Virus record (IMG/VR): IMGVR_UViG_3300030329_006034
Location: 29,793 to 93,792 of that record
Length of the DNA stretch: 64,000 nt
Source: a virus
Reading direction: 5' to 3' (one strand)
The notes under the pieces were generated by a model. It was not told the DNA's origin. It saw nothing but the letters and a program-made list of their open reading frames with translations, and did no database searches. This document shows positions 1 through 64,000 of this stretch, piece after piece. The position numbers were made by a program, and so were the translations under genes. Each line of letters opens with the position of its first letter. Position 1 is the stretch's first letter.

Positions 1-2
1 AT

Positions 3-524
3 ACATACGAACCAGATGCTAGCTATTTCTTAGGACATGTTCAAGCTCCAACTTCAGCCAAAAGAACATGGGAGTATGATACTTCACATCCTTTTGAATC
101 TCTTTCATGGATGGTTTCCCATAACGGTGTTTTAACTAACCATAAAAAACTTAAAAAAGAATACTGCAGTTTTATACAAAATAATGTAGACACGGCAGTA
201 ATTGTTAATATACTAGAACACTTTACACAAAAAGAACACAGCAAGGGGCTTGTGGCGGTGAATCCTGTTCCTATTATTAAAAAGACGTTGCAATTATTAT
301 CCGGGACCTATGCTTTAAGTATTGTGTTTTGCGATACAAATGAAGTTTTCCTTGCAAGATCCGGATCTATTCTCCACTGTAATACAAAAGGTGACTATTC
401 AACCATGCTAGGTACAGGGTTTAAAGAAATTCCAGAAGGTGTTATAGTAAAATTGAATAACAAAACACGTAGATGGAACAAGGTAGGTAAATTTAAACAC
501 GATTCACCGTTCTCGTTTATATAA
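3..524 (+). CDS. Class II glutamine amidotransferase domain protein (GlmS-N-like), 5' partial
   Basis: The frame is open from the window edge and reads FLGHVQAPTS...TSHPF...WMVSHNG...DT...LSGTYAL, matching Ntn/GATase-II motifs. The track start at 111 is internal. Confidence 0.75.
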   Translation, partial: TYEPDASYFLGHVQAPTSAKRTWEYDTSHPFESLSWMVSHNGVLTNHKKLKKEYCSFIQNNVDTAVIVNILEHFTQKEHSKGLVAVNPVPIIKKTLQLLSGTYALSIVFCDTNEVFLARSGSILHCNTKGDYSTMLGTGFKEIPEGVIVKLNNKTRRWNKVGKFKHDSPFSFI

Positions 525-1174
525 TGGATACAATGATATTCTCAGCAACAGCAGGTAAAGAAAAAGATACCTTATTATGGAAAACAACAGAAAAAGATAC
601 TGTCGTTTTTAAAGAAAATAATAAAGACTCCTTGCAAAAGGTGTACAATAAAGCTATTGATTTTGCAATTCAAGAAAATGTACAAAAGTTGGTATTAGTA
701 CATGATGATGTTATTTTGGAAAACTACTCTGATAGTAAATTAGATAGTCTATTCGAAAGGTTTGATGTTATAGGGTGCGCCGGAACTACAGAGGTTAAAC
801 TAAAGCCACCAGCGTTATGGCATCTAATGGGTGGTGGTTTTGGATCCGGTAATTTATATGGTGCAGTTGCTCACGGTGATAAAAATAATAAACATATGAC
901 AGCTTTTGGTAAATATCCAAAGCGAGTTGTGTTACTAGATGGCGTCTTTTTAGCAATCCACCGTCGTGTGTTTGAAAAGGTTCGTTTTGATGAAAATTGT
1001 CCATCTAAATGGCATTTTTATGATTTAGATTATTCTATGCAATGCCATAAAGAGGGATTTAAATTAGGCGTAGGTGATATTTTAATAACACATAACTCTC
1101 CTGGTCTTACTTCCTTTACTAAGGAATTTAACGAAGGCCAGCAGTGGTTTTTAGACAAGTGGAAAACGAAATAA
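524..1174 (+). CDS. GT-A fold glycosyltransferase (GT2-like)
   Basis: SLQKVYNKAI, LVLVHDDV, LLDGVFLA, FDE...WHFYDLDYS, ITHNSPG. Confidence 0.8.
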   Translation: MDTMIFSATAGKEKDTLLWKTTEKDTVVFKENNKDSLQKVYNKAIDFAIQENVQKLVLVHDDVILENYSDSKLDSLFERFDVIGCAGTTEVKLKPPALWHLMGGGFGSGNLYGAVAHGDKNNKHMTAFGKYPKRVVLLDGVFLAIHRRVFEKVRFDENCPSKWHFYDLDYSMQCHKEGFKLGVGDILITHNSPGLTSFTKEFNEGQQWFLDKWKTK

Positions 1175-1193
1175 CCTATAATACTATTATATT

Positions 1194-2501
1194 GTGAGTA
1201 AACTGGACTTAGATTATTTTGAAAATGTCCTTATGTATAAGTCTCTTACTGATGGGACTTATCTTGCTTCTATTGCTGACTTCGTTCAACCAGATTACTT
1301 TAAGAACAAAGCAATTGCGAGTATTTTTAGTATTATTAAAGACTTTTCCGAAAATCGAAACAAGCTTCCTACTGTTACCGAAATTAAATCATATTTAGTA
1401 TCTGATGAACAAAAGAGTTCGTTTAAAGAACTAGTACAATCGTTTAATGATATCGATAAGAACTTAGATCGTGATGAATTATATGATAATACGGAACAGT
1501 TCCTAAAAGAAAAAGCTGTCTATCATACAATGCTTAACGTAGCAGAAGATGTATCTAGTGGTAAGGTAGATACATCTGATGTTTTAGATAAATTTGAAAA
1601 ATCATGTAACATTAGTCTTGTAACCGACTTGGGATTAGACCTATACTCTAATATCGATACTTTAATAGATGATATTAACTCCGTTGAACGACATATTCCA
1701 AGTAAGTGGGAATGGTTAGATAATAACCTCGGGGGTGGATTTTTAGAAGCTGGGAAATCGTTGTATGTTTTTGCTGGTGAAACAAATATCGGTAAATCTA
1801 TCTTTTTAGGCAACATTGCACACAACATTGCACAAGAAGGTAAGAATGTGTTGCTTGTAACGCTAGAGATGTCAGAGCTTCTTTACGCTAGACGTATTTG
1901 TACTAATGTAACAAAGGTACCTATGAAGGAGTTAGTTGGTAATACTCCAGCTATTAAACAAGCCATAAGCGAAGAAAAAGGTAAAATTTTTATTAAGGAG
2001 TTTCCACCATCAACCATTACTCCAAATCAGTTAAAAGGCTTTATTAAGAAGTTTCAAGAACAGGGTATTGAGCTAGATGCAATTGTACTTGACTATCTTA
2101 ACCTTATGCACTCTACAATGGGTAATAACTCATATGAGCGAATTAAGCACGTCACCGAACAAGTGCGTGCTATGAGTTATTTGTTTAATTGTCCTATTAT
2201 CTCTGCAACGCAGTTAAATCGAGCAGGATTTGATACTGATAATCCTGATCTAGCTACTATTTCTGAATCTATTGGTCTTGCAGCAACTGCAGACGTAATA
2301 TGCTCTATCTTTCAAAATGAAGAAGATAGAGAATTAGGAATTATTAGGTTGGGGATGATGAAAAATCGCTATGGTCCAAGAGGTACATCACAAGCTATGC
2401 GTATTAACTATTCAACTCTTTCTATTGAGGAAGCTGATGACGTAGAATTTGAGGACGAAAGCATGGAAACTCTTAATGCGTTAGCGGGACTTGCATCGTA
2501 A
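1194..2501 (+). CDS. gp41: DnaB-like replicative helicase (T4 gp41-like)
   Basis: Walker A AGETNIGKS, TLEMSE, IVLDYLNLM, ATQLNR, ESIG, KNRYG. Confidence 0.95.
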   Translation: MSKLDLDYFENVLMYKSLTDGTYLASIADFVQPDYFKNKAIASIFSIIKDFSENRNKLPTVTEIKSYLVSDEQKSSFKELVQSFNDIDKNLDRDELYDNTEQFLKEKAVYHTMLNVAEDVSSGKVDTSDVLDKFEKSCNISLVTDLGLDLYSNIDTLIDDINSVERHIPSKWEWLDNNLGGGFLEAGKSLYVFAGETNIGKSIFLGNIAHNIAQEGKNVLLVTLEMSELLYARRICTNVTKVPMKELVGNTPAIKQAISEEKGKIFIKEFPPSTITPNQLKGFIKKFQEQGIELDAIVLDYLNLMHSTMGNNSYERIKHVTEQVRAMSYLFNCPIISATQLNRAGFDTDNPDLATISESIGLAATADVICSIFQNEEDRELGIIRLGMMKNRYGPRGTSQAMRINYSTLSIEEADDVEFEDESMETLNALAGLAS

Positions 2502-2518
2502 GGAACTCTTTGTAAATA
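2491..2518 (+). promoter_or_regulatory. Hybrid promoter TTGCAT-N16-TAAATA, 6 nt before GTG
   Basis: Sequence ttgcat cgtaaggaactctttg taaata gtaata GTG. Confidence 0.5.
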
Positions 2519-2524
2519 GTAATA

Positions 2525-3397
2525 GTGAATATCCAAGTATGGACAGATACTGACTTACACGGAGCTGGGTCTGCTCTCGTTTTAAAGTGGTTATATAAAG
2601 ATGCTAAAACATTTAGTGTCAATGACGTCTCTGAGTATACTTTTACTGGTAGATTCAAAGGCGCAGAGCAAACATTAGATCATTATGATAGGGTCTATAT
2701 TGTTGAGTTAAATTTAACTCCGGAACAAATTAAGTTAGCTGATCGTCATAATGTTGTTGTTATTGACACGCATAAAAATCACATTAACAATAAATCACTT
2801 TATAAAAAAGCAAAAGTTATTTTAGAAGACAGCCCATCAACACCTGATTTAATTTATAATAAGTTTGGTGACCATTTGCTCCATCTAACTGATAAACAGT
2901 TATTAATGATTGAGTATATTAGTACATATGATTGGTATAATACAAGGTATAAAGAATCTCTTAAATTAAATGCAATATATTATAATTTAAATTCTCCAAA
3001 AACAGAAAACTTTATTTCAGCATTTTGTGACGGGTTTAGAGATTTTACAGTTCATGAAAAAAATGCTATTAAGCTCTACTTTAAAAAATTTAAGGACCAA
3101 ATCGAAAACAACGGCGTTTTTAAAGGCAAAATTAAAGAATACAATATTGTCGCGACATTTGGAAATTATGCAGTCGGTGAGCTAGCTCATTTTTTAATTA
3201 AAAAATACAACGCGGATATAGGTATAGTAGTTAACTCACAAGCTAAAGCAGTCTCGTTTAGAAGATCAAAATTAAGCGATGTGGATGTTAGTATCCTAGC
3301 TAAGAACTTGTGTCAAGGCGGTGGTCATGCTTCAGCAGCTGGAGGTAAGTTAACAGAACAGTTTGCAACTTTAACCAAAAAATTTACCCCATGTTAA
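2525..3397 (+). CDS. DHH/DHHA1 phosphoesterase-fold protein with degenerate catalytic motifs
   Basis: TDTDLHG (canonical DxDG), IDTHK (canonical DHH), intact C-terminal SFR...GGGHASAAGG. Confidence 0.75.
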   Translation: MNIQVWTDTDLHGAGSALVLKWLYKDAKTFSVNDVSEYTFTGRFKGAEQTLDHYDRVYIVELNLTPEQIKLADRHNVVVIDTHKNHINNKSLYKKAKVILEDSPSTPDLIYNKFGDHLLHLTDKQLLMIEYISTYDWYNTRYKESLKLNAIYYNLNSPKTENFISAFCDGFRDFTVHEKNAIKLYFKKFKDQIENNGVFKGKIKEYNIVATFGNYAVGELAHFLIKKYNADIGIVVNSQAKAVSFRRSKLSDVDVSILAKNLCQGGGHASAAGGKLTEQFATLTKKFTPC

Positions 3398-3687
3398 TTA
3401 CTAATGCCCCGAAATCACCGTCCTCAACTTTGATCAAAGATGAAACTGATCACCTGTTAATGTGTTTTTGTACATTTTGTTCCTTATTAAAGGGTAAAAA
3501 GTTATCGTTGCAGAACGTGTTTATACTAGTATTACAAGAAGAAAGACTCCGAAATATTCTTAAAGACCTTTTAACCATTGAAACTAACTTTGATGTAGTT
3601 AAACTATTTATAGACTTTGAACCTTCGATTACAAAATCGAAATATATTACAAAGTTCCTTAATGCTAATTCAAACATCAAGTTATGA
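3391..3687 (+). CDS. Hypothetical protein
   Basis: 98-aa ORF overlapping both neighbours in the operon. Confidence 0.65.
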   Translation: MLITNAPKSPSSTLIKDETDHLLMCFCTFCSLLKGKKLSLQNVFILVLQEERLRNILKDLLTIETNFDVVKLFIDFEPSITKSKYITKFLNANSNIKL

Positions 3688-4370
3688 TTAATGAAAAGGA
3701 AAAATCTATATATAACAGTTTTTTATACGCGTCTCGAAAAGCAAAGAACAAACCAGTTCGGTTAAGGCAAAATTTTGACAATATAGCTAGTAAAGATGAA
3801 GTAGCTCTTAAAAAGCTTAATAACCTTTTATCAAAATACTCGCATATTAATTATAGTGATTTTTTTATAGCGCCATATGAAGTATATGGCCCGGATGAGT
3901 ACTTTGATTTGTCGTTCTTTAATACGAGAAGAGCTATAAAGTGCTATTCGTTATATTGTAAAGATAAAGAAACACGAGACCCGGATAGTGAAGATACTAT
4001 TAGCACATTAAAGGAATGTTTAAAGTTTATCTATAAATACTGTTCCGAAGAAAAAATAACACTCCAGGAATATAAAACATATATACCGGGAGTAGCTTCG
4101 GATCTTTTACCGGGTAGTGCAATACCAGAAGTATTTTATCATTTAAAAAACCACCATATCAATTTCTATACACTACACGCGCTTTATATGGATACAGCAG
4201 TAAAAGATATAGATACAGAAATATTCAATTGGTTTATACCTGATTTTATAGATTTATATTCCAAGACACGTATTAAATTTTTAAGTTCCAAATCACTTAA
4301 GGAAAAGGCAAAAAAGGGTCTGAAAATAATAGAACAAAAACTGTTGAAGTTCAGCGCGCAGTCGTTATAA
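3684..4370 (+). CDS. Probable helicase loader (T4 gp59-like)
   Basis: Basic 228-aa protein directly upstream of gp32, as in T4. PEVFYHLKNHHINFYTLHAL resembles the gp59 C-terminal segment. Confidence 0.45.
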   Translation: MINEKEKSIYNSFLYASRKAKNKPVRLRQNFDNIASKDEVALKKLNNLLSKYSHINYSDFFIAPYEVYGPDEYFDLSFFNTRRAIKCYSLYCKDKETRDPDSEDTISTLKECLKFIYKYCSEEKITLQEYKTYIPGVASDLLPGSAIPEVFYHLKNHHINFYTLHALYMDTAVKDIDTEIFNWFIPDFIDLYSKTRIKFLSSKSLKEKAKKGLKIIEQKLLKFSAQSL

Positions 4371-4371
4371 T
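4344..4371 (+). promoter_or_regulatory. Sigma70-type promoter TTGAAG-N16-TATAAT, 6 nt before the gp32 ATG
   Basis: ttgaag ttcagcgcgcagtcgt tataat tatggc ATG. Confidence 0.65.
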
Positions 4372-4377
4372 TATGGC

Positions 4378-5208
4378 ATGAGTACTTTTAATACTTCAAT
4401 GTTTCAATCAATTAAAGACGCGTTAGCAAGCTCTGATAGTAAGGGCTCTGCTACATTCAACGAAATTATGCAGACTAAGGTCGGTAATACGTTTACGGTT
4501 AGACTTTTGCCTTTTGCAAAAGATCCTAGTAAGACATTTTTTCATTATTACAATCACGGGTGGAATTCCTTTGCTACTGGACAGTATGTGCAGACGTTAA
4601 GTCCGCAGACGTTTGGTGAGCGTGATCCTATCGCTGAAGAACGTTTCAAGGTTCTTCGTACTGGTAGTGAAGAAGATAAAGAAAAGATGAGTGCTGTTCG
4701 TCGTTTGGAAAAATGGCTTGTAAATGTTTATGTTATTGACGACCCTGTCAATCCAGACAACAACGGTAAGGTAAAAATTCTGCGGTATGGTAAGCAGCTT
4801 CAAAAAATTATTACTGAAGCTATTGAAGGCGAAGATGCTGAAGAGTTTGGTCCACGTATTTTCGATCTTGGTTCTGAAGGTGTAAACTTTAAGATCAAGG
4901 TTGAGCAGCAAGGTGATTTTCCGACATACGTTTCTTCGAGATTTACCGCTGCTGGTAAAGTTGATCTTTCGGAAGACCAGCAAAAGGATATTTATGATGG
5001 TGTGTTTGATCTCACCGAGGTGTTTACTCTTAAGTCTTATGATGATCTTAAGGAAATGTTCAACGAGCATTACTACTGCAAGACTGAAGATACTACCCCG
5101 GAGACAACAGCGCCAGTTCCGGAAGCAACTCCAGCAGAGCCAGAGCCGGTAGCTGTTGCTAATGACACGGTAGAAGAAGATATTGACGACTTGTTAAAGG
5201 ATCTTTAA
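4378..5208 (+). CDS. gp32: Single-stranded DNA-binding protein (T4 gp32-like)
   Basis: VRLLP, HYYNHGW, NVYVIDDPVNPDNNGKVKILRYGK, IFD...GVNFKIK, YVSSRF, acidic tail DIDDLLKDL. Confidence 0.92.
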   Translation: MSTFNTSMFQSIKDALASSDSKGSATFNEIMQTKVGNTFTVRLLPFAKDPSKTFFHYYNHGWNSFATGQYVQTLSPQTFGERDPIAEERFKVLRTGSEEDKEKMSAVRRLEKWLVNVYVIDDPVNPDNNGKVKILRYGKQLQKIITEAIEGEDAEEFGPRIFDLGSEGVNFKIKVEQQGDFPTYVSSRFTAAGKVDLSEDQQKDIYDGVFDLTEVFTLKSYDDLKEMFNEHYYCKTEDTTPETTAPVPEATPAEPEPVAVANDTVEEDIDDLLKDL

Positions 5209-5209
5209 T

Positions 5210-5695
5210 ATGCAAGAACCACCAATGACGCCAGAGGCTAAAGCAGCCCTAATGCAATTTGTTGGCCAGACATATGGTCAAATGAATAAGCAAGATCAAA
5301 TGATTGTAGGTCAATCGGGTAATTTACAGCCCAAGTCTGATCAATTAAGACAAACATTTGAATCGGTAGCAAAAATGCCTACAGCGCAAAGACCTCAGCA
5401 AGCACCACCGCCTCAGCAAGCACCACCAGCGGAAGAGCCACCTCAGCAAGTTGCTCCTGTTACACCGGAGCAAGCGGCGAAGGAGTTACAGCAACAAGCT
5501 ACGCCACCATCACCTGTAGGGCCTCAAGGACAACCAGGTATACCAGGACAACTAGATTTAGATTTTAGCGAACCAAGTAAAGCAGATAAGCTTATTAGTA
5601 TTCTGGAGAAGCAAAATTTGATTCTTAAAGAAATAAGCTTAAAATTAGATAATGGAAAACCTCTTAAAGCTAACAAACAAAAGCGAATTTCTTAA
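5210..5695 (+). CDS. Hypothetical Pro/Gln-rich protein
   Basis: 161-aa ORF with PQQAPP repeats. Confidence 0.7.
   Translation: MQEPPMTPEAKAALMQFVGQTYGQMNKQDQMIVGQSGNLQPKSDQLRQTFESVAKMPTAQRPQQAPPPQQAPPAEEPPQQVAPVTPEQAAKELQQQATPPSPVGPQGQPGIPGQLDLDFSEPSKADKLISILEKQNLILKEISLKLDNGKPLKANKQKRIS
5393..5451 (+). repeat. Short coding tandem repeat (CCTCAGCAAGCACCACC x2 plus a partial copy)
   Basis: Encodes PQQAPP PQQAPP...PQQ. Confidence 0.7.
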
Positions 5696-6374
5696 GTTTC
5701 TAGACGCTATATCTAAAATTAACGATCAAGGTGTAATTTTAGATATTAAAGATCAAAAAGTATCAGCTCTTGTTTCGAGTCTAGATAACACGTTGATACT
5801 TCATACCGAGCTAACAGGTACTGATGGGGCAGACAATACTTTAAATATACCAGATGTTAAAAAGTTTAAGCATGTTCTGGATACTATAGAAGGTGAGAGT
5901 GTAGATCTTATCATTAATCAAAATAATATTGAATACAAGGGCAACGATATCAAATTTAAATATCATCTCTACGAAGAAGGTTTTATAACTCGCCCTAGTA
6001 TTAATTTAGATAAAATTAATAAATTTACGTACGATGTAGAGTTTAAATTAGATAAAAACACCCTACAGCGTATTTTTAAAGGCTGTGGATTTGCTCATGA
6101 AACTAATAAAATCTATTTTTATACAGATAATAATAGATTGATGGCTGAGCTTACAGATAGAGCCCGACATAATACTGATAACTTTACATTATCTGTCTGT
6201 GATGCGGACTTTACGTTAGATCCCATACCGGTAAATTTAGATAATATAAGACTTTTATCTGTTATTGATGATGGGTTTAATGTGAGAGTTAATACTGAAT
6301 ACGGTGTCGTTGTATTTGATATTCAGAGCAATGATATTAAATTAAAGTATATAATCTCAGCCTTAACTCAATGA
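5652..6374 (+). CDS. gp45: DNA polymerase sliding clamp (T4 gp45-like)
   Basis: 240 aa; FLDAISKIN, LNIPDVKKF, IKFKY, terminal LKYIISAL; replication-cluster context. Confidence 0.75.
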   Translation: MENLLKLTNKSEFLKFLDAISKINDQGVILDIKDQKVSALVSSLDNTLILHTELTGTDGADNTLNIPDVKKFKHVLDTIEGESVDLIINQNNIEYKGNDIKFKYHLYEEGFITRPSINLDKINKFTYDVEFKLDKNTLQRIFKGCGFAHETNKIYFYTDNNRLMAELTDRARHNTDNFTLSVCDADFTLDPIPVNLDNIRLLSVIDDGFNVRVNTEYGVVVFDIQSNDIKLKYIISALTQ

Positions 6375-6709
6375 TCGTGAACCAAAAGAAAAATAAACTA
6401 AAGACGCCGGGCTACTTTATTAAACGTCTTAAAGATAACGATTTTGTTACTTTACGAATTTTTACTAAATACAGTGAATCTGATCCACGTAAATGGACAG
6501 TTTTAGTTGACCCGGGAGGAGCGTCCGTTTTTATTACTTGTTTTGAAAACACCCCGTTTAGAGGAGAGTATCTGTTTTCCTTTAATGATGGTAATCAAAA
6601 CTTTAATAATAATTTTAGCCTAAAGACCGATTCTATTGAAGTCGTTGTTCAAAAGCTCTTAAAGAGTGGTGTTCGCCAGAAGGATGAAAGTGATTTTTTA
6701 AATAAATAA
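6371..6709 (+). CDS. Hypothetical protein
   Basis: ATGA overlap with the upstream stop. Confidence 0.7.
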   Translation: MIVNQKKNKLKTPGYFIKRLKDNDFVTLRIFTKYSESDPRKWTVLVDPGGASVFITCFENTPFRGEYLFSFNDGNQNFNNNFSLKTDSIEVVVQKLLKSGVRQKDESDFLNK

Positions 6710-6713
6710 TAAT

Positions 6714-7040
6714 ATGGGTGATAGAGATCAAGATCAAAGCTTCGATAATGATGAAGAGCTAAGAGAAATGGTTGAACGAGCTCTCAAGGAAAGTATTAAA
6801 GAGAAAAAAACGTTTAAACGCCGTAAAGATTTAGCGTATAGAATATCCTCTATAATTAGCGAATATTTAGATTGCTATATCTTATTGGGGTATGACTTCA
6901 ATGGCAGGCACTTAGACATAAAAGCGGCAAATACCCCGCAACAAGCAGAAGCTCTTAATTCCTTTTTACTCAAATATTTTGCATCTGAAGCGCATTCAAT
7001 AAAAGGTTTAAATCCCCCAGGGCCTGATGAGCTATTGTAA
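6714..7040 (+). CDS. Hypothetical protein
   Basis: TAAATA-N5-ATG upstream. Confidence 0.7.
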   Translation: MGDRDQDQSFDNDEELREMVERALKESIKEKKTFKRRKDLAYRISSIISEYLDCYILLGYDFNGRHLDIKAANTPQQAEALNSFLLKYFASEAHSIKGLNPPGPDELL

Positions 7041-7368
7041 GAGAGACATATATGCGGTTGAGACAGGTGACTACATAGGGCAAATGTTCGCTATAGTCGA
7101 TCTTAAAGAAGATACTATCGGGTGCCTTATTCTCCCGTCCATGGAAAATATTAATGTTCCACGAAAATCGTTTGATAACGGAAGGAACAATGATATAATT
7201 AAATTTGTAGAAAAGCTTCCTAAAGACGTTTATTCAGTTGTTGAGGCGCAATATAGAAAAAATGAAAACCCTGATAATAGACGGAAACAACTTAATACAC
7301 CGAACGTTTTATACAGCAAAGACACAGTCGAAGAAGACAAACAACCACTCGGATTACCAGGTAAGTAA
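7027..7368 (+). CDS. Hypothetical protein
   Basis: 113-aa ORF filling the gap; its 3' end overlaps rnh. Confidence 0.6.
   Translation: MSYCKRDIYAVETGDYIGQMFAIVDLKEDTIGCLILPSMENINVPRKSFDNGRNNDIIKFVEKLPKDVYSVVEAQYRKNENPDNRRKQLNTPNVLYSKDTVEEDKQPLGLPGK
7172..7199 (+). promoter_or_regulatory. Sigma70-type promoter TTGATA-N16-TATAAT with GGAAC in the spacer, upstream of rnh
   Basis: ttgata acggaaggaacaatga tataat. Confidence 0.55.
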
Positions 7369-8146
7369 CTTCCACATATACTTTACGCTTAATGCTGTTA
7401 GCTCCTACGTCAAGCAGTTTGTTCCCGATAATACAATATTTGTATGGGATGAAAAGAAAGAGTATAAACCCAATATACGCAAGAGTATCCTTAAAGAATA
7501 TAAAGGTAATAGATCAAAAGATTTAACGCCGCATCAAAATAATGAGGTAATTAAATCTATTCTCTATTCTATGGGAATTAACTCTATTTTTCCCCGTGAG
7601 TTGGAAGCCGATGATATTGTCGCGTATATTTGCAGAGAACACGAAGGTACGAAGGTTATAGTTTCTGTAGATAGAGATTTTCTGCAACTGGTCAGTGCAG
7701 AGTGCACTTTATATGATCCCATCCGGAAAAAGTTCTTTGAAGAAGGAAATTTTGAAGAAGAGACAGGATATAGTGATGTATCGCAATGGTTTACAGCAAA
7801 ATGTTTAACAGGTGATAAGTCGGATAATGTACCAGGTATACCTCGTTTTGGTAAAGCATCAGTTAAAAGGTATTTTGAGGATCCTAGCTATATGCTAGAC
7901 GAAAAACAGCGAGAAATATTCAAACGAAATTTAGATATATTTTGTTTAGATAAGTATGAGTCGCTTCCAGATGAAAAGCAGTACTATAAGGAACAATTAG
8001 AAGTTAAAATAGACCCCTGTTATAAGACGTTCCTTGAGCATTGTGAAGAACACTCGTTTAAGCGTATTCTTGATAAAAAAGAAGACTGGCATAATTTGTT
8101 TTTTATGAAAAGTCTGTATAATAAGTTAAATGATATCGCTTCCTGA
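7262..8146 (+). CDS. rnh: 5'-3' exonuclease / T4 RNase H-like (FEN family)
   Basis: MKTLIIDGNN, FVWD, YKGNR, EADD, SVDRDFLQL, GDKSDNVPG; start re-called to ATG 7262. Confidence 0.92.
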   Translation: MKTLIIDGNNLIHRTFYTAKTQSKKTNNHSDYQVSNFHIYFTLNAVSSYVKQFVPDNTIFVWDEKKEYKPNIRKSILKEYKGNRSKDLTPHQNNEVIKSILYSMGINSIFPRELEADDIVAYICREHEGTKVIVSVDRDFLQLVSAECTLYDPIRKKFFEEGNFEEETGYSDVSQWFTAKCLTGDKSDNVPGIPRFGKASVKRYFEDPSYMLDEKQREIFKRNLDIFCLDKYESLPDEKQYYKEQLEVKIDPCYKTFLEHCEEHSFKRILDKKEDWHNLFFMKSLYNKLNDIAS

Positions 8147-9191
8147 AGACTTTGTTATACTTAAGTTTTTTGAACTAGGCTTTTATCCAAAGTATAATAA
8201 ATTTAATAACGTTTATCAATGCAGCTGTCCTATCTGCAGAGAAGGTAAATCGTTAGGCAAGAAAAGACGGTGTTATTATATTCCGAAAAACGAAAATATA
8301 TTTTGTCATAACTGCGGCTGGTCTGGCAAGCCATTAAGATGGATAAAGGAAGTTTCAGGTACTACAGATAAAGACATAATTAAAGAATTAAAAGACCATG
8401 TTCCAGATGCTAAAGATATTATCGATAGAGATCAAGATACTAAACCAGACTTTAAAGTCACTACCTTACCTAAGGACTGTATTAATTTGTCTGACGAGCT
8501 TCAGCTTGACTTTTATAGTAACAGCAACGTTGTTACGGCTGTTCGGCATTTAATTAAGGAAAGGCGGTTAGATACTGCCGTAAATAAACCTTCAGCGTTA
8601 TATGTATCATTAACTGACATGGTTCATAAGAATAGACTCGTTATACCGTTTTTTAATGAGAGTGATGAGATTGAGTTTTATCAAACTAGGACAGTCCTAA
8701 ACAAAGACAAAAAAGTTAAACCAAAATACCTAGGAAAGGTAAACGCGGAAAAAACTTTGTTTAATATTGATCGAGTAAGCAGTGATCATGATTGTGTTTA
8801 TATATTTGAGGGACCTATTAACGCATTCTTTACAAAAAATTCTGTTGCTGTGGCAGGAATTACTGAACGAGGTAAATCATTTACTCAACGACAGGAAGAG
8901 CAGTTAAATACAACGCTTAAATGGTATGATAAGACGTGGATACTTGATTCACAATGGGTTGATCAAGCATCCTTAGTAAAGTCTGAAGTATTACTAAAAC
9001 AAGGGGAGAGAGTGTTTATTTGGCCAGAAAAATTTGGGAGGAAATTTAAAGACTTTAACGATATTGCAATTGCTTGTAAGATAGATGAGATTAAGTGGAA
9101 ATTTATAGAAAAAAATACCTTCGACGGAATCGAAGGTATTGTAAGGTTATCCGAAATTAAAAAATATCGAAATCAGACGTATTTAAACTGA
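8130..9191 (+). CDS. gp61: DNA primase (T4 gp61-like)
   Basis: Zn finger CPIC...CHNC, RLVIPF, PKYL, Toprim IFEGPIN, KDFND. Confidence 0.92.
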   Translation: MISLPEDFVILKFFELGFYPKYNKFNNVYQCSCPICREGKSLGKKRRCYYIPKNENIFCHNCGWSGKPLRWIKEVSGTTDKDIIKELKDHVPDAKDIIDRDQDTKPDFKVTTLPKDCINLSDELQLDFYSNSNVVTAVRHLIKERRLDTAVNKPSALYVSLTDMVHKNRLVIPFFNESDEIEFYQTRTVLNKDKKVKPKYLGKVNAEKTLFNIDRVSSDHDCVYIFEGPINAFFTKNSVAVAGITERGKSFTQRQEEQLNTTLKWYDKTWILDSQWVDQASLVKSEVLLKQGERVFIWPEKFGRKFKDFNDIAIACKIDEIKWKFIEKNTFDGIEGIVRLSEIKKYRNQTYLN

Positions 9192-9610
9192 GCGTTACCA
9201 GTTTGTGCAAGGTAACCTTTAAACGACTCGTTTAGTGCTGCGAGCTCTGTAGCAACTCTAGCAATTTTACGCTGTTCAGAGGCTTTCATTCGATCAAAGA
9301 TGGTATCAGGCTCTGCATTAGCTAAAAGAGTTTGAATAGAGTTGGGTGACGACCCATTTAAGTACTCTAAGAAGGTTTCAATTTCACCAACCCATCCTTC
9401 GAGGGTAGCTCTCATAGCTGCATTACGCTCGCTTACAGCTTGCGCAGCTTTTACATTAGGATCTTCTTCTACGGCAGTCTCATCAACATCAATATTAACA
9501 TCAAAGTCTTCTGCACTTGTACCATCCTCTAATTCTGCCTCAAAAGCTTCTCGCTCTTCTACTGCTTGTTCAGTGAGAGATTTAAAAAAACGTCTTTCGA
9601 ATTTAGTCAT
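9173..9610 (-). CDS. Hypothetical acidic late protein (possible head/core protein)
   Basis: TAAATA-N5-ATG; N-terminus MTKFERRFFKSLTE resembles a capsid-targeting leader. Confidence 0.7.
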   Translation of the reverse strand: MTKFERRFFKSLTEQAVEEREAFEAELEDGTSAEDFDVNIDVDETAVEEDPNVKAAQAVSERNAAMRATLEGWVGEIETFLEYLNGSSPNSIQTLLANAEPDTIFDRMKASEQRKIARVATELAALNESFKGYLAQTGNAQFKYV

Positions 9611-9642
9611 AAAATTATTTAGTCTCTAGCATAAATAATTAC
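9611..9642. promoter_or_regulatory. Divergent back-to-back late promoters (TATTTA-N10-TAAATA)
   Basis: 32-bp intergenic region; each box lies 5 nt from its start codon. Confidence 0.7.
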
Positions 9643-10014
9643 ATGGATGGAGCGGAATTTCCTTATAGTGTAGGCCCAGAAGATAAGCCTATTAATTTTC
9701 ATATGAATGTACAGGATCAAATATCTATGTACAAAGATAATGAAAAAGATCAAAAGGCGCCGCCTATTTTACCGTTTGATCTTGAACCCATGAATCAAGA
9801 GCTGTGTGAAGTTTTCTCTAGACTAGCAAATATACGTAATATGTTAGCTCGCGCAGTTAATCAACCAGTACAGGGTGATCCTACAGAACTACCATATGAT
9901 CAAGCAGCTGGAAAAATTAATAAGGGTGCGGTACAAAACATAACCAATAAAATTGATCAGATTAATGACTTGATACTTGATATTCCGGGTGACTTGGCTA
10001 AAATAGCTATATGA
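9643..10014 (+). CDS. Hypothetical late protein
   Basis: TAAATA-N5-ATG. Confidence 0.7.
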   Translation: MDGAEFPYSVGPEDKPINFHMNVQDQISMYKDNEKDQKAPPILPFDLEPMNQELCEVFSRLANIRNMLARAVNQPVQGDPTELPYDQAAGKINKGAVQNITNKIDQINDLILDIPGDLAKIAI

Positions 10015-10469
10015 CTATTTTAAGGTCGCTTCTTATTACCATATTAGTATCAGCTGCTATTGGTTTTGGATTGCGTAATGTATTTGGATTCTGGGAAACA
10101 GCAGTTCTCGCTTTTGTTGTACAATTTTTAGCAGCGTTTATTGTCTCCTCTTTAAAAATAAACAGAGTAGATAATTTAACTGCGGAATTTGAAAACGAAC
10201 TACAGCAACTACTTGACTTAAGTGAAGTATCTATATCTTGCCCTTGCGGGAATTACTCCTTTACTGAGAATGTATTCATGAATATGGAAAGCGCATACAC
10301 TTGTGAAAAATGTAATAATGAATTTAGACTCGAAATTAATGTAACACCAACTCTTCTTACTCAGCCTATTAGTATTAACCAAACCTTTGCTGATCTTACA
10401 AAAGAAGAACTTCCAGAAGATGACGAAATTAAAATCACCTCTGAGTACAAGCAAGGAACGGAACTATAA
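10011..10469 (+). CDS. Membrane protein with two N-terminal TM helices and a Zn ribbon
   Basis: Hydrophobic residues 3-48; CPC...CEKC. Confidence 0.7.
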   Translation: MTILRSLLITILVSAAIGFGLRNVFGFWETAVLAFVVQFLAAFIVSSLKINRVDNLTAEFENELQQLLDLSEVSISCPCGNYSFTENVFMNMESAYTCEKCNNEFRLEINVTPTLLTQPISINQTFADLTKEELPEDDEIKITSEYKQGTEL

Positions 10470-10490
10470 TATAGTTGTATAGAATATGAA
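10456..10490 (+). repeat. 35-bp direct repeat, left copy
   Basis: gaacggaactataatatagttgtatagaatatgaa; 33/35 identical to 11055-11089. Confidence 0.9.
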
Positions 10491-11052
10491 CATTGATAGG
10501 TTTATCTTAAAAGATAGTAGTCCCAATACAATGGAATTACAATTTAACTCTCAAATACAACAAGATAAGTGGATTTGTCAAGTGCTTGAAAATCTAAAAA
10601 ACGGAACATGGGTCGATATAGGTTGTGGAGCTCCAATATATATCAATAATACTTACGTACTAGAAAATCAGCTAGGATGGAAAGGAATATCATTAGATCT
10701 CGATAAGAGTTCAACTGATCAATGGAGAGAAGTAGGTAGAGATACTAAAATGGTCTTTAATCAAGATGCTTTAACTACTGATTATAAAAAATTATTTGAA
10801 GAATGTAATATGCCTAAAGTTATAGATTATCTTTCTCTAGATCTTGAACCTCCGCAGTTAACATTACAGGCGTTATATAAAATACCTTTTGATGATTATA
10901 AGTTTAAGTGTGTAACTTATGAAACTGATGTTTATCGAACTCTAGAAACAGTTGAGCCTTCAAGAAAGCTTTTTGCAGAAAAAGGCTACATTTTAGTTCA
11001 AGAGATGGGTAGTCAAGATGACTTTTATATACATCCTGATTGCGTTAATTAG
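10486..11052 (+). CDS. FkbM/Methyltransf_21-like SAM-dependent methyltransferase
   Basis: NSQIQQDKW, GTWVDIG, NNTYVLE..GWKGISLD, IDYLSLDLE, final DDFY. Confidence 0.85.
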   Translation: MNIDRFILKDSSPNTMELQFNSQIQQDKWICQVLENLKNGTWVDIGCGAPIYINNTYVLENQLGWKGISLDLDKSSTDQWREVGRDTKMVFNQDALTTDYKKLFEECNMPKVIDYLSLDLEPPQLTLQALYKIPFDDYKFKCVTYETDVYRTLETVEPSRKLFAEKGYILVQEMGSQDDFYIHPDCVN

Positions 11053-11054
11053 TA

Positions 11055-11089
11055 GAACGGAACTATAATATAATTATATAGAATATGAA
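11055..11089 (+). repeat. 35-bp direct repeat, right copy
   Basis: gaacggaactataatataattatatagaatatgaa. Confidence 0.9.
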
Positions 11090-11318
11090 AAATTTTAAAT
11101 TTAATTTAAAAGATGGTAGTACCAAAACAATGGAATTTGATGAACTAGTTCGTTGGGCGTGTTTAATTGAAGCTCTTGAAGTAGTTGGCGGTCAAGAAGA
11201 CGTAGATGTAGATAGTGATAAATGGATTAAACCCTTAGCTTTCCAAAAGTATATCGACGAAAGATATCACTCTATGAGACATGACCTTAAGGTTGAGGCT
11301 TCTTTAGGTAATTTGTAA
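11085..11318 (+). CDS. Hypothetical protein
   Basis: 77-aa ORF behind GGAAC-N5-TATAAT. Confidence 0.65.
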   Translation: MKNFKFNLKDGSTKTMEFDELVRWACLIEALEVVGGQEDVDVDSDKWIKPLAFQKYIDERYHSMRHDLKVEASLGNL

Positions 11319-11319
11319 G

Positions 11320-13629
11320 CTAAGACTGTATAATTGTTATTTCGTTTCCGTTTTCGAGGTTAAAAGTCTCTCGTAGTGGGAGTTGTGAAATTAGTTCTAT
11401 AAAGTCCGGTTTATATCTTTTCATATTTTTTTCCCAACGAATTGCCCAACATGAAATAATTGTGTTGTTAATTTCTGCGAAAAGTGGGTATAATCTACAC
11501 GGAGCCGGTTCCCAGTCCGGAGCATCGTTTATTTCCGCACTAATGTAATATTTTTCCCAATTAAAATTTTTATTTAACTTAATATTTAATGTCCCTGGGT
11601 AAGGTAATTCTTCAGTGTATGTAGCTATATCTATTATTCGCGAATTATCATTTCTAACAAACGCTTTAGACGCGCCGCCTGCACCGCTTCTAACTGTCCC
11701 GGTATAAATTACCTTGGGCTGCTCTAATATAAAATATTCTGATTTTTCTTTTAAAACAGAATATCTTTTTAAGAGATTTTTCCACTTCGGGACATTTTTA
11801 TGATGTCTAGTAGGTTGATCATAGCACTTTAAAGCGTTCATTTTCTGTTCATAAACTTCATCTGTTAATTTAAACTCTGTACCGGAGCCATAACCAAAAA
11901 ATAACTTTGGCACGTTTGGGATATTTGCTACGACCCACTTATGAATAAATTTATGATGTTTATGACCATATTCACCTGCTTCAGAATGCGTTACAATTAA
12001 GTCGTATTTTGATATCATATCAATTAACATATCTGGCATCTCCAAGGTAGTAGATTTTTTAACTTCGACGAATGGCAGTGACATTGCATTTGTAATACCT
12101 AAGGTGTTTGCAGCTCTAATATAACAAACAGACCGGACTTTATCTTCAATATCAGCAGGAACAGAGCAAGTTAAGCTATCCCACGTTTTATCTGGGTTCG
12201 ACGCAATTAAACCACCGGCCCAACATGTTTCATCATCTGGATGAGCTCCTATAACTAGTATTCGCTCCGCAGCATTAATAATATTATTAATTTTTGGTTT
12301 TTGAATTTTGGTGTATACGGTTAACGATTCATAATCATGAGATCTTTTAAACAGCCCTGAGTCGTCTACCAGTTGATGTGCAATTTTACCTTTATTTGAT
12401 TTTTTAAACATTATCATTTTACCGTCATCTTTTAGCATTGTATATAATGTTTCAATTAATTTAATATCTGTCGTTTGCCCGTAGTCCTCAATATCTTTAC
12501 CTCTTTTACTACAATATTTTTTGCTATATTCACAAAGGTGAAAATTCGTAATAATATCAAAATTATTTAAAAAAGGTGCTGTATTTAAGGTATACATGTC
12601 CCCATAAAATGCTTTATACTTGAGACATAATTCCGGATCTGTCTGTAACATATTCATATATTCCTGATATTCTTTAATCGACGCAGTAATACCTAATATA
12701 TTGTGATTTCTAAGATTATCGCCTACCATATGGTGACCACCGGTGCCGATATGAAATATAGATAGATCGCTAGTGTTTAAGGACGCCACGTAATCAATAA
12801 AATGCTTATCACATGGGCATCTTTTATAATCAAATTTACACGATTTATTATATGTGTTAAATTTTTTAATAGGAGGCGGTATCTCTACATTTTTTTTATT
12901 TTTTACCGTATTTAATACATGAAGCACATCCTTTGTGTGCTTGTCATCAAAAGTCCAATTTTCTTTAATGAATCTTTTGTCTCTTAATTCGTGTTGTTTA
13001 GGGTTACCATGAAAGTAGACATATCGAGCTGCTGGTGGAATTCCTGCGTCGAAGTCACCTTCGTTACAGTGCTTTTTATAGCTTACTAGTTGACCCGGTG
13101 TTACGTCATCCCATAGAGCATCTGGTTTTACGTAATCATTAAGCCAGAACATTTCTGAAAACTGACCCTTTAAAAAATATTTTCTGTTATGAATGTCGTC
13201 GTTTTTGTTCTTTAACCACGTATTCCAGACGTAGTCAGCTTTATCTGAATTTAAAGAGACGAAACCATTGCAAAGCTTACATAAACGCCCGGGATTACGA
13301 GGGACAATGTAAGATTCTTGCCGGTGTTCTATGTCTTCTGGTGACTTAATAAATAACCCATCGAGATCCATTATTATAGCACGTTCTTTAACGATTTCAG
13401 GTCTATACATTTCTAACTTGCAACACCAACCTCTTTCTGAGTTTATAAAAGGATATGTTTGAATTTCCGGAAGAAAGCCACTTTCAAAATCAGTAACTAC
13501 ACTTAAGGTGGAGTCTGGAGACCATTTTTTAATGTTTGAGTAGAGAGAATTTACCCACTGCGGGTTATATCCCGCTCCGAAATCTCGAAACTTAGAGGGT
13601 CTTTTAAATAATGTGGTTACGTAATTCAT
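11320..13629 (-). CDS. Four-domain fusion: GT8-like glycosyltransferase + SAM methyltransferase-like + PIG-L/LmbE deacetylase + CTP-dependent riboflavin-kinase-like domain
   Basis: GWCCKLEM...IMDLD...YFHGNPK; IFHIGTG...FDIITNFH; LVIGAHPDDE...THSEAGEYGHKHH; GTVRSGAG...PYPGTLNIKL...IELIS...LRETFNLENG. Confidence 0.75.
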   Translation of the reverse strand: MNYVTTLFKRPSKFRDFGAGYNPQWVNSLYSNIKKWSPDSTLSVVTDFESGFLPEIQTYPFINSERGWCCKLEMYRPEIVKERAIIMDLDGLFIKSPEDIEHRQESYIVPRNPGRLCKLCNGFVSLNSDKADYVWNTWLKNKNDDIHNRKYFLKGQFSEMFWLNDYVKPDALWDDVTPGQLVSYKKHCNEGDFDAGIPPAARYVYFHGNPKQHELRDKRFIKENWTFDDKHTKDVLHVLNTVKNKKNVEIPPPIKKFNTYNKSCKFDYKRCPCDKHFIDYVASLNTSDLSIFHIGTGGHHMVGDNLRNHNILGITASIKEYQEYMNMLQTDPELCLKYKAFYGDMYTLNTAPFLNNFDIITNFHLCEYSKKYCSKRGKDIEDYGQTTDIKLIETLYTMLKDDGKMIMFKKSNKGKIAHQLVDDSGLFKRSHDYESLTVYTKIQKPKINNIINAAERILVIGAHPDDETCWAGGLIASNPDKTWDSLTCSVPADIEDKVRSVCYIRAANTLGITNAMSLPFVEVKKSTTLEMPDMLIDMISKYDLIVTHSEAGEYGHKHHKFIHKWVVANIPNVPKLFFGYGSGTEFKLTDEVYEQKMNALKCYDQPTRHHKNVPKWKNLLKRYSVLKEKSEYFILEQPKVIYTGTVRSGAGGASKAFVRNDNSRIIDIATYTEELPYPGTLNIKLNKNFNWEKYYISAEINDAPDWEPAPCRLYPLFAEINNTIISCWAIRWEKNMKRYKPDFIELISQLPLRETFNLENGNEITIIQS

Positions 13630-14195
13630 TCGTATTTTACAATTGTTATTTTATTTCTTATTGATTGTAGCCAAGTTTGTTCGAGCTCCGGTCTATGGAA
13701 CCGGCTATTTTTTTTGCCTCCAGGTCTGCAGGGCCAGGTTCTCGACTTAAGTCCATCAAATCCAAATACTGTAGATGATGCTGGGTGAAAAATAGTCATA
13801 AGCGCATGCACCGTTGTAGCCCCTGTTGTAGGTTCCTTATAAATTAGATTTTTACACTCTTTTACTGCCTTAACCGGTAAGTGATATTCTACGTGTTTTG
13901 AACGACGCGTCGACATTATAAGTGACTTATAATGTCGCCGTTGTATGCTGTTCCAAAGCCACTGCATTTTATATGTTTTTCTTAGTAATGACATCGCACA
14001 AATCATAATATCTGTGCGGTTTCCGAGACTCTCTGATAGCTCTGGTATAGGAAATTGAAAATTAAATCTAATAACAACGTCGTGTTCATCAATCCACGAT
14101 CCATCCTTTTTTTCTATAATTTTTTCACAATTTCCAACAACAGCAACACTTTTCCCATCAATTAAATGAGATGCATATGTTAAATCCTTACTCAT
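13626..14195 (-). CDS. GT29 sialyltransferase-like protein
   Basis: Sialylmotif L (VAVVGN...G.WIDEHDVVIRFN...LGNRT), S (PTTG...VFGFD), VS (HRPELE). Confidence 0.8.
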   Translation of the reverse strand: MSKDLTYASHLIDGKSVAVVGNCEKIIEKKDGSWIDEHDVVIRFNFQFPIPELSESLGNRTDIMICAMSLLRKTYKMQWLWNSIQRRHYKSLIMSTRRSKHVEYHLPVKAVKECKNLIYKEPTTGATTVHALMTIFHPASSTVFGFDGLKSRTWPCRPGGKKNSRFHRPELEQTWLQSIRNKITIVKYE

Positions 14196-14875
14196 TAATA
14201 CGGGGCTAATGAATCTATAGGCTCTTTTCTAGCTATGTTAATTTCTGATTCAACAGGAGAAAAGTTAACCAGGTCAATATTGAGTTTTTCGCAGCTTTCT
14301 AAAGCTAATTTAAATTTGTCCTTTAAGCGTGTAGCTCCAAGACGGAGAGGATCCGGGGTACTGTACGAACCGTAGAAAGAATCTGCTTCTAAATTTTTGA
14401 AGAAGTTCTCACCCCACTCTTGTATACTTGACTCTGTTTTATTGCAAAATTGATTCTGTAAATTGGGTCTCTTTGCTTGGTTCCACTTTTCAACCTTAGC
14501 TGGGTTGTAGTCGTGATCAAATCCTAAGAGACAAATCTTTTCTGGACGTAGCGACATCATTATCCAGTATAACCCCATAAAAAATATAGTGTACCCGCAA
14601 TGATGCTGCGGTGACTTAATATCCCAATTAAAATAATTTTTTGCGTCTTCAGCTGTTTTAGCGTATTCGTGAAATCCTACTTCTGTTCCAAATTTAAATT
14701 CACCTGGCTTAGGCTTTTGTTCTGATGGAAAATCTCCAGAACGTATCCAAGCATCGACTGGGTGATTTCTAAATAACCTCCATGCATTATTTACACAACA
14801 TACTGCATAATCATCAAGACTTACCGCGTCAACGAGTTTGGCTGAATTACCGCTTCCTACATATAATACTTTCAT
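14195..14875 (-). CDS. Maf/DUF115/GT42-like nonulosonate transferase-fold protein
   Basis: KVLYVGSGNS, CCVNNAW, YTIFFMGLYW, ICLLGFDHDY; resembles the GxGxS / N / LxGxD pattern of CstII and Maf. Confidence 0.55.
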   Translation of the reverse strand: MKVLYVGSGNSAKLVDAVSLDDYAVCCVNNAWRLFRNHPVDAWIRSGDFPSEQKPKPGEFKFGTEVGFHEYAKTAEDAKNYFNWDIKSPQHHCGYTIFFMGLYWIMMSLRPEKICLLGFDHDYNPAKVEKWNQAKRPNLQNQFCNKTESSIQEWGENFFKNLEADSFYGSYSTPDPLRLGATRLKDKFKLALESCEKLNIDLVNFSPVESEINIARKEPIDSLAPY

Positions 14876-15702
14876 AACTTTAACTCTCTTTTAACTTCTT
14901 TAATAAAATCTTCCGGTATTACATCTTTAAACTGCTCAATAACAAGATTAGTATCTAATCCCACTTCTTGATGACCGATCATATAGTTTCTGAATCGATC
15001 TTTAAGATCGTTTCGATATGGCACCCCGTCAGGTCTATCAAATCTATGGTTCCATCTTAAGAAAGGCAAGCACATTACTTTCTTACCATGTTTTCTGTAT
15101 TTTTCATGAATATACCCCTCTTCACCACCAAACCCTCTAAAGTTAGAATTAAAGCCTAGCCAACTATCTTTACGACATGTAAACAATCCTAATCCTTGCG
15201 CTTCTATTTCAAATGGGTCACTATTAGCATATTCACCTCTTGTATCCACGCCCCATTCACCCCACATATGTGCACCCCACTTACTTAAATTGAAGTGTGT
15301 ACTATAACTTTTTAAGTCATCGTAGAGCAAAGGACCATGTAGTAAATTTCCATCATCTTTCCCACTATCGTAATAATCTAAAAGTTTCTTTAACGCGCCG
15401 TTTTCAATTAACACGTGACAATCCATTACTAACACGTATTCTGTGTTTGCTAAATCAAATATCTTTGATCGCAATGCTGTGGATTGAAAGTTATCGTATT
15501 CAATATATGTTGTGGGCTCTTTAATCCAGTTTTTAAAATTATAAAGCGCTTTACCCTGATTAGAGTTAGGGTTGTTATTAATAATAACGAACTCTAGCCT
15601 GTCTAGTATATCCCTGTTATGTAATCTTGCTGATTGTAAGGTAAAATATGCCCCGTCGTAGTCATCGTATACACATATACCAATAGTAAGTTTGCCTGTC
15701 AT
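14872..15702 (-). CDS. GT-A glycosyltransferase with polypeptide GalNAc-transferase-like motifs (GT2/GT27-like)
   Basis: DxH (VMDCHV), GLFTCRK, FGGEE, HRFDR...PY, RNY...EV. Confidence 0.8.
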   Translation of the reverse strand: MTGKLTIGICVYDDYDGAYFTLQSARLHNRDILDRLEFVIINNNPNSNQGKALYNFKNWIKEPTTYIEYDNFQSTALRSKIFDLANTEYVLVMDCHVLIENGALKKLLDYYDSGKDDGNLLHGPLLYDDLKSYSTHFNLSKWGAHMWGEWGVDTRGEYANSDPFEIEAQGLGLFTCRKDSWLGFNSNFRGFGGEEGYIHEKYRKHGKKVMCLPFLRWNHRFDRPDGVPYRNDLKDRFRNYMIGHQEVGLDTNLVIEQFKDVIPEDFIKEVKRELKL

Positions 15703-15715
15703 ACGACATTACTTA

Positions 15716-18700
15716 CTAAAACTTTAGAACATTGCAACGAGGTCCTCCTCTAGATTCCGGTGGACATATTGTTGTCGGGGGCGGTGGTGTAGTTACCGTT
15801 GTCGTTGTCACCGTCGGTGTTGTAGTCGGGGTTGTAGTCCGCCGGCGACGACGCGTCGTTGAAGGAATCGGTGGAAAGACCGGATCTCCACCACCGACAA
15901 CAATTATTGGGGGCCTTGTAACTGGTGGGTTTGGCGGCCCAATGGGTTGTCCTCCAGGGGTGTCATCCGTTGGTGGGCATGGGCAACATTCGCACATTTC
16001 CCAACCTAAACCTTTATCTTTTGGCTCGAGATCTTTGGTACGAAGCTTTGCTGGCTTCTTTTTATTTTGCGGATTCATTGCAGGATCATTAACATGCATT
16101 AAAACGTCAATTGCTGGATTAAGCATAGGATTAGCATTAACAAAATCTGCATTAATAATTTTAAAACAAATCGGTCGGCATGCTTCTCTACAATCTTCAT
16201 CAAAATTTTTCGCAACGTCTTCCAGGCCTCCCTCCCAGTTTTCTTCTTCCTCTTCAGAAATTACACCGTCGTTGTTTGCGTCCTTCTTTCTGTTTGGATC
16301 AAATACAACTTCACCGTCTTCATTTTTAAACTGCTTTAACCGGTCGCCATCCTTTATATCGCCTATAGTAAGCTCGTTGCCTGGTTTAACAGCATTCCAA
16401 TTTTCATCGTTTTCTATTAAACGCTCTCTAGCCAATGCGTCGTTTATATCTTGGCGCGCTCTTTCTGGATCTGCTAATAGGTTATCAAACCTATTTAACG
16501 CCCAATCTGGTCGCTCGAGATCTTCAGGCGGCACGCCACCGTGAATTTCTTGCAACCTTCTCTCTTGCGATAATAAGGTTCGCAATTGATCTTCTTGTTG
16601 AGGAGCTAACCAGTCCTCGTTTTCAACAATTTGTTGTATAAGACCACCCACATTACCTTTAGCAATATTGTAATCTATTCGTGCCTGATTTAATCTCCCT
16701 TGTGCTTCATCTAGTTTTTCCTGTGCTGCTTCTGCCCCTGCAGACCCGGCTGGTTCTTCAGCAAGCGCCTCTTCTGCTTTTTTTACCGCTGCCAAGGCAT
16801 CTCTTCCTTCTTGTAGTGCGTCTTCAATAACGTCATCAACAAATCCCTCAGCACCAAACGGTGGATCAGTGCAGCAGTATTTTATTACAGTACCTTCTTC
16901 CACCTCAACCGGAAACTTGTCATTATCAGGAATGCCATCTTCATCTTTATCCTCCAGATCACGTACTATCTTTATACGCTGTATAGTCCACCTACCCGGC
17001 TCTACCTTTATAATTCTTATACCTCTAATCTTCCTATCAGGGTTATTCGGATCAGTAACCTTTACGCTTTCGAGTTGTCTTCTTATTTCTGCTCTTCGAG
17101 CTACTGCAGCGTCAGAATCACCACGTGGAACACTAATATTTTCAGGATCCGACCATTCCCCTTTGAAAGCCGGTTCAAATTTAACAAAGCCGAGATCAAC
17201 AAAGACGTTATTGTTTCTTGCTTTCCAATACCAGCATAGATTACAGTTTGTTGGCGGGCAACACGGGCAACATTCACACTCTCTCCATCCGAGTCCTCTA
17301 TCAACTTCTCCATCGCCGTCTGTATCGTCATCTGGTAATTCGCCATTTTCTCTAATATCTTCTGACGGTCTAGTATCCTTATTTTGATTTACCCACTCTG
17401 CATCATGAATTTTAAAACACCTTCTCTTGTCCTCATCAAGGTATTCCGCTTTCCATTGTTCGAGACGTGCCCATAGGTCATTTGCTTGTTCTGGTGTTAT
17501 ATAACCTTGATTAACAGTGAACTGAACCATCGATCGCGCTTTAAACAGATCATTTTCTAACAACGCACCAGCGACGTCAAACTCACTACGATCCGGATCT
17601 TCATCCATTCCTTCATGACGAAGTTGGTTTGGAAAAACCCCAGGTGCGAGTCCTTCCGCGTAAGTTTTTGCTTCAAATTCGGGCCCTTCCCAAAACACTA
17701 GTCCGTTTTCTGCTGTCCCGTCAAACGGTCTTAAGTAGTTGTCCCGAGCATTATCCCAAAACCACATTGCTAGTCTTTCTGCTGGAGGCGCGCATTCCGG
17801 AACACAGCACGGTGTTGTGGTACTTGTAGAAGTTGATGTTGATGTACTCGTACTAGTAGATGTAGATGTACTAGTTGAAGTAGAAGTTGAAGTAGAAGTT
17901 GATGTTGTAGTAGTTACATCATCCTTATCTGGGCAACATTCGCAATATTCCCATCCCCCAGCTGCATGACCGGCTTCGACAGGATTTTCTAGACCATTAT
18001 ATCCAATTGGTATTTCATTATCCCAGTGTCCTTTACCAAAGCGATCTTCTACTGATTGCTCGTTATCAAATTGATAAGCTGCAGCAACTAGCTCTGCTGG
18101 TGATCTATCTAAATTTTGTCGTACAAGATCTTCATTAACAATCTTGTAACACTGCCCGTCACTATCATCTAAACACTTTTCCCATTCTATGCCAGCGCTA
18201 TTATTATCCTTTACTACAAGTACAGCTGTTGGAGTAGCAGCCCACTCCCCGTTAAAGTCATCCTCTGTTGCCTGCTTTTTATCCGCCCCCGTAGCAGCGA
18301 GCTCAATATATATATTTTTATAATTGCCTTGTTTTACCTCTTCTTTGGTAGCTGTTTCTTTTTCAAAGTACCATTCACCTTTCGGCGGGCAACACTTAGG
18401 ACACGGTGTAGTAGTTGACGTGGTCGTAGGTGGACTCGTAGTAGATGTACTAGTTGATGTTGTGGTTGTAATGTCTGGTTTTCCCGGTGGTTTTTTCTTG
18501 CAGCAACGACATTCTTTCCACACTGCAGAACTTAAACTCGGATCAATACACGCTGGGTCTTCCTGTTTAGGGTTATAAGATTCAGCAGAACCATCACTAT
18601 TAGATTGACTACTTTCTCGGGAATTATACAGAGCTTCCCAATTAATTAGCCGATAGCACTTTCCATTATGTTTTATAACTATTCCCTTCTTAGCAGCTTT

Positions 18701-21700
18701 TTCAAGCTCTTCCTTATTAATAGTACCATCTTCATTCATGACACCGGGAAAAGCATCCAGAAAATTTCCTTCTGTTGGTGGGTCGCCTTCACCGTCCCAT
18801 CCTTCATTTTCGTCCCGGATCTGCCGAACTTCTCCATCAACTTCTGGTCCTGTTCCCACCGGTGCACCTACGTTAACCGGTTCAGTTCTCTCAACTTCAC
18901 CTGGCTCGTTAGGATCCGGATCAGCCGGCGCCTCAGGATCCGGATCATCTGGCTCAATAGGCTTGCTCTTCTGCCTTTCGTCATTAATACCGGGTACTGG
19001 ATCTTGTCCCGGCACAACGACATCATCTCCCTCGCCCGGCTGGCTCGCCGGTTCGAACCACCTCTCAATCGCCCCGAGTGCGATTCCTATTCGCGCACCA
19101 TCTTCTGGAACGTCACGGAATAAACCGCCACTCTCCCAACCATCATTAGGTCTATGAAAAACAAGATAAGGGTCACGATCATCGGCGAATAAACGAGCGT
19201 CTAATGATGCATTCTTGGCATTTGAAAGTTCTACAGTGATACCCAAGTTATTATCAAAGACAACATCTATAATATTGCCTTTATTGTCCCGAGTAATAGT
19301 CATAGGAATTCCACGTTCATCGGGCCCGGGAAGGAGAGCCCCTCCAAGAGCGTCAAAACTTCGATGTCTCCATTGGCTCACCCCGAGACCGGGTAACCCT
19401 TCTCGGTTAATCCTCTCAACCTCGGCACCACTTCTTCCAACCAAATGTTGTTGTTCTGGATGTCTAAATAAAACTCTTTCTTGTCGCGATTGTCCTTGGT
19501 TACGCACATTGCGTTTAGCTTTAGGATTTTGTAACGCACCTGGTCCTCTAACACTAACGGTTACAGGACTTCTTTGTTGTGTGCCAGTTGGTTGCTGTCG
19601 TGAAGTTGCAACTAGTGTATAAGTGTTATCGGCATTTAGTTGAGCGTGTAATTCCTGCGTAACAACTACATTTTGCCCACCTCCACCTTCAAACAGGCCT
19701 TGAAAGTTAGATGCGTTTTGTTGCTGTACCTTATTATAGGCGGTGTAGTTATTAGGTGGTGACGTTCCATAAGTATTAGGCGGAAAAGTCGTACCTGCCT
19801 CCTCCGGTGGCATCGTCGTACTATCCTCATCCGGTGGCATCGTCGTACTATCTGTGCTATAATTTGGTGCAGTATTTGTATTGAGATCTTCTAAAGGATC
19901 TCCTGTTGGTGGGTTATGTGTCCACCCTAACTGCTCGAGCTCTAAATGCTGCTTAAAAGTAGTAGTATATATTCCGTACCCCTCAGCATCATACATGTAA
20001 TGCGGTGTAAAGGTCACTTGTGTGTAGACAGGATCATTTGCTGAACTTTGTGACTTTGATGGAGCAGGAGTTGATGGTGCCGGAGCCCGAGGAAACGGCG
20101 TTGCCTCTACATTTGGATTTGGTGTAGTTGTCCGCGTTGTGGGTCGCGGTGGCATTGTTGGCATAGGCCCGGGCTCAAATGGATCCGGTGTTGTAGGTGC
20201 AATCGGTCTTCTTGTTGTAGTTGTAGTAGTAATAGGCTCCGGAGCTGAAGTAGTAGTAGTAACATCATCGGGCTCGGTCACCGTAGGTGAAACACTTGGC
20301 TTACCTGTTGAGATATCAACTGTGCGCAGTTTATGCACCTTACTATCTGTCTGTACGCTAAGGCTCTCCATAGCCTCATTGATCTTACTCTGTGTTTCAG
20401 AATTACCGTAAAATGGACCCTCTAAATTTGTGGTATGTGTTTCAATTAAAATGGGCGTGTCTTCAGTATATATAAATGCTGGTCCACTACTATCACCCTT
20501 TCCTAACCCTTCCCTTAGATTACCGTCGTACTCATCAGCGTATTCATCTGGAAGAGAGGTATATAAGACCACTTTTTCTCCTGCTTTTCCCAGCCTATTC
20601 GCGGCTTGAAAGCTTACTACTTTTGGAAGTGTTTTTCTCTCTTGATCGATTACAACAACATATGCGCCTGTTAACTCTTTATTGTATCCACCTACCGGCC
20701 GTGGTTCTGGTACAGGGTAGATTTCAGTATTTTCGACCGGTGCATTAAGAATACCGACGCTAATATCTGCACCTTGTAGCGGCTCGACCGCTACGATAGT
20801 ACGTGTAACTCGCTCGCCGCTATTGTTAATAAAGTTAACAGTGTTACCAGGCATACGTAAATCCCAGTGCTTCGACATTACAAAGTGAGTAGGTGAAACT
20901 AAAGTTACAGCTTTTTTGTACCCGGGCGTTGGATATGAGGGAGCTTTTTCACTAACTCCAGAGAGATTTACCTTGCTATTAAGATCTGGTAAGATTGATA
21001 GGAGTAATGTGTTTATTTCTTTTGATACTGTATCGTCGGCTGTTGGTTTTTGAAGCCGGGGATCCACCGTGGTTTTATCGGTATCAAAACTATCAACATC
21101 TGAAGTGGTATTGTACGTAGTCGATCCGGATCCGGATCCAGTATAAATACTAGTATCGACAGTAGAATTGCGTACTATTAACTCCTCAAAGGTTATAGAC
21201 CAGTCTTCTGATGTATCTACTATAAAGCTATCTATACTATCCGGGTAATAATATGTCGTCCCAGCTGCAGTATCAACCCTAACTCTATTTGGATTCTTCG
21301 AGTCGTAGCTTTCGTAATCTACATCATATGATTCACCTTCATAACCTTTAAAAAAAGCCGACCCTAGCATCGCGAAGTATTTTTTTAAATTCGGGCCTTT
21401 ATTTAGTGTTGTGTCTTTGCCAGACTTAGGATTATTCCAGTACCAGGGACCTGTAGGCCAACAGCATGTTGTTGTACTAGTTGAAGTTGAAGTTGACGTT
21501 GATGTACTTGTACTTGTACTAGTTGATGTAGATGTACTAGTTGAAGTTGAGGTTGTAGTAGTTACATCATCACATTCACAGCAAATCTCTATACAGCATC
21601 CGCAGCTTTCTATTAGTAAATATAAGTCTGATCCTGGATCGCTAGGATTTATTCGGGCTGGAATCGCATCATTAATTCCTTGCCTGTCCTTTAGGATGAC

Positions 21701-21892
21701 TGAAAGGAAAGGTGTAGTTGCGTTTTTTTTGTATATCTTATATAACGGCCCGCCTCCGGATACTGATGTTATTTTGATCGTTCCCTCTTTACAATTACAC
21801 TCGTATTTTACCGTTACTGTGTCATTAGAACATTGTCCGGGATTGCTGTTACAATCACTACTCGAGTTACTAGCTGAACTATCATTAGCCAT
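15716..21892 (-). CDS. Giant mucin-like Cys/Thr-rich modular virion protein with a trypsin-like serine protease domain
   Basis: (TS)n and poly-T tracts; four CC-P-W[YF][WF]...C[YF][KR][IL]...W-x-x-CxCC units; TLVSPTHFVMSKH / ADI / GDSSGP triad; DxDxDG loops. Confidence 0.8.
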   Translation of the reverse strand: MANDSSASNSSSDCNSNPGQCSNDTVTVKYECNCKEGTIKITSVSGGGPLYKIYKKNATTPFLSVILKDRQGINDAIPARINPSDPGSDLYLLIESCGCCIEICCECDDVTTTTSTSTSTSTSTSTSTSTSTSTSTSTSTTTCCWPTGPWYWNNPKSGKDTTLNKGPNLKKYFAMLGSAFFKGYEGESYDVDYESYDSKNPNRVRVDTAAGTTYYYPDSIDSFIVDTSEDWSITFEELIVRNSTVDTSIYTGSGSGSTTYNTTSDVDSFDTDKTTVDPRLQKPTADDTVSKEINTLLLSILPDLNSKVNLSGVSEKAPSYPTPGYKKAVTLVSPTHFVMSKHWDLRMPGNTVNFINNSGERVTRTIVAVEPLQGADISVGILNAPVENTEIYPVPEPRPVGGYNKELTGAYVVVIDQERKTLPKVVSFQAANRLGKAGEKVVLYTSLPDEYADEYDGNLREGLGKGDSSGPAFIYTEDTPILIETHTTNLEGPFYGNSETQSKINEAMESLSVQTDSKVHKLRTVDISTGKPSVSPTVTEPDDVTTTTSAPEPITTTTTTRRPIAPTTPDPFEPGPMPTMPPRPTTRTTTPNPNVEATPFPRAPAPSTPAPSKSQSSANDPVYTQVTFTPHYMYDAEGYGIYTTTFKQHLELEQLGWTHNPPTGDPLEDLNTNTAPNYSTDSTTMPPDEDSTTMPPEEAGTTFPPNTYGTSPPNNYTAYNKVQQQNASNFQGLFEGGGGQNVVVTQELHAQLNADNTYTLVATSRQQPTGTQQRSPVTVSVRGPGALQNPKAKRNVRNQGQSRQERVLFRHPEQQHLVGRSGAEVERINREGLPGLGVSQWRHRSFDALGGALLPGPDERGIPMTITRDNKGNIIDVVFDNNLGITVELSNAKNASLDARLFADDRDPYLVFHRPNDGWESGGLFRDVPEDGARIGIALGAIERWFEPASQPGEGDDVVVPGQDPVPGINDERQKSKPIEPDDPDPEAPADPDPNEPGEVERTEPVNVGAPVGTGPEVDGEVRQIRDENEGWDGEGDPPTEGNFLDAFPGVMNEDGTINKEELEKAAKKGIVIKHNGKCYRLINWEALYNSRESSQSNSDGSAESYNPKQEDPACIDPSLSSAVWKECRCCKKKPPGKPDITTTTSTSTSTTSPPTTTSTTTPCPKCCPPKGEWYFEKETATKEEVKQGNYKNIYIELAATGADKKQATEDDFNGEWAATPTAVLVVKDNNSAGIEWEKCLDDSDGQCYKIVNEDLVRQNLDRSPAELVAAAYQFDNEQSVEDRFGKGHWDNEIPIGYNGLENPVEAGHAAGGWEYCECCPDKDDVTTTTSTSTSTSTSTSTSTSTSTSTSTSTSTSTTTPCCVPECAPPAERLAMWFWDNARDNYLRPFDGTAENGLVFWEGPEFEAKTYAEGLAPGVFPNQLRHEGMDEDPDRSEFDVAGALLENDLFKARSMVQFTVNQGYITPEQANDLWARLEQWKAEYLDEDKRRCFKIHDAEWVNQNKDTRPSEDIRENGELPDDDTDGDGEVDRGLGWRECECCPCCPPTNCNLCWYWKARNNNVFVDLGFVKFEPAFKGEWSDPENISVPRGDSDAAVARRAEIRRQLESVKVTDPNNPDRKIRGIRIIKVEPGRWTIQRIKIVRDLEDKDEDGIPDNDKFPVEVEEGTVIKYCCTDPPFGAEGFVDDVIEDALQEGRDALAAVKKAEEALAEEPAGSAGAEAAQEKLDEAQGRLNQARIDYNIAKGNVGGLIQQIVENEDWLAPQQEDQLRTLLSQERRLQEIHGGVPPEDLERPDWALNRFDNLLADPERARQDINDALARERLIENDENWNAVKPGNELTIGDIKDGDRLKQFKNEDGEVVFDPNRKKDANNDGVISEEEEENWEGGLEDVAKNFDEDCREACRPICFKIINADFVNANPMLNPAIDVLMHVNDPAMNPQNKKKPAKLRTKDLEPKDKGLGWEMCECCPCPPTDDTPGGQPIGPPNPPVTRPPIIVVGGGDPVFPPIPSTTRRRRRTTTPTTTPTVTTTTVTTPPPPTTICPPESRGGPRCNVLKF
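17812..17915 (-). repeat. Thr/Ser mucin-like tract
   Basis: DDVTTTTSTSTST...TTTP with mixed synonymous codons. Confidence 0.9.
18405..18470 (-). repeat. Thr/Ser/Pro mucin-like tract
   Basis: DITTTTSTSTSTTSPPTTTSTTTP. Confidence 0.85.
19801..19853 (-). repeat. 27-bp tandem duplication (DSTTMPPDE/DSTTMPPEE)
   Basis: tccggtggcatcgtcgtactatc occurs twice with a 27-bp period. Confidence 0.9.
21467..21562 (-). repeat. Thr/Ser mucin-like tract
   Basis: DDVTTTTSTST...TTTCC. Confidence 0.9.
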
Positions 21893-21894
21893 AA

Positions 21895-22788
21895 TTATAC
21901 AGATCTAGCTGTTATATCACTAACAGTAGAAATAACAGTATTTTCATTAACTGGTATTTCTGCACTAGTAATTGTTTCGGTTAATACAGAATAACCTACA
22001 TATCCCTCTGTATGAAAGTTCTTTAAAAAGAATTCTTTGGCACTTAGGTTAACAGCAGTAGCAGATACAGGCGTTGTAAATGAAAACCCGCAATATATAT
22101 CATCTAGATTACTATAGTTTTCTAATCTAAACCCTAAATCAACGGTCGTTAATGGAGAGTAGGTTGTAGTGTCTGAGTCGTGGTAGTCTATAAATAATTT
22201 TTGTCCTAAGTTTACATATCTAAATCTTAGCGTTCTAAATGTATCCGTTGAAAGAGTACTAAACGATGTAGATATAGCAGAAAGGTGCTCGTTAAGAATA
22301 ACGTTATGGTTATAATCTCTCAAGATAAGAGATTCCTTTTTCTTATAATCATACCCGACGCCCGGTCGACTATCACGGCCATCTACGGCGTATAGTCCCG
22401 TTGTATCAAATGCTATTTTTAATAAAACACCGCTTAATGCGTTTTCTTCAACTTCTATAAATTCACCGGCTTCTGTAAGTAAAGAAGCACCTGCTTCTGT
22501 AGTGAGCTTGCCTCCAGATAAAATCCACGCAGGGTCTGAGTCTCCTATATATTGACCCGGTAATGCTGAAATTGGAGAAGATAGAGTAGTTAGAAATGTA
22601 GCAAATGCTAGTTGGTAGTCTTCAGGATCTTCGATGTTAAGTACTTCGCTATTTGTAATAGTAGTTTGTGGTAATTTATACTGAAAAGACCATACTATAT
22701 CATAATTAGAATTATATTTTCTTTTTGTTTCTATAAAAGAATAATATCTTGCGTCAGTTGGCAAAGTAATGTCACTAGGGAAAGCCAT
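21895..22788 (-). CDS. Virion protein, possible ConA/legume-lectin-like fold
   Basis: Beta-rich; LKIAFDT, YCGFSF; own TAAATA box. Confidence 0.5.
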   Translation of the reverse strand: MAFPSDITLPTDARYYSFIETKRKYNSNYDIVWSFQYKLPQTTITNSEVLNIEDPEDYQLAFATFLTTLSSPISALPGQYIGDSDPAWILSGGKLTTEAGASLLTEAGEFIEVEENALSGVLLKIAFDTTGLYAVDGRDSRPGVGYDYKKKESLILRDYNHNVILNEHLSAISTSFSTLSTDTFRTLRFRYVNLGQKLFIDYHDSDTTTYSPLTTVDLGFRLENYSNLDDIYCGFSFTTPVSATAVNLSAKEFFLKNFHTEGYVGYSVLTETITSAEIPVNENTVISTVSDITARSV

Positions 22789-22806
22789 GTACTTATATTT
22801 AATTAC

Positions 22807-23019
22807 TCAACCTTTTATAAAAGTACAGGTCAAAGAATTAGTTGCGCGTAATCTAGTTTTAAAAACTAAAGCATATCCAAGTTTACCCAATTCTCTAAAT
22901 ACTGTACCAAAGTAATCTTCATGAACGTTAACTAGTATACTATCAAATATTTCATCATATAAGACAAAATCAGAGAACTCTTCACAGAGCGCGCTGCCTC
23001 TCTGATAACTTGCCTTCAT
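22807..23019 (-). CDS. Hypothetical protein
   Basis: TAAATA-N5-ATG. Confidence 0.6.
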   Translation of the reverse strand: MKASYQRGSALCEEFSDFVLYDEIFDSILVNVHEDYFGTVFRELGKLGYALVFKTRLRATNSLTCTFIKG

Positions 23020-23027
23020 ACTAGTAT

Positions 23028-23195
23028 TTATTCATTAAATACCTGTATTATTTCTTCAATCTTATCTAAAAGAATATTTGTTTTTTCGATTTCAGCAGTT
23101 TCATCTATAGAAAAAGATGTATGAGATTTTAGAATATTCTTAAGAACTACAAAATCTTGATAATCTAATCCTTCTACTATTACTTCATCAGCCAT
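23028..23195 (-). CDS. Small hypothetical protein (possible fibre chaperone)
   Basis: Start re-called at MADEV, TAAATT-N5-ATG. Confidence 0.55.
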   Translation of the reverse strand: MADEVIVEGLDYQDFVVLKNILKSHTSFSIDETAEIEKTNILLDKIEEIIQVFNE

Positions 23196-23228
23196 ATACA
23201 AATTTATGTATATCCGGGTGTTTATCAA

Positions 23229-24848
23229 CTAGGACCATTCAAACTTAACCATCCCAGGTCCAACGCAATATACTGGCGGGCCGCATCCGTTTTGCCCTCC
23301 TCCTCCAGCACCTGGCGCCGGCGCTGATCCCCAGTAAGAGGAAGCACCAGCACTATGGAGACATTCCCCAACACTAAGAATTCCACCATAACCACCTGTT
23401 AATACGTGGCCTGTAGCTACATATTCGTTACCGGTATTAATAGTGCCTTCTCCATGAAGTGGTATACTTCCGGTCGACGTGCGTCCACCATTAGAAATAG
23501 CAAGGTTACCGCCGCCTTTACTTATTAGACTTTGGTTACCGTTAGTATTAATTCCTGTGGGATTAGTTCCCACTGTCACACTAAAAGTAGTTCCTGCTGG
23601 AGCTGATATATAACCAGTCACAGTAGATGCAGCACCACCTGGTTTATTACCACCTGTAGCACCGGATCCTGTAACATAAAATTTAACAAACTCGATACCA
23701 GCCGGCATTTGGAAACCATTGGCAAACGTACCAGGTGTTGTAAGTACACAAGTACCTGGTGTAGGTCGTTCAATCTTTACACTACCGCTTAGAGGGTTAA
23801 ATGCTACTCCGGTTATATCGTCAGCATTTATACGCGCAGATAAGTTTTTACTAATAGTAAATGTTGGACTAGTTACACCACCAACCGCTTTAATTATAAA
23901 CATTGTACCGGTAGCGGATAATGTTGAAGCAGTTGTGGTACTGTTGACCTGGAACAATGTACTGTTAAACGGGTCATCAGACCCATATAGTGCTTTACTG
24001 GTAAAGTCAGGCACTTTAAAGCTAGAAGGCGTCCCGCCGTATTGTGTTGTTATAATTGCTGAGAGATCTGGGTAATCTGCGTTTAATACTTCCCTACCAT
24101 CGCAAGGCAACCAACCATTCGGGAAATGAGGATTACCAGCAGTAGATACATATGGTACTATGGTACCTGCAGGAATCAAAGCTGCGGTAGTTGGTGCTAC
24201 CCCTGTTGTTATAATATTAGGATTACCCCACCCTAGTGCGCCAGAAGCATCGGCTCGTAAATATTGATCCTTTTCAGGCGCGCCTAAAGGGAATGTATAA
24301 TCGATTGCATTAATTTTTAGCTTAGATGGTAAAGTAAAATAATCATCAGCATTAGTAGACGCTTGATTAATCCGATCGGTTACTATAGTACTGCTAAGAG
24401 TTACACGCCCTGAACTATCTAGAGTTTGACCTTCACCGAGAGCATCTGCAGAGAAATTATTTGCTGATAAAGTACCTACTGTAATTTCTTCAGCTGCATT
24501 TATTGTTATAGTTTGATTTCCAGCTGTATTATTAGTAGCTACTTTATACCAATTTTCAGCTAAGCTTCCAACACCGGATACACAAACAAAAAATGAATTG
24601 TTGTCGGTGTCGTATGCATAATCGCCAATATCAACAGGTGCCAGTGTCGTTAAATTTGCAGCTCTACCCTTATACTTGTTGCCTACTAAATTACCGCCTA
24701 CTGTTGTACCATCACCTATCCACAGTCTTTTTGTATCTGTCGTATACCCCAACTCTCCGCTATCTAAAGTAATTTGCTGCCGATCATAATCAGTCCCTCT
24801 CCTTACTAGGAGCTTTAATAACGTGTTTTCTAAAATTTCAATACCCAT
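23229..24848 (-). CDS. Tail fibre with Mtd-N/hyaluronidase-N-like start, tail-collar domain and Gly-rich C-terminus
   Basis: VRRG...GELGYTTDTKRLWIGDG; IPAGTIVPY...GWLPCDG...YPDL...FKVPD. Confidence 0.85.
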   Translation of the reverse strand: MGIEILENTLLKLLVRRGTDYDRQQITLDSGELGYTTDTKRLWIGDGTTVGGNLVGNKYKGRAANLTTLAPVDIGDYAYDTDNNSFFVCVSGVGSLAENWYKVATNNTAGNQTITINAAEEITVGTLSANNFSADALGEGQTLDSSGRVTLSSTIVTDRINQASTNADDYFTLPSKLKINAIDYTFPLGAPEKDQYLRADASGALGWGNPNIITTGVAPTTAALIPAGTIVPYVSTAGNPHFPNGWLPCDGREVLNADYPDLSAIITTQYGGTPSSFKVPDFTSKALYGSDDPFNSTLFQVNSTTTASTLSATGTMFIIKAVGGVTSPTFTISKNLSARINADDITGVAFNPLSGSVKIERPTPGTCVLTTPGTFANGFQMPAGIEFVKFYVTGSGATGGNKPGGAASTVTGYISAPAGTTFSVTVGTNPTGINTNGNQSLISKGGGNLAISNGGRTSTGSIPLHGEGTINTGNEYVATGHVLTGGYGGILSVGECLHSAGASSYWGSAPAPGAGGGGQNGCGPPVYCVGPGMVKFEWS

Positions 24849-24864
24849 TGTCTTATATATTTAT

Positions 24865-26376
24865 TTACCAGTTAAATACAGGAATTGCAAATCTATCAAA
24901 AGGTTCTGTACATCCAGGTCTTCTACCACTGCCAGATAATGCGAATCTTATAAATCCTGCTGAGCTTAGTCTCGTGGTAACCCCTTGACAATCTAAAGCC
25001 TCATATACTTTTTGATTATACATACCTTGATATCCTCTAGACACCTGGTTCGGAGCTCCGTTAAATAATTCATTGTTACCATCTGCCGCAGAGTATCTAA
25101 TAATAAAGTTAAATCCTTGCGCGCTTAGGGTTCCTGCGTCATTAAAACCACCGCCTGGGTCAGTGGCACCACTTATATAGTAAGTTGTTGAATCTGGTGC
25201 ACCAGCATCAGAACCATATAGTAAAACATCACCACCGGTTAGAGCAGGTACTCTAAAGAAATTACCTGGAGGGGATGGTAACCCGTTTGTGTTGTCATAT
25301 CTATTTCCGATAACGTTATACAAATCTCTGTAATTCGAATCAACAGTAGATGAATATATATTACCATCACAAAGTAAGTATCCATCAGGTATTACACTAA
25401 AGGCACGTGCGTGAGGTAATATAGTTCCTATTGGAACATCATCACCTGAAGCGCCACCTGATAACCCAGTAGCTGTTACAACATCATAAATAGAACTTGC
25501 CATTCCATTTATAATTCCATTAGATATATTAAAAAGAGCAAATTCACTAGCAGAAGTATCAGATGAGTTAGTAGAAAAGCCATTAGCTATACCAATAACA
25601 CCGTCACTACCTCTAGTTAAAGAGCTATCAACACCTGTAAATGTACCTTCTAACTTTTGTGTGCTAGCATTTAACGCTAATCCATTTCCGATAGAGTTTG
25701 GATCGAAGCTAGAGTACTTAGTAGTGTGTGTTCCGAGATTAGCTAAATAGAGGCGGTCATTAACGTCAAATTCGAATTGCGCTGGGTCAACATTAACCCT
25801 AATGGTGGCCCCATTACCACCCGAAATACCAGCACCTAAAGCAGTGGTAGATATTTCTCTTGCACCAATGGAATTTTGCTTAATACTAATCTTCCCGGCA
25901 GATATTTCATTAAAAACAGTACTATAGGCTACCGCCATCCTGTCGCCTACTTTTACGAGACCATCACCAAAAATATCGTTAGTAAATTCACTAGTATTTA
26001 CTGAGCTTTTAGCTACTATTATACTATTATTTGCTCCATAATCTAAGGTTAATCCAGGAACAGGTCCAATATATGCATGCCCGGAGAGAGGGTCGTCACC
26101 ACCATAATCTACACTGGTTAGCATGTACAGCTTACTGTTAGCATATGCGATATCACCAACTTCGGCTCCTTCTATAGTTCCTAAACTAGATTCGAGATTA
26201 AATGGTCCGTAGTTTATATTAGAGACCGCTCGACCACCTACCGAAGCACCATCACCGACATATAACCTTCTAGTATCTAAAGTGTATCCCAATTCACCCT
26301 GATCGAGTATAATAGACCTTCGTTGCTGGTTAGTACCGCGCCTTACTTTTAATTTTACTATACTTACGTCTGCCAT
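24865..26376 (-). CDS. Tail fibre with Mtd-N-like start and tail-collar domain
   Basis: KVRRG...GELGYTLDTRRLYVGDG; VPIGTILP...GYLLCDG...FRVP. Confidence 0.85.
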   Translation of the reverse strand: MADVSIVKLKVRRGTNQQRRSIILDQGELGYTLDTRRLYVGDGASVGGRAVSNINYGPFNLESSLGTIEGAEVGDIAYANSKLYMLTSVDYGGDDPLSGHAYIGPVPGLTLDYGANNSIIVAKSSVNTSEFTNDIFGDGLVKVGDRMAVAYSTVFNEISAGKISIKQNSIGAREISTTALGAGISGGNGATIRVNVDPAQFEFDVNDRLYLANLGTHTTKYSSFDPNSIGNGLALNASTQKLEGTFTGVDSSLTRGSDGVIGIANGFSTNSSDTSASEFALFNISNGIINGMASSIYDVVTATGLSGGASGDDVPIGTILPHARAFSVIPDGYLLCDGNIYSSTVDSNYRDLYNVIGNRYDNTNGLPSPPGNFFRVPALTGGDVLLYGSDAGAPDSTTYYISGATDPGGGFNDAGTLSAQGFNFIIRYSAADGNNELFNGAPNQVSRGYQGMYNQKVYEALDCQGVTTRLSSAGFIRFALSGSGRRPGCTEPFDRFAIPVFNW

Positions 26377-26384
26377 TTTTTAAA

Positions 26385-27146
26385 TTATTGTGTTCTTTTC
26401 CATATATAAGCCCCATAACTTATAGGCGATATACTAAATGCCGTTGCAGCCCCACCATCGGTGCCACCTGTATCTGAAAGTCTTTGTGCTATTGGCTGTA
26501 TCCCAGGAAATGCATAGATTGGCTCTGAAGATTGGTCGCCAGTATTTGGAACCAATTGGTTTATGGGTCCTGCAAATTCATCTTCTGCGGTTCCATCCGG
26601 AGGCGAACCTGGTGTCGACGGCCAAGACAAAATATTTTTATACCCTCCATCTTGGCCACTAGGAACGTGTGTGTGTTTGGGCATTTGCTCTTTAATTAAA
26701 GAAACAACAGAAGTTTGACCATCGTGTGACGGTCCCATACCTCCATTGTTATTTCCAGATACATATCCGGTATAATCTGTACTTGGATTTTGACCACCCA
26801 CTCCAACTAAAAATCTTCCTTCTGCAACTCGCTCCCATACAGTACCTGGTATTCTTTCACCTGGATCCGCACCGTCTACGGTAGTTATCTGAATTGATCC
26901 AACTGGAAAAAACATATCAACTAAACTAGTAATTTCGTTGTTGCCAGCCTCCTCAGACCGAACATGCTGCTCAGGAAGCTCAACGTTGTTAGCTATTACC
27001 TTTGTACCGCTAAGGGCAATCCCAGTGACGTTGCCGTCGCCGTCATATATATCCCTCTTTGGGGTCTTATTCAAATTTCCACCACTCAAGTGTAATAACG
27101 ATGAATAGGTTTCTGATATGAATTCGTTCCGTAGACTTGCTGACAT
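26385..27146 (-). CDS. Baseplate/short-fibre protein with gp10 C-terminal-like domain
   Basis: FPVGSI...PG...WERVAEGRFLVGVG...MPKHTH...YIWKRT. Confidence 0.75.
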   Translation of the reverse strand: MSASLRNEFISETYSSLLHLSGGNLNKTPKRDIYDGDGNVTGIALSGTKVIANNVELPEQHVRSEEAGNNEITSLVDMFFPVGSIQITTVDGADPGERIPGTVWERVAEGRFLVGVGGQNPSTDYTGYVSGNNNGGMGPSHDGQTSVVSLIKEQMPKHTHVPSGQDGGYKNILSWPSTPGSPPDGTAEDEFAGPINQLVPNTGDQSSEPIYAFPGIQPIAQRLSDTGGTDGGAATAFSISPISYGAYIWKRTQ

Positions 27147-27159
27147 AATATTATTTATT

Positions 27160-29100
27160 CTAGTTATTCAAAATACTATCTAGTACATTCCGTTGAAGGT
27201 TATAAAGGCTATCAAAAACTCGCGATACAACGTTGTAGTTTATTTCTTCATTTTCATGAAATTCAAAATCTCTGAAATCAACGTCAATATTAGGGTATGA
27301 AGTATATCTAGCAAGAACCGGAACACCCTCAATAGTTGTACCGGTAATTACTAAAGCTAAATTTACATAAATTTTTAAAGTGTCCTTTAATATTGATTCA
27401 ATTTCACTATTAAGAGAAATACCTAAACTAGATTCACATCCTAACTCTCTATCATATGTATTTGCTAAATCTAGAGGTAAAACATTATCATAAATTAATT
27501 TAGTAGTTCTTGTCAAATATATACGGCCTGTGTTTTGAAAAAGAGAAAAGATATTTCCATTATTTTCCTCCATTATAAAGTTAATAAAGTTCGGCCGGTT
27601 AGACGGTAGATTGTTACTATTCCATGCTAATCTACTATTCCAAAATTTTTCTAGTGTAGATACCCAGTACGAATTTGGTAAAAATTGTAAGTTACTTGCA
27701 CTAAAAAACCCTGCAGGGTATTGTGGGTTACTTATAAATCTTGTAGTAGCGGTATTTAAATCCCTAAGTATAAACATGTTAGAGTCGTCTTTAGAAAATG
27801 TAATTAAATTAGTAGACGAAGTATCTATTCTTGTTGTTGCCTGTCTCAGAGCTCGTGATTGATATCTTGTAACTCTATTCGGCTGTTGATTTAACCCGAG
27901 TCTATAATCTTCAACCAAGTCCGCATCTACATGATATACATTGTAATAAGTATTCATATCACGCGCCGGAACTGGTCCAGGGTCAGTAATCACTAAGATA
28001 GAATCATCAGTATCTCTTATGTCAAAATCTAATATAATTTCGCTAGGGTCTTGAGTGGTAATAGTTCCAAAAAATTTATTTGAATATTTATTTGTAAGCT
28101 CAACAGCTAATTTATTTTCAGCTCCAAAAGACCTTACAACTAGAGCGCCTTTAAGATTATTACCTATTTTAAAGTTCCCGTTTATAACTTCCTTCGGTTG
28201 TACGACACCTGTTCTTGGATTAATTTCACGGAAAGTAAATATATCCTTAACCTTCCACTCACCACATGTATTATAAAAACTAAAATCGTACCCTATTAAC
28301 CTATCATACACTTTGTTATCATCCGGATTTACCCATTTACCTAAATTAAATAAAGTATCGGTATTGTTATCATACGTTAAAGTAGTATTACCGGCGATAG
28401 TATCTGTTTCGTCACCTCTTAAAGTAAATAAACTATTTCTAAGAAAGCTCCCTGAAAAAGACTTCGTTGCAGTATCAGTGATTATAAAATAGTTAAATGT
28501 TTGGTTTTTGTTAACTATTAAAGTGGTGCTAATTGCATCATCTAAACTTTCTATACCATCTAGAACATCTGGGATATCGTTCACCTCCACCCTAACGCCG
28601 TCTGAATTAACCCTAATGGTATTAAAAGGCAGAGCGTTAAAAGACTCGGCATTAGATTTAGCTAAGCTTACATTTGGATTTTTAGATTCAGCTAAACTGG
28701 ACAATGCTAGAACATAAGAAGCTGCATCTTCACTGGTAGACTGGAAGTTAAATATTTCGGGGTTAGACAATATATTAAGATCATACAAGTTTAAATTATT
28801 GTCGTTTAAAATATCTAAATTCTTATTAAGAAACGACTGGTCAATAATATCCTTTGGCGATATATGCGGCTTTGTAAGCACCTTATCTGCTTGTACTAAA
28901 CTAAATGTACGATCAAATTCTTTTTTCGCTAGAAATGAATTAGCTATAAAAGTACCTTTAGTACTTAGCGGTTGTGATAGAGAAGTAAGAGACTTTCCAG
29001 TAAAAGCCCGTCCATCGTCTGTAACGTTAAAAAGACCTTTGTAGTCTGTACCGCTTAAAGTAAACGACTCTCCCGAAGTATATTTAAAATATGATATCAT
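27160..29100 (-). CDS. Putative baseplate/virion structural protein
   Basis: 646 aa, beta-rich, in the tail operon. Confidence 0.6.
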   Translation of the reverse strand: MISYFKYTSGESFTLSGTDYKGLFNVTDDGRAFTGKSLTSLSQPLSTKGTFIANSFLAKKEFDRTFSLVQADKVLTKPHISPKDIIDQSFLNKNLDILNDNNLNLYDLNILSNPEIFNFQSTSEDAASYVLALSSLAESKNPNVSLAKSNAESFNALPFNTIRVNSDGVRVEVNDIPDVLDGIESLDDAISTTLIVNKNQTFNYFIITDTATKSFSGSFLRNSLFTLRGDETDTIAGNTTLTYDNNTDTLFNLGKWVNPDDNKVYDRLIGYDFSFYNTCGEWKVKDIFTFREINPRTGVVQPKEVINGNFKIGNNLKGALVVRSFGAENKLAVELTNKYSNKFFGTITTQDPSEIILDFDIRDTDDSILVITDPGPVPARDMNTYYNVYHVDADLVEDYRLGLNQQPNRVTRYQSRALRQATTRIDTSSTNLITFSKDDSNMFILRDLNTATTRFISNPQYPAGFFSASNLQFLPNSYWVSTLEKFWNSRLAWNSNNLPSNRPNFINFIMEENNGNIFSLFQNTGRIYLTRTTKLIYDNVLPLDLANTYDRELGCESSLGISLNSEIESILKDTLKIYVNLALVITGTTIEGVPVLARYTSYPNIDVDFRDFEFHENEEINYNVVSRVFDSLYNLQRNVLDSILNN

Positions 29101-31484
29101 TTATAGTTTATAAAGTTAACGTCGTTAATAGTTGTGGTTTCAGGTAGTGATGAAGTAATGTTATTTAAAAGCAAGGTTCTCACTTCCTCTGTAATACCAC
29201 TATCCTGAATATTTAAATTCTTTACATTAATATCCACTACATTACTCCTATGCTTTAAATTAGTTCCTATTGAATTAACTGTTGCAATAGTATCTGTTAA
29301 ATTACGCTGACCGCAAGGCAGGGATATAGTAATATCCTGTATTTCGTTTAAATTCTGTGTGAATACGCCAGATATTTCTTCTTCTTCACTTAGCGGTGAT
29401 AATGTGAGATATATATCATCAATATATAAATTAGGATCTGGGTTCGGGTTAAGCAATCTTTCTGCAACACCGTCGGAGCCTACTATTTCGATTATGCCAA
29501 ATAAAATCATTTTATTTAACATCTGGTAAGCCTTTACATTAAAAGAAAACACAACCTCAGAATTTACATATAATGTACATTCTCCTCGGATACCATCAAA
29601 TGATAAAAATACTGTATTATTAACAAATTGATTTAACGGTATATTTTTACTAAAGGATACTAGAACCGGTGGTTCGGGTGAATTATCAAAAATATTAAAT
29701 GAAAAGCTTAAATCACCGTTACTCTTCTTAATAAGTTGAAATCCTCCGTTAATATCATTTCTTTTCGATCTTATAGTAAATGCGCTTGAATTGCTTTTTA
29801 TATTAAACCCTAAAGCAAATCCGCCATTATCATTTATTACTCTAAAGTAATTGTTGACGCGATCTGTTAATTCAGCGCCTTCACAAAAGTTAACTGGTCT
29901 CCTTTTTTCTAATTCATCCTTATCTAATCGCTCGTACCGATATCGTGTATTTGGCTCAAACACCAAATCGCTTTTCTTATCAAATATGTATTTTTTTTCT
30001 ACTGAAGTTTTTAAGGTACTATTATTTTGGATAAGTTCCTCTACCAATAAATCGTACGTAATATTAAATGAACCGTTAGTTGACAGAGCTTCTTCTTTTG
30101 ATGTTAGGTCAGGGTAAAAATACCTATCAACCCAAACCCCTCGTTCGCCTAATCCACCGGAGAGCCATGTGCACAGATACGTAGCGTCTAGATCTTTAAC
30201 CCCGTCTTCATCGTCCAGGTGATAAACTCTGTCAGATAAAAAGGGTTGCGTAAAGCAAAACGCTCCCGAATCCACAAACTTAGTATCATTAATATTAATT
30301 TGTGTAAACGGATTTAAGGACGACGGGGTTTGGAAAATTGTACTACCCGGTTTTATTTTTACATTAAAGTTGTTGTAGACGTAATTTAATGCCAATACTT
30401 CATTTTTTTCACTATCTATATCAGAAAAGATACTAGTGTATTTTCTTAAACCTTCAACGTATAACGGGTTAGTGTCACTAGAAGATAATAAATTATTAGA
30501 CGAAACATACTCATCGTAATTATTGGCAATATTTTTTAAATTAAGTATATCGAATTTTGGCTTTGTTGAATTTGACGAAGAGTGTAATAGGTAGTTGGAT
30601 GGTAGATTAAAGTTGCTCTTATCCGTATCTACCTTATTACCGGCTTTGTTATAAGTAACAAAAGAGGTATTATAGGGTGAAGGTATAGTAAGATCAATTT
30701 CCCCTCCAAGTTTAATAGCTTTACCTGGAAGCCAAAGGGCGTCTACTTTTTCGGTCGGAGCGATTCTTTCAGCTATTAACGTCTGCCCGTCGCTTACAAG
30801 TATGTATTTGCCCGATTCTGAATCTTTGTCCTCCGGAAATAGGAACTTTTGTGAAAATAGACATATAAAATCTGATGTAGTATCTACCCCGCTTTTAATA
30901 ATTGAGTATTCTAAATTTGCGGCGGATAATGGAATTTTGTTTTCCCCTGCAAAAATAACTTTTTTCTGCAGATCCACTCGTCGCCCTTGGCCTATATTTT
31001 CGTCACTAACTATAAGATAGTAGCGAAAGTTATTAACAAGAAATGCAACTCTACATGTAAAAGTATCTATTAGTTGTATCTCTATGTTATCAGCGTCAGC
31101 AATATTGGTTGTAATACCTGGATACCCGTAATAGCCGGCCTCATATGTATTTCCAACCTCTCTAAAATTAGACGCATCAGCTATATTGAAGTTTAGATAC
31201 CCCGGCGCATCTGCTGCAAAGTTTAGTGTAGAAAATATTTTTTCCGGAATTACACGGCCACCTGTAAATGTTGTTACGTTATCAAGCTTATATTCATTTG
31301 AGAGATAAAAATTTGTAAAATTTAAATTTTTAAAGCTTTGCGTCCCGGATAGAGCTGTAATAAAATTAAATCTATATCCACCTGGATATGTCCTATAAAA
31401 TTGATCTAAATCCAGATCTACAGGACATATTTCTGCTGTTTCTGATTTTAAAGCGCTTAAGCCAGCTTGTACCAATGCTCCCAT
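29097..31484 (-). CDS. Putative baseplate protein with C-terminal LamG-like domain
   Basis: VFLSFDG...TLYVNSE; TATAAATA upstream. Confidence 0.6.
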   Translation of the reverse strand: MGALVQAGLSALKSETAEICPVDLDLDQFYRTYPGGYRFNFITALSGTQSFKNLNFTNFYLSNEYKLDNVTTFTGGRVIPEKIFSTLNFAADAPGYLNFNIADASNFREVGNTYEAGYYGYPGITTNIADADNIEIQLIDTFTCRVAFLVNNFRYYLIVSDENIGQGRRVDLQKKVIFAGENKIPLSAANLEYSIIKSGVDTTSDFICLFSQKFLFPEDKDSESGKYILVSDGQTLIAERIAPTEKVDALWLPGKAIKLGGEIDLTIPSPYNTSFVTYNKAGNKVDTDKSNFNLPSNYLLHSSSNSTKPKFDILNLKNIANNYDEYVSSNNLLSSSDTNPLYVEGLRKYTSIFSDIDSEKNEVLALNYVYNNFNVKIKPGSTIFQTPSSLNPFTQININDTKFVDSGAFCFTQPFLSDRVYHLDDEDGVKDLDATYLCTWLSGGLGERGVWVDRYFYPDLTSKEEALSTNGSFNITYDLLVEELIQNNSTLKTSVEKKYIFDKKSDLVFEPNTRYRYERLDKDELEKRRPVNFCEGAELTDRVNNYFRVINDNGGFALGFNIKSNSSAFTIRSKRNDINGGFQLIKKSNGDLSFSFNIFDNSPEPPVLVSFSKNIPLNQFVNNTVFLSFDGIRGECTLYVNSEVVFSFNVKAYQMLNKMILFGIIEIVGSDGVAERLLNPNPDPNLYIDDIYLTLSPLSEEEEISGVFTQNLNEIQDITISLPCGQRNLTDTIATVNSIGTNLKHRSNVVDINVKNLNIQDSGITEEVRTLLLNNITSSLPETTTINDVNFINYK

Positions 31485-31504
31485 TGTATATATTTATACT
31501 GCAG

Positions 31505-32986
31505 TTAGCTTAAGCGAACTGTTGATAGTTTATATCCCCATGTATTTCCTACCGCTTCCATTCCTGCACTTATGTCTGCCTGTATATCAGAGTTCCCGAA
31601 ATTTCTTGCTTTGCCAACATAACCATTACTTGAACTCCTCTGTAATATACCTAAAAGTAACAATTCTTCAAAATATGTTATAAAAATCGGACCACCGCTG
31701 TCGCCGCTACTTACCCCGGATAAGCTTAAATTATAAGTCGACAGCGCCGGTGAAACATTAGTTAGTTTAAAATCTGGTAGACCTGGGGGCCCTATATTTA
31801 ATGTAATAATAGAGTTGTAACTATTAATTATTGTGTTATCACTATTCCTAGATAAGGATAATCGATTAATAAAGTCTGTTGAACCATACCCTGCAAAATG
31901 ATCACTATCAAACATTTTACTTCCACCGTTATACACTACAGGGTAGTTGTCAGCCGGTACCTCGTTTGCAAAATGCGGAACCTTGTATAATTTAATATTA
32001 GCAGCTGATCCTGTAGATGCAGTAGCAGTGACTAAATCACGATTAAAACTGACAACTCTTAAATCATTTCCTATGTTAGCTGCCGCGGAAATAGTAGCAG
32101 ATACAGAATTACCGGTAGTGTGGTCATAAAAATACGCTGTATCACCAGCCTTTGGATCGTCGTTAAAATGGTCTACACTTATTCCGTGTCTAGGTGTAAT
32201 TAAAGTTATATTATTGTTATCTCCAAATCCTGTTGCTTTGTAGCTTGTTCCGGAAAAATCATAAACAGATCTATTAGCATATCCCCAAAAACTAGATTTC
32301 CATGTCGCGGATTCGTCAGTTATACTCTCTATAAACTTAAATTTATCTTCCGCTCCAGCAGGGTCAGCAACAGCAGATAAAAGTGATTGTGTTTCGTTTA
32401 TACTCTGGTTGGATGTGTCGCTGTATGAAGACAAGGTATTAATTGAACCTATTGTATCGTATTGTATAGTATCATTGCTGTGATTCTGGATTACAAAATT
32501 ATCTTGCTTGGTTAAAAATGTAAAAATAGACTTATTGTCCTTATTGTTTAATAAACTTACATTTAATAATTCAATATCGTTTATATTTTCATAATAACCT
32601 TCTGTCCGAACGTTTAGAGGAATAATAAACTTATACGTTTCACCTGTAATGTAGCCTACGTTTACTCTCATTGTTAGTGCCTTTTTAAGAGCAGTGTCAG
32701 AGGGGTAAAATATATGAGGGTATTGGTTGTTTAAAAATACAGGGGAAGCCCCATCTCTAACTTCAGGGTATATAGAGTCTGTTTTGTAATTTCTATATAT
32801 TGTAATGTCTGGTTCTTCGATCCCGCTATCATCACCCCAGTTAATAGCTAAGTAGTTTGGAAATACGCCAGAATAAACTTGTGATAAATCTAAAGATAAT
32901 TTAGTTAAATCGAACAGTTCAACGGTTGGCAGTTCCTGAGTACCAGTTACAGAAGTTGAAGTAAGATATACGGTATAAGTGTTCAT
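31505..32986 (-). CDS. Virion protein: PKD-like N-terminus + trypsin-like serine protease
   Basis: INWGD; TLITPRHGISVDH, NDLRV, SGDSGGP. Confidence 0.8.
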   Translation of the reverse strand: MNTYTVYLTSTSVTGTQELPTVELFDLTKLSLDLSQVYSGVFPNYLAINWGDDSGIEEPDITIYRNYKTDSIYPEVRDGASPVFLNNQYPHIFYPSDTALKKALTMRVNVGYITGETYKFIIPLNVRTEGYYENINDIELLNVSLLNNKDNKSIFTFLTKQDNFVIQNHSNDTIQYDTIGSINTLSSYSDTSNQSINETQSLLSAVADPAGAEDKFKFIESITDESATWKSSFWGYANRSVYDFSGTSYKATGFGDNNNITLITPRHGISVDHFNDDPKAGDTAYFYDHTTGNSVSATISAAANIGNDLRVVSFNRDLVTATASTGSAANIKLYKVPHFANEVPADNYPVVYNGGSKMFDSDHFAGYGSTDFINRLSLSRNSDNTIINSYNSIITLNIGPPGLPDFKLTNVSPALSTYNLSLSGVSSGDSGGPIFITYFEELLLLGILQRSSSNGYVGKARNFGNSDIQADISAGMEAVGNTWGYKLSTVRLS

Positions 32987-35826
32987 AGTATTATAGAAGC
33001 AGCAGATGGTGGAAAAGAAATGGATAAGGTTGGTATACCAGAACTTAGTGCAAATTCCAAAAAGCTAAGATCCATTTCCGGGGTACCCCACCCAGATGTT
33101 TTAATAAAGTTAAAGGTTTGAGATGTATCGTTAGCGATATAATATTCAGTATTTATAAATTTAACTTTGTTCTTATATTCAAAAATATAAGAATATAATC
33201 TCGGGGCTTTGTTTTGATCTTTAAGTATAAAACTTAAATTAAACAGTTCGTTATCACTACTGTATGTTAATACCGGTTTGCTTGATTCTAATATAACAAC
33301 ATCATTTTTCATGCTATTAAAATACAGAGCGTCATAAGCTACAGGCGTTTCAGCAGTTGGATAAATTTGTTCTACTTTTTTTGTCGTATAGTTAAATTTA
33401 TAAATTTCTGGGTATACGCTAAAATCTTTAAACACTGTGTTTGCATTTATGACCCCTGTATGAACTAGCTTAGCATAATAAACATCCTCACCTACCTTAA
33501 ATCTATTACTAATTTTATCAAAATTATTAGTATTGGTAGATAACACGTTTGAAATTGACCCATAGTTGTCAAATTCATAAGTTTTAATATTATAATCTAT
33601 GTTTTCAACCACTAAGAATGAACTAGTCTCAATAAACAAGGTGTTGTAAAATAAATCAAAATTCTTTACACATGTCGATAGCTCGTGTTTAATGGTCGAT
33701 GAATACTTTGTATCTAAGTATGTTAGTGTCTCGGTAAGTTCCTTTACATTAGGCCAATTAGAAGGTTTGTTTATATTTTTAACGTATATTTTACCACAAT
33801 TAACTTGCTTGGAAAAGAAGCTTTCTGCTGCAGATACGACATCTGTTACTACTGTTTGTCTTAAAGTTTCATCGACATAATCTGTCGACTCAAAGCCACG
33901 TGGTCTGTAATCAAAAGTAAGATCATCAAAAAATAACCCAGCTTCCATGTTAGTAACATTGTTATCACCTGAAGCCACCACATTATAAGTAAAATCACCG
34001 GTTGCTGTTGGGTGTAGCGTATCGCAAAGAGCTCTCACAATAGTCGACTTATCATCATAATAGGATATACCTGCTTCTAATAAGTCAGAAAAGAAAAACT
34101 CTCCGGTCGAGGTAGAATACGAACTTAAATTAGTACTTACAGCGTCATCAAGTATTTGTTCGTCAGAGAATTTAAAAAAGGCACCTTCCTTTACATTAGC
34201 GTCAATAGTACCTACCTGTTCTATATCTACTGCTGAGAAAGTTGGTATGGGCATTAAAGGCTGGTCGTCGTAATATCTACCAAATATATCATAACCAGAA
34301 GCTTGTTCTGCAACTGTTCCAGCTGTAAAGCCCTGAGTGTAAGACGTAATGCCCGATCTCCGTGTTTCGGAGTATGTTGCTGTATCTGTAGTATCGTAAT
34401 TAAAGCTAAATCCCTCACCATACAATGTATCATAAAATTGATAACCGTTTAGAATTAAACTTTTAATTACTTTTCTATCTGCTACCTTAAAATTATTTCT
34501 ATAGTAATTTTGATCCTTAAGTAAGCCAAAAACATTACCATTTAAATCTTTTTTACTGTCGTGTATATACCCTTGGTTGAATAAAAAGGATAAGTCAGAG
34601 TTAATATTTTTACCCGTAGGTAACTCCGAATTATATCCCATCAGGGATGTGCTGTTTTTATCCGTATTAGGTTGATTTACAGCAGCCCCCTTACTTTGAT
34701 TGCTTATTGATCTAGACGTATCAATAATAAATGTAAAAATTTCATCATTGTTTGTAAACAGATTAGGATCCGGAAAAATATAAAGTTTATTAGTACCATA
34801 AAACGACTTACTAAAGAAACTTAGTCGTTCACTTTCAATAGAAACTATACTCGCGTTGGTGGGTTTAAAAAATCCTTGATCCCTTACGCTTTTTATTTCA
34901 TTAGAAAATACTGAAGCTACAGAAGGGTAGTTTGTGTTTAAGAAATTAGCATAGGGGGCGTCTGCTTCAAATAACGTCCCTATTTCAAACGCACCAACAT
35001 TATTTGAAGACAGGTAATAATAGTCGGCGCCTATAAATTTTTCTGTTTGCGATCTTTTATTTTCAAATAACTGATCAACTTCTTTTAGCTCTTTTATAAC
35101 ACTATCAATCCCAAAAAATACTTCCTCGACTAACACTGTATCATTAGTTAAAAATATATTACTCGATGGTGCACCTTCGGGGTTATACTCTCTATAATTT
35201 TCACCGTATACTTTATCATTAGGTTCAGCATTAAAATATTGAGTGTATTGGTCTACAAATTCAGTTAACGAGACAGTAACATTTTCTTTTATAGTATCTA
35301 TGTTATAATCTTGTGCAGCGGTACTTCTATTAGCTAAAAAATCTGTAATAAGATTATAAGCATTTTGCTTGAAACCAAAATTGCTTCCTTTAAGCTTTGC
35401 TTTAGTTGTTGAAAAATGTAGCTTATCTCTCTTTACTTGATAGTAAGAAATAATGCTTCTAATTTTTCTACTATAAAAAGATATTGCTATTTGCAAATCA
35501 TACTTATCTGCAAAGTCAATTTGCGAAAGAAATTTTTTCTCAGCATTTGTTGTATAATTAAGGGTAATATCTCTTAAAAACTCTCTATATCTTTCTATAA
35601 TAATTTCTTTATCTGAAGCTTCCTTAGAAGTTTTTTTAATATTATATCTCCTAATATATTCATTATAGAAATTCTGTAAATCAGCGGGGTCGTAAGACTC
35701 GCGAACATTTTCCATAAATTCAAGAAAAGTAAACGGTCTATTTCTATCTAGAGCGTTTTCTCTCCTTACGTTTGGATTGGTTACAGATAAATTAACCTCA
35801 GGATACCCTTGAATTACTTCTTCCAT
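32983..35826 (-). CDS. Large putative baseplate structural protein
   Basis: 947 aa in the baseplate cluster; TAAATA-N6-ATG. Confidence 0.6.
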   Translation of the reverse strand: MEEVIQGYPEVNLSVTNPNVRRENALDRNRPFTFLEFMENVRESYDPADLQNFYNEYIRRYNIKKTSKEASDKEIIIERYREFLRDITLNYTTNAEKKFLSQIDFADKYDLQIAISFYSRKIRSIISYYQVKRDKLHFSTTKAKLKGSNFGFKQNAYNLITDFLANRSTAAQDYNIDTIKENVTVSLTEFVDQYTQYFNAEPNDKVYGENYREYNPEGAPSSNIFLTNDTVLVEEVFFGIDSVIKELKEVDQLFENKRSQTEKFIGADYYYLSSNNVGAFEIGTLFEADAPYANFLNTNYPSVASVFSNEIKSVRDQGFFKPTNASIVSIESERLSFFSKSFYGTNKLYIFPDPNLFTNNDEIFTFIIDTSRSISNQSKGAAVNQPNTDKNSTSLMGYNSELPTGKNINSDLSFLFNQGYIHDSKKDLNGNVFGLLKDQNYYRNNFKVADRKVIKSLILNGYQFYDTLYGEGFSFNYDTTDTATYSETRRSGITSYTQGFTAGTVAEQASGYDIFGRYYDDQPLMPIPTFSAVDIEQVGTIDANVKEGAFFKFSDEQILDDAVSTNLSSYSTSTGEFFFSDLLEAGISYYDDKSTIVRALCDTLHPTATGDFTYNVVASGDNNVTNMEAGLFFDDLTFDYRPRGFESTDYVDETLRQTVVTDVVSAAESFFSKQVNCGKIYVKNINKPSNWPNVKELTETLTYLDTKYSSTIKHELSTCVKNFDLFYNTLFIETSSFLVVENIDYNIKTYEFDNYGSISNVLSTNTNNFDKISNRFKVGEDVYYAKLVHTGVINANTVFKDFSVYPEIYKFNYTTKKVEQIYPTAETPVAYDALYFNSMKNDVVILESSKPVLTYSSDNELFNLSFILKDQNKAPRLYSYIFEYKNKVKFINTEYYIANDTSQTFNFIKTSGWGTPEMDLSFLEFALSSGIPTLSISFPPSAASIIL

Positions 35827-35835
35827 TAAACATAT

Positions 35836-38178
35836 TTATCCTTCAAATAGAGATAGACTACTAAATAATGAGTTCCTAATCATTATGTCGAATATATTAT
35901 CATCACCCTCTAGGCCTGTAATCCCTGTATTATAAGTTAACTCATTCGCCCCGCGGCTGTGTGTAGGTTCCCCAGTAAGCCACCCCCCAGCTCCATCCGG
36001 GTATGCGGTATCTAAAATGCCAGTCTGTGGGTTTGACCAATCAATAACCCCGTTTAGAATTTCTCCGCTATCGCCAGGTGTATATTGATAAAATGTGTAA
36101 AATTGTTCAATACCAGTCCCTGTAGTACCGGGAGGTAGTACTAATGGCCATCCCCAGTTATCATTATATGAACTTAAACTATATGTGGATATAATTGGTG
36201 ACCCGGTAAAAAACCTACTCCAGCTATCTCGCTCTACAACCTCAGCCGTCAGTAATGGTTGATAGGTATTAAGCTGGGTGTATACTCCGCTGAATTTTTC
36301 ATAAGCTACTATGTCTATGTTGCTAGATATTAGATAGGTTGCAACAGATATTTCGTCTCCTAAATTTGTACCGTATATTTCTTTTGATGTTCTGTTTCTA
36401 GTATCGAAATTTTGGCTAAATGCATTTTTATATCCTCTAAACTTATTATACTGTATGCTTAGCAAGTTTATTAATCTTTTTATTTCTTCTGGGTAAGTAC
36501 TATTATAGATTAAAGTTTCGTTGTCTACTAACTTGCTCATTCCGTCAAGAGCTGTAACATGGCAGACGTCAATATCAGAGGTATTTTGTACAAAGTTGAT
36601 TATACTTTCGTATAATTTCTTACCCAACCCGGTATTATTACTACTAACACCACCAAAAATTGACCCTATAAAATCTGTAAAAAATATGTCCTTATCAAAA
36701 AGTATCTCTTGAAATCTAAGATCCTTTATCATTTGTTCAAAGTCAAAATCTTCATTAACCTTATATAAAGAATAATAATCTTTAGGATACAAACTAAAAT
36801 TAGTCCCGCCTGTTAGAGTGAATTCTGTTGTTACCGCATCATTGGACACGTACGCGTAAGCGTTTCTAGCACTCAATTGTACATTCATTACAACAGCGCT
36901 TGAAGCAGCAATTAAACTATCATCATACTTAAGTACGCCTCTATACCAAAAATCAGTTCCAATAGAAGATAGGGTGTTGTTTAAATTTGTAATAGTATAA
37001 TTGTCTGTGCTTATATGAACGCCGTTTGCGCATCCGTTACTACCAGACTGGGGTATTAAGTATGATGTTCTACAAACCAGGGCAAATTCAGGATCACCCG
37101 CAGAAAGAGCATTTGATGTAAATGAGTTTTCATTTTTAGGTTTAATAATAAAAGGGATATTGGTATTTTTATATTGTATGGGACTAAGCTTGAAAGAGTT
37201 AATTTCATCTCCCTCATTATCTAGCCCATTTGAAGAGATGGAAATATCTCCTGAGGATAAAGAATTAACATTAGACGGCCCGACTATAGCGGAAAGACTG
37301 ACGGTAAAATTATTTAGAAAGTTGTGATTAGAATACCCGCTGGTTCCTCTAGAGTAAATATTATTCCTGTCTTTATAAAAAGATAGATATACAGGCGTCG
37401 TGGAGAGGGTTTGTTCCTGTGTTTTAAAGTACACTACCTTTGTTCCAGATTGACCTGCTACAATAGATGACGGCGTGTTGGTTGTAGATGTGACTAGCTC
37501 TGTTCCGCTAAGCCTAACATATAGATTTTCTGAAGATAGAGGTATCTTAGTTAATTCAATATATTGAAACCCGGTTAAATTTGGCAAAAATTGCTTTTCA
37601 TAAAAAGAAAAGTAATCACGTAACTGGTTATATTTATTATCATCTAAATTAAAATAGTTAGGACAATCAGTTCCAGAAACTGAAAAGTAAATATCTTGAA
37701 AATCTTGGTAAAAAGGTGTTTGTGAGTTTATAGTTAACGGTGTAGAATATTCACCTGCTGATAGGGCGAATTTATAATAGGGTTGAAGATCTAAGCAAGT
37801 AACTACAAACGTATTTGTTATATAATCTTCTATTTGGATATCTTTGCTATCAGAAGCGAGAATAGCGTTGTTATTGCAGTCCCTTAGCACCATTCTAACA
37901 GTATAAACTCCGGGAAATTCAAAATTATGAGCTGCGCTTAATATATTGTTTCCAGATATATCGTTGCCAAGAGATGTTGCGTGTTCAATAGTCCCATCAC
38001 CGTAATCAAATGTTACTTCGGTATTATTAAGAGCTAATGATACGTCACCGGTTTGCGTAGGAACATTCGCGAAAAAAGTAAGCGGCGTTATCGATAGATT
38101 ATAGGAGGATAGTGCATAATCCCCCTTATAGTCAATAGCGCTAATAGTAGCATAATTTGTTCTTGCGTTACTCATCAA
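35836..38178 (-). CDS. Baseplate wedge-like protein (gp7 position) with PKD/Ig domain
   Basis: FDYGDGT...HNFEFPGVYTVRM; follows gp6. Confidence 0.6.
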   Translation of the reverse strand: MMSNARTNYATISAIDYKGDYALSSYNLSITPLTFFANVPTQTGDVSLALNNTEVTFDYGDGTIEHATSLGNDISGNNILSAAHNFEFPGVYTVRMVLRDCNNNAILASDSKDIQIEDYITNTFVVTCLDLQPYYKFALSAGEYSTPLTINSQTPFYQDFQDIYFSVSGTDCPNYFNLDDNKYNQLRDYFSFYEKQFLPNLTGFQYIELTKIPLSSENLYVRLSGTELVTSTTNTPSSIVAGQSGTKVVYFKTQEQTLSTTPVYLSFYKDRNNIYSRGTSGYSNHNFLNNFTVSLSAIVGPSNVNSLSSGDISISSNGLDNEGDEINSFKLSPIQYKNTNIPFIIKPKNENSFTSNALSAGDPEFALVCRTSYLIPQSGSNGCANGVHISTDNYTITNLNNTLSSIGTDFWYRGVLKYDDSLIAASSAVVMNVQLSARNAYAYVSNDAVTTEFTLTGGTNFSLYPKDYYSLYKVNEDFDFEQMIKDLRFQEILFDKDIFFTDFIGSIFGGVSSNNTGLGKKLYESIINFVQNTSDIDVCHVTALDGMSKLVDNETLIYNSTYPEEIKRLINLLSIQYNKFRGYKNAFSQNFDTRNRTSKEIYGTNLGDEISVATYLISSNIDIVAYEKFSGVYTQLNTYQPLLTAEVVERDSWSRFFTGSPIISTYSLSSYNDNWGWPLVLPPGTTGTGIEQFYTFYQYTPGDSGEILNGVIDWSNPQTGILDTAYPDGAGGWLTGEPTHSRGANELTYNTGITGLEGDDNIFDIMIRNSLFSSLSLFEG

Positions 38179-40003
38179 TAACAGTTATGTTATTACCTAA
38201 TGATTGTGTAGTATACAAATACGGGAATTTAAAATATGGTAAAGCTATATCTTGGTTTACCAGTTGTATATCACTTTCAGGGTATTGTGGGTTAAAAGAT
38301 AGCAACGACAGCCCATTAAACACCGAACCGTCGCTTTCATTTTTTGTAAATATCCGTTTTACGCCTGTTATAGATAATATTTCTCCTGCCATTTTTGCTA
38401 AGTCTATAGTTTGGCCTAATTCATTGTTAGCTGGTAAAAAATATTTTCTTATAATGGCTGTCGTTTTGGAGACTAATGTTGGTTTACTAATTTTATTACT
38501 GTTTTCTCGTACTAGGTATAGCTTGGTGTTGTCTAGGATACTCACATCGAGGGTATCACTATTACTCATTCCCAGTCCAAATGCCATGTAAATAGGATCA
38601 CGCGGTACTACATCGTTCGATACCATTTTTCTAGGTTCTGTGGTGCTGACAATAAGATTTTTAAACGATTCGCTGCAGAATGGTGGGTAAGCCCCGTCTT
38701 CTGTGATAGTAAAATTAGGCGCCACAAACAAATTGACGTTGTTAAAGTCACACGCGTCAGCAAAATTAACTTGGTTAATAATAACTCTATTTACTTTGTT
38801 CGGATCGACACATATGTCATAAAAATATTGAATATAGCCGTTAAGGTATTCGTCGTTATTAACAACTTTTACACTATTAACAACGTCGGTTAAGTTCTTC
38901 TTGATAAAAAATTCATAATCATCACTCGTAACTAAACGTAACTGTGAAGAAAATAATTTTGAAGCATTTCTCCTTATATTAGCTACCGATTCTGAATCTG
39001 TAAGCGTCGACGAGTTAATAGAGTTGTTTATAGCTAAGTCTGAGCCCGTTCTGTTAGTAATAAACGTTGTTTGGTCTTTGTTTTGATATGTGTCATTGAA
39101 TATTTGACGCTGTCTCGGTGAATCATATACAAAGAGCTTATTGCCATTAATTGTGTTTTTGCTTATTATTCCACCGTCGCCATTAGATAGGATATAATTT
39201 ACAGAAACAACATCATTTTTATTTAGCTTTCTACCAAAAGAACCATCTCCAAATTTTATCTCAAAAAATCCGTTTTCATTTAATCTTTTTTCATATACCC
39301 TATCCGTCGGATCAGTTAAGTAAAGATTGTCTACTTCTGTGTATTCGAAATACATATCAGATGCAGTTTCTTTTACGTATACGCTTATTGTGTTATCTGC
39401 TATAAATTTATCGTCAGCGTCTGATACACTCTGTGAAACTATCGGAAGTGTTTCAAAATCGATTCCTTGTGCAATGTAATCTGGATACTCGCCCACTGTT
39501 CCTTGGTATAAAATAACGTTGTCGTTTAGCGTCTTTATAGTTTCAGACCCTGTTATAGTTTTATCGAATGAATAGTCACTATTAAATGTATATTGCGTGT
39601 TAGAGTCTGCTAAGAAATAACTATATTTTCTTATCGTATAATTACCTTTTACTAGCCCGCTTCCAGCAACTGCATTAATAGGAACAACAGAAGTCTGTTT
39701 ACCTGCTGGTTTGTATCCAATAAGCTTAACAATCCTATTCATATTTTCATACAATGTCGCTTGATTGAAATCAACTTCTGAAGCTGTATTGTTTAAGTAA
39801 AATAAAAGAACATGATATGAATAGGCGATTATATCAATGATCGCCGCTAGGTTACTCCCTTCATAATTTTGATCCGTAAATTTTTCATTCTCATTTAAAC
39901 GCTGTATAATAAAGTCCTTTAAGGTAGTAGCGTCAAAAGCTACGTACGCGTCTTGAGGCAGGTTAAACTCTAAAAATTTGTTGTCTTGTTTGTTGTTAAG
40001 CAT
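38168..40003 (-). CDS. gp6: Baseplate wedge subunit (T4 gp6-like)
   Basis: FTDQNYEGSNL..IIDIIAY, LIGYKP, IKFGDGSFGR, QLRLVTSDDY. Confidence 0.9.
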   Translation of the reverse strand: MLNNKQDNKFLEFNLPQDAYVAFDATTLKDFIIQRLNENEKFTDQNYEGSNLAAIIDIIAYSYHVLLFYLNNTASEVDFNQATLYENMNRIVKLIGYKPAGKQTSVVPINAVAGSGLVKGNYTIRKYSYFLADSNTQYTFNSDYSFDKTITGSETIKTLNDNVILYQGTVGEYPDYIAQGIDFETLPIVSQSVSDADDKFIADNTISVYVKETASDMYFEYTEVDNLYLTDPTDRVYEKRLNENGFFEIKFGDGSFGRKLNKNDVVSVNYILSNGDGGIISKNTINGNKLFVYDSPRQRQIFNDTYQNKDQTTFITNRTGSDLAINNSINSSTLTDSESVANIRRNASKLFSSQLRLVTSDDYEFFIKKNLTDVVNSVKVVNNDEYLNGYIQYFYDICVDPNKVNRVIINQVNFADACDFNNVNLFVAPNFTITEDGAYPPFCSESFKNLIVSTTEPRKMVSNDVVPRDPIYMAFGLGMSNSDTLDVSILDNTKLYLVRENSNKISKPTLVSKTTAIIRKYFLPANNELGQTIDLAKMAGEILSITGVKRIFTKNESDGSVFNGLSLLSFNPQYPESDIQLVNQDIALPYFKFPYLYTTQSLGNNITVIDE

Positions 40004-40005
40004 GG

Positions 40006-40494
40006 CTAAACTATATAGTATCCTTCTTTATTTAAGCGACCTTCGAGAGTTATGCCATAAGCATTAAGTGAAGGTACATTTATTGTTAAAAACACATCAA
40101 ACCGGTTCTCATCTGGTTTGGCTACTACTTCTACATTTTCTAACTCTATTCTCGGCTCTTGATCAGGCAAGCTTCTTTCTATATCTTGCTGTATCCAAGT
40201 TTCCTCAAACACGGATACTTGTTCAAATAGATGCCTTCTCAAATCAATACCAAACTCCGGGTTTAGTATCTTTTGACCTGGGGATGTTAAAAAAGCATTT
40301 GCAATACTATTTTTTACCGACTCTAAATCAAACACTCCTTGTACATCCTTTAACTGCTGGCCCTTATTTAACTGCCGGTTGTAATAAACAGCCATTTTTA
40401 AATCTAGACGTAGATCTTTATATAAGTAGTCATTATTTAAACTAACGTTATCTAGCTTATCTACTGATAATTCAGGTATTTTTATTAGAGGCAT
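40006..40494 (-). CDS. gp25: Baseplate wedge subunit / sheath initiator (gp25-like)
   Basis: SVKNSIAN..LTSPGQKILNPEFG, EPRI. Confidence 0.9.
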   Translation of the reverse strand: MPLIKIPELSVDKLDNVSLNNDYLYKDLRLDLKMAVYYNRQLNKGQQLKDVQGVFDLESVKNSIANAFLTSPGQKILNPEFGIDLRRHLFEQVSVFEETWIQQDIERSLPDQEPRIELENVEVVAKPDENRFDVFLTINVPSLNAYGITLEGRLNKEGYYIV

Positions 40495-40532
40495 TAATAA
40501 TATTTAATACCAGGATGGTAAATCCAATTTAA

Positions 40533-40548
40533 GGAACTATAATATAAT
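40533..40548 (+). promoter_or_regulatory. GGAAC-N5-TATAAT promoter, 6 nt before ATG
   Basis: ggaactataatataatta is identical to the core of the 11055 repeat. Confidence 0.6.
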
Positions 40549-40554
40549 TAAAGT

Positions 40555-40821
40555 ATGCGTGTTAAAGGTAAAACTGCTGTTGAGGTGGAAATAGACCATA
40601 AAGAACTAGTAAAGGCTCTTAAAGAAGAGGTGTATTCGAGAATGAATTTCCCTAGTCCGAATGAAGGTCGAGTATACATTAAAGACGGGCGATTTGTTCA
40701 TGAAAAGTCCGTATACACAACACATTCTTTTGAAATTGAAGAAGACTTAGGACTCGTTATAGAAGATGACGAAGAGGTGTTTACAGCATTTCATACAATA
40801 GCTGAGTTTCTTAAAGATTAG
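40555..40821 (+). CDS. Hypothetical early/middle protein
   Basis: 88-aa ORF with its own promoter. Confidence 0.7.
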   Translation: MRVKGKTAVEVEIDHKELVKALKEEVYSRMNFPSPNEGRVYIKDGRFVHEKSVYTTHSFEIEEDLGLVIEDDEEVFTAFHTIAEFLKD

Positions 40822-40866
40822 TATGTATATCTGTGTTATTATTTACAGGTTTGTATAAATAATAAT

Positions 40867-41490
40867 ATGGCAAGGAATAAATTTGTTACTTTACACGAAT
40901 CTTATATGAAGCAGTATCAGCGAGGAGGCTTCCTCGTCGGCCAGGTTTTTGAGTTTAATGATGACTTTAAATCGGAGGAGGGTTATAAAAAGTTAGGACA
41001 GAGTACAAAAGATCTGATCGATCAGATGATTGATTCTGGTCTACATATTAGAATTACCGATATTAAAGATACTAGCCCAGCTCGTTATCCTGCTAACACT
41101 CAAACATCGTCACTTGATGTAGTATTAGATCTTGCTCTTGACCAGATGGGCGGAAGGTATACACATCATGTATCTGTACCTGGTTCGTTAGGACAAGCAG
41201 TTGAGTTTGCTCCTAATTTGTTGCCTATCCCCGACGGAGTGAGAAGGAAAGACAAGGTTAATATTAAGCCAGAAGAAGCAGAGGAAGATCCTAACAATAT
41301 TCAAAATCGAACTGCACGTGGTACTACAGGTACTGCAGATCATGTAGGCACGCCGCTGTCGCCGACTGAAAGATCACTTCCAAAGCAGAATACAAAGATT
41401 CCGAGTGACCCAGCTACTCCTTCTCCCGAGGCGTCCACTTATACACAGCAATATTTGTCGGACTTGAAAAAAGGTCCTAGCATGTACTAA
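40867..41490 (+). CDS. Hypothetical late protein (possible head-associated)
   Basis: TATAAATA-N5-ATG; MARNKFVTLHE leader. Confidence 0.7.
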   Translation: MARNKFVTLHESYMKQYQRGGFLVGQVFEFNDDFKSEEGYKKLGQSTKDLIDQMIDSGLHIRITDIKDTSPARYPANTQTSSLDVVLDLALDQMGGRYTHHVSVPGSLGQAVEFAPNLLPIPDGVRRKDKVNIKPEEAEEDPNNIQNRTARGTTGTADHVGTPLSPTERSLPKQNTKIPSDPATPSPEASTYTQQYLSDLKKGPSMY

Positions 41491-42413
41491 CGTAAGGTAT
41501 TTTCTACATTTACTAAGCATGCAAACGCGTTGATTTCTTTATCAACGACAAAAGCACTCTTATACAGGTGGTCGGCTATAATTGCTATTACAGCTTTCTT
41601 TTTTATATCATCTATATTAACTCTGTAGATGTAATTAAGAAAGTTACCCAACAAAGTATCGTAATCACCCTGAAATCTATCTTCATTTTCAATTAGGTAT
41701 TTTCGAGCGTCGAGGGAATTTTTAGAAGCTATTTTTTTATAAATCGCTTCGAGCAACTCGTTATCACCAGTAACGCTAACAATACACAGCTCTGAATCAA
41801 TGATGTTTTTCTGGAGCTCGTTAATTGTTTTCCGCAAGTCGGGGAAGTGACGCTTGACAAGTTGGATAAATTTTTTCTTTTGTTCTTCTGGGACCGTAAT
41901 ATTTTCATTTTTTAGAATGTTATAGCATCTCTTGACAGCACGCTCAACAACCGGCTTAATATCTAAAGCTTGACACCTTGATTGCAGAGCAGGAATAATT
42001 TTATGTTTGTAGTTTGCTGTCAGAATAAACCTACAATACTTAGCATAAGTCTCCATTGTATTACGCAAAGCAGATTGTGCTTGTGTGGTTAGACCATCAG
42101 CCTCATCTAGTATAACTACTTTTACCTTACCATCAAAAGATTTAGTTTGAGCGAAGTTAGTAATATTATGTCGGATGGTATCGATACCAGACTCATCAGA
42201 AGCATTAATGTAAAGGTAATTACATCCGAGTACATCGTTAACAATAATCCTAGCAAGTGTGGTCTTACCAGTACCGGGACTACCAACAAAGAGAAGATTA
42301 GGTATTTCATCTTTAAATTCTTCTACTTGCTTAAGCGTTCTTTCATCTAGAATAATATCATCTAGAGCAGTTGGTCGGTATTTTTCAACCCAAATCTTAT
42401 CAAAATCAATCAT
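41487..42413 (-). CDS. gp44: Clamp loader ATPase subunit (T4 gp44/RFC-like)
   Basis: WVEKYRP, GSPGTGKT, NASDE, ILDEAD, LQSRC. Confidence 0.95.
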   Translation of the reverse strand: MIDFDKIWVEKYRPTALDDIILDERTLKQVEEFKDEIPNLLFVGSPGTGKTTLARIIVNDVLGCNYLYINASDESGIDTIRHNITNFAQTKSFDGKVKVVILDEADGLTTQAQSALRNTMETYAKYCRFILTANYKHKIIPALQSRCQALDIKPVVERAVKRCYNILKNENITVPEEQKKKFIQLVKRHFPDLRKTINELQKNIIDSELCIVSVTGDNELLEAIYKKIASKNSLDARKYLIENEDRFQGDYDTLLGNFLNYIYRVNIDDIKKKAVIAIIADHLYKSAFVVDKEINAFACLVNVENTLR

Positions 42414-42415
42414 AA

Positions 42416-42838
42416 TTATTTACCTGAAGAGCCAAAGCCTTTTTCGCCGCGTTTTGATTCCATAATTTCACCTTCGGATACTTCAACGGTATAATTTCTA
42501 TATACAACAAACTGCGCGACTCTATCACCTGCTTTAACTTTGTAATCAGTATCAGTATTATTATATAACTTTACACCAGCGTCTCCACGGTATCCTTGAT
42601 CAATAATACCTGGATGTGGAATAATTCCATGTTTGAAGCCAAGGCCAGAGCGCCCTTCTACCTTTACCCAGAACCCAAGATCAATATATGCAAACTTTAA
42701 CCCAACATCAACAACAGCAGAACCACGAGCTGGTATAATTTTATCTTCTACAGAGGTTACATCCAACCCAGTATCTGCTTCATGGTTCTTTGAAGGTATT
42801 ACAGCTTTATCATTAGTCTTTTTAAAACGTACAACCAT
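42416..42838 (-). CDS. dut: Trimeric dUTPase
   Basis: GLD, GRSG, GIIDQGYRG, RVAQ, RGEKGFGSSG. Confidence 0.95.
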   Translation of the reverse strand: MVVRFKKTNDKAVIPSKNHEADTGLDVTSVEDKIIPARGSAVVDVGLKFAYIDLGFWVKVEGRSGLGFKHGIIPHPGIIDQGYRGDAGVKLYNNTDTDYKVKAGDRVAQFVVYRNYTVEVSEGEIMESKRGEKGFGSSGK

Positions 42839-42844
42839 ATGACT

Positions 42845-42872
42845 ATAATAAGGTATGTTGCAAAAAATTCAA
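42845..42872 (-). promoter_or_regulatory. Sigma70-type promoter TTGAAT-N16-TATTAT, 6 nt before the dut ATG
   Basis: Reverse strand TTGAAT tttttgcaacatacct TATTAT agtcat ATG. Confidence 0.65.
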
Positions 42873-42891
42873 GTAAAGATTAAATATATGT

Positions 42892-43329
42892 ATGGCCGAA
42901 GAATTAGACGAGGCTGTTAACGATATTATCACGCAATTAAAGCAAAATAATAAAGTTGCAAAAGCTCCTATAGAAGAAAGTATTCTTAATAAAGAAGACT
43001 TAGAGGATTTCCTTATTCAAAATTCAGGTAAATTGATCAAAAAATCATTGAGTATTGTAGATAACGTCAATGATTACATTTCCTCTGCTCCAGAAAATAG
43101 AGATGTTGCGGCGCTTGCTGAGCTTATTAAAGCATCGTCTTCTGCTATTGAGACATTAAACAAACTTCACACCGCTAAGGAAAGAAACGAGACACAAGTT
43201 GCCGTAAAGCAGATGGATGTTGAAAGTAAGGAACGTCTTAATATTGCTGATAATGGTACTAAGCTGTTATTATCAAGAGATGATATTATGAAGGCCCTTG
43301 TGGATAAAGATGATGTAATTGATGTATAA
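42892..43329 (+). CDS. Probable terminase small subunit (T4 gp16-like)
   Basis: Helical 145 aa; ENRDVAALAELIK...LNKLH and LLLSRDDIMKAL resemble gp16 segments; TAAATA-N5-ATG. Confidence 0.5.
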   Translation: MAEELDEAVNDIITQLKQNNKVAKAPIEESILNKEDLEDFLIQNSGKLIKKSLSIVDNVNDYISSAPENRDVAALAELIKASSSAIETLNKLHTAKERNETQVAVKQMDVESKERLNIADNGTKLLLSRDDIMKALVDKDDVIDV

Positions 43330-43330
43330 A

Positions 43331-44674
43331 CTATTCGTTACCAAACATACCTCCGTCCTCTTCTACATCTACACCGCTACCTAGCTGACCTTTGACCGTA
43401 TATAGCTTAAATTTATTTTCACCATTGTTATCCTCTGTTTTAAGCTCAAACTTTCTTCTCTCAACACTATCGAAAGTTCGACCAAACATATCTGTCTCTA
43501 CTTTCTTTGTTTCTTTTGTTAATATTTCCGGTTTATTGCATTTGATGCAATCATCCTCTTCCTCCTCTTTTTCAAGAAATGTCTGTTGCATATAATCAAC
43601 GTTTCGGTTAATAGAAGCTCCTACAGAGTGAGCTAGATTCTGGTATTCATTAAAGTAATTAATTAACTTTCGAAAAAGGAAAAGTCTAAATGCTTTATCA
43701 CCCAAATACTCGTTGATTAGTTCAATAATACGGTCTTGAACATCTTCGTGAATTTTAATCTTTTCAATGTCTTTGACCATTAAGTTTCCGTGTACTGGGT
43801 TTACTTTATTTCTACCACTGCCAGGTTCCACCTCTCCGGAATAGGCTTCAACCATTGAAAGTGCACCAACTCCTTCTTCCTCTGGCGCATCACCTGAAGC
43901 TCTTTGCGGAACTCCTGCTTCTTGTTCTTTCCGGTCATCGTTGTTCTTATCCATTTGCATTATACCGTGTAATAAAGAGGGGTACGGTGCTGTATTTTCG
44001 TCGATTGCACCACTACCGAGGACCGCACCTGCAAACACACCAGATGCATTTCCTGCGCCCTGGAACATTAGATTTGTTAAAAATCCTGGTGCTTTTCTTA
44101 AAGTATCATTAGGTACCATGGTGTTACCTGCCTGAAGCGCGTTAACCCATACCGGGGCTGATGAAGTAGTTACATTTGAGTTAGCGTTAACACCCATAAT
44201 ATCAGGCCCGGGCCTAAAAATTTCTACACTAATTTTATCAAGACCTTTGCTTCTTCCAGTCGCCTCGTGTGTTTCCTGTTCATACGGTCCGTGCTCTAAT
44301 AGCGAGATATAGTACAAGATTGAATATTCGTCTAGTTTATTTTCATCACCGCCGCCCGCTTCTGTCGGCGCTGCTTCGTCAAGCCCAGTTATAAATTTTG
44401 TTAGCTGCTTAGTTCCTAGTGAATAAACCTTTTTAAATTCTTCCATTAACTGTAGGTCAATAGCTTTAATATTGCTTTTTTCTCCTTTGTTTTCGCAAAA
44501 GGGCAATCTTCTAATACGACCATACTCTTTGTTAAACTGTTTTTCAGTTAGCTCTAAAGCTCTTAATATTTCTACCTTCTTAGTAAATGAAGGCAGTTCC
44601 GAATCATAAAATTCAGGATCCCCCGGAGCTGGCTCCGATCCTTGATTAATAGGTGTTGTTATATCAATATTCAT
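43331..44674 (-). CDS. Hypothetical virion protein
   Basis: Start re-called to the ATGA overlap at 44674. Confidence 0.6.
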   Translation of the reverse strand: MNIDITTPINQGSEPAPGDPEFYDSELPSFTKKVEILRALELTEKQFNKEYGRIRRLPFCENKGEKSNIKAIDLQLMEEFKKVYSLGTKQLTKFITGLDEAAPTEAGGGDENKLDEYSILYYISLLEHGPYEQETHEATGRSKGLDKISVEIFRPGPDIMGVNANSNVTTSSAPVWVNALQAGNTMVPNDTLRKAPGFLTNLMFQGAGNASGVFAGAVLGSGAIDENTAPYPSLLHGIMQMDKNNDDRKEQEAGVPQRASGDAPEEEGVGALSMVEAYSGEVEPGSGRNKVNPVHGNLMVKDIEKIKIHEDVQDRIIELINEYLGDKAFRLFLFRKLINYFNEYQNLAHSVGASINRNVDYMQQTFLEKEEEEDDCIKCNKPEILTKETKKVETDMFGRTFDSVERRKFELKTEDNNGENKFKLYTVKGQLGSGVDVEEDGGMFGNE

Positions 44675-46161
44675 GACAGTCCATCGCTTGGGGCCGGCTC
44701 CCCGGGACCCATATGAGGTTTTATACACTGTATTACATTAGTGTAGTTGTCTACTTTTGCAGTAGTAAATTCGTGTCTTATTTTTGTAACAAACCATTGC
44801 CCTAACAGCTTGGCATCACTTCTGTGTTTTAACTTACCGCCTCCCCTTTGAAAGGGATTCTTACCTTCACTTTCTTTCATCTCTCTAGCTACTGATACAT
44901 CTACCATTTCACCAGGTTGCCTATCTGTGTTACCTAGAGTCTGAAACGCGAGTTGTAAATTTAATAGAGTCATGTTAGTAGTTAATTCTGCTTCTGCTAA
45001 AGCTCTCATTCTATCTGGTGTAAAATTCATCCCTAAATTACGGAATAGTCTATAGCTTTTAACGTTATTTAACACAACCCACGGTTGGGGCAATCCTCCT
45101 ATATATTTAAACGGCTCAACAAAAATTACCTTCCATCCCTTCTTAACTTCTTTTATACGAACTTGACTCATTACATGTTCACCTAAGACTGAGTCATACG
45201 TACTTACTAATAAATTATTTAAGTATGTATTAGAGTATGTCAACATAGGTGTGGAAAAGTCTGTATGTGCTAACGCCGCGTACTTTAGGTTATGTGGAGT
45301 AAACCCTGGAGCTGTAACCGGGTTGTTTGGGTTAACTCCACATTTAGTAACTAAATCATCAACTGAAAAACCTTCTCTAATTTTCGCATTTAGAAAGGGA
45401 TCAGATAGAGGTAGATATTTATAACTTTTACATCTTCTACACCAATTGAGAAATAGTCTAACGTAGCAGCCACCGCATGTCTCCACACACGTAGAGACCC
45501 ACTTGTAGTTTATCTTAATCAAATATTTAATAAGATCTGAATATCTAAAAGTTGATGGTGGGAGAATATGTTCCGGGAAAATATCAATCTCATGATCTCC
45601 ACAATCCCACTCTCCTGTGGGTATGCCGAACTCTGCCAATATATCTCTAATTATACATCCTACCTTACCTCTAAATCTTCTCCCGTAGGGAATCTGCTCA
45701 CTAAGAAGAAAGTAGTTTCGGTCTAAAAGTCTATAGGTTTTAAAGTTGTTTAATCTATCTGTTTTAGATGCACTGTTAAACTCGCTGCTAATGACAAAGC
45801 TGTATTCTAGTGGAATTGATTTTTCTTCTCCTGGATCTGTCCCAGTACCATCTCCTTCATCTACAGGTTTTAAATAAACTGTAAATTTATCGCGCCCGTC
45901 TCCACGAATAAGCTTACCGTCTTCAATAAAGTCTAATGGGTTATTAATGTATATATTTCCATTAGTAAACGGTTCTAAGAAATTTTCTTCTATATCCATA
46001 CCTCTTATAGCAGATTTAGAAAAGTTTATTTCAGTTGAATCACCTTGTGATTTACCTCCAACACCACCATCTCCTCCGTCTGGTGCCGTTGGCGCGGTAG
46101 AGAGCGTAAATTTAGCCTCAAATTCCGCATTATTAATTTTATATTTAATTGCTTCGCTCAT
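44671..46161 (-). CDS. Baseplate hub protein (gp27/VgrG-like)
   Basis: IEENFLEPFTNGNIYI, GN...PG..V, GQWFVTKIRHEF; start re-called at MSEAIK. Confidence 0.6.
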   Translation of the reverse strand: MSEAIKYKINNAEFEAKFTLSTAPTAPDGGDGGVGGKSQGDSTEINFSKSAIRGMDIEENFLEPFTNGNIYINNPLDFIEDGKLIRGDGRDKFTVYLKPVDEGDGTGTDPGEEKSIPLEYSFVISSEFNSASKTDRLNNFKTYRLLDRNYFLLSEQIPYGRRFRGKVGCIIRDILAEFGIPTGEWDCGDHEIDIFPEHILPPSTFRYSDLIKYLIKINYKWVSTCVETCGGCYVRLFLNWCRRCKSYKYLPLSDPFLNAKIREGFSVDDLVTKCGVNPNNPVTAPGFTPHNLKYAALAHTDFSTPMLTYSNTYLNNLLVSTYDSVLGEHVMSQVRIKEVKKGWKVIFVEPFKYIGGLPQPWVVLNNVKSYRLFRNLGMNFTPDRMRALAEAELTTNMTLLNLQLAFQTLGNTDRQPGEMVDVSVAREMKESEGKNPFQRGGGKLKHRSDAKLLGQWFVTKIRHEFTTAKVDNYTNVIQCIKPHMGPGEPAPSDGLS

Positions 46162-46162
46162 A

Positions 46163-46576
46163 CTAAAAATGCCGATTGCCAAACACTGTGGAATTTGTCA
46201 TTTCTGTATATATAAATGCGAGAAACTCAGGCTTTATAAATTTTAATTGAACTCCACCGTCCACGTAAAATTTATTTCTTAGCACATCGAGATTGTTTAA
46301 ATAAAGAATCCACCAGAGACTAATATTATCATATATATGATATGAGACGGTAGTGAGAGGTAATCTCCCTGTGACCTTATGAAGACCAAAAAATTCACTA
46401 TCCAAATTTGTTGGAAAATCTATCTTGTTAAGAATATTATAGAAATAAAATTGCTTATCAGTATCTTCCGCGGCTTGTGTATATACTTTAAAAATATTTT
46501 CATACATACCAAGCGGCACGCCAGATAAACTAGTTATTTGGTTTTGATATTTTCCTAATTTACCAATTAATTCCAT
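46163..46576 (-). CDS. gp53: Baseplate wedge subunit (gp53-like, LysM-like)
   Basis: LTTVSYHIYDNISLWWILYLNN. Confidence 0.75.
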   Translation of the reverse strand: MELIGKLGKYQNQITSLSGVPLGMYENIFKVYTQAAEDTDKQFYFYNILNKIDFPTNLDSEFFGLHKVTGRLPLTTVSYHIYDNISLWWILYLNNLDVLRNKFYVDGGVQLKFIKPEFLAFIYTEMTNSTVFGNRHF

Positions 46577-47508
46577 TACATTCCAGCCCTTTCTATAAAG
46601 TTTGCAGGTTCTATTGTTAGTGAATTAAACACCAAAGAAATACCATATGCTTCAGGTGCAATTTTGTTGTTTACTTGTCTTCGCTGACCTAATAAATTAA
46701 AGGCAGCATTGGCTAAATAAGCCCATCTTATATATCTTAACCCGGGGACTTTAATTTCATAAATCCTAGGAAATGTCATTTCTAATGCGCTGCCTCGTCT
46801 TGGTCTTGCCTCTTCCATAATTTTCTTTATTAATTCTTGATTCTTTTCTCGGTCTCCCCTGTCTATAGTGTTAGCTAAAACAAAGCTTATTTCAAGCCCA
46901 GCGTCGGTATTTGCATATTGATAAAACATCGGGTGTTCAATATATGTGCCTGGATACTCACCGGGGTTGTTAGGGCGAGGTAGTCTAAACTGAAAGTTTT
47001 GAGCCTTTGCATCAAACTTGTCTAATAATGCGTTAGCGCGATCATCAACAGTACCAGCCACCTTTTCAAACTGTGTAGCGAGAGATGTGTTACCGACCTG
47101 CTGCACGGTTGCACCTAAACCTATAACTTCGTCAACGATATTGCCAGCAGGGTTTACAAAATCTGCACCTAAAAATTGTGCCCCTCGTTGACTAATTTGT
47201 GAAAAGGTATCTGCATAGTTATTGCTAAACCCTCTAAAATTATCTTCAAAAAATGGGAATCTATATCTTGTAGGACCCTCGGCACTTCCATTACCTGATT
47301 TTGTTTTATATAATCCATCATAAAACTTCATAGGATTTTTTGAACCTTCATTAAACACATTAACGTATCCACTAACAAATGCTCTTAATTGACTTTCTTC
47401 TAGTTCGTATGATGTAACTAGGGCGTTAGGAGCCTCTGCACGTAACGGTGCGCGCTTTGGAATAGACGTCCAAGCGTAATCTGCAACTACATCAATTATA
47501 CCAGCCAT
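46576..47508 (-). CDS. Baseplate tail-tube cap (gp48-like)
   Basis: Tube-like C-terminal FPRIYEI...ISLVF; synteny. Confidence 0.5.
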   Translation of the reverse strand: MAGIIDVVADYAWTSIPKRAPLRAEAPNALVTSYELEESQLRAFVSGYVNVFNEGSKNPMKFYDGLYKTKSGNGSAEGPTRYRFPFFEDNFRGFSNNYADTFSQISQRGAQFLGADFVNPAGNIVDEVIGLGATVQQVGNTSLATQFEKVAGTVDDRANALLDKFDAKAQNFQFRLPRPNNPGEYPGTYIEHPMFYQYANTDAGLEISFVLANTIDRGDREKNQELIKKIMEEARPRRGSALEMTFPRIYEIKVPGLRYIRWAYLANAAFNLLGQRRQVNNKIAPEAYGISLVFNSLTIEPANFIERAGM

Positions 47509-47528
47509 TAATAATATTTATACTAAGA

Positions 47529-49103
47529 CTATGTTAGCACAAAATTAGAATTAATACTATATAAAGAATTCACAAGCCCGGCACGTGAATCAAGTTTAGG
47601 TGGGCCCATCGAAGGGACATTAGTTGCAACTACATTAGAACCTTCATTAGTTCCTCTACCCCCACTTCGTTGACCTGGCGCCACCACAACCTGGTTTCCA
47701 TTACCGGCGGCACCTGCACGTGTATTACGTTCAATTTGCGTTAGAATGTCTGTCTGATTTTGTAATTCGGTATCTGCAATAGACGTGCCGCTCGCCCCTC
47801 CAGATCCGAGTGGTACTACTACTGCACCCCCACCCGGCATTCCCGGTGCTCCGGTTATTCCTGGCGCTCCTCGGGCACCTCGATCTCCACTAGCAGGGGT
47901 CCAAGTAATTGGACCGGGCCAAGAGTCAGATGGAAACGGTGGAAATAAGTTTTTAAGTTTATCCTTGATGTTGAGGATTTTAACTTTATCCCAGATATCA
48001 ATTAAATTAGGAAGATCCCACTTCGGAGTGCCACCAAATGTCTGACCAGGCATCCTTTCAACACCGGGATATTTGTCGCCTGGATCAAGCCAGTCCATAA
48101 ACTTCTGCTTAGCCAGCCAATCCTGAACACCTGGTCTTTTTTTGGCTGCATCTTTTTCTTCTTGTATCTCTTTTTTTATTGCATCAATTTTAGGCTGCGC
48201 ATCAGGAAACAGAGGTTGCCTTGGACTCATAATCTTGTGTTGTTGAGTTGGTAAAGGATTATATACTGCTGGTGTCATCGCAGTTTTTAGCAAATTTAAA
48301 AGAGGTATAGTAATTCCTTCTTGAAGTGCGTGTTTGAGAACTTGAAACAGGGTTCTACCCTCAAATATTTTATCCAAAAGTCCAGCAAATGCTGTAAGTA
48401 AATTTGCAATAGCTAATTTAAAATTAGGTAAAAAGCTACTATTAAACCACTTTTTTAAATTGTCCCACATTGACTGGAGAATATTAAAAAGTGTTCCAAG
48501 TATCTCAGGTAACATTGCGATAAAATCCTTAATACCCTTGACGACGCCTTTTAGCCATTCCCAAAAAGGCCCCTTAATCCACTCCAAAACTTTCTCACCC
48601 CATGCTATAATGTCCTTAATAACTCTAACAACTGGGTTTTTTGAGTTCTCCCACCATGGAACAATTACATCATTATAGAACTTTGTTAATGGTTCTTTTA
48701 ATAAAGACCATAACAGAATACCGGATACCCAGCTTTTAAGCATTGACCCTAATATACTATTACCCTTTTGTACAGCTTGATGGGTTTTTTCAGCCATATC
48801 TGCTTGCTTCACTTGCATGCGCGCAATATTAGTTTTGCCCTTTTCATCCGCTGGCTTTTGATACATCCACGGAAACATTCTAGCTAAAACACCACCGACA
48901 ACTCGAGTTTCATTCTCAAGCTTTTGCCGTTCAATAGCTCCAACGTTTGCGTTAGGTCGTTGCTGTTTAAACGCAGATGCTTGTGAAGGAATTATATCTC
49001 GCGAATACTGAGATCTAGCTAAATCTTGAGCAGCTAACTCGCCCATGGCCTCTTCACGGGCCCGGACTAGATGCATTAATTGCTCTGTTCTTGGTGCTGC
49101 CAC
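47529..49103 (-). CDS. Probable tape measure / gp29-like protein
   Basis: Trp/Phe-periodic amphipathic helices; position between gp26-like and gp48-like genes. Confidence 0.55.
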   Translation of the reverse strand: MAAPRTEQLMHLVRAREEAMGELAAQDLARSQYSRDIIPSQASAFKQQRPNANVGAIERQKLENETRVVGGVLARMFPWMYQKPADEKGKTNIARMQVKQADMAEKTHQAVQKGNSILGSMLKSWVSGILLWSLLKEPLTKFYNDVIVPWWENSKNPVVRVIKDIIAWGEKVLEWIKGPFWEWLKGVVKGIKDFIAMLPEILGTLFNILQSMWDNLKKWFNSSFLPNFKLAIANLLTAFAGLLDKIFEGRTLFQVLKHALQEGITIPLLNLLKTAMTPAVYNPLPTQQHKIMSPRQPLFPDAQPKIDAIKKEIQEEKDAAKKRPGVQDWLAKQKFMDWLDPGDKYPGVERMPGQTFGGTPKWDLPNLIDIWDKVKILNIKDKLKNLFPPFPSDSWPGPITWTPASGDRGARGAPGITGAPGMPGGGAVVVPLGSGGASGTSIADTELQNQTDILTQIERNTRAGAAGNGNQVVVAPGQRSGGRGTNEGSNVVATNVPSMGPPKLDSRAGLVNSLYSINSNFVLT

Positions 49104-49111
49104 ATAGATAT

Positions 49112-49852
49112 TTAATCTATATCACCTGTATCGAAGAATCGAGCGTCAATTGACACGGTAACATCATCAACAGTTAAAATTTCTGCTAGATATTCATTGA
49201 CTGAGTTAATATAATCCGAAATTTCATTATACATTACAAGAGGCAGCTCTTCAATTAACTTAATGCGATCATTAATTCGAATTTGACTGAAGTCAATTTC
49301 TTCGTCTTCAATTATTAGTTTATCGATAAACTTAATAATTTCTAACATATACAATGTACCGATACCTTCTTTTGTAATATCGTCTCTCGGATTAACACCT
49401 TGTTCCCCTTTGGACACAATAACGTTCTCTTCCGTTAGAGTAGGTATTTTTAAGTGTACAGCTAGAGTTTTTAGCACCACTACGTGCTCGTCCTTAACCT
49501 TGAGCGTTGTGTTTTTAATATTAGCAATAATGCTATTCAAGTCAACAACGGTATCATCAACTTTAACTTTATCACCTAGAGACTGCTTTCTTAAACCAAT
49601 AACAAAGGGATATTTGTCGTAAAGCTTTAAATCTTTATTTCCTGTGTTTTTGATGACGATGTCGTTTAGAGTTTTACTAAAATTTAATGCGCCTCTTAAT
49701 CCATCAAGTGCAGATGATATTAGGTCTTTTTGTTGCTTGAGTGTAAGAGGTGTCGTTTCAATAGACTTTTTAATAGAAGGCACGTAAATCTTTATAGTGT
49801 CTTCGTTTATTTTTCCAAGCTTTTTTAAAAATCCTGATACGTTTTTGCTCAT
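49112..49852 (-). CDS. Baseplate hub assembly protein (gp26-like)
   Basis: IYVPS...PLTLKQQKDLI, DK...LRKQSLG, LKIPT, FF near the C-terminus. Confidence 0.6.
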   Translation of the reverse strand: MSKNVSGFLKKLGKINEDTIKIYVPSIKKSIETTPLTLKQQKDLISSALDGLRGALNFSKTLNDIVIKNTGNKDLKLYDKYPFVIGLRKQSLGDKVKVDDTVVDLNSIIANIKNTTLKVKDEHVVVLKTLAVHLKIPTLTEENVIVSKGEQGVNPRDDITKEGIGTLYMLEIIKFIDKLIIEDEEIDFSQIRINDRIKLIEELPLVMYNEISDYINSVNEYLAEILTVDDVTVSIDARFFDTGDID

Positions 49853-49880
49853 AAGGATATTTAATAGAGTATTTTATTTA

Positions 49881-50675
49881 TCAAGGCGTTGGGCCCCCTT
49901 GTTGTTTTGTGTTTTGATTTTCAATCTCATCTCTATAGAGCTGGAAATAATCATTTACCTCTAAAAATGTTGAATTAGCTAAGAATGACACATCGTTTAT
50001 TCTCCTTGAAAGCGCAAATAGCATCTCTCTATATCCTGCTGTTGTTATGCACAAAAAAAGTGAAGTAATAAAATCTGCAAAGCCATATTCCATAACATTA
50101 AACTTTATAGGCTTTACATCAACATTTTCTCTTTCTTCTAGTAAGGTTAATGTAAAAAACTCTTTACAGTCTTCTATAAATTTATCGATATGTTCATGCA
50201 GCGTATCTGGTAAACGCTCTATTGCCTCTTGGTACTCTTCTTCTGTTAGTTCTGCAAGAACTAATTCTTCGTCTCCTATTCTAATCTTTTTAACGAGAGA
50301 TAAAATAAAATCATCATTTCCTGTGTTAAAATGATGAGGAAAGTCAAGAGTGTAAGTTATATTATCTATGGGTATGTCTGTTTCTATGTTAGGTAACCCA
50401 CCGGCGTTTTCTAGTAAAAAATCTAAATCTACATTAATAGGTCCCTTGTTTGAAGTTATAGTGATTTGGTTTCCAATACATTTTTGGCGGAGATAAAATA
50501 GACAGTAAAATTTTTCTAAAATATTAAGATTTTTTGTTAAGATAAAAGATTCTAAAAACTCCAGTCGACCATGTAACGCTGTATCGCTGTATAAATTAAA
50601 AGTCCGTAGATCCTTGTATAGTATTTCTTTAAGTCTTACTTCTTTCCTGTTTGGAAGAATATATGTAAAAGTCAT
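49881..50675 (-). CDS. gp26/gp51-like baseplate assembly protein
   Basis: EKFYCLFYLRQKCIG; C-terminal TFLE..Y..LY..E resembles gp51; start re-called (TAAGTA-N5-ATG). Confidence 0.5.
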   Translation of the reverse strand: MTFTYILPNRKEVRLKEILYKDLRTFNLYSDTALHGRLEFLESFILTKNLNILEKFYCLFYLRQKCIGNQITITSNKGPINVDLDFLLENAGGLPNIETDIPIDNITYTLDFPHHFNTGNDDFILSLVKKIRIGDEELVLAELTEEEYQEAIERLPDTLHEHIDKFIEDCKEFFTLTLLEERENVDVKPIKFNVMEYGFADFITSLFLCITTAGYREMLFALSRRINDVSFLANSTFLEVNDYFQLYRDEIENQNTKQQGGPTP

Positions 50676-50710
50676 GTCATTACTTACATTAATACTATGC
50701 AACCTCAAGG

Positions 50711-51313
50711 TTAGAGCGGGGCGTAATCTTTAAAAGCAAATGTTACTGTTTTTTCAGGGTAAATAGCTTCAGGTTCTTGAGTGAGAGTAAACCCTTCAAC
50801 GTTCGTTGGGAAAGCGTCAATAAATTTATACCCTTTCCGTACTCGTTTTAAATTATCATATTGCTGGACGTATATGTTGGCTTTAAGTCCGAAATTTGTA
50901 AGCCCATCTACCCCTATGGCAACAGACCATGGAGTAAAAAATTGATGAACTATATCATCTATTGTTTCAATAAAATTAATGGATAGGTTTCTAGTTAGAA
51001 AGCTTTCACGCTGCTGTAAACCGTACCCCGGCATAAACCCACCTCTACTATTTTGACCTGCCTCTAAAAATGTTGAGTTTTCGTTTGGTATAGTAACTTC
51101 TCTAGCAGCTAAGAGATTATTGCTTCCCCAATCTGCTACAGGTCTCGCTGACCATTGTCCCTGACCAGCTATTTTGCTAGTAGCGGTATTAATTGATCCT
51201 GCTAAACCACCAAGGCCTGGTATAGAAACGGTCCAGAGGAAAGGAAGGGATAGATAATACGGACTCTCTTGTGAAAGTTTGCTTAAAAATCTTCGCGTCG
51301 GTCTAGTGTCCAT
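50711..51313 (-). CDS. Tail tube initiator (gp54-like)
   Basis: FFTPW, YKFIDAFPTNV, VTFAF; adjacent to the tube gene. Confidence 0.6.
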   Translation of the reverse strand: MDTRPTRRFLSKLSQESPYYLSLPFLWTVSIPGLGGLAGSINTATSKIAGQGQWSARPVADWGSNNLLAAREVTIPNENSTFLEAGQNSRGGFMPGYGLQQRESFLTRNLSINFIETIDDIVHQFFTPWSVAIGVDGLTNFGLKANIYVQQYDNLKRVRKGYKFIDAFPTNVEGFTLTQEPEAIYPEKTVTFAFKDYAPL

Positions 51314-51316
51314 TAG

Positions 51317-51344
51317 TACTACTAATATTTATCTATTAGTAGTA
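51317..51344 (-). promoter_or_regulatory. Perfect 11-bp hairpin with a late promoter TAAATA over the loop
   Basis: tactactaata-tttatc-tattagtagta. Confidence 0.7.
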
Positions 51345-51346
51345 TT

Positions 51347-51928
51347 TTATTGTCCACCGAATGGATTTCCCGCTCCAGTAAGGGTGTTTTCGTAGTAGTG
51401 ATACGCAAAGGATACAGGGAAGGAAACTACCTCACCTGTACCATCAGAAATACTATAACTTAAATCTCCAATATCACGTATAGAAGCACCTATTAACTTA
51501 AGTTGCTTCGTCGTGTTTAATCCTTTGTCTAAGAGATCTAATGTTATAACGTCTTCCACCCCAGGCATACCATATTGACCTGTACTAAATTGATCATCGA
51601 ATACTGCTCTCGAAGCTGCTTCGAATTTTCCGCGAAGAGAATTATCTGCATCTGCATAAAACTCTACTGAATAACCAGCGGAATTAGTATAAGTCGCTCT
51701 GCCAGGTAAGTTAAAATCAAGACCCATATAGCTTACTACTTTATTTTCGATTGCCCTGCCAGGTAGGGTAGCAGATCTGGCATATATTAGCTCCTGATCA
51801 CCACCAAACTCAATACTCGACCCTGCGGTCGGACCAGTGAGCTTTATATTATTAACCCTAAAGAGAAAATCTCTAGAAAACTCTGCTTCCTGTGCTTTTG
51901 CAAAAAAGTTCTGTATTGTTGTCGCCAT
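51347..51928 (-). CDS. gp19: Tail tube protein (gp19-like)
   Basis: RDFLFRV, SATLPG...VSYMG..FNLPGR, FPVSFAYHY; directly after the sheath gene. Confidence 0.8.
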   Translation of the reverse strand: MATTIQNFFAKAQEAEFSRDFLFRVNNIKLTGPTAGSSIEFGGDQELIYARSATLPGRAIENKVVSYMGLDFNLPGRATYTNSAGYSVEFYADADNSLRGKFEAASRAVFDDQFSTGQYGMPGVEDVITLDLLDKGLNTTKQLKLIGASIRDIGDLSYSISDGTGEVVSFPVSFAYHYYENTLTGAGNPFGGQ

Positions 51929-51952
51929 ATAATTATTTATTGTAAATTAGAT

Positions 51953-54385
51953 TTATCTAACCGGTCTTCCTTCAGGTCTTCCAGGTCCTAACAGTTCTTG
52001 GAAGTTTGCATCAGTTCTTGTTGCGTAGAACGTTATTAAGATAAACTCTGCAGTTCTGACAGGCTTGAGGTAAATATCCACTCTCAATTTATTTTCGTCA
52101 ATAATCTGCGGAGTGTTATTTCTTTCATCACAAACGATCAAGTAATCATAAACACCTTGGTTTTGCTTAGCACGTTCAAATAGAGGTGTTAAGACGTTAA
52201 CCAATCTTGTTCTTGTAAATTCTGTGTTAGGCTCAAACACGAAAAAGCGCGCTGCTTTCTTAGTAGGCCTTTCAAGTGCTAAGAACAGCCTTCTAACGTT
52301 AATTCTATCAAATGCACTTGGCTTCCTGTTAAGAGTCTTTTGTCCAAATATCGCATTACCTTGTGATGGGAAGAATGCTACTGGGTTAATATTAGACTTA
52401 TATAACTCATCACGCTGCTTTTGGTTTGGATTAATAGCAATATCAGTTGGTGTATGCAATATACCTCTGGTAAATCCTGCTGGTGCAAACCATGGGAAGG
52501 TTGCTGAATCACTATTAGCCATTGTTGCTGCAGCGAATCCAGAAAATGGAACCCAAACTAATTCACCTAATCCGCTATCGTATATTTGAGCCCAGTTGCC
52601 ATATACCGCAGCGTAGGAAGTGTTTTGTGTTTCAAACTGATGTTTCATCGGCCAGAAGATATCCGTTTGGAAGTTTCTAGTTTTATCATCTAATACTTTT
52701 GTATTACCGGCACCAATAGCAACAATTTGTCTAAAGGTATCAGCGATAAAGATACAATCACCTCTTTCACCACCTAAGAACGGTGGCTTAACGAATTCTT
52801 GGAAGCGGTTAAAAATGGTATTGTAGTTATTTCTAAGAGTAAGAGCATTACCAGCTATGGGTTTTGAAGTTCTCAAACCATCAACTGCTCCAGCGGTTGT
52901 GCCTTGGTAATAAAACTCATCGTAGTATAGAGGGTCTCCGGAATCTATAGTTCTAGATTTAGCTAACGCCCAGATAGTACCCAGCCCCGCTTCAGGAACA
53001 ACATCAATATCGTAAATTTCGTCATTTTTAACTGCCTCTAACGCTCTATTTAGTTTAGTAGGTATATCACCTAAATCTTTATTAGTTACCTTTGAGTTAA
53101 CATAAGATCCAAGCGGGAATAAGCTTGACGATTCACCAAGCCCGGTTTTAAAGTCAGCTAGAGCTGAATTTGGGAACCCTAGAGTGTCAAAAGGTGCACT
53201 ATCTAATGCTTCACTTAATGCTCTGATCTTTAATTTAGGATTACCAAGATCATCTAAATTATCATCACCAGAATTAAGCTGAGTAATATTTTCATTAACT
53301 TTAATAGCTACATTACGTGATTTGTCGCTTTGAGCGCCAATAAAATAGTTCATCTGTCTCCCGCCCTTTGGATCGTCAATCTTTCTTCTCGCGTTAATAG
53401 ATCCTACTAATCTATCTTCCAAGACATAACCAAGTTCAACTGGCCTAGGAGAATTTTGTGTTCTTCTTAATTTAAACACACCCACGCTTAAAATATCATC
53501 ATTGCTTCTTCCTTCTAAATCCCAATCTACCAGATTCTCCATTATTTCAGATATACTACCGTTTGGACCAGTAGTAGCTGACGCCGACATCGGAAAACTT
53601 AGCACGGATTCATTTAATGAAATATATGACCTGTCTAGTCCAGCAGAAGCGGTTATAGTCTTGGTAGTTCCAATGCCTACGAAATTATTAGCAGGGTTAA
53701 TATCGGCATTACCAATCAGTCCAACATAGTAACCTTCGTAGTTCTGATTAATAGTACTAGTCGACTTATTTAAAATAATTAAAGGAGCTCGTCCTGCAGA
53801 GCCTGTACATGCGCATGCAGCTGGCGAAAACGCCTGACTATAGGTCAAATCACTTTTAGCTAACCCACCAGCGTCTTGCCACTCCCATAAAGTATCATTT
53901 ATCGCACTAAGATATTGAGCTTCAGTAAGTTCAATATGTGTTGGTTGGCCGAGAAGCACCGTGCCACCAGAAGCTATGCTGCCCCATGTGCTACCCTGCG
54001 CCTGATAACCGCCAGATGCACCATTCGAACCTCCGGAGAGTGAAATTGCCGAACCGGAATAAACTAAAGCAGAATATTGTGACCCAAACCCATCACCGTT
54101 TCCAGCGCCATATGGCAGTCTAGTAGTGTATAAATTAGCTGGTGAGTTCAGAACCTCACTCGCTGTGTGAAAAAAGTACCGCTCTGCAGAGTTAGTCGGC
54201 ACTCCATAAATTTGTTCTAAGTCTTGCTGCGAGGTTAATTTTATAACTTCATCATAGGGCCCCTGTGCAGCGAATCCTGTCATGTATACATTTGTTCCTA
54301 CACCTGGAAGCGCTACATTTGAATAGTCCCACTCGTTTATTTCAACACCCGGTGAAGATATTGTTGGATTAAAGTCTATTGCCAT
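51953..54385 (-). CDS. gp18: Contractile tail sheath protein (gp18-like)
   Basis: SPGVEINE, PWFAPAGFTRG, RDELY..NINP, GQKT, AFDRINVRRLF, FEPN, KPVRTAEFI. Confidence 0.97.
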   Translation of the reverse strand: MAIDFNPTISSPGVEINEWDYSNVALPGVGTNVYMTGFAAQGPYDEVIKLTSQQDLEQIYGVPTNSAERYFFHTASEVLNSPANLYTTRLPYGAGNGDGFGSQYSALVYSGSAISLSGGSNGASGGYQAQGSTWGSIASGGTVLLGQPTHIELTEAQYLSAINDTLWEWQDAGGLAKSDLTYSQAFSPAACACTGSAGRAPLIILNKSTSTINQNYEGYYVGLIGNADINPANNFVGIGTTKTITASAGLDRSYISLNESVLSFPMSASATTGPNGSISEIMENLVDWDLEGRSNDDILSVGVFKLRRTQNSPRPVELGYVLEDRLVGSINARRKIDDPKGGRQMNYFIGAQSDKSRNVAIKVNENITQLNSGDDNLDDLGNPKLKIRALSEALDSAPFDTLGFPNSALADFKTGLGESSSLFPLGSYVNSKVTNKDLGDIPTKLNRALEAVKNDEIYDIDVVPEAGLGTIWALAKSRTIDSGDPLYYDEFYYQGTTAGAVDGLRTSKPIAGNALTLRNNYNTIFNRFQEFVKPPFLGGERGDCIFIADTFRQIVAIGAGNTKVLDDKTRNFQTDIFWPMKHQFETQNTSYAAVYGNWAQIYDSGLGELVWVPFSGFAAATMANSDSATFPWFAPAGFTRGILHTPTDIAINPNQKQRDELYKSNINPVAFFPSQGNAIFGQKTLNRKPSAFDRINVRRLFLALERPTKKAARFFVFEPNTEFTRTRLVNVLTPLFERAKQNQGVYDYLIVCDERNNTPQIIDENKLRVDIYLKPVRTAEFILITFYATRTDANFQELLGPGRPEGRPVR

Positions 54386-54417
54386 AAAATTATTTATCCT
54401 AATTCAGATAAAAATAT

Positions 54418-55002
54418 TCAAAAATCGATTATTTCTGTATGAAGTTGAGAATAAACAAATGTAAAACCGGACTGGATTTCATCTGGAGTTTGGTAGTTAT
54501 ATGTAATTGCCTCTAAAGTAGTGGGGAAAGCCTTTGTATAAGTGAATTTTATTCTACTATTGTTAAATTCGTCTTTACCAAAAATTGTTAAATCTGTTTG
54601 ATACTCTTCAAACCCTTCTATAGAAGTTAATTCTCTCTCATTATAACGACCTTCATATTGACTATGAAGCAAATTTAACCACGTGTACATAACCCAGTAG
54701 TTTCTGTATTGGTTGTCAATATTAAAGTCCACTGTTACAGGTGGGTATGAATTTTTTGAGTGAGAAGATACATACAAGGTACTTCCGGCGTATCTCGTTT
54801 CAACAGCTGGTACAGTTATCTCCGGCACCGCAGAGCCAAAAATAGAAAACTGAACAGAGTCGCTAATTATAGTAGTGTTAGATTGGTCTCCTACCCATGG
54901 TCTGTCTATACCTTTTAGAATAGTAGGCAAATCAAAAACCAAGAGAAACTTATCAGCTCTTGATTTGTTGAGTACTGCCTGTTTTAGCTGATTGGTAGCC
55001 AT
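54418..55002 (-). CDS. Tail tube terminator/completion protein (gp3-like)
   Basis: Tube-fold motifs FNIDNQYRNY..MYTW, AFPTTL; position. Confidence 0.6.
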   Translation of the reverse strand: MATNQLKQAVLNKSRADKFLLVFDLPTILKGIDRPWVGDQSNTTIISDSVQFSIFGSAVPEITVPAVETRYAGSTLYVSSHSKNSYPPVTVDFNIDNQYRNYWVMYTWLNLLHSQYEGRYNERELTSIEGFEEYQTDLTIFGKDEFNNSRIKFTYTKAFPTTLEAITYNYQTPDEIQSGFTFVYSQLHTEIIDF

Positions 55003-55011
55003 ATAGTATAT

Positions 55012-56781
55012 TTATTCGCGAATAGGCCTGCCCGTCCAATCTATTTCAGGTTCAACTGGCTTCCCTGTCCAATTTTTAGGCGGTTCTTCGCCAATGAGCT
55101 GATATCCGAAAACTCTCAACTCAGACATTTCTGTTTCATTTTCTTGACTCATACCCCACACCACCGCATTCATTTCATGAGTGTTGCTGCCCATAATTTC
55201 ATTATCTAGATATATAGAGGTTGGATCCTCAAAATAATTAATACCAAAATCCATCGGCTCAATTACAGCCGGTTTACCCATATCATCAACTTCTACTATT
55301 TCAAAAAATCGCTGTGTTATTTCATTCTCTAATATAAAGAGACCGTATAACATAGCCATTACTCTATCGTCATGAAACCCTGCGCGTGCTTTCCATGTAC
55401 CATTAGGATATCTTACAAAATTTCTAAGCTCTTCTACAGTCTCTTGCTCGTTTATGTTTACAGCTCTAACTTCGTTCATAAAGTAACGCATATTTAAAAC
55501 ACCTTTATATTTTGTATTAGTGTGAGCAATCATTCCTCTCATTACATTACGGCGATGAGCATTAGCATTACCATACGAAACAATCTTTTCGTATCCTAAA
55601 TCAACAGCTAGCCTGTCCACAACCTGTGCGCCACAATTGTTTCTCTCTATGAGAGCTAAGGGAGACCCCCAGTTACGTAAAATTTTGTATAACTTATTAG
55701 TAAATTCTAAAGGCGGGATTTTATTGTTTCTATATACAGCTACTTGTCTAATTTGCTTAATATCTGTAATGTCTAGTATTTGGATAACTGAAGAATCTAC
55801 ACCTACGCCTTCAGATATATCTACACCAGCTACATATAATTTTGAATCATCCGGCTCTTCCCATAACTTATAATGCCCGTCATCTAAAATAATTTTCGGC
55901 TTAGATACCTTCGACATCATCTCTTCAAATAGCTCGTCATCAAGAGTAGATTCACCTGAATGAATAAACTCACATTCGAATTCCTGTAACCAAGCATCTG
56001 CAGAGCCGATTGCTGTTTTAGTAGCTTTTGCCCAAGCTTCATCACGCCCGGGTATTTCATCCCACCTTATTTTATCATGAGCCCAGCCGTTTTCGTTTTC
56101 TATCGCACCATGGTATAGTTTATAAAATAGGTTGTCTGTGCCATTAGCAGTAGAACAAACAAACACTTTAGATTTTTTAGAAGAAGTAATAATAGGGAAA
56201 ACTGATTTCCAGAATTCTTCTACCAAGTGAGGCTCAATAAACGCCATCTCATCAATAACAAGGCAGTTAACAGATTGACCACGAGCAGCAGTGCCGGTAG
56301 TAGTTGTAATACCTATTCTGCTACCATTTTCTAATGTCATTGACGTCTTAGCGTATTCTTTAACTGGTGGCTTTAACCAGTTAGGAAGCTCTTCATATGC
56401 CATTCGAACTCTTTGAAATATCTCAATAGCAGTAGCCTCTTTGTTTGCCACTAAAAGTATACGTTGATCATTATTAAAACATGCCTGCCATAATATGTAT
56501 ATGGTCATCATAGTCGATTTACCAATCTGTCTAGAAGCTAATAAGCAAAAGAATCGATTATCTCTCATCTTTCTCAAAGCTCTTTTTTGTGGTTTATATA
56601 ACTTTATTTTTTCTTTACCTCTGTCTAGGTTGACGATATGAAAGAAATTTTCAGCGAAATGTAGTATATTACTACTCGCCTTTTTTAACTGTTTTACTTG
56701 TTCTTTAGTATATTCACCCTTCCAATTAACATTGGGTAGGTTTTTATTACCCATATAGAACATATTATCTTTAGCAGGCAC
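55012..56781 (-). CDS. gp17: Terminase large subunit (gp17-like)
   Basis: ASRQIGKS, IDEMAF, STANG, QEFECEF, AGVDISEG, IERN, HDDRVMA; start re-called to GTG 56781. Confidence 0.97.
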   Translation of the reverse strand: MPAKDNMFYMGNKNLPNVNWKGEYTKEQVKQLKKASSNILHFAENFFHIVNLDRGKEKIKLYKPQKRALRKMRDNRFFCLLASRQIGKSTMMTIYILWQACFNNDQRILLVANKEATAIEIFQRVRMAYEELPNWLKPPVKEYAKTSMTLENGSRIGITTTTGTAARGQSVNCLVIDEMAFIEPHLVEEFWKSVFPIITSSKKSKVFVCSTANGTDNLFYKLYHGAIENENGWAHDKIRWDEIPGRDEAWAKATKTAIGSADAWLQEFECEFIHSGESTLDDELFEEMMSKVSKPKIILDDGHYKLWEEPDDSKLYVAGVDISEGVGVDSSVIQILDITDIKQIRQVAVYRNNKIPPLEFTNKLYKILRNWGSPLALIERNNCGAQVVDRLAVDLGYEKIVSYGNANAHRRNVMRGMIAHTNTKYKGVLNMRYFMNEVRAVNINEQETVEELRNFVRYPNGTWKARAGFHDDRVMAMLYGLFILENEITQRFFEIVEVDDMGKPAVIEPMDFGINYFEDPTSIYLDNEIMGSNTHEMNAVVWGMSQENETEMSELRVFGYQLIGEEPPKNWTGKPVEPEIDWTGRPIRE

Positions 56782-56813
56782 AAAAATATTTAATGAGAGA
56801 CATAAATAATTAC
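56782..56813. promoter_or_regulatory. Divergent back-to-back late promoters (TATTTA-N10-TAAATA)
   Basis: Same 32-bp geometry as 9611-9642. Confidence 0.7.
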
Positions 56814-58301
56814 ATGTCAAAAAAGAAAGACTGGATATCATTAGGTGAAGCATACGGCGATGTGCTTAACAAAGTTGTAATAAATGAGGAGGTGCCAGCT
56901 GGTGAAGTTGGTGAAGCACCTCTAGAGTCAGGCGGCCCGGAAGAGAGAGGAGGTTTTAGACCGTCACAGATTGATATTACTAGAATGTCCGAAAAAGATA
57001 AAGAGGATAATATCTACAATATAAAGGGGTATACATATGGGGACGGTAATAACCCGGGTAATACTAACCAGCCAGATCCAACAGGTCCAGAGTTTGATCA
57101 GGTACCTTATTCTGGTATAGTTGGTCCTGAAGAGGATGAAGAGACATTGAGTACATTTGATACTGAGCTTTTAAGAGGTGTTAAGGGATACAAAAGTACA
57201 GCAGGTAGAGCATTATTAGAAAGAGCTCAACGAGAAGTACAAAAACAGGGATATCTTTCTCATGACACAAGACAAGCTTTAGCTGGAGATGTCTACGAGG
57301 AAGATGAAGAACAAGCTGTTGTTTGGAATGAAGGGATTTTAAAAACCTTGCTTGATCTATTCACTAAAGCTGGAGCGAAATTTGTTTCCAGACCAGTAAA
57401 GGGCGCTAAAGACGGATCTCGCGAGTTCAGCAAATGGCGCACCGCCGGCTCTGTCGGCGTCCCCGCCACAAAAGGTGCAATAGAAGGTTTCGGGAAGGAA
57501 ACGGGGGAAGCCTTTCACCAGGGATACGAAGATAAGCGCAACAAGCCCAAAGGTTCCGGTGTGGGTGCCGAAGCGGGGAGAAAAGCCGGCTCGAAAAAGG
57601 CGGAGCAAGAAGAAAATAACGAATACGAGGCAGATTGGAGTAAACTAGTTCCACCAGCGGCCTTTACCGGCGGTTACTTATTAGGACGTAAAAATAAAAA
57701 GAAGAAAAAGAAGGGGGAAAACGAAGAAGATGAAGAAATTTTGGCAGAACACGAGAAAATTGCACGCTCTGGCCTAAATAATTTTATGAGCAAGTCCGTA
57801 TTTGATAAACTTTATAATAAGGTAATGGTAACCGAAAATTTCGACGAGGTCGAAGATGTTTCAGAACTTGAAGCTCTTGGAATTGATAAAGAAGAAGTAA
57901 TCGATGAAGTTCCAGAAGAGATCACAGTTTCCATTCCCGGTGAATTAGCACAATCACTTTGTGATATCTTACAAACAGCTTTAGCACAACAGGAAGTCGA
58001 AGTTGACGTCGACGTTGATGTTGAAGAAGTAACTGATACAGAGTTTGAAGAGGATGAGGAAGCCGCAATGAAAGACGGTGGAGGCTACGGCATTGATGCT
58101 GGATCAACTCTTAAAAGTGAAGTAAATTACGGTAAAGGCGGGAAAAACAAAGTCGGTAAGCTTAGACCTGCTACCGGTCTTGCCCAAAAAGATGGAGGCG
58201 GTTACGGTGTTGATGCTGGATCTACTCTTGGTGGAGAAGTTAACTACGGTAAAAAGAACAAAGTAGGTAATACTAAGCTTGGATCTATACCCGGCGCGTA
58301 A
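56814..58301 (+). CDS. Low-complexity late protein punctuated by EEDEE motifs (probable internal head/core polyprotein)
   Basis: TAAATA-N5-ATG at 56814; four EEDEE motifs; C-terminal duplicated KDGGGYGxDAGSTL unit. Confidence 0.75.
   Translation: MSKKKDWISLGEAYGDVLNKVVINEEVPAGEVGEAPLESGGPEERGGFRPSQIDITRMSEKDKEDNIYNIKGYTYGDGNNPGNTNQPDPTGPEFDQVPYSGIVGPEEDEETLSTFDTELLRGVKGYKSTAGRALLERAQREVQKQGYLSHDTRQALAGDVYEEDEEQAVVWNEGILKTLLDLFTKAGAKFVSRPVKGAKDGSREFSKWRTAGSVGVPATKGAIEGFGKETGEAFHQGYEDKRNKPKGSGVGAEAGRKAGSKKAEQEENNEYEADWSKLVPPAAFTGGYLLGRKNKKKKKKGENEEDEEILAEHEKIARSGLNNFMSKSVFDKLYNKVMVTENFDEVEDVSELEALGIDKEEVIDEVPEEITVSIPGELAQSLCDILQTALAQQEVEVDVDVDVEEVTDTEFEEDEEAAMKDGGGYGIDAGSTLKSEVNYGKGGKNKVGKLRPATGLAQKDGGGYGVDAGSTLGGEVNYGKKNKVGNTKLGSIPGA
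57786..58301 (+). CDS. Nested in-frame gene (MSKSVFDKLY...) with its own late promoter
   Basis: TAAATA (57775-57780)-ATTTT-ATG, identical to the element before gp18 and the 9610 gene. Confidence 0.6.
   Translation: MSKSVFDKLYNKVMVTENFDEVEDVSELEALGIDKEEVIDEVPEEITVSIPGELAQSLCDILQTALAQQEVEVDVDVDVEEVTDTEFEEDEEAAMKDGGGYGIDAGSTLKSEVNYGKGGKNKVGKLRPATGLAQKDGGGYGVDAGSTLGGEVNYGKKNKVGNTKLGSIPGA
58071..58271 (+). repeat. Coding duplication KDGGGYG[IV]DAGSTLxxEVNYGK..NKVG x2
   Basis: Two copies 39 codons apart with synonymous divergence. Confidence 0.85.
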
Positions 58302-58323
58302 ATCGCTCAAATATTAACAAATT

Positions 58324-58361
58324 AAAAAGAGCCCGTTGAGTACACCTCTTCGGGCTTTTTT
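58324..58361 (+). terminator. Intrinsic terminator (possibly bidirectional)
   Basis: aaaaagAGCCCG-ttgagtacacctctt-CGGGCTttttt. Confidence 0.8.
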
Positions 58362-58374
58362 AATAAATATAAGT

Positions 58375-59415
58375 GTGAAGTTCTACAACAAAACTCTAAA
58401 TGAAAAGTTTTGGTCTGAAGATAATAAATTTGACCCGGCCATTAGAGAGAAGCTGTTGTCTATAACTGAAGATTTCCTTGATAAATTAGATTTAGAGAAT
58501 GTAACTGTTCATGATATTACCCTTACTGGTAGCAACAGTAATTACAACTACAATGATTATTCTGATTTAGATGTACATGTCCTTATTGACTATAAAGATA
58601 TTAATAAAGATGAAGCATTAGTTAAAAAAGCATTAGACGGTCAGCGTTTCATGTGGAATCTCAGACACAATATTAATCTAAGAGGCCATGATGTTGAAAT
58701 GTATATGCAGGATAAAGATGAGCCGCATATTGCTTCAGGCCTCTATTCATTATTAAATGACGCGTGGTTAGTAGAGCCTACATATGACCCCCCTTCTATC
58801 GATGAAAGGGACGTTTATAAAAAAGCCGACACAATAAAGGACGATGTTAGAATTCTACAAGAAAAAGTAGCAGAAGTAAAAGGCGAGTCTGCTAAAGATT
58901 TACACGACAAAGCTGAGCGCTTAAAGCAAAAAATATCAAAGATGCGAAAGCGTGGATTAGCTAGAGAAGGTGAATTCAGTGTAGAGAATTTAGCTTTTAA
59001 GATTTTACGAAATTCTGAAGTTATAGGTGATCTCATTGACATTATAGCTAATTCATACGACAAAATATATATGGAAAACTTTAAAACATATTTCGAATAC
59101 TACCAGGGTAACCCTATTATGAACCCGTTAATGCGAACAGGTAAAAATGTTAATAGGGTCGGCTTATCCAAAAAGCATCTAAACACAGTACCTAGGCAGC
59201 ACAACCATGCATGTCCTCATGTTAAAAATTTAATCAACGGTGGCGCACAACAAATTAAGTTAGTGGGAGGGCCCCTACATAATACATTAAGTATATATAG
59301 CGTAGATTATACACCAGGCGCAGTAAAGACATTAGGTAATTCTGGTGTAGAAGTTGAAATGTTTGAAGATGGAGAAGGAAACCATTGTGGAATGTTAAAA
59401 AAGAAAGAAGCGTAA
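58375..59415 (+). CDS. Pol-beta superfamily nucleotidyltransferase with C-terminal extension
   Basis: LTGSNSNYNY..YSDLDVH, VEMY, GLYSL, GEFSVENLAFK; start re-called to GTG (TAAATA-N5). Confidence 0.8.
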   Translation: MKFYNKTLNEKFWSEDNKFDPAIREKLLSITEDFLDKLDLENVTVHDITLTGSNSNYNYNDYSDLDVHVLIDYKDINKDEALVKKALDGQRFMWNLRHNINLRGHDVEMYMQDKDEPHIASGLYSLLNDAWLVEPTYDPPSIDERDVYKKADTIKDDVRILQEKVAEVKGESAKDLHDKAERLKQKISKMRKRGLAREGEFSVENLAFKILRNSEVIGDLIDIIANSYDKIYMENFKTYFEYYQGNPIMNPLMRTGKNVNRVGLSKKHLNTVPRQHNHACPHVKNLINGGAQQIKLVGGPLHNTLSIYSVDYTPGAVKTLGNSGVEVEMFEDGEGNHCGMLKKKEA

Positions 59416-60228
59416 ATGTCTGTATGCAATCAAAATAGAATTAACTGCAAACCGGATGAGGTGCTAGCTGCTACTGCTATACCTGCATGCGGTAAATTTG
59501 TTAATCCTTCTAACTTGCAAGCAGAACAATTAGTATATGATCAAGCGTTTAACGACCTTATAAACAATTATGGTATACCAATAGATTATTATATTAATAC
59601 ATTTAATTTATCTGCTGCTGATCTTCTTTATGGTACTGATTGGGGAGGATCTGATAACGATTTTGGTCAGTTTAAAGGAGCTCTTCAAATGCAGATGTAC
59701 GTAGAGCTTTCAGATGATGCAATACAGCTGTCAAAATTTGGATTTGATCCCGGGGATGAATTTACAGGGTTTGTACATATAAGTACATTCCACACCGCAG
59801 CTTCTGCCTACTTTAACTATTCTGATGTCGGGCAGTCTATAGAGCCCAAGGCGGGTGATGTAATAAGCATGCAAGTGTTAGGGTGTGACAGACCAAATGG
59901 ACGTGGTACGGTAATGTATCAAATAACTGAAAGGATGGAGCAAGACATGTCTGCACTTAACCCAATTCTCGGTCACTATGTATATAGGTTGAGAGGTAAG
60001 CGATTTGACTACTCCTTTCAGAGTGGACTGTGTAGTGAGCCGGTTAACGAGCAAATTTACGACAACTCCTTTAGTGGTGTTCTGTCTACCACTCTTACAG
60101 ATCAAGTTACGTCAGATGGTAAGACGTATCCCAATCCGGACGACCCGTATAATATTGATGATGTATCAAAAGATCAAGTAATGGATATGGATGTCAACGA
60201 TACAGATATCTACGGCTCGTACTATTAA
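59416..60228 (+). CDS. gp14: Neck protein (gp14-like)
   Basis: EQ...LINNYG..YY, LSKFG...DE, PKAGDVI. Confidence 0.7.
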   Translation: MSVCNQNRINCKPDEVLAATAIPACGKFVNPSNLQAEQLVYDQAFNDLINNYGIPIDYYINTFNLSAADLLYGTDWGGSDNDFGQFKGALQMQMYVELSDDAIQLSKFGFDPGDEFTGFVHISTFHTAASAYFNYSDVGQSIEPKAGDVISMQVLGCDRPNGRGTVMYQITERMEQDMSALNPILGHYVYRLRGKRFDYSFQSGLCSEPVNEQIYDNSFSGVLSTTLTDQVTSDGKTYPNPDDPYNIDDVSKDQVMDMDVNDTDIYGSYY

Positions 60229-61121
60229 TCTAACACGCTATTAACTATTGCGTCGGCGTCATGGAAGTCGTCTAACTTGCTATAGGGGCATTGGTGTATG
60301 ACTCCTGTAAAATCATAATCATACAAATAAGAATCAATAGTACCTTGCGGAAATTCTTTTTTTGTAGTAATATTATTATGAATATTATAACCAAACATAT
60401 CCGGGTGGGTAGCTACCCACGCAACGGTCGCTGGTAAGTTTAAAGCTGCGGCGGCGTGTTGTAGTGATGAATCTATTACAATTCTTTTGTCAGAATGAGC
60501 TACCATACTAAACAACGCTTTCTTTCCAATCATCGCATCAAAGCGATGTACATTATTTAAACGTGGATGAAACTCATAACATACATGAACTATATCAAAC
60601 TTATCTGATAATTTATCTACTATTTCTTGCGCTTGCGTCGGGTGTATGTCTCTAGTCCAGGCATACGGGTGTTGCTGCTGCTCAGGTCCTGGACCTCCAA
60701 AAGGCTGAAATAACAGTACTGGTTTTTCACCAGTCCTAAACTGCGATATGTAAGCGCTACCCTCTTCAACTTCTCTTATGTTAAAATCTAGTTTTGGAAC
60801 GGCGCCATTATATTTTACACCAATCATATCACACCATGTTTCTATCAAGTGTTTCTTTTTAGTAATGTGTGATGTCTGCTTGTATGGATCTTGCATATAC
60901 ACCTCAACGTCTTTGCCTTTAATTACATCTTGATAGAAATACGGTGTGTTACCTATTCTATAAAATCTTGCAATATTGGAATTTTTTGTCCACACGTCAG
61001 GCCAAGCCGAGACTACAATAATATTACGTTTCGGAAAAGCTAACTTATATGTTTCTATAACAGCAGTTGCTGCTATATTCTTTCCAATACCTCCCTCGAT
61101 GTGGAAAACAGTTGTTGCCAT
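60225..61121 (-). CDS. GT-B glycosyltransferase (GT9 heptosyltransferase-like)
   Basis: EGGIGKNIAAT, HLIETWC, LFQPFGG, IDSSLQHAAAAL. Confidence 0.75.
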   Translation of the reverse strand: MATTVFHIEGGIGKNIAATAVIETYKLAFPKRNIIVVSAWPDVWTKNSNIARFYRIGNTPYFYQDVIKGKDVEVYMQDPYKQTSHITKKKHLIETWCDMIGVKYNGAVPKLDFNIREVEEGSAYISQFRTGEKPVLLFQPFGGPGPEQQQHPYAWTRDIHPTQAQEIVDKLSDKFDIVHVCYEFHPRLNNVHRFDAMIGKKALFSMVAHSDKRIVIDSSLQHAAAALNLPATVAWVATHPDMFGYNIHNNITTKKEFPQGTIDSYLYDYDFTGVIHQCPYSKLDDFHDADAIVNSVLD

Positions 61122-61155
61122 ACGTTATATATATACGTGAATTGTTTTATTACAA

Positions 61156-62817
61156 CTACCCTACGGAGATTTTAAGATCAGTACCGTCTCTCCATACAAC
61201 CCCTGCTAAGCTTGGGTCTGATGTTGGCAGAGCACCAGCGCTGAGATATAAGCATTTAGCGTGGAGCATATCGGTACCAACAGAAGCTATATCGGATCCA
61301 ACTATAGCAGCTCTATCATGCGTAACGCAATTGCTACAGCCTCCGGCAATGATTGCATTGTTAGCACAAACGTGGTTTTTAATACCACCGGCGATGACAC
61401 CATGCGCGGCGTTACAGCATGCAATTCTGTTACAGCAACCACCGCCAATAAACCCATACGTCATAGAAGAACCTAAAATGCAGTTTGATAGACCTCCTAC
61501 AACAGTACTAAAGCATGTACTATCAGCAACACAGTTAGATCCACCGCCGCCTATAAAGTTGTTACCGCACCCAGATGTAACATTACGACTACCGCCTGCA
61601 ATAGTATCTTCAGTACCACAAACGCTGTTGGTGTATCCGCCACCTATAAACGAATATTCTCCTGCTGCTAGGTTAATTTGACCACCAGCAACAGCCGTAT
61701 AATTGCTACATGCTTTGTTAGCTGTGCCACCACCAATAAAGCCTACAACTGCGCTTCCGTATATGCAATTGTTTATACCGCCTACAATAGAGCTACTCTC
61801 TGATCCGGAGGCAATGGTATTTGTTCCTCCTGCTCCGATAAAAGAACTTAATCCGTCGACAGTGTTACTTACGCCCGCTGCTGCAGCACTTGCATCCCCA
61901 CCAACCACTGAACTACAACCACCGCCAATAAATGCATGATTACCGCATACAAGATGTCCCTGGCCACCAACCACGGCACTACCCGTGCCACATGCACAGT
62001 TTGTGTTACCTCCTACAACCACTGAACTAAGACCAGATGCGATGTTACTATGCCCACCTCCTATGAAGGTCGCAGTATTTATTGCTTTATTGCAACCTCC
62101 ACCAGCAATTGTAGAGCGAATGCCTCCAGATATATTAAAACTACCTCCGCCTATAGTAGCGCCATCTTTAGTTGTACAGCTACTAAGCCCGCCTCCTATT
62201 GTTGTAAATGACCCTATTGCACTTAATTGACAGCCGCCAGCAACAGTTGAATAATCTCCATCCGCTACGTTTAAGCGCCCGGCTCCTACACCGCCTTGGA
62301 GACCGGATACCTGATTAAGGCACCCTCCGCCTACAGTACCACCGACGCATGTGTCAACTCTATTGTCTTGACCGCCTCCTATAGTAGTAGAATTAGATTC
62401 GGCAACGTTAGTACACCCTCCGCCTATAGTTACGCAATTGCTACCGGTTCTGTTGTTGTTTCCACCGCCAATTGTTGAATAAGAACCGCCAATACAATGA
62501 GATGCTCCACCACCGACAGATCCAAGGGTAGGTGTGCTAGTTACAATACTATTTCCAACTATAAGATTACCTCTCCCGCTTATTGCCCCATTAACAGTCA
62601 AACCCGCGAGCATGGTTTGGTCGCATCCAAAATAATTATTTTTTAATCGTGCTGCTAGTATACTCGCGCCGTCAGTATCTTCAGCTCCAGAAAGATAAGT
62701 TATAATGGATGATAATGATGCTTGTGAAGTACCGAGACTATCAACTAGAGCTACCACCTCGTCACCTTGAAATGGTGGTCCCGGTCCAACAGGGAGCTGA
62801 GAAATTTTTACTGCCAT
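61156..62817 (-). CDS. Gly/Ser/Cys-rich beta-helical (YadA-head-like) fibre/adhesin
   Basis: Many ~14-aa [ST]xIGGGxxN repeats; N-terminal KISQLP; C-terminal LPTSDP..G.VW. Confidence 0.8.
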   Translation of the reverse strand: MAVKISQLPVGPGPPFQGDEVVALVDSLGTSQASLSSIITYLSGAEDTDGASILAARLKNNYFGCDQTMLAGLTVNGAISGRGNLIVGNSIVTSTPTLGSVGGGASHCIGGSYSTIGGGNNNRTGSNCVTIGGGCTNVAESNSTTIGGGQDNRVDTCVGGTVGGGCLNQVSGLQGGVGAGRLNVADGDYSTVAGGCQLSAIGSFTTIGGGLSSCTTKDGATIGGGSFNISGGIRSTIAGGGCNKAINTATFIGGGHSNIASGLSSVVVGGNTNCACGTGSAVVGGQGHLVCGNHAFIGGGCSSVVGGDASAAAAGVSNTVDGLSSFIGAGGTNTIASGSESSSIVGGINNCIYGSAVVGFIGGGTANKACSNYTAVAGGQINLAAGEYSFIGGGYTNSVCGTEDTIAGGSRNVTSGCGNNFIGGGGSNCVADSTCFSTVVGGLSNCILGSSMTYGFIGGGCCNRIACCNAAHGVIAGGIKNHVCANNAIIAGGCSNCVTHDRAAIVGSDIASVGTDMLHAKCLYLSAGALPTSDPSLAGVVWRDGTDLKISVG

Positions 62818-62829
62818 ACTTATATTTAT

Positions 62830-63069
62830 TTACTTCGGCGCTTTTAGCCTGCAACAAACAGCAATTACTACTGCTAGTACACCAGATAAAAGTAAATGTT
62901 TCTTAAATCCATCAACAGATGTGCAGAGTCCATTAAAGTCGACAGCTTTACTTCCCCCATTTTGAATAGCGTCTAATGATAGTTTCATTTCTTCAGCACA
63001 AGTATAACCTCTAATAACAAAAGCCAATATAATAGCTGACAGGATATATACTAGATACCTAGGTTTCAT
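62830..63069 (-). CDS. Small two-TM membrane protein (lysis accessory?)
   Basis: Two hydrophobic segments; ATGA overlap with the holin-like gene. Confidence 0.6.
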   Translation of the reverse strand: MKPRYLVYILSAIILAFVIRGYTCAEEMKLSLDAIQNGGSKAVDFNGLCTSVDGFKKHLLLSGVLAVVIAVCCRLKAPK

Positions 63070-63383
63070 TTTTTAAGTACCTTTTCGGGGTTGTCTGCGA
63101 ATTTTTTTCCTAGTTTGACGATACCGGCTATTACCTCCGGAGATATCACACCAATAATACCGTAAGTAACAGCTTTATATAAAGACGATATTTCAGTTTG
63201 CTCTAATATAAACCACGCAATTCCAGCGGATAAGCCAGCTGTTAATATTTTTTTGAGTTGTTGCCACCACGTGTAATTATTTTCTCCGGAAAGCAGACGA
63301 GCAAGCATAGCGCCGGCGCCAATTAAAGGCACGACCCACCCTCCTTGGAGGAACTCTTTCAGTAAGGATTTTTCCGGCTCCAT
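63066..63383 (-). CDS. Putative holin
   Basis: Three hydrophobic segments, basic C-terminus, TATAAATA upstream; start re-called at MEPEK. Confidence 0.55.
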   Translation of the reverse strand: MEPEKSLLKEFLQGGWVVPLIGAGAMLARLLSGENNYTWWQQLKKILTAGLSAGIAWFILEQTEISSLYKAVTYGIIGVISPEVIAGIVKLGKKFADNPEKVLKK

Positions 63384-63472
63384 GTTTATATATTTATAGA
63401 AAAACTTACGTGGTTCCAAGGATATGTACATTTATTATTGATTTTATAATAATGTGTATATAATATTAAATA

Positions 63473-64000
63473 GTGAAAATACAGTTTGATGAAGCATCTC
63501 ATACCTACACTCATAAAGATACAAAAGAAAAGTTTATATCTGTAACCACTCTTCTTGGTAAATACAAACCACCGTTTGATTCTGATAAGCATGCTACGAG
63601 AGTTGCTAAAAGAGAAGGGGTACCAAAAGAGTTAGTGTTAGAGACGTGGGAAGAAGAAAAGAATAGAGCATGTGATAGAGGCACACGTATACATAAACTC
63701 CTGGAAGATTATATTGAATACGGTGAGGTAGAAGACACATATGGTTGGTTGTATAAAACTTATGATAAGGTAGCAGAGCGCACCATAGACCCATTTGAAT
63801 CTGTATTGTGTGAGAATCTATTATATAGTGAAGATTTTAAAATTGCCGGAACTGCTGATTTAATTTACGAACACAAGGGAGATGAATTTACTGTCGGTGA
63901 TTTTAAAACAAATAAAAGGTTTAGGTTTAGTTCTCTCTATAAAGAGAAAATGCATTTTCCTGTTGATCATTTTGATTATTGTGAGTTTAATATGTATGCT
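63473..64000 (+). CDS. PD-(D/E)xK exonuclease (RecB/Cas4-like), 3' partial; not in the ORF track
   Basis: Hand translation: MKIQFDEASHTY...ISVTTLL...RGTRIHKLLE...CE...IAGTADLI...VGDFKTN. Confidence 0.85.
   Translation, partial: MKIQFDEASHTYTHKDTKEKFISVTTLLGKYKPPFDSDKHATRVAKREGVPKELVLETWEEEKNRACDRGTRIHKLLEDYIEYGEVEDTYGWLYKTYDKVAERTIDPFESVLCENLLYSEDFKIAGTADLIYEHKGDEFTVGDFKTNKRFRFSSLYKEKMHFPVDHFDYCEFNMYA

Follow-up and report, generated by a model that had tools for sequence, protein, structure and literature searches.

Secreted glycoside hydrolases of bacteria and fungi (e.g., the cellulases of Cellulomonas fimi) have Pro/Thr/Ser linkers that are O-glycosylated, and the glycosylation makes these linkers stiffer and guards them against proteases. 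Surface filaments can also be modified: Maf enzymes place CMP-activated nonulosonic acids on Ser/Thr of flagellin. In mycobacteriophages, glycosyltransferases encoded beside structural genes reportedly modify the phage's own proteins, the acceptors being, it is said, the C-termini of capsid and tail-tube subunits. Virion O-glycosylation in this group has been described for Che8, Corndog and Myrna (Freeman et al. 2023, Cell Host Microbe, as cited in PMC12619734). In the literature we found no paper describing the pair presented here, a Thr/Ser-tract protein and a GT27-like glycosyltransferase of family GT2.

The pair was found in an uncultured marine phage (a myovirus; IMG/VR IMGVR_UViG_3300030329_006034) whose viral contig of 93.8 kb represents ~44% of a genome. 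The window is a stretch of 64,000 nucleotides of this contig, and all coordinates are those of the window. Five ORFs, P0001 to P0005, form the tail end of a tail-fibre operon:

21895-26376, minus strand: upstream genes of the same operon, for a 297-aa protein and for tail-fibre, collar-fibre and short-tail-fibre-like proteins
15716-21892, minus strand: P0001, ORF of 2058 aa
14872-15702, minus strand: P0002, ORF of 276 aa
14195-14875, minus strand: P0003, ORF of 226 aa
13626-14195, minus strand: P0004, ORF of 189 aa
11320-13629, minus strand: P0005, ORF of 769 aa

Tail-fibre matches (PHROG) cover 23229-24848 and 24865-26376, and the stop codon of the gene for the 297-aa protein lies 2 nt ahead of the P0001 ATG. 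A spacer of 13 nt separates the P0001 stop from the P0002 start, and the junctions from P0002 through to P0005 overlap (ATGA, TAATG, ATGA). No transmembrane segment was found in any of the five proteins. The sequence-only reading of this locus had listed the same ORFs, with coordinates and lengths that match exactly, and the same gap and overlaps; its overall interpretation, a mucin-like virion protein with its own glycosylation operon, is partly supported. We suggest that the end of the operon is probably a protein O-glycosylation cassette, likely one for a glycan-clad stalk or fibre of the virion. Its core, a putative pairing of a GT27-like transferase with a Thr/Ser-tract acceptor at the end of a tail-fibre operon, is well supported by comparative evidence from sequences and structural models.

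P0002 matches Pfam GT2 (E 2.7e-7). It had been read as a GT27 enzyme from an ordered series of motifs (DxH, GLF, GGE, HxF..PY), and these are present as DCH (residues 94-96), GLF (172-174), GGE (192-194) and HRF...PY (219-229); D94, H96, G192-E195 (GGEE) and H219 are invariant across 37 homologs. The AF2 model (pLDDT 87.7) has the corresponding fold. All of its top 47 PDB matches are GT27 catalytic domains (Foldseek, E 1e-13 to 1e-10, TMq 0.70-0.76), and a representative-wide VIA search gave Z 22.2 for mGalNAc-T1, with 256/276 residues aligned, and Z 21.6 for TgGalNAc-T3, against Z <=19.1 and fewer aligned residues for other GT-A folds, a margin of ~3. Sequence profiles from P0002 to GT27 gave no match, and neither a lectin domain nor a membrane anchor is present. 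The fold and the motifs of the GT27 reading stand; P0002 is GT27-like by fold and motifs only, rather than an established member of the family. From its model, P0002 is a soluble GT-A enzyme and a candidate initiating protein O-glycosyltransferase. Among its long multidomain cellular homologs, 15/68 carry a PqqD/RRE peptide-binding domain, and GT25, GT10, methyltransferase and sulfotransferase domains also occur; the fusions with PqqD suggest that the substrates are peptides.

P0001 is rich in Cys (47 residues, with five C-x-CC motifs) and carries the five Thr/Ser-rich tracts previously noted in it. Strict TTTT(ST)nTTT tracts number three (tracts 1 to 3 below); a Thr/Pro-rich stretch lies around aa 548-600 and a C-terminal Thr/Pro tract at ~aa 2006-2050. 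The mapped features of the protein are:

21467-21562, minus strand: tract 1 (aa 111-142), TTTT(ST)13TTT, with Cys clusters on both sides
20279-21046, minus strand: cargo domain (aa 283-538) with a GDSSGP serine-protease-like motif
18404-18469, minus strand: tract 2 (aa 1142-1163), Thr/Ser/Pro, between C-x-CC and C-x2-CC
17810-17914, minus strand: tract 3 (aa 1327-1361), TTTT(ST)14TTTP, with Cys clusters on both sides
15719-15994, minus strand: C-terminal signature module of the partner family (aa ~1967-2058)

The C-terminal module comprises, in order, C-x-CC, a Pro-rich stretch, a Thr-rich run and, at the C-terminus, CPPESRGGPRCNVLKF. P0001 is the only protein of the 93.8-kb contig with an [ST] run of at least 8, and the DNA of its tracts is an imperfect repeat (65-78% matches), rather than a pure microsatellite. 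Homologs lie immediately 5' of GT2 in four other loci (L002, L003, L004, L008). The cargo domain is 77% identical to its counterpart in L002, against 30-40% for the remainder of the protein; because it has no Pfam match and no PDB sequence match, its assignment as a protease is putative. Judged by sequence, P0001 is an enlarged version of the partners encoded ahead of GT2 in related phages and belongs to their family; it is a candidate O-glycosylation acceptor.

A survey of 85 viral GT2 loci was dereplicated at 90% GT2 identity to 47 evaluable clusters. The adjacent upstream ORF on the same strand, at a gap of ~11-13 nt, has an [ST] run of at least 8 in 33/47 clusters, compared with 13/1300 background ORFs (~70% vs 1%; Fisher p 2e-44). 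Moreover, 67/83 upstream partners, representing 38/47 clusters, end in C-x(2-10)-C-x(1,2)-L-x-[FYW]-COOH, preceded by a Thr-rich stretch as in P0001, and the 'background' instances of this Cys-loop signature are all tandem paralogs. In the reverse test, GT2 follows 9/9 Thr/Ser-rich partner ORFs found by DNA pattern; two partner ORFs without GT2, from one lineage, have no long tracts. Two partners (L063, L066) have GT2 and no long tracts. A second phage lineage, with GT2 31-45% identical and a different gene order, has the same three together, a tract protein, GT2 and a P0003-like gene: GT2 adjoins 13/21 P0003-like loci there, eight of them also with tract proteins, whose runs reach 77 residues. 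Since the gene pair recurs across hundreds of phage contigs, the phage very probably sugar-coats its tract protein; the pairing is observed, and from it we infer the identity of the acceptor.

The N-terminal part of the partners varies, being a multi-module giant here and a beta-helix domain or Ser/Thr tracts alone elsewhere. Small partners have 100-215 aa, four Cys and ~50% Ser/Thr, and beta-helix domains of the tailspike type were found in three large partner homologs. These domains and the gene position are the grounds on which P0001, earlier called a virion protein, may be placed on the virion; searched against proteomically verified virion proteins, the partners gave no match.

The remaining enzymes are less uniformly tied to this pair. 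P0003 had been called Maf/GT42-like, and its fold agrees (AF2 pLDDT 92; Cst-I Z 12.0, Maf Z 11.3), with CstII as the top Foldseek match (E 1e-3); by sequence, Pfam gave neither an MptE-like nor a GT42 match. It is, on its model, a candidate second transferase, whose donor may be a CMP-ulosonic acid. P0004 matches Pfam GT29 (PF00777, E 1e-9, 38.6 bits vs cut-off 23), and its family profile matches ST3Gal1, ST6Gal1, ST8Sia3 and ST6GalNAc2 (E 4e-9 to 7e-5). The L, S and VS sialylmotifs earlier ascribed to this truncated, soluble, GT29-like protein fared unequally in the alignment: L is strong, S is weak, and an invariant H-x4-E occupies the place of VS. P0005 is, by its predicted domains, a four-domain tailoring enzyme, and every part of the fusion proposed from the sequence was recovered:

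12937-13587, minus strand: phage GT-A family domain (aa 15-231; phrog_1962, E 3e-24)
12295-12864, minus strand: class I SAM methyltransferase fold (aa 256-445)
11926-12258, minus strand: PIG-L/LmbE deacetylase (aa 458-568; Pfam)
11332-11631, minus strand: CTP-dependent riboflavin-kinase-like (RFK-like) domain (aa 667-766; Pfam)

The sequence-only reading had joined these genes into a pathway that initiates, extends, caps and tailors the glycan. As a conserved unit this does not hold: the genes 3' of GT2 vary among close relatives (sulfotransferase, GT32-like, methyltransferases, or none), and another phage (L181) has the P0005 domains as separate genes, with a GT6-Maf fusion and a sulfotransferase and no tract protein. 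The co-occurrence proposed as a check was seen for P0002-like GT2 and not for GT29-like genes, of which 0/43 at other viral loci lie near a tract protein or a P0002-like GT2. The link of P0004 and P0005 to the tract protein, drawn from this single operon, is the weaker one. 'Sialylated' was likewise too specific, as no CMP-sugar pathway gene (NeuB, CMP-sugar synthetase) was found in the contig, ~44% of a genome, and any CMP-ulosonic acid could be the donor.

Under the reading that we prefer, soluble P0002 would, late in infection, use a host UDP-sugar to glycosylate Ser/Thr hydroxyls in the upstream-encoded protein, its Mn-binding DxH...H site and GGEE being placed as in polypeptide GalNAc-transferases. 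Among the likely acceptor sites, the Thr run before the C-terminal Cys loop is the most conserved, and the (TS)n tracts come next. The partner family is marked by a Thr-rich stalk that terminates in C-x(n)-C-x-L-x-[FYW], and its N-terminal part is freely exchangeable. The soluble P0003-P0005 probably lengthen and tailor the glycan in this phage: we infer that P0003 and P0004 would attach an ulosonic or nonulosonic acid from host CMP-sugars, and that P0005 would supply a further sugar and carry out methylation, de-N-acetylation and possibly phosphorylation. The outcome would be a stiff stalk or fibre, clad in glycan and resistant to proteases, whose most likely place is the virion.

It is possible, if doubtful, that GT2 alone modifies the tract protein and that P0003-P0005 are an unrelated portable glycan cassette, e.g., for the host surface, inserted where a variable slot separates the fibre module from the replication module. 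This would explain why the slot after GT2 is filled differently or empty in each close relative, and it agrees with the absence of tract proteins near the 43 other GT29-like genes and with the gene set of L181. Yet the overlaps join all four enzyme genes, P0003-like genes accompany GT2 and tract proteins in the second lineage, and the variable enzymes of the relatives are also glycan-tailoring, as expected for diversification on a fixed primer.

An unlikely alternative is that the pair makes a soluble or released mucin-like glycoprotein by a RiPP-like logic, acting at lysis or inside the infected cell (e.g., as an adhesive, decoy, protease shield or superinfection block). The PqqD/RRE domains of the cellular relatives typify peptide natural-product pathways, small partners resemble peptides more than fibres, and known virion protein families gave no match to any partner; however, the genes close a late structural operon and are in translational coupling with its tail-fibre genes, three large partners have tailspike-type domains, and none has a signal peptide. 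It seems quite improbable that the enzymes act elsewhere (on host LPS, capsule, cell wall, other fibre proteins or DNA), with the tracts as unglycosylated flexible linkers of the kind often found where a fibre operon has its variable end. LPS is often built by enzymes of the GT2, GT25 and GT8 types, Enterobacterales and marine Flavobacteriia carry homologs of P0003 as stand-alone genes, and GT29-like and P0005-like genes occur in phages away from tract proteins. GT2 itself lacks a partner gene behind a 287-aa fibre-like protein (L005, L006, L068, L071), between DNA polymerase and UvsX (L009) and in a different orientation (L055-L062), and may therefore have other acceptors. Against this stand the excess of adjacent tracts over background, the recurrence of the trio in another gene order, the lack of tracts in partners without GT2, the solubility of every enzyme, and best structural relatives and PqqD fusions that indicate protein or peptide acceptors; the DNA glucosyltransferases of T4-type phages have other folds.

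Among known systems, the GT27 ppGalNAc-Ts (mouse GalNAc-T1 8v9q, human GalNAc-T2 2ffu, Toxoplasma GalNAc-T3 8uhv) resemble P0002 best in structure, along all of its 276 residues, and share with it in the same order DxH, the GGE(E) block and a later His followed by x-F...PY. GT27 enzymes have been shown to act on acceptors with many Ser/Thr tracts, and gene pairing suggests the same for P0002. Identity is ~14-16%, sequence profiles give no match, and P0002, unlike GT27, has no ricin-type lectin domain, type II membrane anchor or secretory pathway and would work in the bacterial cytoplasm. P0003 shares its fold with Maf (5mu5) and the Campylobacter GT42 sialyltransferases CstI/CstII (Cst-I 2p56), a likeness by predicted fold rather than by sequence match. 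P0004 resembles GT29 (ST3Gal1, ST6Gal1, ST8Sia3) in its profile and motifs, but is shorter than the ~270 or more residues of a GT29 catalytic domain and has both Cys of the conserved L-S disulfide replaced. Like the linkers of glycoside hydrolases, the Thr/Ser/Pro tracts of P0001 tie an anchoring module to cargo domains. The hydrolase linkers receive their sugars from host machinery as the enzyme is secreted, whereas here a dedicated phage enzyme is encoded beside the putative acceptor. As in the mycobacteriophages, phage-encoded glycosyltransferases adjoin structural genes, and here too they would modify the phage's own proteins. The differences are a candidate initiating enzyme that is GT27-like, hosts that are aquatic bacteria of Gram-negative type, and, as presumed acceptor, a dedicated, hypervariable partner family with its own C-terminal signature.

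The sequence-only reading had proposed a mucin-like virion protein and a four-gene operon that initiates, extends, caps and tailors a sialylated brush on it. An ORF check recovered its five minus-strand genes at exactly the same coordinates:

15716-21892, minus strand: P0001, a giant protein of 2058 aa with five Thr/Ser-rich tracts, the candidate acceptor
20279-21046, minus strand: putative cargo domain of P0001 (aa 283-538) with a GDSSGP serine-protease-like motif
14872-15702, minus strand: P0002, a GT-A enzyme of 276 aa (referred to as GT2), the candidate initiating transferase
14195-14875, minus strand: P0003, 226 aa
13626-14195, minus strand: P0004, 189 aa
11320-13629, minus strand: P0005, 769 aa

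The stop codon of P0001 and the start of P0002 are separated by 13 nt. Downstream, the four enzyme genes overlap one another by ATGA, TAATG and ATGA; upstream, the ATG of P0001 lies 2 nt past the stop of a preceding 297-aa gene. The cassette is located at the end of the tail-fibre operon, so the glycosyltransferases are phage-encoded beside structural genes, as expected for virion glycosylation. Promoter and terminator scans gave signals at chance level, and TM-like segments were found in none of the five proteins.

The window comes from an IMG/VR viral contig of 93.8 kb, ~44% complete according to CheckV. The source phage is an uncultured marine myovirus to which T4-like cyanophages are distant (~30% identity in the baseplate wedge protein); its baseplate and tail-fibre module, on the minus strand, converges with replication genes on the plus strand (DnaB, SSB, exonuclease, primase). 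Megablast of the region against 50,697 deposited phage records gave no cultured-phage match, tblastn against the same records gave none for P0002 or for the non-repetitive C-terminal half of P0001, and BFVD held nothing beyond one unannotated glycosyltransferase of an uncultured phage (29% identity).

P0001 has three strict TTTT(ST)nTTT tracts, each with Cys clusters on both sides, a further Thr/Pro stretch near aa 550-600 and a Thr/Pro tract at the C-terminus. It has 47 Cys, some of them arranged in five C-x-CC motifs, and is the only protein of the 93.8-kb contig with a run of at least eight Ser/Thr residues. Because the underlying DNA is an imperfect repeat with only 65-78% matches, an origin by microsatellite slippage alone was rejected for the tracts. 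The GDSSGP-motif domain has no Pfam match and no PDB sequence match; its identity to the counterpart in the L002 giant, from a related locus, is 77%, compared with 30-40% for the remaining protein, which suggests a conserved cargo domain under tighter constraint.

Proteins encoded directly upstream of P0002-like GT2 genes, here called partners, are 78 to 2431 aa long. In 67 of 83 of them (38 of 47 clusters) the C-terminus consists of a Thr-rich run and then C-x(2-10)-C-x(1,2)-L-x-[FYW], and all 10 background occurrences of this Cys-loop ending are tandem paralogs located just upstream. Three large partners contain right-handed beta-helix domains (the tailspike fold), and the small ones (100-215 aa) consist of ~50% Ser/Thr with four Cys. 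P0001 itself terminates, like other partners, in a Thr-rich run and a Cys-loop ending, CPPESRGGPRCNVLKF. The shared ending and the small Ser/Thr-rich forms indicate that P0001 is an expanded member of a single partner family, in which a predicted C-terminal stalk and loop are conserved and the N-terminal part is hypervariable. In some phages two or three partner paralogs stand in tandem upstream of GT2, and every copy has a Thr run and a Cys-loop ending of its own:

L078:3829-6210, tandem partner paralogs
L091:3-1182, tandem partner paralogs
L093:5064-5966, tandem partner paralogs
L103:449-1066, tandem partner paralogs

P0002 had been singled out for motifs known from GT27, the ppGalNAc-transferase family. 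In Pfam it matches only the generic GT2 family PF00535. When its AlphaFold model (37 homologs, pLDDT 87.7) was compared with the PDB by Foldseek, the top 47 matches were all GT27 catalytic domains (E 1e-13 to 1e-10). An independent VIA search of 48,161 representative chains was led by mouse GalNAc-T1 (Z 22.2 over 256 residues) and Toxoplasma GalNAc-T3 (Z 21.6), followed by K4CP, WrtF, RmlT, B4GALNT1 and TarS at Z 18-19 (other families at most 19.1). The modelled GT-A catalytic domain is therefore structurally nearest to GT27. The GT27-like motifs claimed for the enzyme are present: a DxH replaces DxD (D94-C-H96), presumably the Mn-binding motif of GT27, and D94, H96, G192-G193-E194-E195 and H219 do not vary among the 37 homologs or among 68 long forms. 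No variation was seen in F191-GGEEG and H219-R-F...P228-Y229 either, and their spacing resembles that of GT27, where WGGE (the Gal/GalNAc-T motif) has the third metal-ligand His ~25 residues on, followed by x-F...PY; they are putative counterparts of these GT27 elements. The sequence comparisons did not extend this likeness to family membership. Against all PDB sequences, the P0002 family profile matched only the N-terminal halves of TarP and TarS, with no GT27 at E<=1, the motif region alone had no match at E<=10, and the single sequence matched no GT27. The ricin-type lectin domain and type II membrane anchor of CAZy GT27 are both absent from P0002, a single domain of 276 aa with no further Pfam domain and a maximum hydropathy of 1.20. 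Since profile reach, lectin domain and anchor are all lacking, P0002 is, on its modelled fold, a GT27-like enzyme rather than a demonstrated member of GT27.

The association of this enzyme with tract proteins was analysed in 85 loci. At 90% GT2 identity these form 50 clusters, of which 47 could be evaluated; in 33 of the 47 the same-strand gene ending ~11-13 nt upstream of GT2 has a run of at least eight Ser/Thr residues, compared with 13 of 1300 other ORFs of the same loci (Fisher p 2e-44), so co-occurrence with T/S-tract genes in related viral contigs is borne out for GT2. A reverse test with a DNA pattern for ...CNKLGF-stop yielded 11 genuine partner ORFs. GT2 follows all nine Thr/Ser-rich ones. 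It is missing after the other two, which belong to one lineage, share synteny with the window and are without a long tract:

L186:11171-14476, minus strand, partner lacking GT2, ending ...CDDEEDCNKLGF, last gene of the fibre operon
L203:1-1470, plus strand, partner lacking GT2, ending ...CDDEEDCNKLGF, last gene of the fibre operon

This contrast, seen in a single lineage, fits the acceptor hypothesis. Glycosyltransferases lacking a Ser/Thr-rich neighbour, which if routine would speak against it, do occur in some lineages alongside the paired majority. In L005, L006, L068 and L071 the GT2 is placed after a 287-aa fibre-like protein, and unpaired GT2 genes are also found in L009 and L055-L062. 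In the distant phage L009 the GT2 (56% identical) lies between genes for a family B DNA polymerase and for UvsX/RecA and DnaB (L009:1277-7368), off the fibre operon; thus, the enzyme can persist away from any tract protein.

The P0002 family is large, with ~2000 clusters at 90% identity in marine metagenomes, ~1200 protein clusters at 50% identity matching at E<=1e-30, and more than 324 IMG/VR contigs encoding a P0002-like glycosyltransferase. An exhaustive profile search found 1852 representatives at E<=1e-3, and of the 150 best, 144 are long, multidomain and free of tracts. Among 68 long homologs scanned, a PqqD/RRE peptide-binding domain is present in 15 and GT25 in 16, and others have GT10, methyltransferase, sulfotransferase or TPR domains; one long homolog comes from a marine bacterial MAG. 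P0258, P0263 and 13 others are cellular (metagenomic or MAG) proteins in which the P0002-like domain (E ~1e-100) is fused to PqqD/RRE, with GT25, GT10 fucosyltransferase, methyltransferase and sulfotransferase as further fusion partners. These PqqD-fused relatives may represent an unrecognised class of peptide-glycosylating RiPP-like enzymes.

Together, the pairing, the reverse test, a second lineage and the PqqD fusions make a protein or peptide, specifically the adjoining tract protein, the best reading of the P0002 acceptor. A glycocin-type RiPP was considered and rejected because SunS reached only Z 14.4 and the Cys spacing is different. Judged from gene neighbourhoods, GT2 and its partner are very probably functionally coupled, and it is fairly probable that what couples them is O-glycosylation of the tracts by the complete mechanism proposed. 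The position of the genes in the operon and the beta-helix domains of some partners incline us slightly towards a location of the tract protein in the virion.

The domain assignments made earlier for P0002 to P0005 were essentially right, as judged from Pfam, PHROG and fold searches. P0003, described as Maf/GT42-like, holds up by fold but not by sequence family. It matches no Pfam family at E<=1 and phrog_4603 only over 32 N-terminal residues (E 1e-3), whereas the folds nearest to its predicted model (pLDDT 92) are Cst-I, a GT42 sialyltransferase (Z 12.0, 173 aa), and a Maf flagellin glycosyltransferase of the MptE-like type, PF01973 (Z 11.3, 164 aa), with SteA, HPPK and TPK below them at Z 8-10 and CstII as the top Foldseek match (E 1e-3). 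Homologs are present in 21 other viral loci, and at 13 of these a divergent P0002-like GT2 (31-45% identity) lies no more than two genes away. Eight P0003-like loci additionally encode neighbouring tract proteins, in which runs reach 77 residues; gene order there is different and the Cys-loop ending is absent. Stand-alone chromosomal homologs were seen in Enterobacterales (L010, L012-L019; 41-48% identity), including Erwinia, Enterobacillus, Scandinavium and Siccibacter, and in marine Bacteroidota (L020-L040, marine Flavobacteriia; 31-37%). Those of Erwinia and Enterobacillus lie among transporters, KdgM porin and YicC; the Erwinia rhapontici gene has those for a KdgM porin and for a beta-helix protein as neighbours and is not part of an LPS cluster.

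The GT29 assignment of P0004 draws on PF00777 (38.6 bits, gathering score 23) and on sialylmotif L, through which a profile of its family, a very small one of 7 clusters, matches ST3Gal1 (32 bits over this motif), ST6Gal1, ST8Sia3 and ST6GalNAc2. Invariant residues include H167 and E172 (H-x4-E), a possible counterpart of sialylmotif VS with its catalytic His, but the S region aligns only weakly (5.5 bits; invariant P122, G125 and G145-F146-D147), and Val and Phe occupy the positions of the two ST3Gal1 disulfide Cys. The full catalytic domain, L-S disulfide and membrane anchor of GT29 are thus lacking in this protein of 189 aa with no TM segment. Another 43 viral contigs, giant-virus MAGs included, have GT29-like genes, and in none of the 43 was a P0002-like GT2, P0003-like gene or tract protein found within 9 kb. 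Their products (L138-L180) are short and soluble (~166-250 aa) or fusions (~330-611 aa), with giant-virus MAG contigs L160, L176 and L177 and tandem pairs in L147 and L163. From these sequences, GT29-like proteins seem commoner in phages than the mainly eukaryotic image of the family implies.

P0005 comprises a GT-A domain of the phage-specific family phrog_1962 (nearest named neighbours GT8 and Nucleotid_trans), a class I methyltransferase fold, a PIG-L/LmbE domain (PF02585, 37.0 bits, gathering score 28.2) and a CTP-dependent riboflavin-kinase-like (RFK-like) domain (PF01982, 40.9 bits, gathering score 25; M. jannaschii RibK 2p3m, E 5e-5). Its sole relative is L181, in which the methyltransferase, PIG-L and RFK-like parts are separate genes and there is no tract protein. 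The cluster in this 128.8-kb contig (L181:5589-11168) encodes a GT6-MptE (Maf-like) fusion, a sulfotransferase, a methyltransferase-like protein, PIG-L, and an RFK-like protein and methyltransferase, suggesting that the PIG-L/RFK-like/methyltransferase trio travels as a unit. A GT29-like gene lies 7 kb away (L181:17350-17880), and between the two is a 285-aa protein that matches Pfam Acb1 (anti-CBASS) and the 2'-5' RNA ligase superfamily (L181:15896-16753, plus strand).

The slot downstream of GT2 is a hot-spot that, depending on the relative, is empty or holds a 245-296-aa protein, GT2 and a sulfotransferase, or fusions:

L001:1040-3222, polysialyltransferase-like protein, GT2 and sulfotransferase after GT2
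L002:10830-13601 and L003:4104-7197, GT2-GT32(Caps_synth)-methyltransferase fusions of 923 and 767 aa

An initiate-extend-cap-tailor series is plausible for the operon studied here because its genes are translationally coupled, but the variable slot and the GT29-like and P0005-like (L181) loci without tract proteins indicate that the four steps are not a conserved pathway. In the window's hot-spot, the GT42/Maf-like and GT29-like transferases would cap the glycan with (non)ulosonic acids, a step that we consider rather doubtful. NeuB and CMP-sugar synthetase (CTP_transf_3) genes are absent from the 93.8-kb contig, which represents ~44% of the genome, and the donor could be host CMP-Kdo or any nonulosonic acid; "sialylated" is therefore not established. 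Overall, the original interpretation is supported in part: the pairing of GT2 with a tract protein is well supported, a conserved four-step pathway is not, and sialylation is too specific a reading.

We tentatively suggest that aquatic myoviruses might possess a widespread "phage mucin" system, composed of a Thr/Ser-stalk family with exchangeable cargo, a lectin-less cytoplasmic relative of ppGalNAc-transferases and a swappable tailoring hot-spot. If true, the logic of mucin-type O-glycosylation would exist outside eukaryotes, in viruses of bacteria, and the P0002 family with its PqqD-fused cellular relatives would bear on the origin of GT27. It would also offer compact soluble tools for glyco-engineering, i.e. 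small protein O-glycosyltransferases with a defined peptide acceptor. If confirmed, the system would add a layer to the interaction of phage with host and environment (e.g., adhesion, resistance to proteases and grazing, receptor masking) and account for the hypervariable region that ends fibre operons.

To our knowledge, phages have so far been shown to glycosylate their own particles only in some actinobacteriophages, at capsid and tail-tube ends. In mycobacteriophages the acceptors, in work attributed to Freeman in 2023, are reportedly capsid and tail-tube termini. Our literature search found no description of the tract protein and GT2 gene pair; in PMC3417536, GT27 appears as apicomplexan only, and mycobacteriophage virion glycosylation is cited in PMC12619734 and serves as the established precedent. 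Self-glycosylation by phages is known; a dedicated mucin-like partner family, a GT27-like initiator and a variable tailoring slot would be new. The comparative data point to a design distinct from the actinobacteriophage type and far more widespread, in uncultured marine and freshwater myoviruses.

Follow-up and report, generated by a model that had tools for sequence, protein, structure and literature searches.

In the studied phage and its relatives, the tripeptide Leu-Ser-(Ala/Gly/Ser) occurred in proteins of the outer baseplate and the tail fibres at five to ten times the chance level. Judging from the sequences, this motif behaves like a selected tag and not like a by-product of composition, paralogy or the T4-type baseplate fold. 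The reading we prefer, to which a probability of about 0.4 is assigned, is that, in an uncultured marine T4-like clade, L-S-[A/G/S] was selected in those baseplate and fibre proteins that face outwards, as the tag of a serine-modifying enzyme, with O-glycosylation as the best candidate for the modification. According to this reading, the motif would serve as a linear tag for an enzyme acting on its central serine, and O-glycosylation would be carried out inside the infected cell by transferases that the phage encodes in a late operon located directly downstream of the fibre genes. A compact ppGalNAc-T-like enzyme with a GT-A fold would start the glycan, its extension being left to GT42- and GT29-like enzymes that have sialyltransferase folds. 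Of the earlier proposal (first-pass annotation) of a Ser-centred acceptor motif on virion proteins, the short, selected-looking Ser motif spread over outer proteins stood up to analysis. No glycosyltransferase (GT) family was found in all seven motif-rich records; a glycosylation sequon is nevertheless plausible.

In the window, namely, the whole analysed stretch of 64,000 nucleotides, nine minus-strand ORFs at positions 21895–38178 (5253 aa) contained 28 LS[AG] motifs versus 5.14 calculated from the composition of each protein (Poisson, 2e-12; z ~10), which agrees with the approximately 28 LSA/LSG in about 5250 aa and the expectation of about 5 given by the first-pass annotation. The full motif L-S-[A/G/S] was found 42 times versus 9 expected (z ~10–11), with LSS accounting for 14 versus 3.9 expected, so that Ser is also allowed at the third position. 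Ser was favoured about five-fold over Thr in the window (28 LS[AG] and 6 LT[AG], the expectation for the latter being 5.0), and Leu was favoured over Ile, Val and Phe at the first position. Among the LS[S/T] and [IVF]S[AG] variants mentioned previously, LSS was well founded, and [IV]S[AG] was only weakly raised (16 versus 8.5). Shuffling within windows of 10, 20 and 40 residues gave a mean LS[AG] count of 5.3–5.7 with a maximum of 15 in 2000 shuffles; the excess therefore survived the comparison with shuffled proteins that had been proposed earlier (z ~10), and composition, including local composition, was ruled out as its cause.

The dipeptide LS was the most enriched of 400 in the block (79 versus 40.6), and the five top-ranked of 8000 tripeptides were LSA, LSG, ALS, LSS and TLS, with LSA and LSG occupying the first two places; among motifs of the form x-y-[zz'], LS[AG] was also ranked at the top. 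The excess was order-specific, since the 28 LS[AG] were accompanied by 1 L[AG]S, 7 SL[AG], 2 S[AG]L, 13 [AG]LS and 3 [AG]SL. At the motif sites, Leu and Ser were each encoded by five different codons and Ala/Gly by mixed codons, and a DNA-level word was ruled out because of this diversity. Other Ser sequons (DSD, [ST]GS, [ST][GAS]S, D[ST]x and NxS/T) were all at expectation in the block. A helix N-cap or capping box was rejected, with Glu at N3 in a minority of sites and a beta-rich model of the 780-aa protein, and so was a leucine-rich repeat, the L-x-x-L-x-L flanks not being found around the sites.

The block was identified as T4-type outer baseplate and fibre genes by the gene order gp25-gp6-block and by matches to gp25, gp6-like, Gp10_C, Collar and Mtd_N families (Pfam, PHROG). 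The carriers, together with the candidate transferases and the inner-baseplate controls, are listed in Table 1.

Table 1. Motif carriers, inner-baseplate controls and candidate glycosyltransferases in the window. Numbers after LSA, LSG and LSS are residue positions unless given as counts; pooled homologue counts overstate the sample size, the relatives being phylogenetically non-independent.
Feature	Coordinates	Strand	Observations in the window (observed versus expected)	LS[AG] in homologues (observed versus expected)
gp6-like and gp25-like inner baseplate genes	38168..40494	-	Pfam GPW_gp25, Gp6-like; motif-free internal controls, LS[AG] count 0 in each	gp6: 4 versus 20.6; gp25: 0 versus 7.1
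780-aa outer baseplate protein, directly downstream of gp6	35836..38178	-	Richest motif carrier; 11 LS[AGS] versus 1.57: LSA 80, 139, 295, 358, 435; LSG 223; LSS 23, 214, 307, 403, 668	454 versus 40.9 (51 homologues, ~17 conserved columns)
947-aa baseplate protein, family unassigned	32983..35826	-	Counts: LS[AG] 0, LSS 3; LS 12 versus 5.9	122 versus 26
493-aa baseplate protein	31505..32986	-	LSA 203; LSG 422; LSS 185; versus 1.08	32 versus 4.8
795-aa baseplate protein	29097..31484	-	LSA 9, 186; LSG 45, 441; LSS 333; versus 1.2	137 versus 20.1
646-aa baseplate protein	27160..29100	-	Weakest carrier; LSG 15; LSS 133; versus 1.02	52 versus 16.1
253-aa protein, gp10 C-terminal-like domain	26385..27146	-	Pfam Gp10_C 2e-12; LSG 20, 45; versus 0.37	12 versus 1.4
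503-aa tail fibre	24865..26376	-	Mtd_N and Collar domains (Pfam); LSG 97, 305, 480; LSA 417; LSS 470; versus 1.15	
539-aa tail fibre	23229..24848	-	Mtd_N and Collar domains (Pfam, PHROG); LSA 127, 262, 310, 336; LSG 353; LSS 151; versus 0.91	
297-aa distal protein, family unassigned, final ORF of the block	21895..22788	-	LSG 90, 118; LSA 169, 248; LSS 69; versus 0.65	
276-aa GT-A enzyme, ppGalNAc-T-like	14872..15702	-	Pfam GT2 over residues 7-136	
226-aa protein, GT42 (Cst-I/Cst-II) sialyltransferase-like fold	14195..14875	-	AF2 pLDDT 92	
189-aa GT29 (sialyltransferase)-like protein	13626..14195	-	Pfam Glyco_transf_29 1e-9	

The motif was found in at least eight proteins without detectable mutual sequence similarity. 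In the all-against-all BLAST of the block ORFs only the two collar fibres were similar, and these are paralogous only in their N-terminal and collar parts; hhalign comparison of the 780-aa family, divided into seven segments, gave probabilities below 8% throughout, and paralogy or hidden tandem repeats were rejected as the source of the excess on these grounds. No match was obtained in a search for close or cultured relatives, whether phage records were queried with the block (megablast) or tblastn was run with the 780-aa ORF.

The remainder of the 94-kb genome contained 24 LS[AGS] versus 21.2 expected. The motif noted previously in gp18 was not significantly enriched there, the gp18-like sheath protein (51953–54385) containing 2 versus 0.87 expected. 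The mucin-like 2058-aa ORF adjoining the GT operon was at expectation (1 LS[AG] versus 0.97), in line with the earlier view that the motif is separate from the mucin tracts. In T4, gp6-12 contained 1 motif versus 2.2 expected and Hoc contained 0, while the giant baseplate protein of cyanophage Syn19 contained 7 versus 5.6 expected; a generic trait of T4-type baseplates or of tandem-Ig phage proteins was rejected because of this lack of bias.

Comparative analysis was performed using homologues on 66 related metagenomic contigs. Outer baseplate homologues showed a 6–11-fold excess, whereas inner-baseplate and replication neighbours on the same contigs had no LS[AG] excess. Within a clade, the motif sites were strongly conserved and strict for L (not I/V) and S (not T): in 34 conserved motif columns the values were 30.1 for L and 1.5 for I+V, and 29.3 for S and 1.7 for T, a strictness that partly follows from the selection of these columns for motif presence. 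Conservation in motif columns compared with other columns was 0.87 versus 0.80 for Leu and 0.85 versus 0.75 for Ser. Two well-sampled clades had 12 fixed columns in common and 10 that were clade-specific. In the distant record G006, the homologue (29% identity) kept 3 of 16 motif columns, yet its motif count was 8 versus 1.3 expected; the lost columns read I-Q-A, F-N-S, V-D-A and F-A-N, and because of this the fold appears to have no need of the motif. An unrelated 1189-aa ORF of G006 contained 12 versus 2.1 expected, lineage-specific insertions contained 5 versus 0.77 expected (p = 0.001), and record G001 (171 kb, 81% complete) contained 17 versus 2.4 expected. Since the sites turn over between clades and new insertions are enriched, the tripeptide itself is apparently selected; judging from these alignments, selection appears to act on the motif and not on fixed sites.

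Glycosyltransferases, as claimed earlier, are present in the window, and the catalytic residues of one of them follow the signature known from polypeptide GalNAc-transferases. This compact ppGalNAc-T-like enzyme is encoded together with GT42- and GT29-like sialyltransferase folds in the late operon that follows the fibre genes. In 13 diverse members of the GT-A family, D94-x-H96, H219 and G-F-G-G-E-E were invariant, and the family profile aligned them with D-S-H and WGGEQYE...VGH of human ppGalNAc-T10 (PDB 2d7i; E 0.002–0.003); the ORF thus has the GT27 trait, namely, the D-x-H...H metal triad with the Gal/GalNAc-T (WGGE) motif, and may be regarded as the candidate initiating transferase. It should be noted that the PDB profile E-values of the family were 0.002–0.01, that only 2 of the 13 members matched Glyco_transf_7C (E 0.018), and that the stronger matches were to generic GT2 N-terminal halves. 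Neither a ricin-type lectin domain nor a type II membrane anchor was found in the GT-A ORF, the catalytic domain filling the 276 aa with no further Pfam domain, and as a single-protein PDB sequence query it gave no match.

The model of the 226-aa protein matched Cst-II in Foldseek (E 8.5e-4, probability 1.0), and VIA-align to Cst-I/Cst-II gave Z of 12.1 and 11.8 and rmsd of 3.4–3.5 over 177–180 of 226 residues, clearly above the next matches; the single-protein PDB sequence search gave chance-level matches only. Based on the predicted fold, this protein is a candidate glycan-extending enzyme, and its gene adjoins the GT-A gene in many phage lineages. The 189-aa GT29-like ORF had weak PDB sequence matches to ST3Gal and ST6Gal (E 0.04–0.3). 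QueD- and QueE-like genes are also present on the contig.

The GT27-like gene was detected in six of seven motif-rich records (41–81% complete) and in neither of the two controls, T4 and Syn19. The identity of the GT-A orthologues was 59–68% in G002–G005 and 45% in G006; the gene is better conserved than the baseplate proteins, being syntenic and having 59–68% identity compared with 45–50% for the latter in G002–G005. It was located directly after the fibre genes in G002 and G006. Neither the ppGalNAc-T-like nor the GT42-like family was found in G001, although its contig spans the syntenic position, and the GT42-like gene was not found in G001–G005. With regard to the correlation with specific GTs that the first-pass annotation proposed as a check, no GT family was common to all seven of these incomplete records. 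In GT-pair neighbourhoods of distant phage lineages (L087–L107), in which few flanking ORFs are known to be structural, there was no general excess (94 versus ~83), and among the distant carriers of the pair only G006 has a gp6 homologue. The mucin-like 2058-aa protein, which has no L-S-small excess, is a more obvious acceptor of the operon, and this counts against the motif as a sequon. In a preprint, phage glycosyltransferases are described as able to serve DNA hypermodification (bioRxiv 10.1101/2023.12.21.572611); by analogy, such a role, together with the QueD/QueE-like genes, may count against the glycosylation reading.

A possible, though somewhat doubtful, alternative is that the tripeptide, with no covalent modification, serves structure or assembly in a lineage-specific way, as a favoured solution for certain strand, strand-end or interface positions in the outer-baseplate beta-sandwich and fibre modules of the clade: for example, Leu may lie in the core, the small residue may permit tight packing and Ser may form a hydrogen bond with the neighbouring strand or subunit, or a clade-specific fibre/baseplate chaperone may recognise the motif. 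The hydrophobic-polar-small pattern is similar to the L-S-C pattern classically found in strand B of immunoglobulin domains, and the N-terminal half of the 780-aa protein consists of tandem Ig/PKD-like domains, with Foldseek matches to tandem Ig-like proteins. In the low-confidence AF2 model of this protein (pLDDT 55), about half of the sites lay inside predicted beta-strands. O-glycosites are more often found in loops, and the strand positions, together with the higher conservation of L and S in motif columns than in other columns, suit a structural role and count against glycosylation as far as the model goes. The within-clade conservation of the sites, the restriction of the excess to proteins that assemble together and the persistence of the excess in G001 without candidate transferases also fit this alternative. 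However, at 45% identity I/V would be expected to replace L, and T to replace S, at a structural strand position, and in these columns they do not; such strictness is unusual for strand positions and would speak for a tag. The non-motif residues in the corresponding columns of the 29%-identical homologue, the motif in new insertions and in carriers without a repeat or common domain, and the lack of bias in T4 baseplate proteins, T4 Hoc and the Syn19 baseplate protein likewise do not suit a structural requirement, nor do the heterogeneous site contexts in the same model (mid-strand, strand ends before a hairpin, and loops).

A tag for another serine modification (phosphorylation, acylation or ADP-ribosylation) or for another phage- or host-encoded factor reading the sequence, with the GTs serving the mucin-like protein or another target, is considered improbable. 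The evidence for a linear tag applies to it equally, the motif persists in G001 without candidate transferases, and the mucin-like ORF would be a sufficient putative acceptor for the operon; however, no candidate kinase or acyltransferase was identified beside the block, and literature searches found no known enzyme of L-S-small specificity. Hardly any weight is given to a statistical or compositional artefact, a hidden DNA signal or common ancestry of repeated modules. The relatives are not independent, and pooling inflates their counts, but the single-genome z of ~10 under local shuffles, the top tripeptide rank, the order specificity, the diverse codons, the absence of paralogy or repeats beyond the collar-fibre pair, the independent lineage-specific sites and the enriched unrelated ORF in G006 have already largely excluded this explanation.

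With regard to known systems, Freeman et al. are said to have reported in 2023 (Cell Host Microbe) that mycobacteriophage virions are glycosylated by phage-encoded glycosyltransferases, the acceptors reportedly being capsid and tail-tube proteins; we know of no short sequon spread over many proteins in those phages. There, as proposed here, GTs of the phage would act during infection on structural proteins of the phage itself, whereas the putative acceptors here are outer baseplate and fibre proteins with a strict tripeptide. As in animal mucin-type O-glycosylation (GT27 ppGalNAc-T followed by GT29 ST6GalNAc), the GT-A ORF has the triad and motif of ppGalNAc-T10 and is followed in its operon by a GT29-like ORF. 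Unlike the animal ppGalNAc-T, the phage enzyme has 276 aa without lectin domain or membrane anchor, and the similarity is weak (E ~0.002). The animal enzymes generally prefer Thr and, to our knowledge, have no L-S-small sequon.

The Bacteroidota sequon D-[ST]-[AILVMT] is likewise a three-residue Ser/Thr-centred sequence spread over many proteins, but a host system recognises it in the periplasm, whereas the block proteins are cytoplasmic phage products. The first-pass annotation had called the motif analogous to the Bacteroidota sequon; the two are distinct, D-[ST]-[AILVMT] being at expectation in the block (26 versus 22.5). The first three positions of the bacterial lipobox L-[AS]-[GA]-C match L-S-[A/G], but a lipoprotein signal was rejected because Cys follows the motif at 0 of 42 sites and the sites are internal. 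Maf nonulosonic-acid O-glycosyltransferases of Aeromonas, Campylobacter and Clostridium form cytoplasmic O-linkages to many flagellin Ser/Thr residues; their sites lie in the flagellin D2/D3 region without a fixed consensus and need flagellin-specific recognition (PMC9290775, PMC11339370). The Aeromonas Maf1 sites have hydrophobic-flanked Ser acceptors, with impaired L160A and I168A mutants (PMC9290775), and may by analogy serve as a precedent for such acceptors here. The Maf acceptor serines are flanked by Leu or Ile, much as the putative phage acceptors follow Leu, and the 226-aa ORF has a related GT42 fold; the distribution of the GT42-like gene across the records does not match that of the motif. 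No Pfam match to Maf at E <= 0.01 was found in the ORFs, and no Maf entry occurred among the Foldseek and VIA matches listed for the 226-aa ORF, which shares the fold superfamily.

If the serines are modified, L-S-[A/G/S] would be a precise sequon for virion glycosylation in abundant uncultured ocean phages. The receptor-binding machinery would then be routinely sugar-coated, with bearing on host recognition, stickiness to marine particles and evasion of proteases and grazers, and the enzyme, a polypeptide glycosyltransferase, would be compact and soluble and would use a tag of three residues, which could be of use for glyco-engineering. A broader version, which we regard as rather unlikely, is that marine T4-like clades each mark their outer tail proteins with their own strict Ser tripeptide, read in the cytoplasm by a phage ppGalNAc-T-like enzyme, resulting in a sugar-coated adsorption apparatus. 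With such a serine code, an O-glycosylation sequon would be defined for the first time in a bacterial virus, and its enzyme would be a prokaryotic-virus relative of those starting mucin-type glycosylation in animals. If the serines are unmodified, the case would be one of unusually clean tripeptide selection across proteins without detectable similarity, for which a structural or assembly explanation would be needed. Either way, about 40 exact sites have now been located.

The analyzed sequence is the right-hand 64 kb of one 93.8-kb viral contig from an uncultured marine T4-like myovirus, whose gp6 had approximately 30% identity to cyanomyovirus gp6. A block of nine outer baseplate and tail-fibre ORFs was located between the gp6-like gene and a mucin-like ORF (see the table). 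Six of these nine ORFs had no Pfam or PHROG assignment, and a nucleotide-level match of the block to cultured phages was not found. A capsid or portal gene was not found on this partial contig, and the head therefore lay outside the motif survey.

Features discussed in the text, with coordinates in the analyzed 64-kb sequence unless a locus or contig is named
Feature	Coordinates	Strand	Remark
gp25	40006-40494	minus	
gp6-like	38168-40003	minus	directly after gp25 in gene order
Nine-ORF block	38178 down to 21895	minus	after gp6-like
780-aa ORF	35836-38178	minus	block; richest motif carrier
Gp10_C domain ORF	26385-27146	minus	block; Pfam/PHROGs
Mtd_N + Collar fibre	24865-26376	minus	block; Pfam/PHROGs
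Mtd_N + Collar fibre	23229-24848	minus	block; Pfam/PHROGs
Mucin-like ORF	15716-21892	minus	2058 aa, Thr/Ser-rich; between fibre block and operon
Glycosyltransferase operon	11320-15702	minus	four genes; after mucin-like ORF
GT27-like (GT-A) ORF	14872-15702	minus	276 aa; first operon gene
GT42-like ORF	14195-14875	minus	226 aa; second operon gene
GT29-like ORF	13626-14195	minus	third operon gene
465-aa ORF	43331-44728	minus	
553-aa ORF	61156-62817	minus	21% Gly
121-aa ORF	63066-63431	minus	
1189-aa ORF of G006	L109:3083-6652	plus	
Gene cluster left of the analyzed sequence (L113)	G000:C1:643-6499		
Two ORFs of ~250 aa	G000:C1:2092-3602		

The first-pass annotation had estimated by hand approximately 28 LSA/LSG tripeptides in about 5250 aa of the block against an expectation of about 5; the exact values were 28 in 5253 aa and 5.14 (per-protein composition). 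The excess persisted after local shuffling in windows of 10, 20 and 40 residues (expectation 5.3-5.7, maximum 15 in 2000 trials, z of approximately 10). The dipeptide LS ranked first of 400 in the block (79 vs 40.6 expected), the five leading tripeptides of 8000 were LSA, LSG, ALS, LSS and TLS, and LS[AG] ranked first among all motifs of the form x-y-[zz']. The residue following LS was A in 15 cases, G in 13 and S in 14, as well as T in 8 and F in 7, while K, Y, E, N and D were depleted in this position, the LS excess being mainly due to LS followed by a small residue. Residue order was important: LS[AG] occurred 28 times, and the five alternative arrangements of its residues 1, 7, 2, 13 and 3 times. 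Substitution of Thr for Ser gave no excess (LT[AG], 6 vs 5.0 expected). The codons used for the motif were diverse, and the signal therefore lies at the protein level. Among the variants noted previously, LSS was retained, whereas Ile or Val in place of Leu gave only a weak excess, and the confirmed observation was sharpened to L-S-[A/G/S] (L-S-small).

In the rest of the genome, including terminase, gp6 and gp25, LS[AGS] was at expectation (24 vs 21.2). The sheath, gp18, had also been named as a carrier; its 2 vs 0.87 belongs to this at-expectation remainder. The motif was indeed separate from the mucin tracts, the mucin-like ORF containing one L-S-small (0.97 expected). Paralogy was rejected as a source of the excess, the block ORFs not being paralogous except for the N-terminal and collar parts of two fibres. 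A hidden repeat was rejected as well: when the 780-aa family alignment was divided into seven segments, profile-profile comparison between these gave probabilities below 8%. An extended consensus around the motif was not found, except for a weak A/T/P preference at position -1. The tripeptides D-S-D and [ST]-G-S were both at expectation here, which is compatible with lineage-specific codes but does not amount to separate evidence for them. A generic property of the T4-type fold was likewise rejected, since the bias was missing from T4 gp6-gp12 (motif 1 vs 2.2, LS 9 vs 16), T4 Hoc (no motif) and the giant Syn19 baseplate protein (7 vs 5.6).

Homologues of the 780-aa ORF were present at 66 IMG/VR loci (33-80% identity), and block homologues were enriched 6-8-fold in every locus (e.g., 22 vs 2.8), whereas the neighbouring gp6, gp25, clamp-loader and dUTPase genes were at or below expectation. 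Pooled family counts, which are non-independent samples, were 454 vs 40.9, 137 vs 20.1, 122 vs 26.0, 32 vs 4.8, 52 vs 16.1 and 12 vs 1.4. The alignments of five families contained 34 conserved motif columns, which were strict in L (30.1; I+V 1.5) and S (29.3; T 1.7), with S, G and A (12.4, 9.1 and 9.1) in the third position, although part of this strictness arises because the columns were picked on the motif. Conservation was higher in motif Leu columns than in other Leu-majority columns (0.87 vs 0.80, p = 0.02), and in motif Ser columns than in other Ser-majority columns (0.85 vs 0.75, p = 0.008). Homologues of the unassigned 465-aa ORF carried 25 LS[AG] in 27 sequences (7.7 expected), which appears to be one conserved site missing from the copy studied here. 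Two ORFs outside the block and without PHROG assignment, the Gly-rich 553-aa ORF (LS[AG] 3 vs 0.96, LS 8 vs 3.1) and the 121-aa ORF (LS[AG] 2 vs 0.14), may be further fibre-like carriers.

Motif sites were conserved within clades but not between them. When the group with at least 60% identity was compared with that of approximately 45%, 12 fixed motif columns were common to both and 10 were specific to one clade; at the latter, the alternative states (LST, LKS, LAA, PSA, TSA) were mostly one substitution away. Of the 16 conserved columns of the 780-aa family, only 3 retained the motif in the deeper relative G006 (gp6 41%, 780-aa homologue 26-29% identity), the others containing I-Q-A, F-N-S, V-D-A, F-A-N and so on; 5 of the 8 motifs of this homologue (1.3 expected) fell where the family has V-T-x or I-T-I. 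The 1189-aa ORF of G006 (12 LS[AGS] vs 2.1 expected), for which no BLAST similarity to the proteins of the analyzed sequence was found, is an independent carrier in this relative. Non-redundant lineage-specific insertions were also enriched (5 motifs in 498 aa vs 0.77, p = 0.001). From these turnover data, it was concluded that the fold tolerates other residues at the motif positions and that the tripeptide is repeatedly re-created. A linear tag under selection is expected to behave in this way, with the caveat of alignment error at 29% identity.

The GT operon lies immediately downstream of the fibre genes. The product of its first gene matched Pfam GT2 over the N-terminal half only, and D94-x-H96, H219 and G-F-G-G-E-E were invariant in a 13-member GT-A alignment. 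In human ppGalNAc-T10 (E-value = 0.002-0.003), the profile aligned these residues with the D-S-H metal site and with the Gal/GalNAc-T motif WGGEQYE...PCSRVGH; human ppGalNAc-T4 was aligned as well (E-value = 0.01), and these were the only PDB matches covering most of the domain. The Glyco_transf_7C signal was faint. The GT-A protein may represent a relative, in a prokaryotic virus, of the enzymes that initiate mucin-type glycosylation. The second gene product had a model (pLDDT 92) resembling GT42 Cst-I and Cst-II (Z 12.1 and 11.8). Because the operon combines GT27-, GT42- and GT29-like genes, enzymes for starting a glycan on protein Ser/Thr and capping it with a sialic-acid-like sugar are plausibly present. 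The GT-A ORF encodes a compact soluble enzyme with relatives in some Enterobacterales genomes, and its pairing with a GT42-like gene is widespread among diverse phage contigs (L094-L107). The 226-aa family, which has no Pfam label, comprised at least 140 clusters at 43-96% identity, with invariant N-N-A-W and L-G-F-D-H-D-Y motifs and a confidently predicted GT42 sialyltransferase-like fold.

The favoured reading, assigned a probability of about 0.40, is that L-S-small would be a selected recognition tag directing the modification of serine, for which O-glycosylation is the foremost candidate chemistry. No such sequon on phage tail proteins was found described in the papers searched; for flagellin Maf transferases, a preference for hydrophobic residues flanking acceptor serines is documented (PMC9290775). 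A structural or assembly motif specific to this lineage is a real possibility. For the 780-aa ORF, an AF2 model of modest quality (pLDDT 55) was beta-rich in its N-terminal 465 residues, and Foldseek matched this part to proteins with tandem Ig-like domains. The motifs of this model were located mid-strand (residues 80, 295 and 435), where a strand ends ahead of a hairpin (139 and 223) and in loops (214, 307 and 403), and did not mark one equivalent strand per domain. An artefact is very improbable given the local shuffles.

The glycosylation hypothesis was also compared with transferase distribution among motif-rich relatives, in records 41-81% complete. The GT27-like gene was found in the source record G000 and in G002-G006 (59-68% identity in G002-G005, 45% in G006) but not in G001, T4 or Syn19; in G002 and G006, it directly follows a fibre-region gene. 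The GT42-like gene was found in G000 and G006 and not in G001-G005, with a working positive control, and a second GT2 family, at the left end of the contig, in G000, G001 and G003 but not in G002, G005 or G006. The correlation that the first-pass annotation had suggested checking is not clean: G001 (171 kb, 81% complete) is motif-rich (17 vs 2.4) and has neither the GT27-like nor the GT42-like gene, the expected syntenic GT27-like position falling inside its assembled sequence. Furthermore, the mucin-like protein adjoining the operon is a more obvious acceptor, yet has no L-S-small excess. Another modification or another reader of the sequence, with which the G001 case is consistent, is rather unlikely; the remaining probability was assigned to explanations outside these four.

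In G003-G005, partial homologues of the mucin-like ORF precede the GT-A gene. The L113 cluster contained Nucleotid_trans, a 254-aa GT2, AAA_28, radical-SAM (Fer4_12, QueE-like), PhoH and PTPS/QueD-like genes, and may represent a 7-deazaguanine-type DNA modification set beside further glycosyltransferases. In G001, the two ORFs of approximately 250 aa were represented by a single fused ORF of 532 aa.
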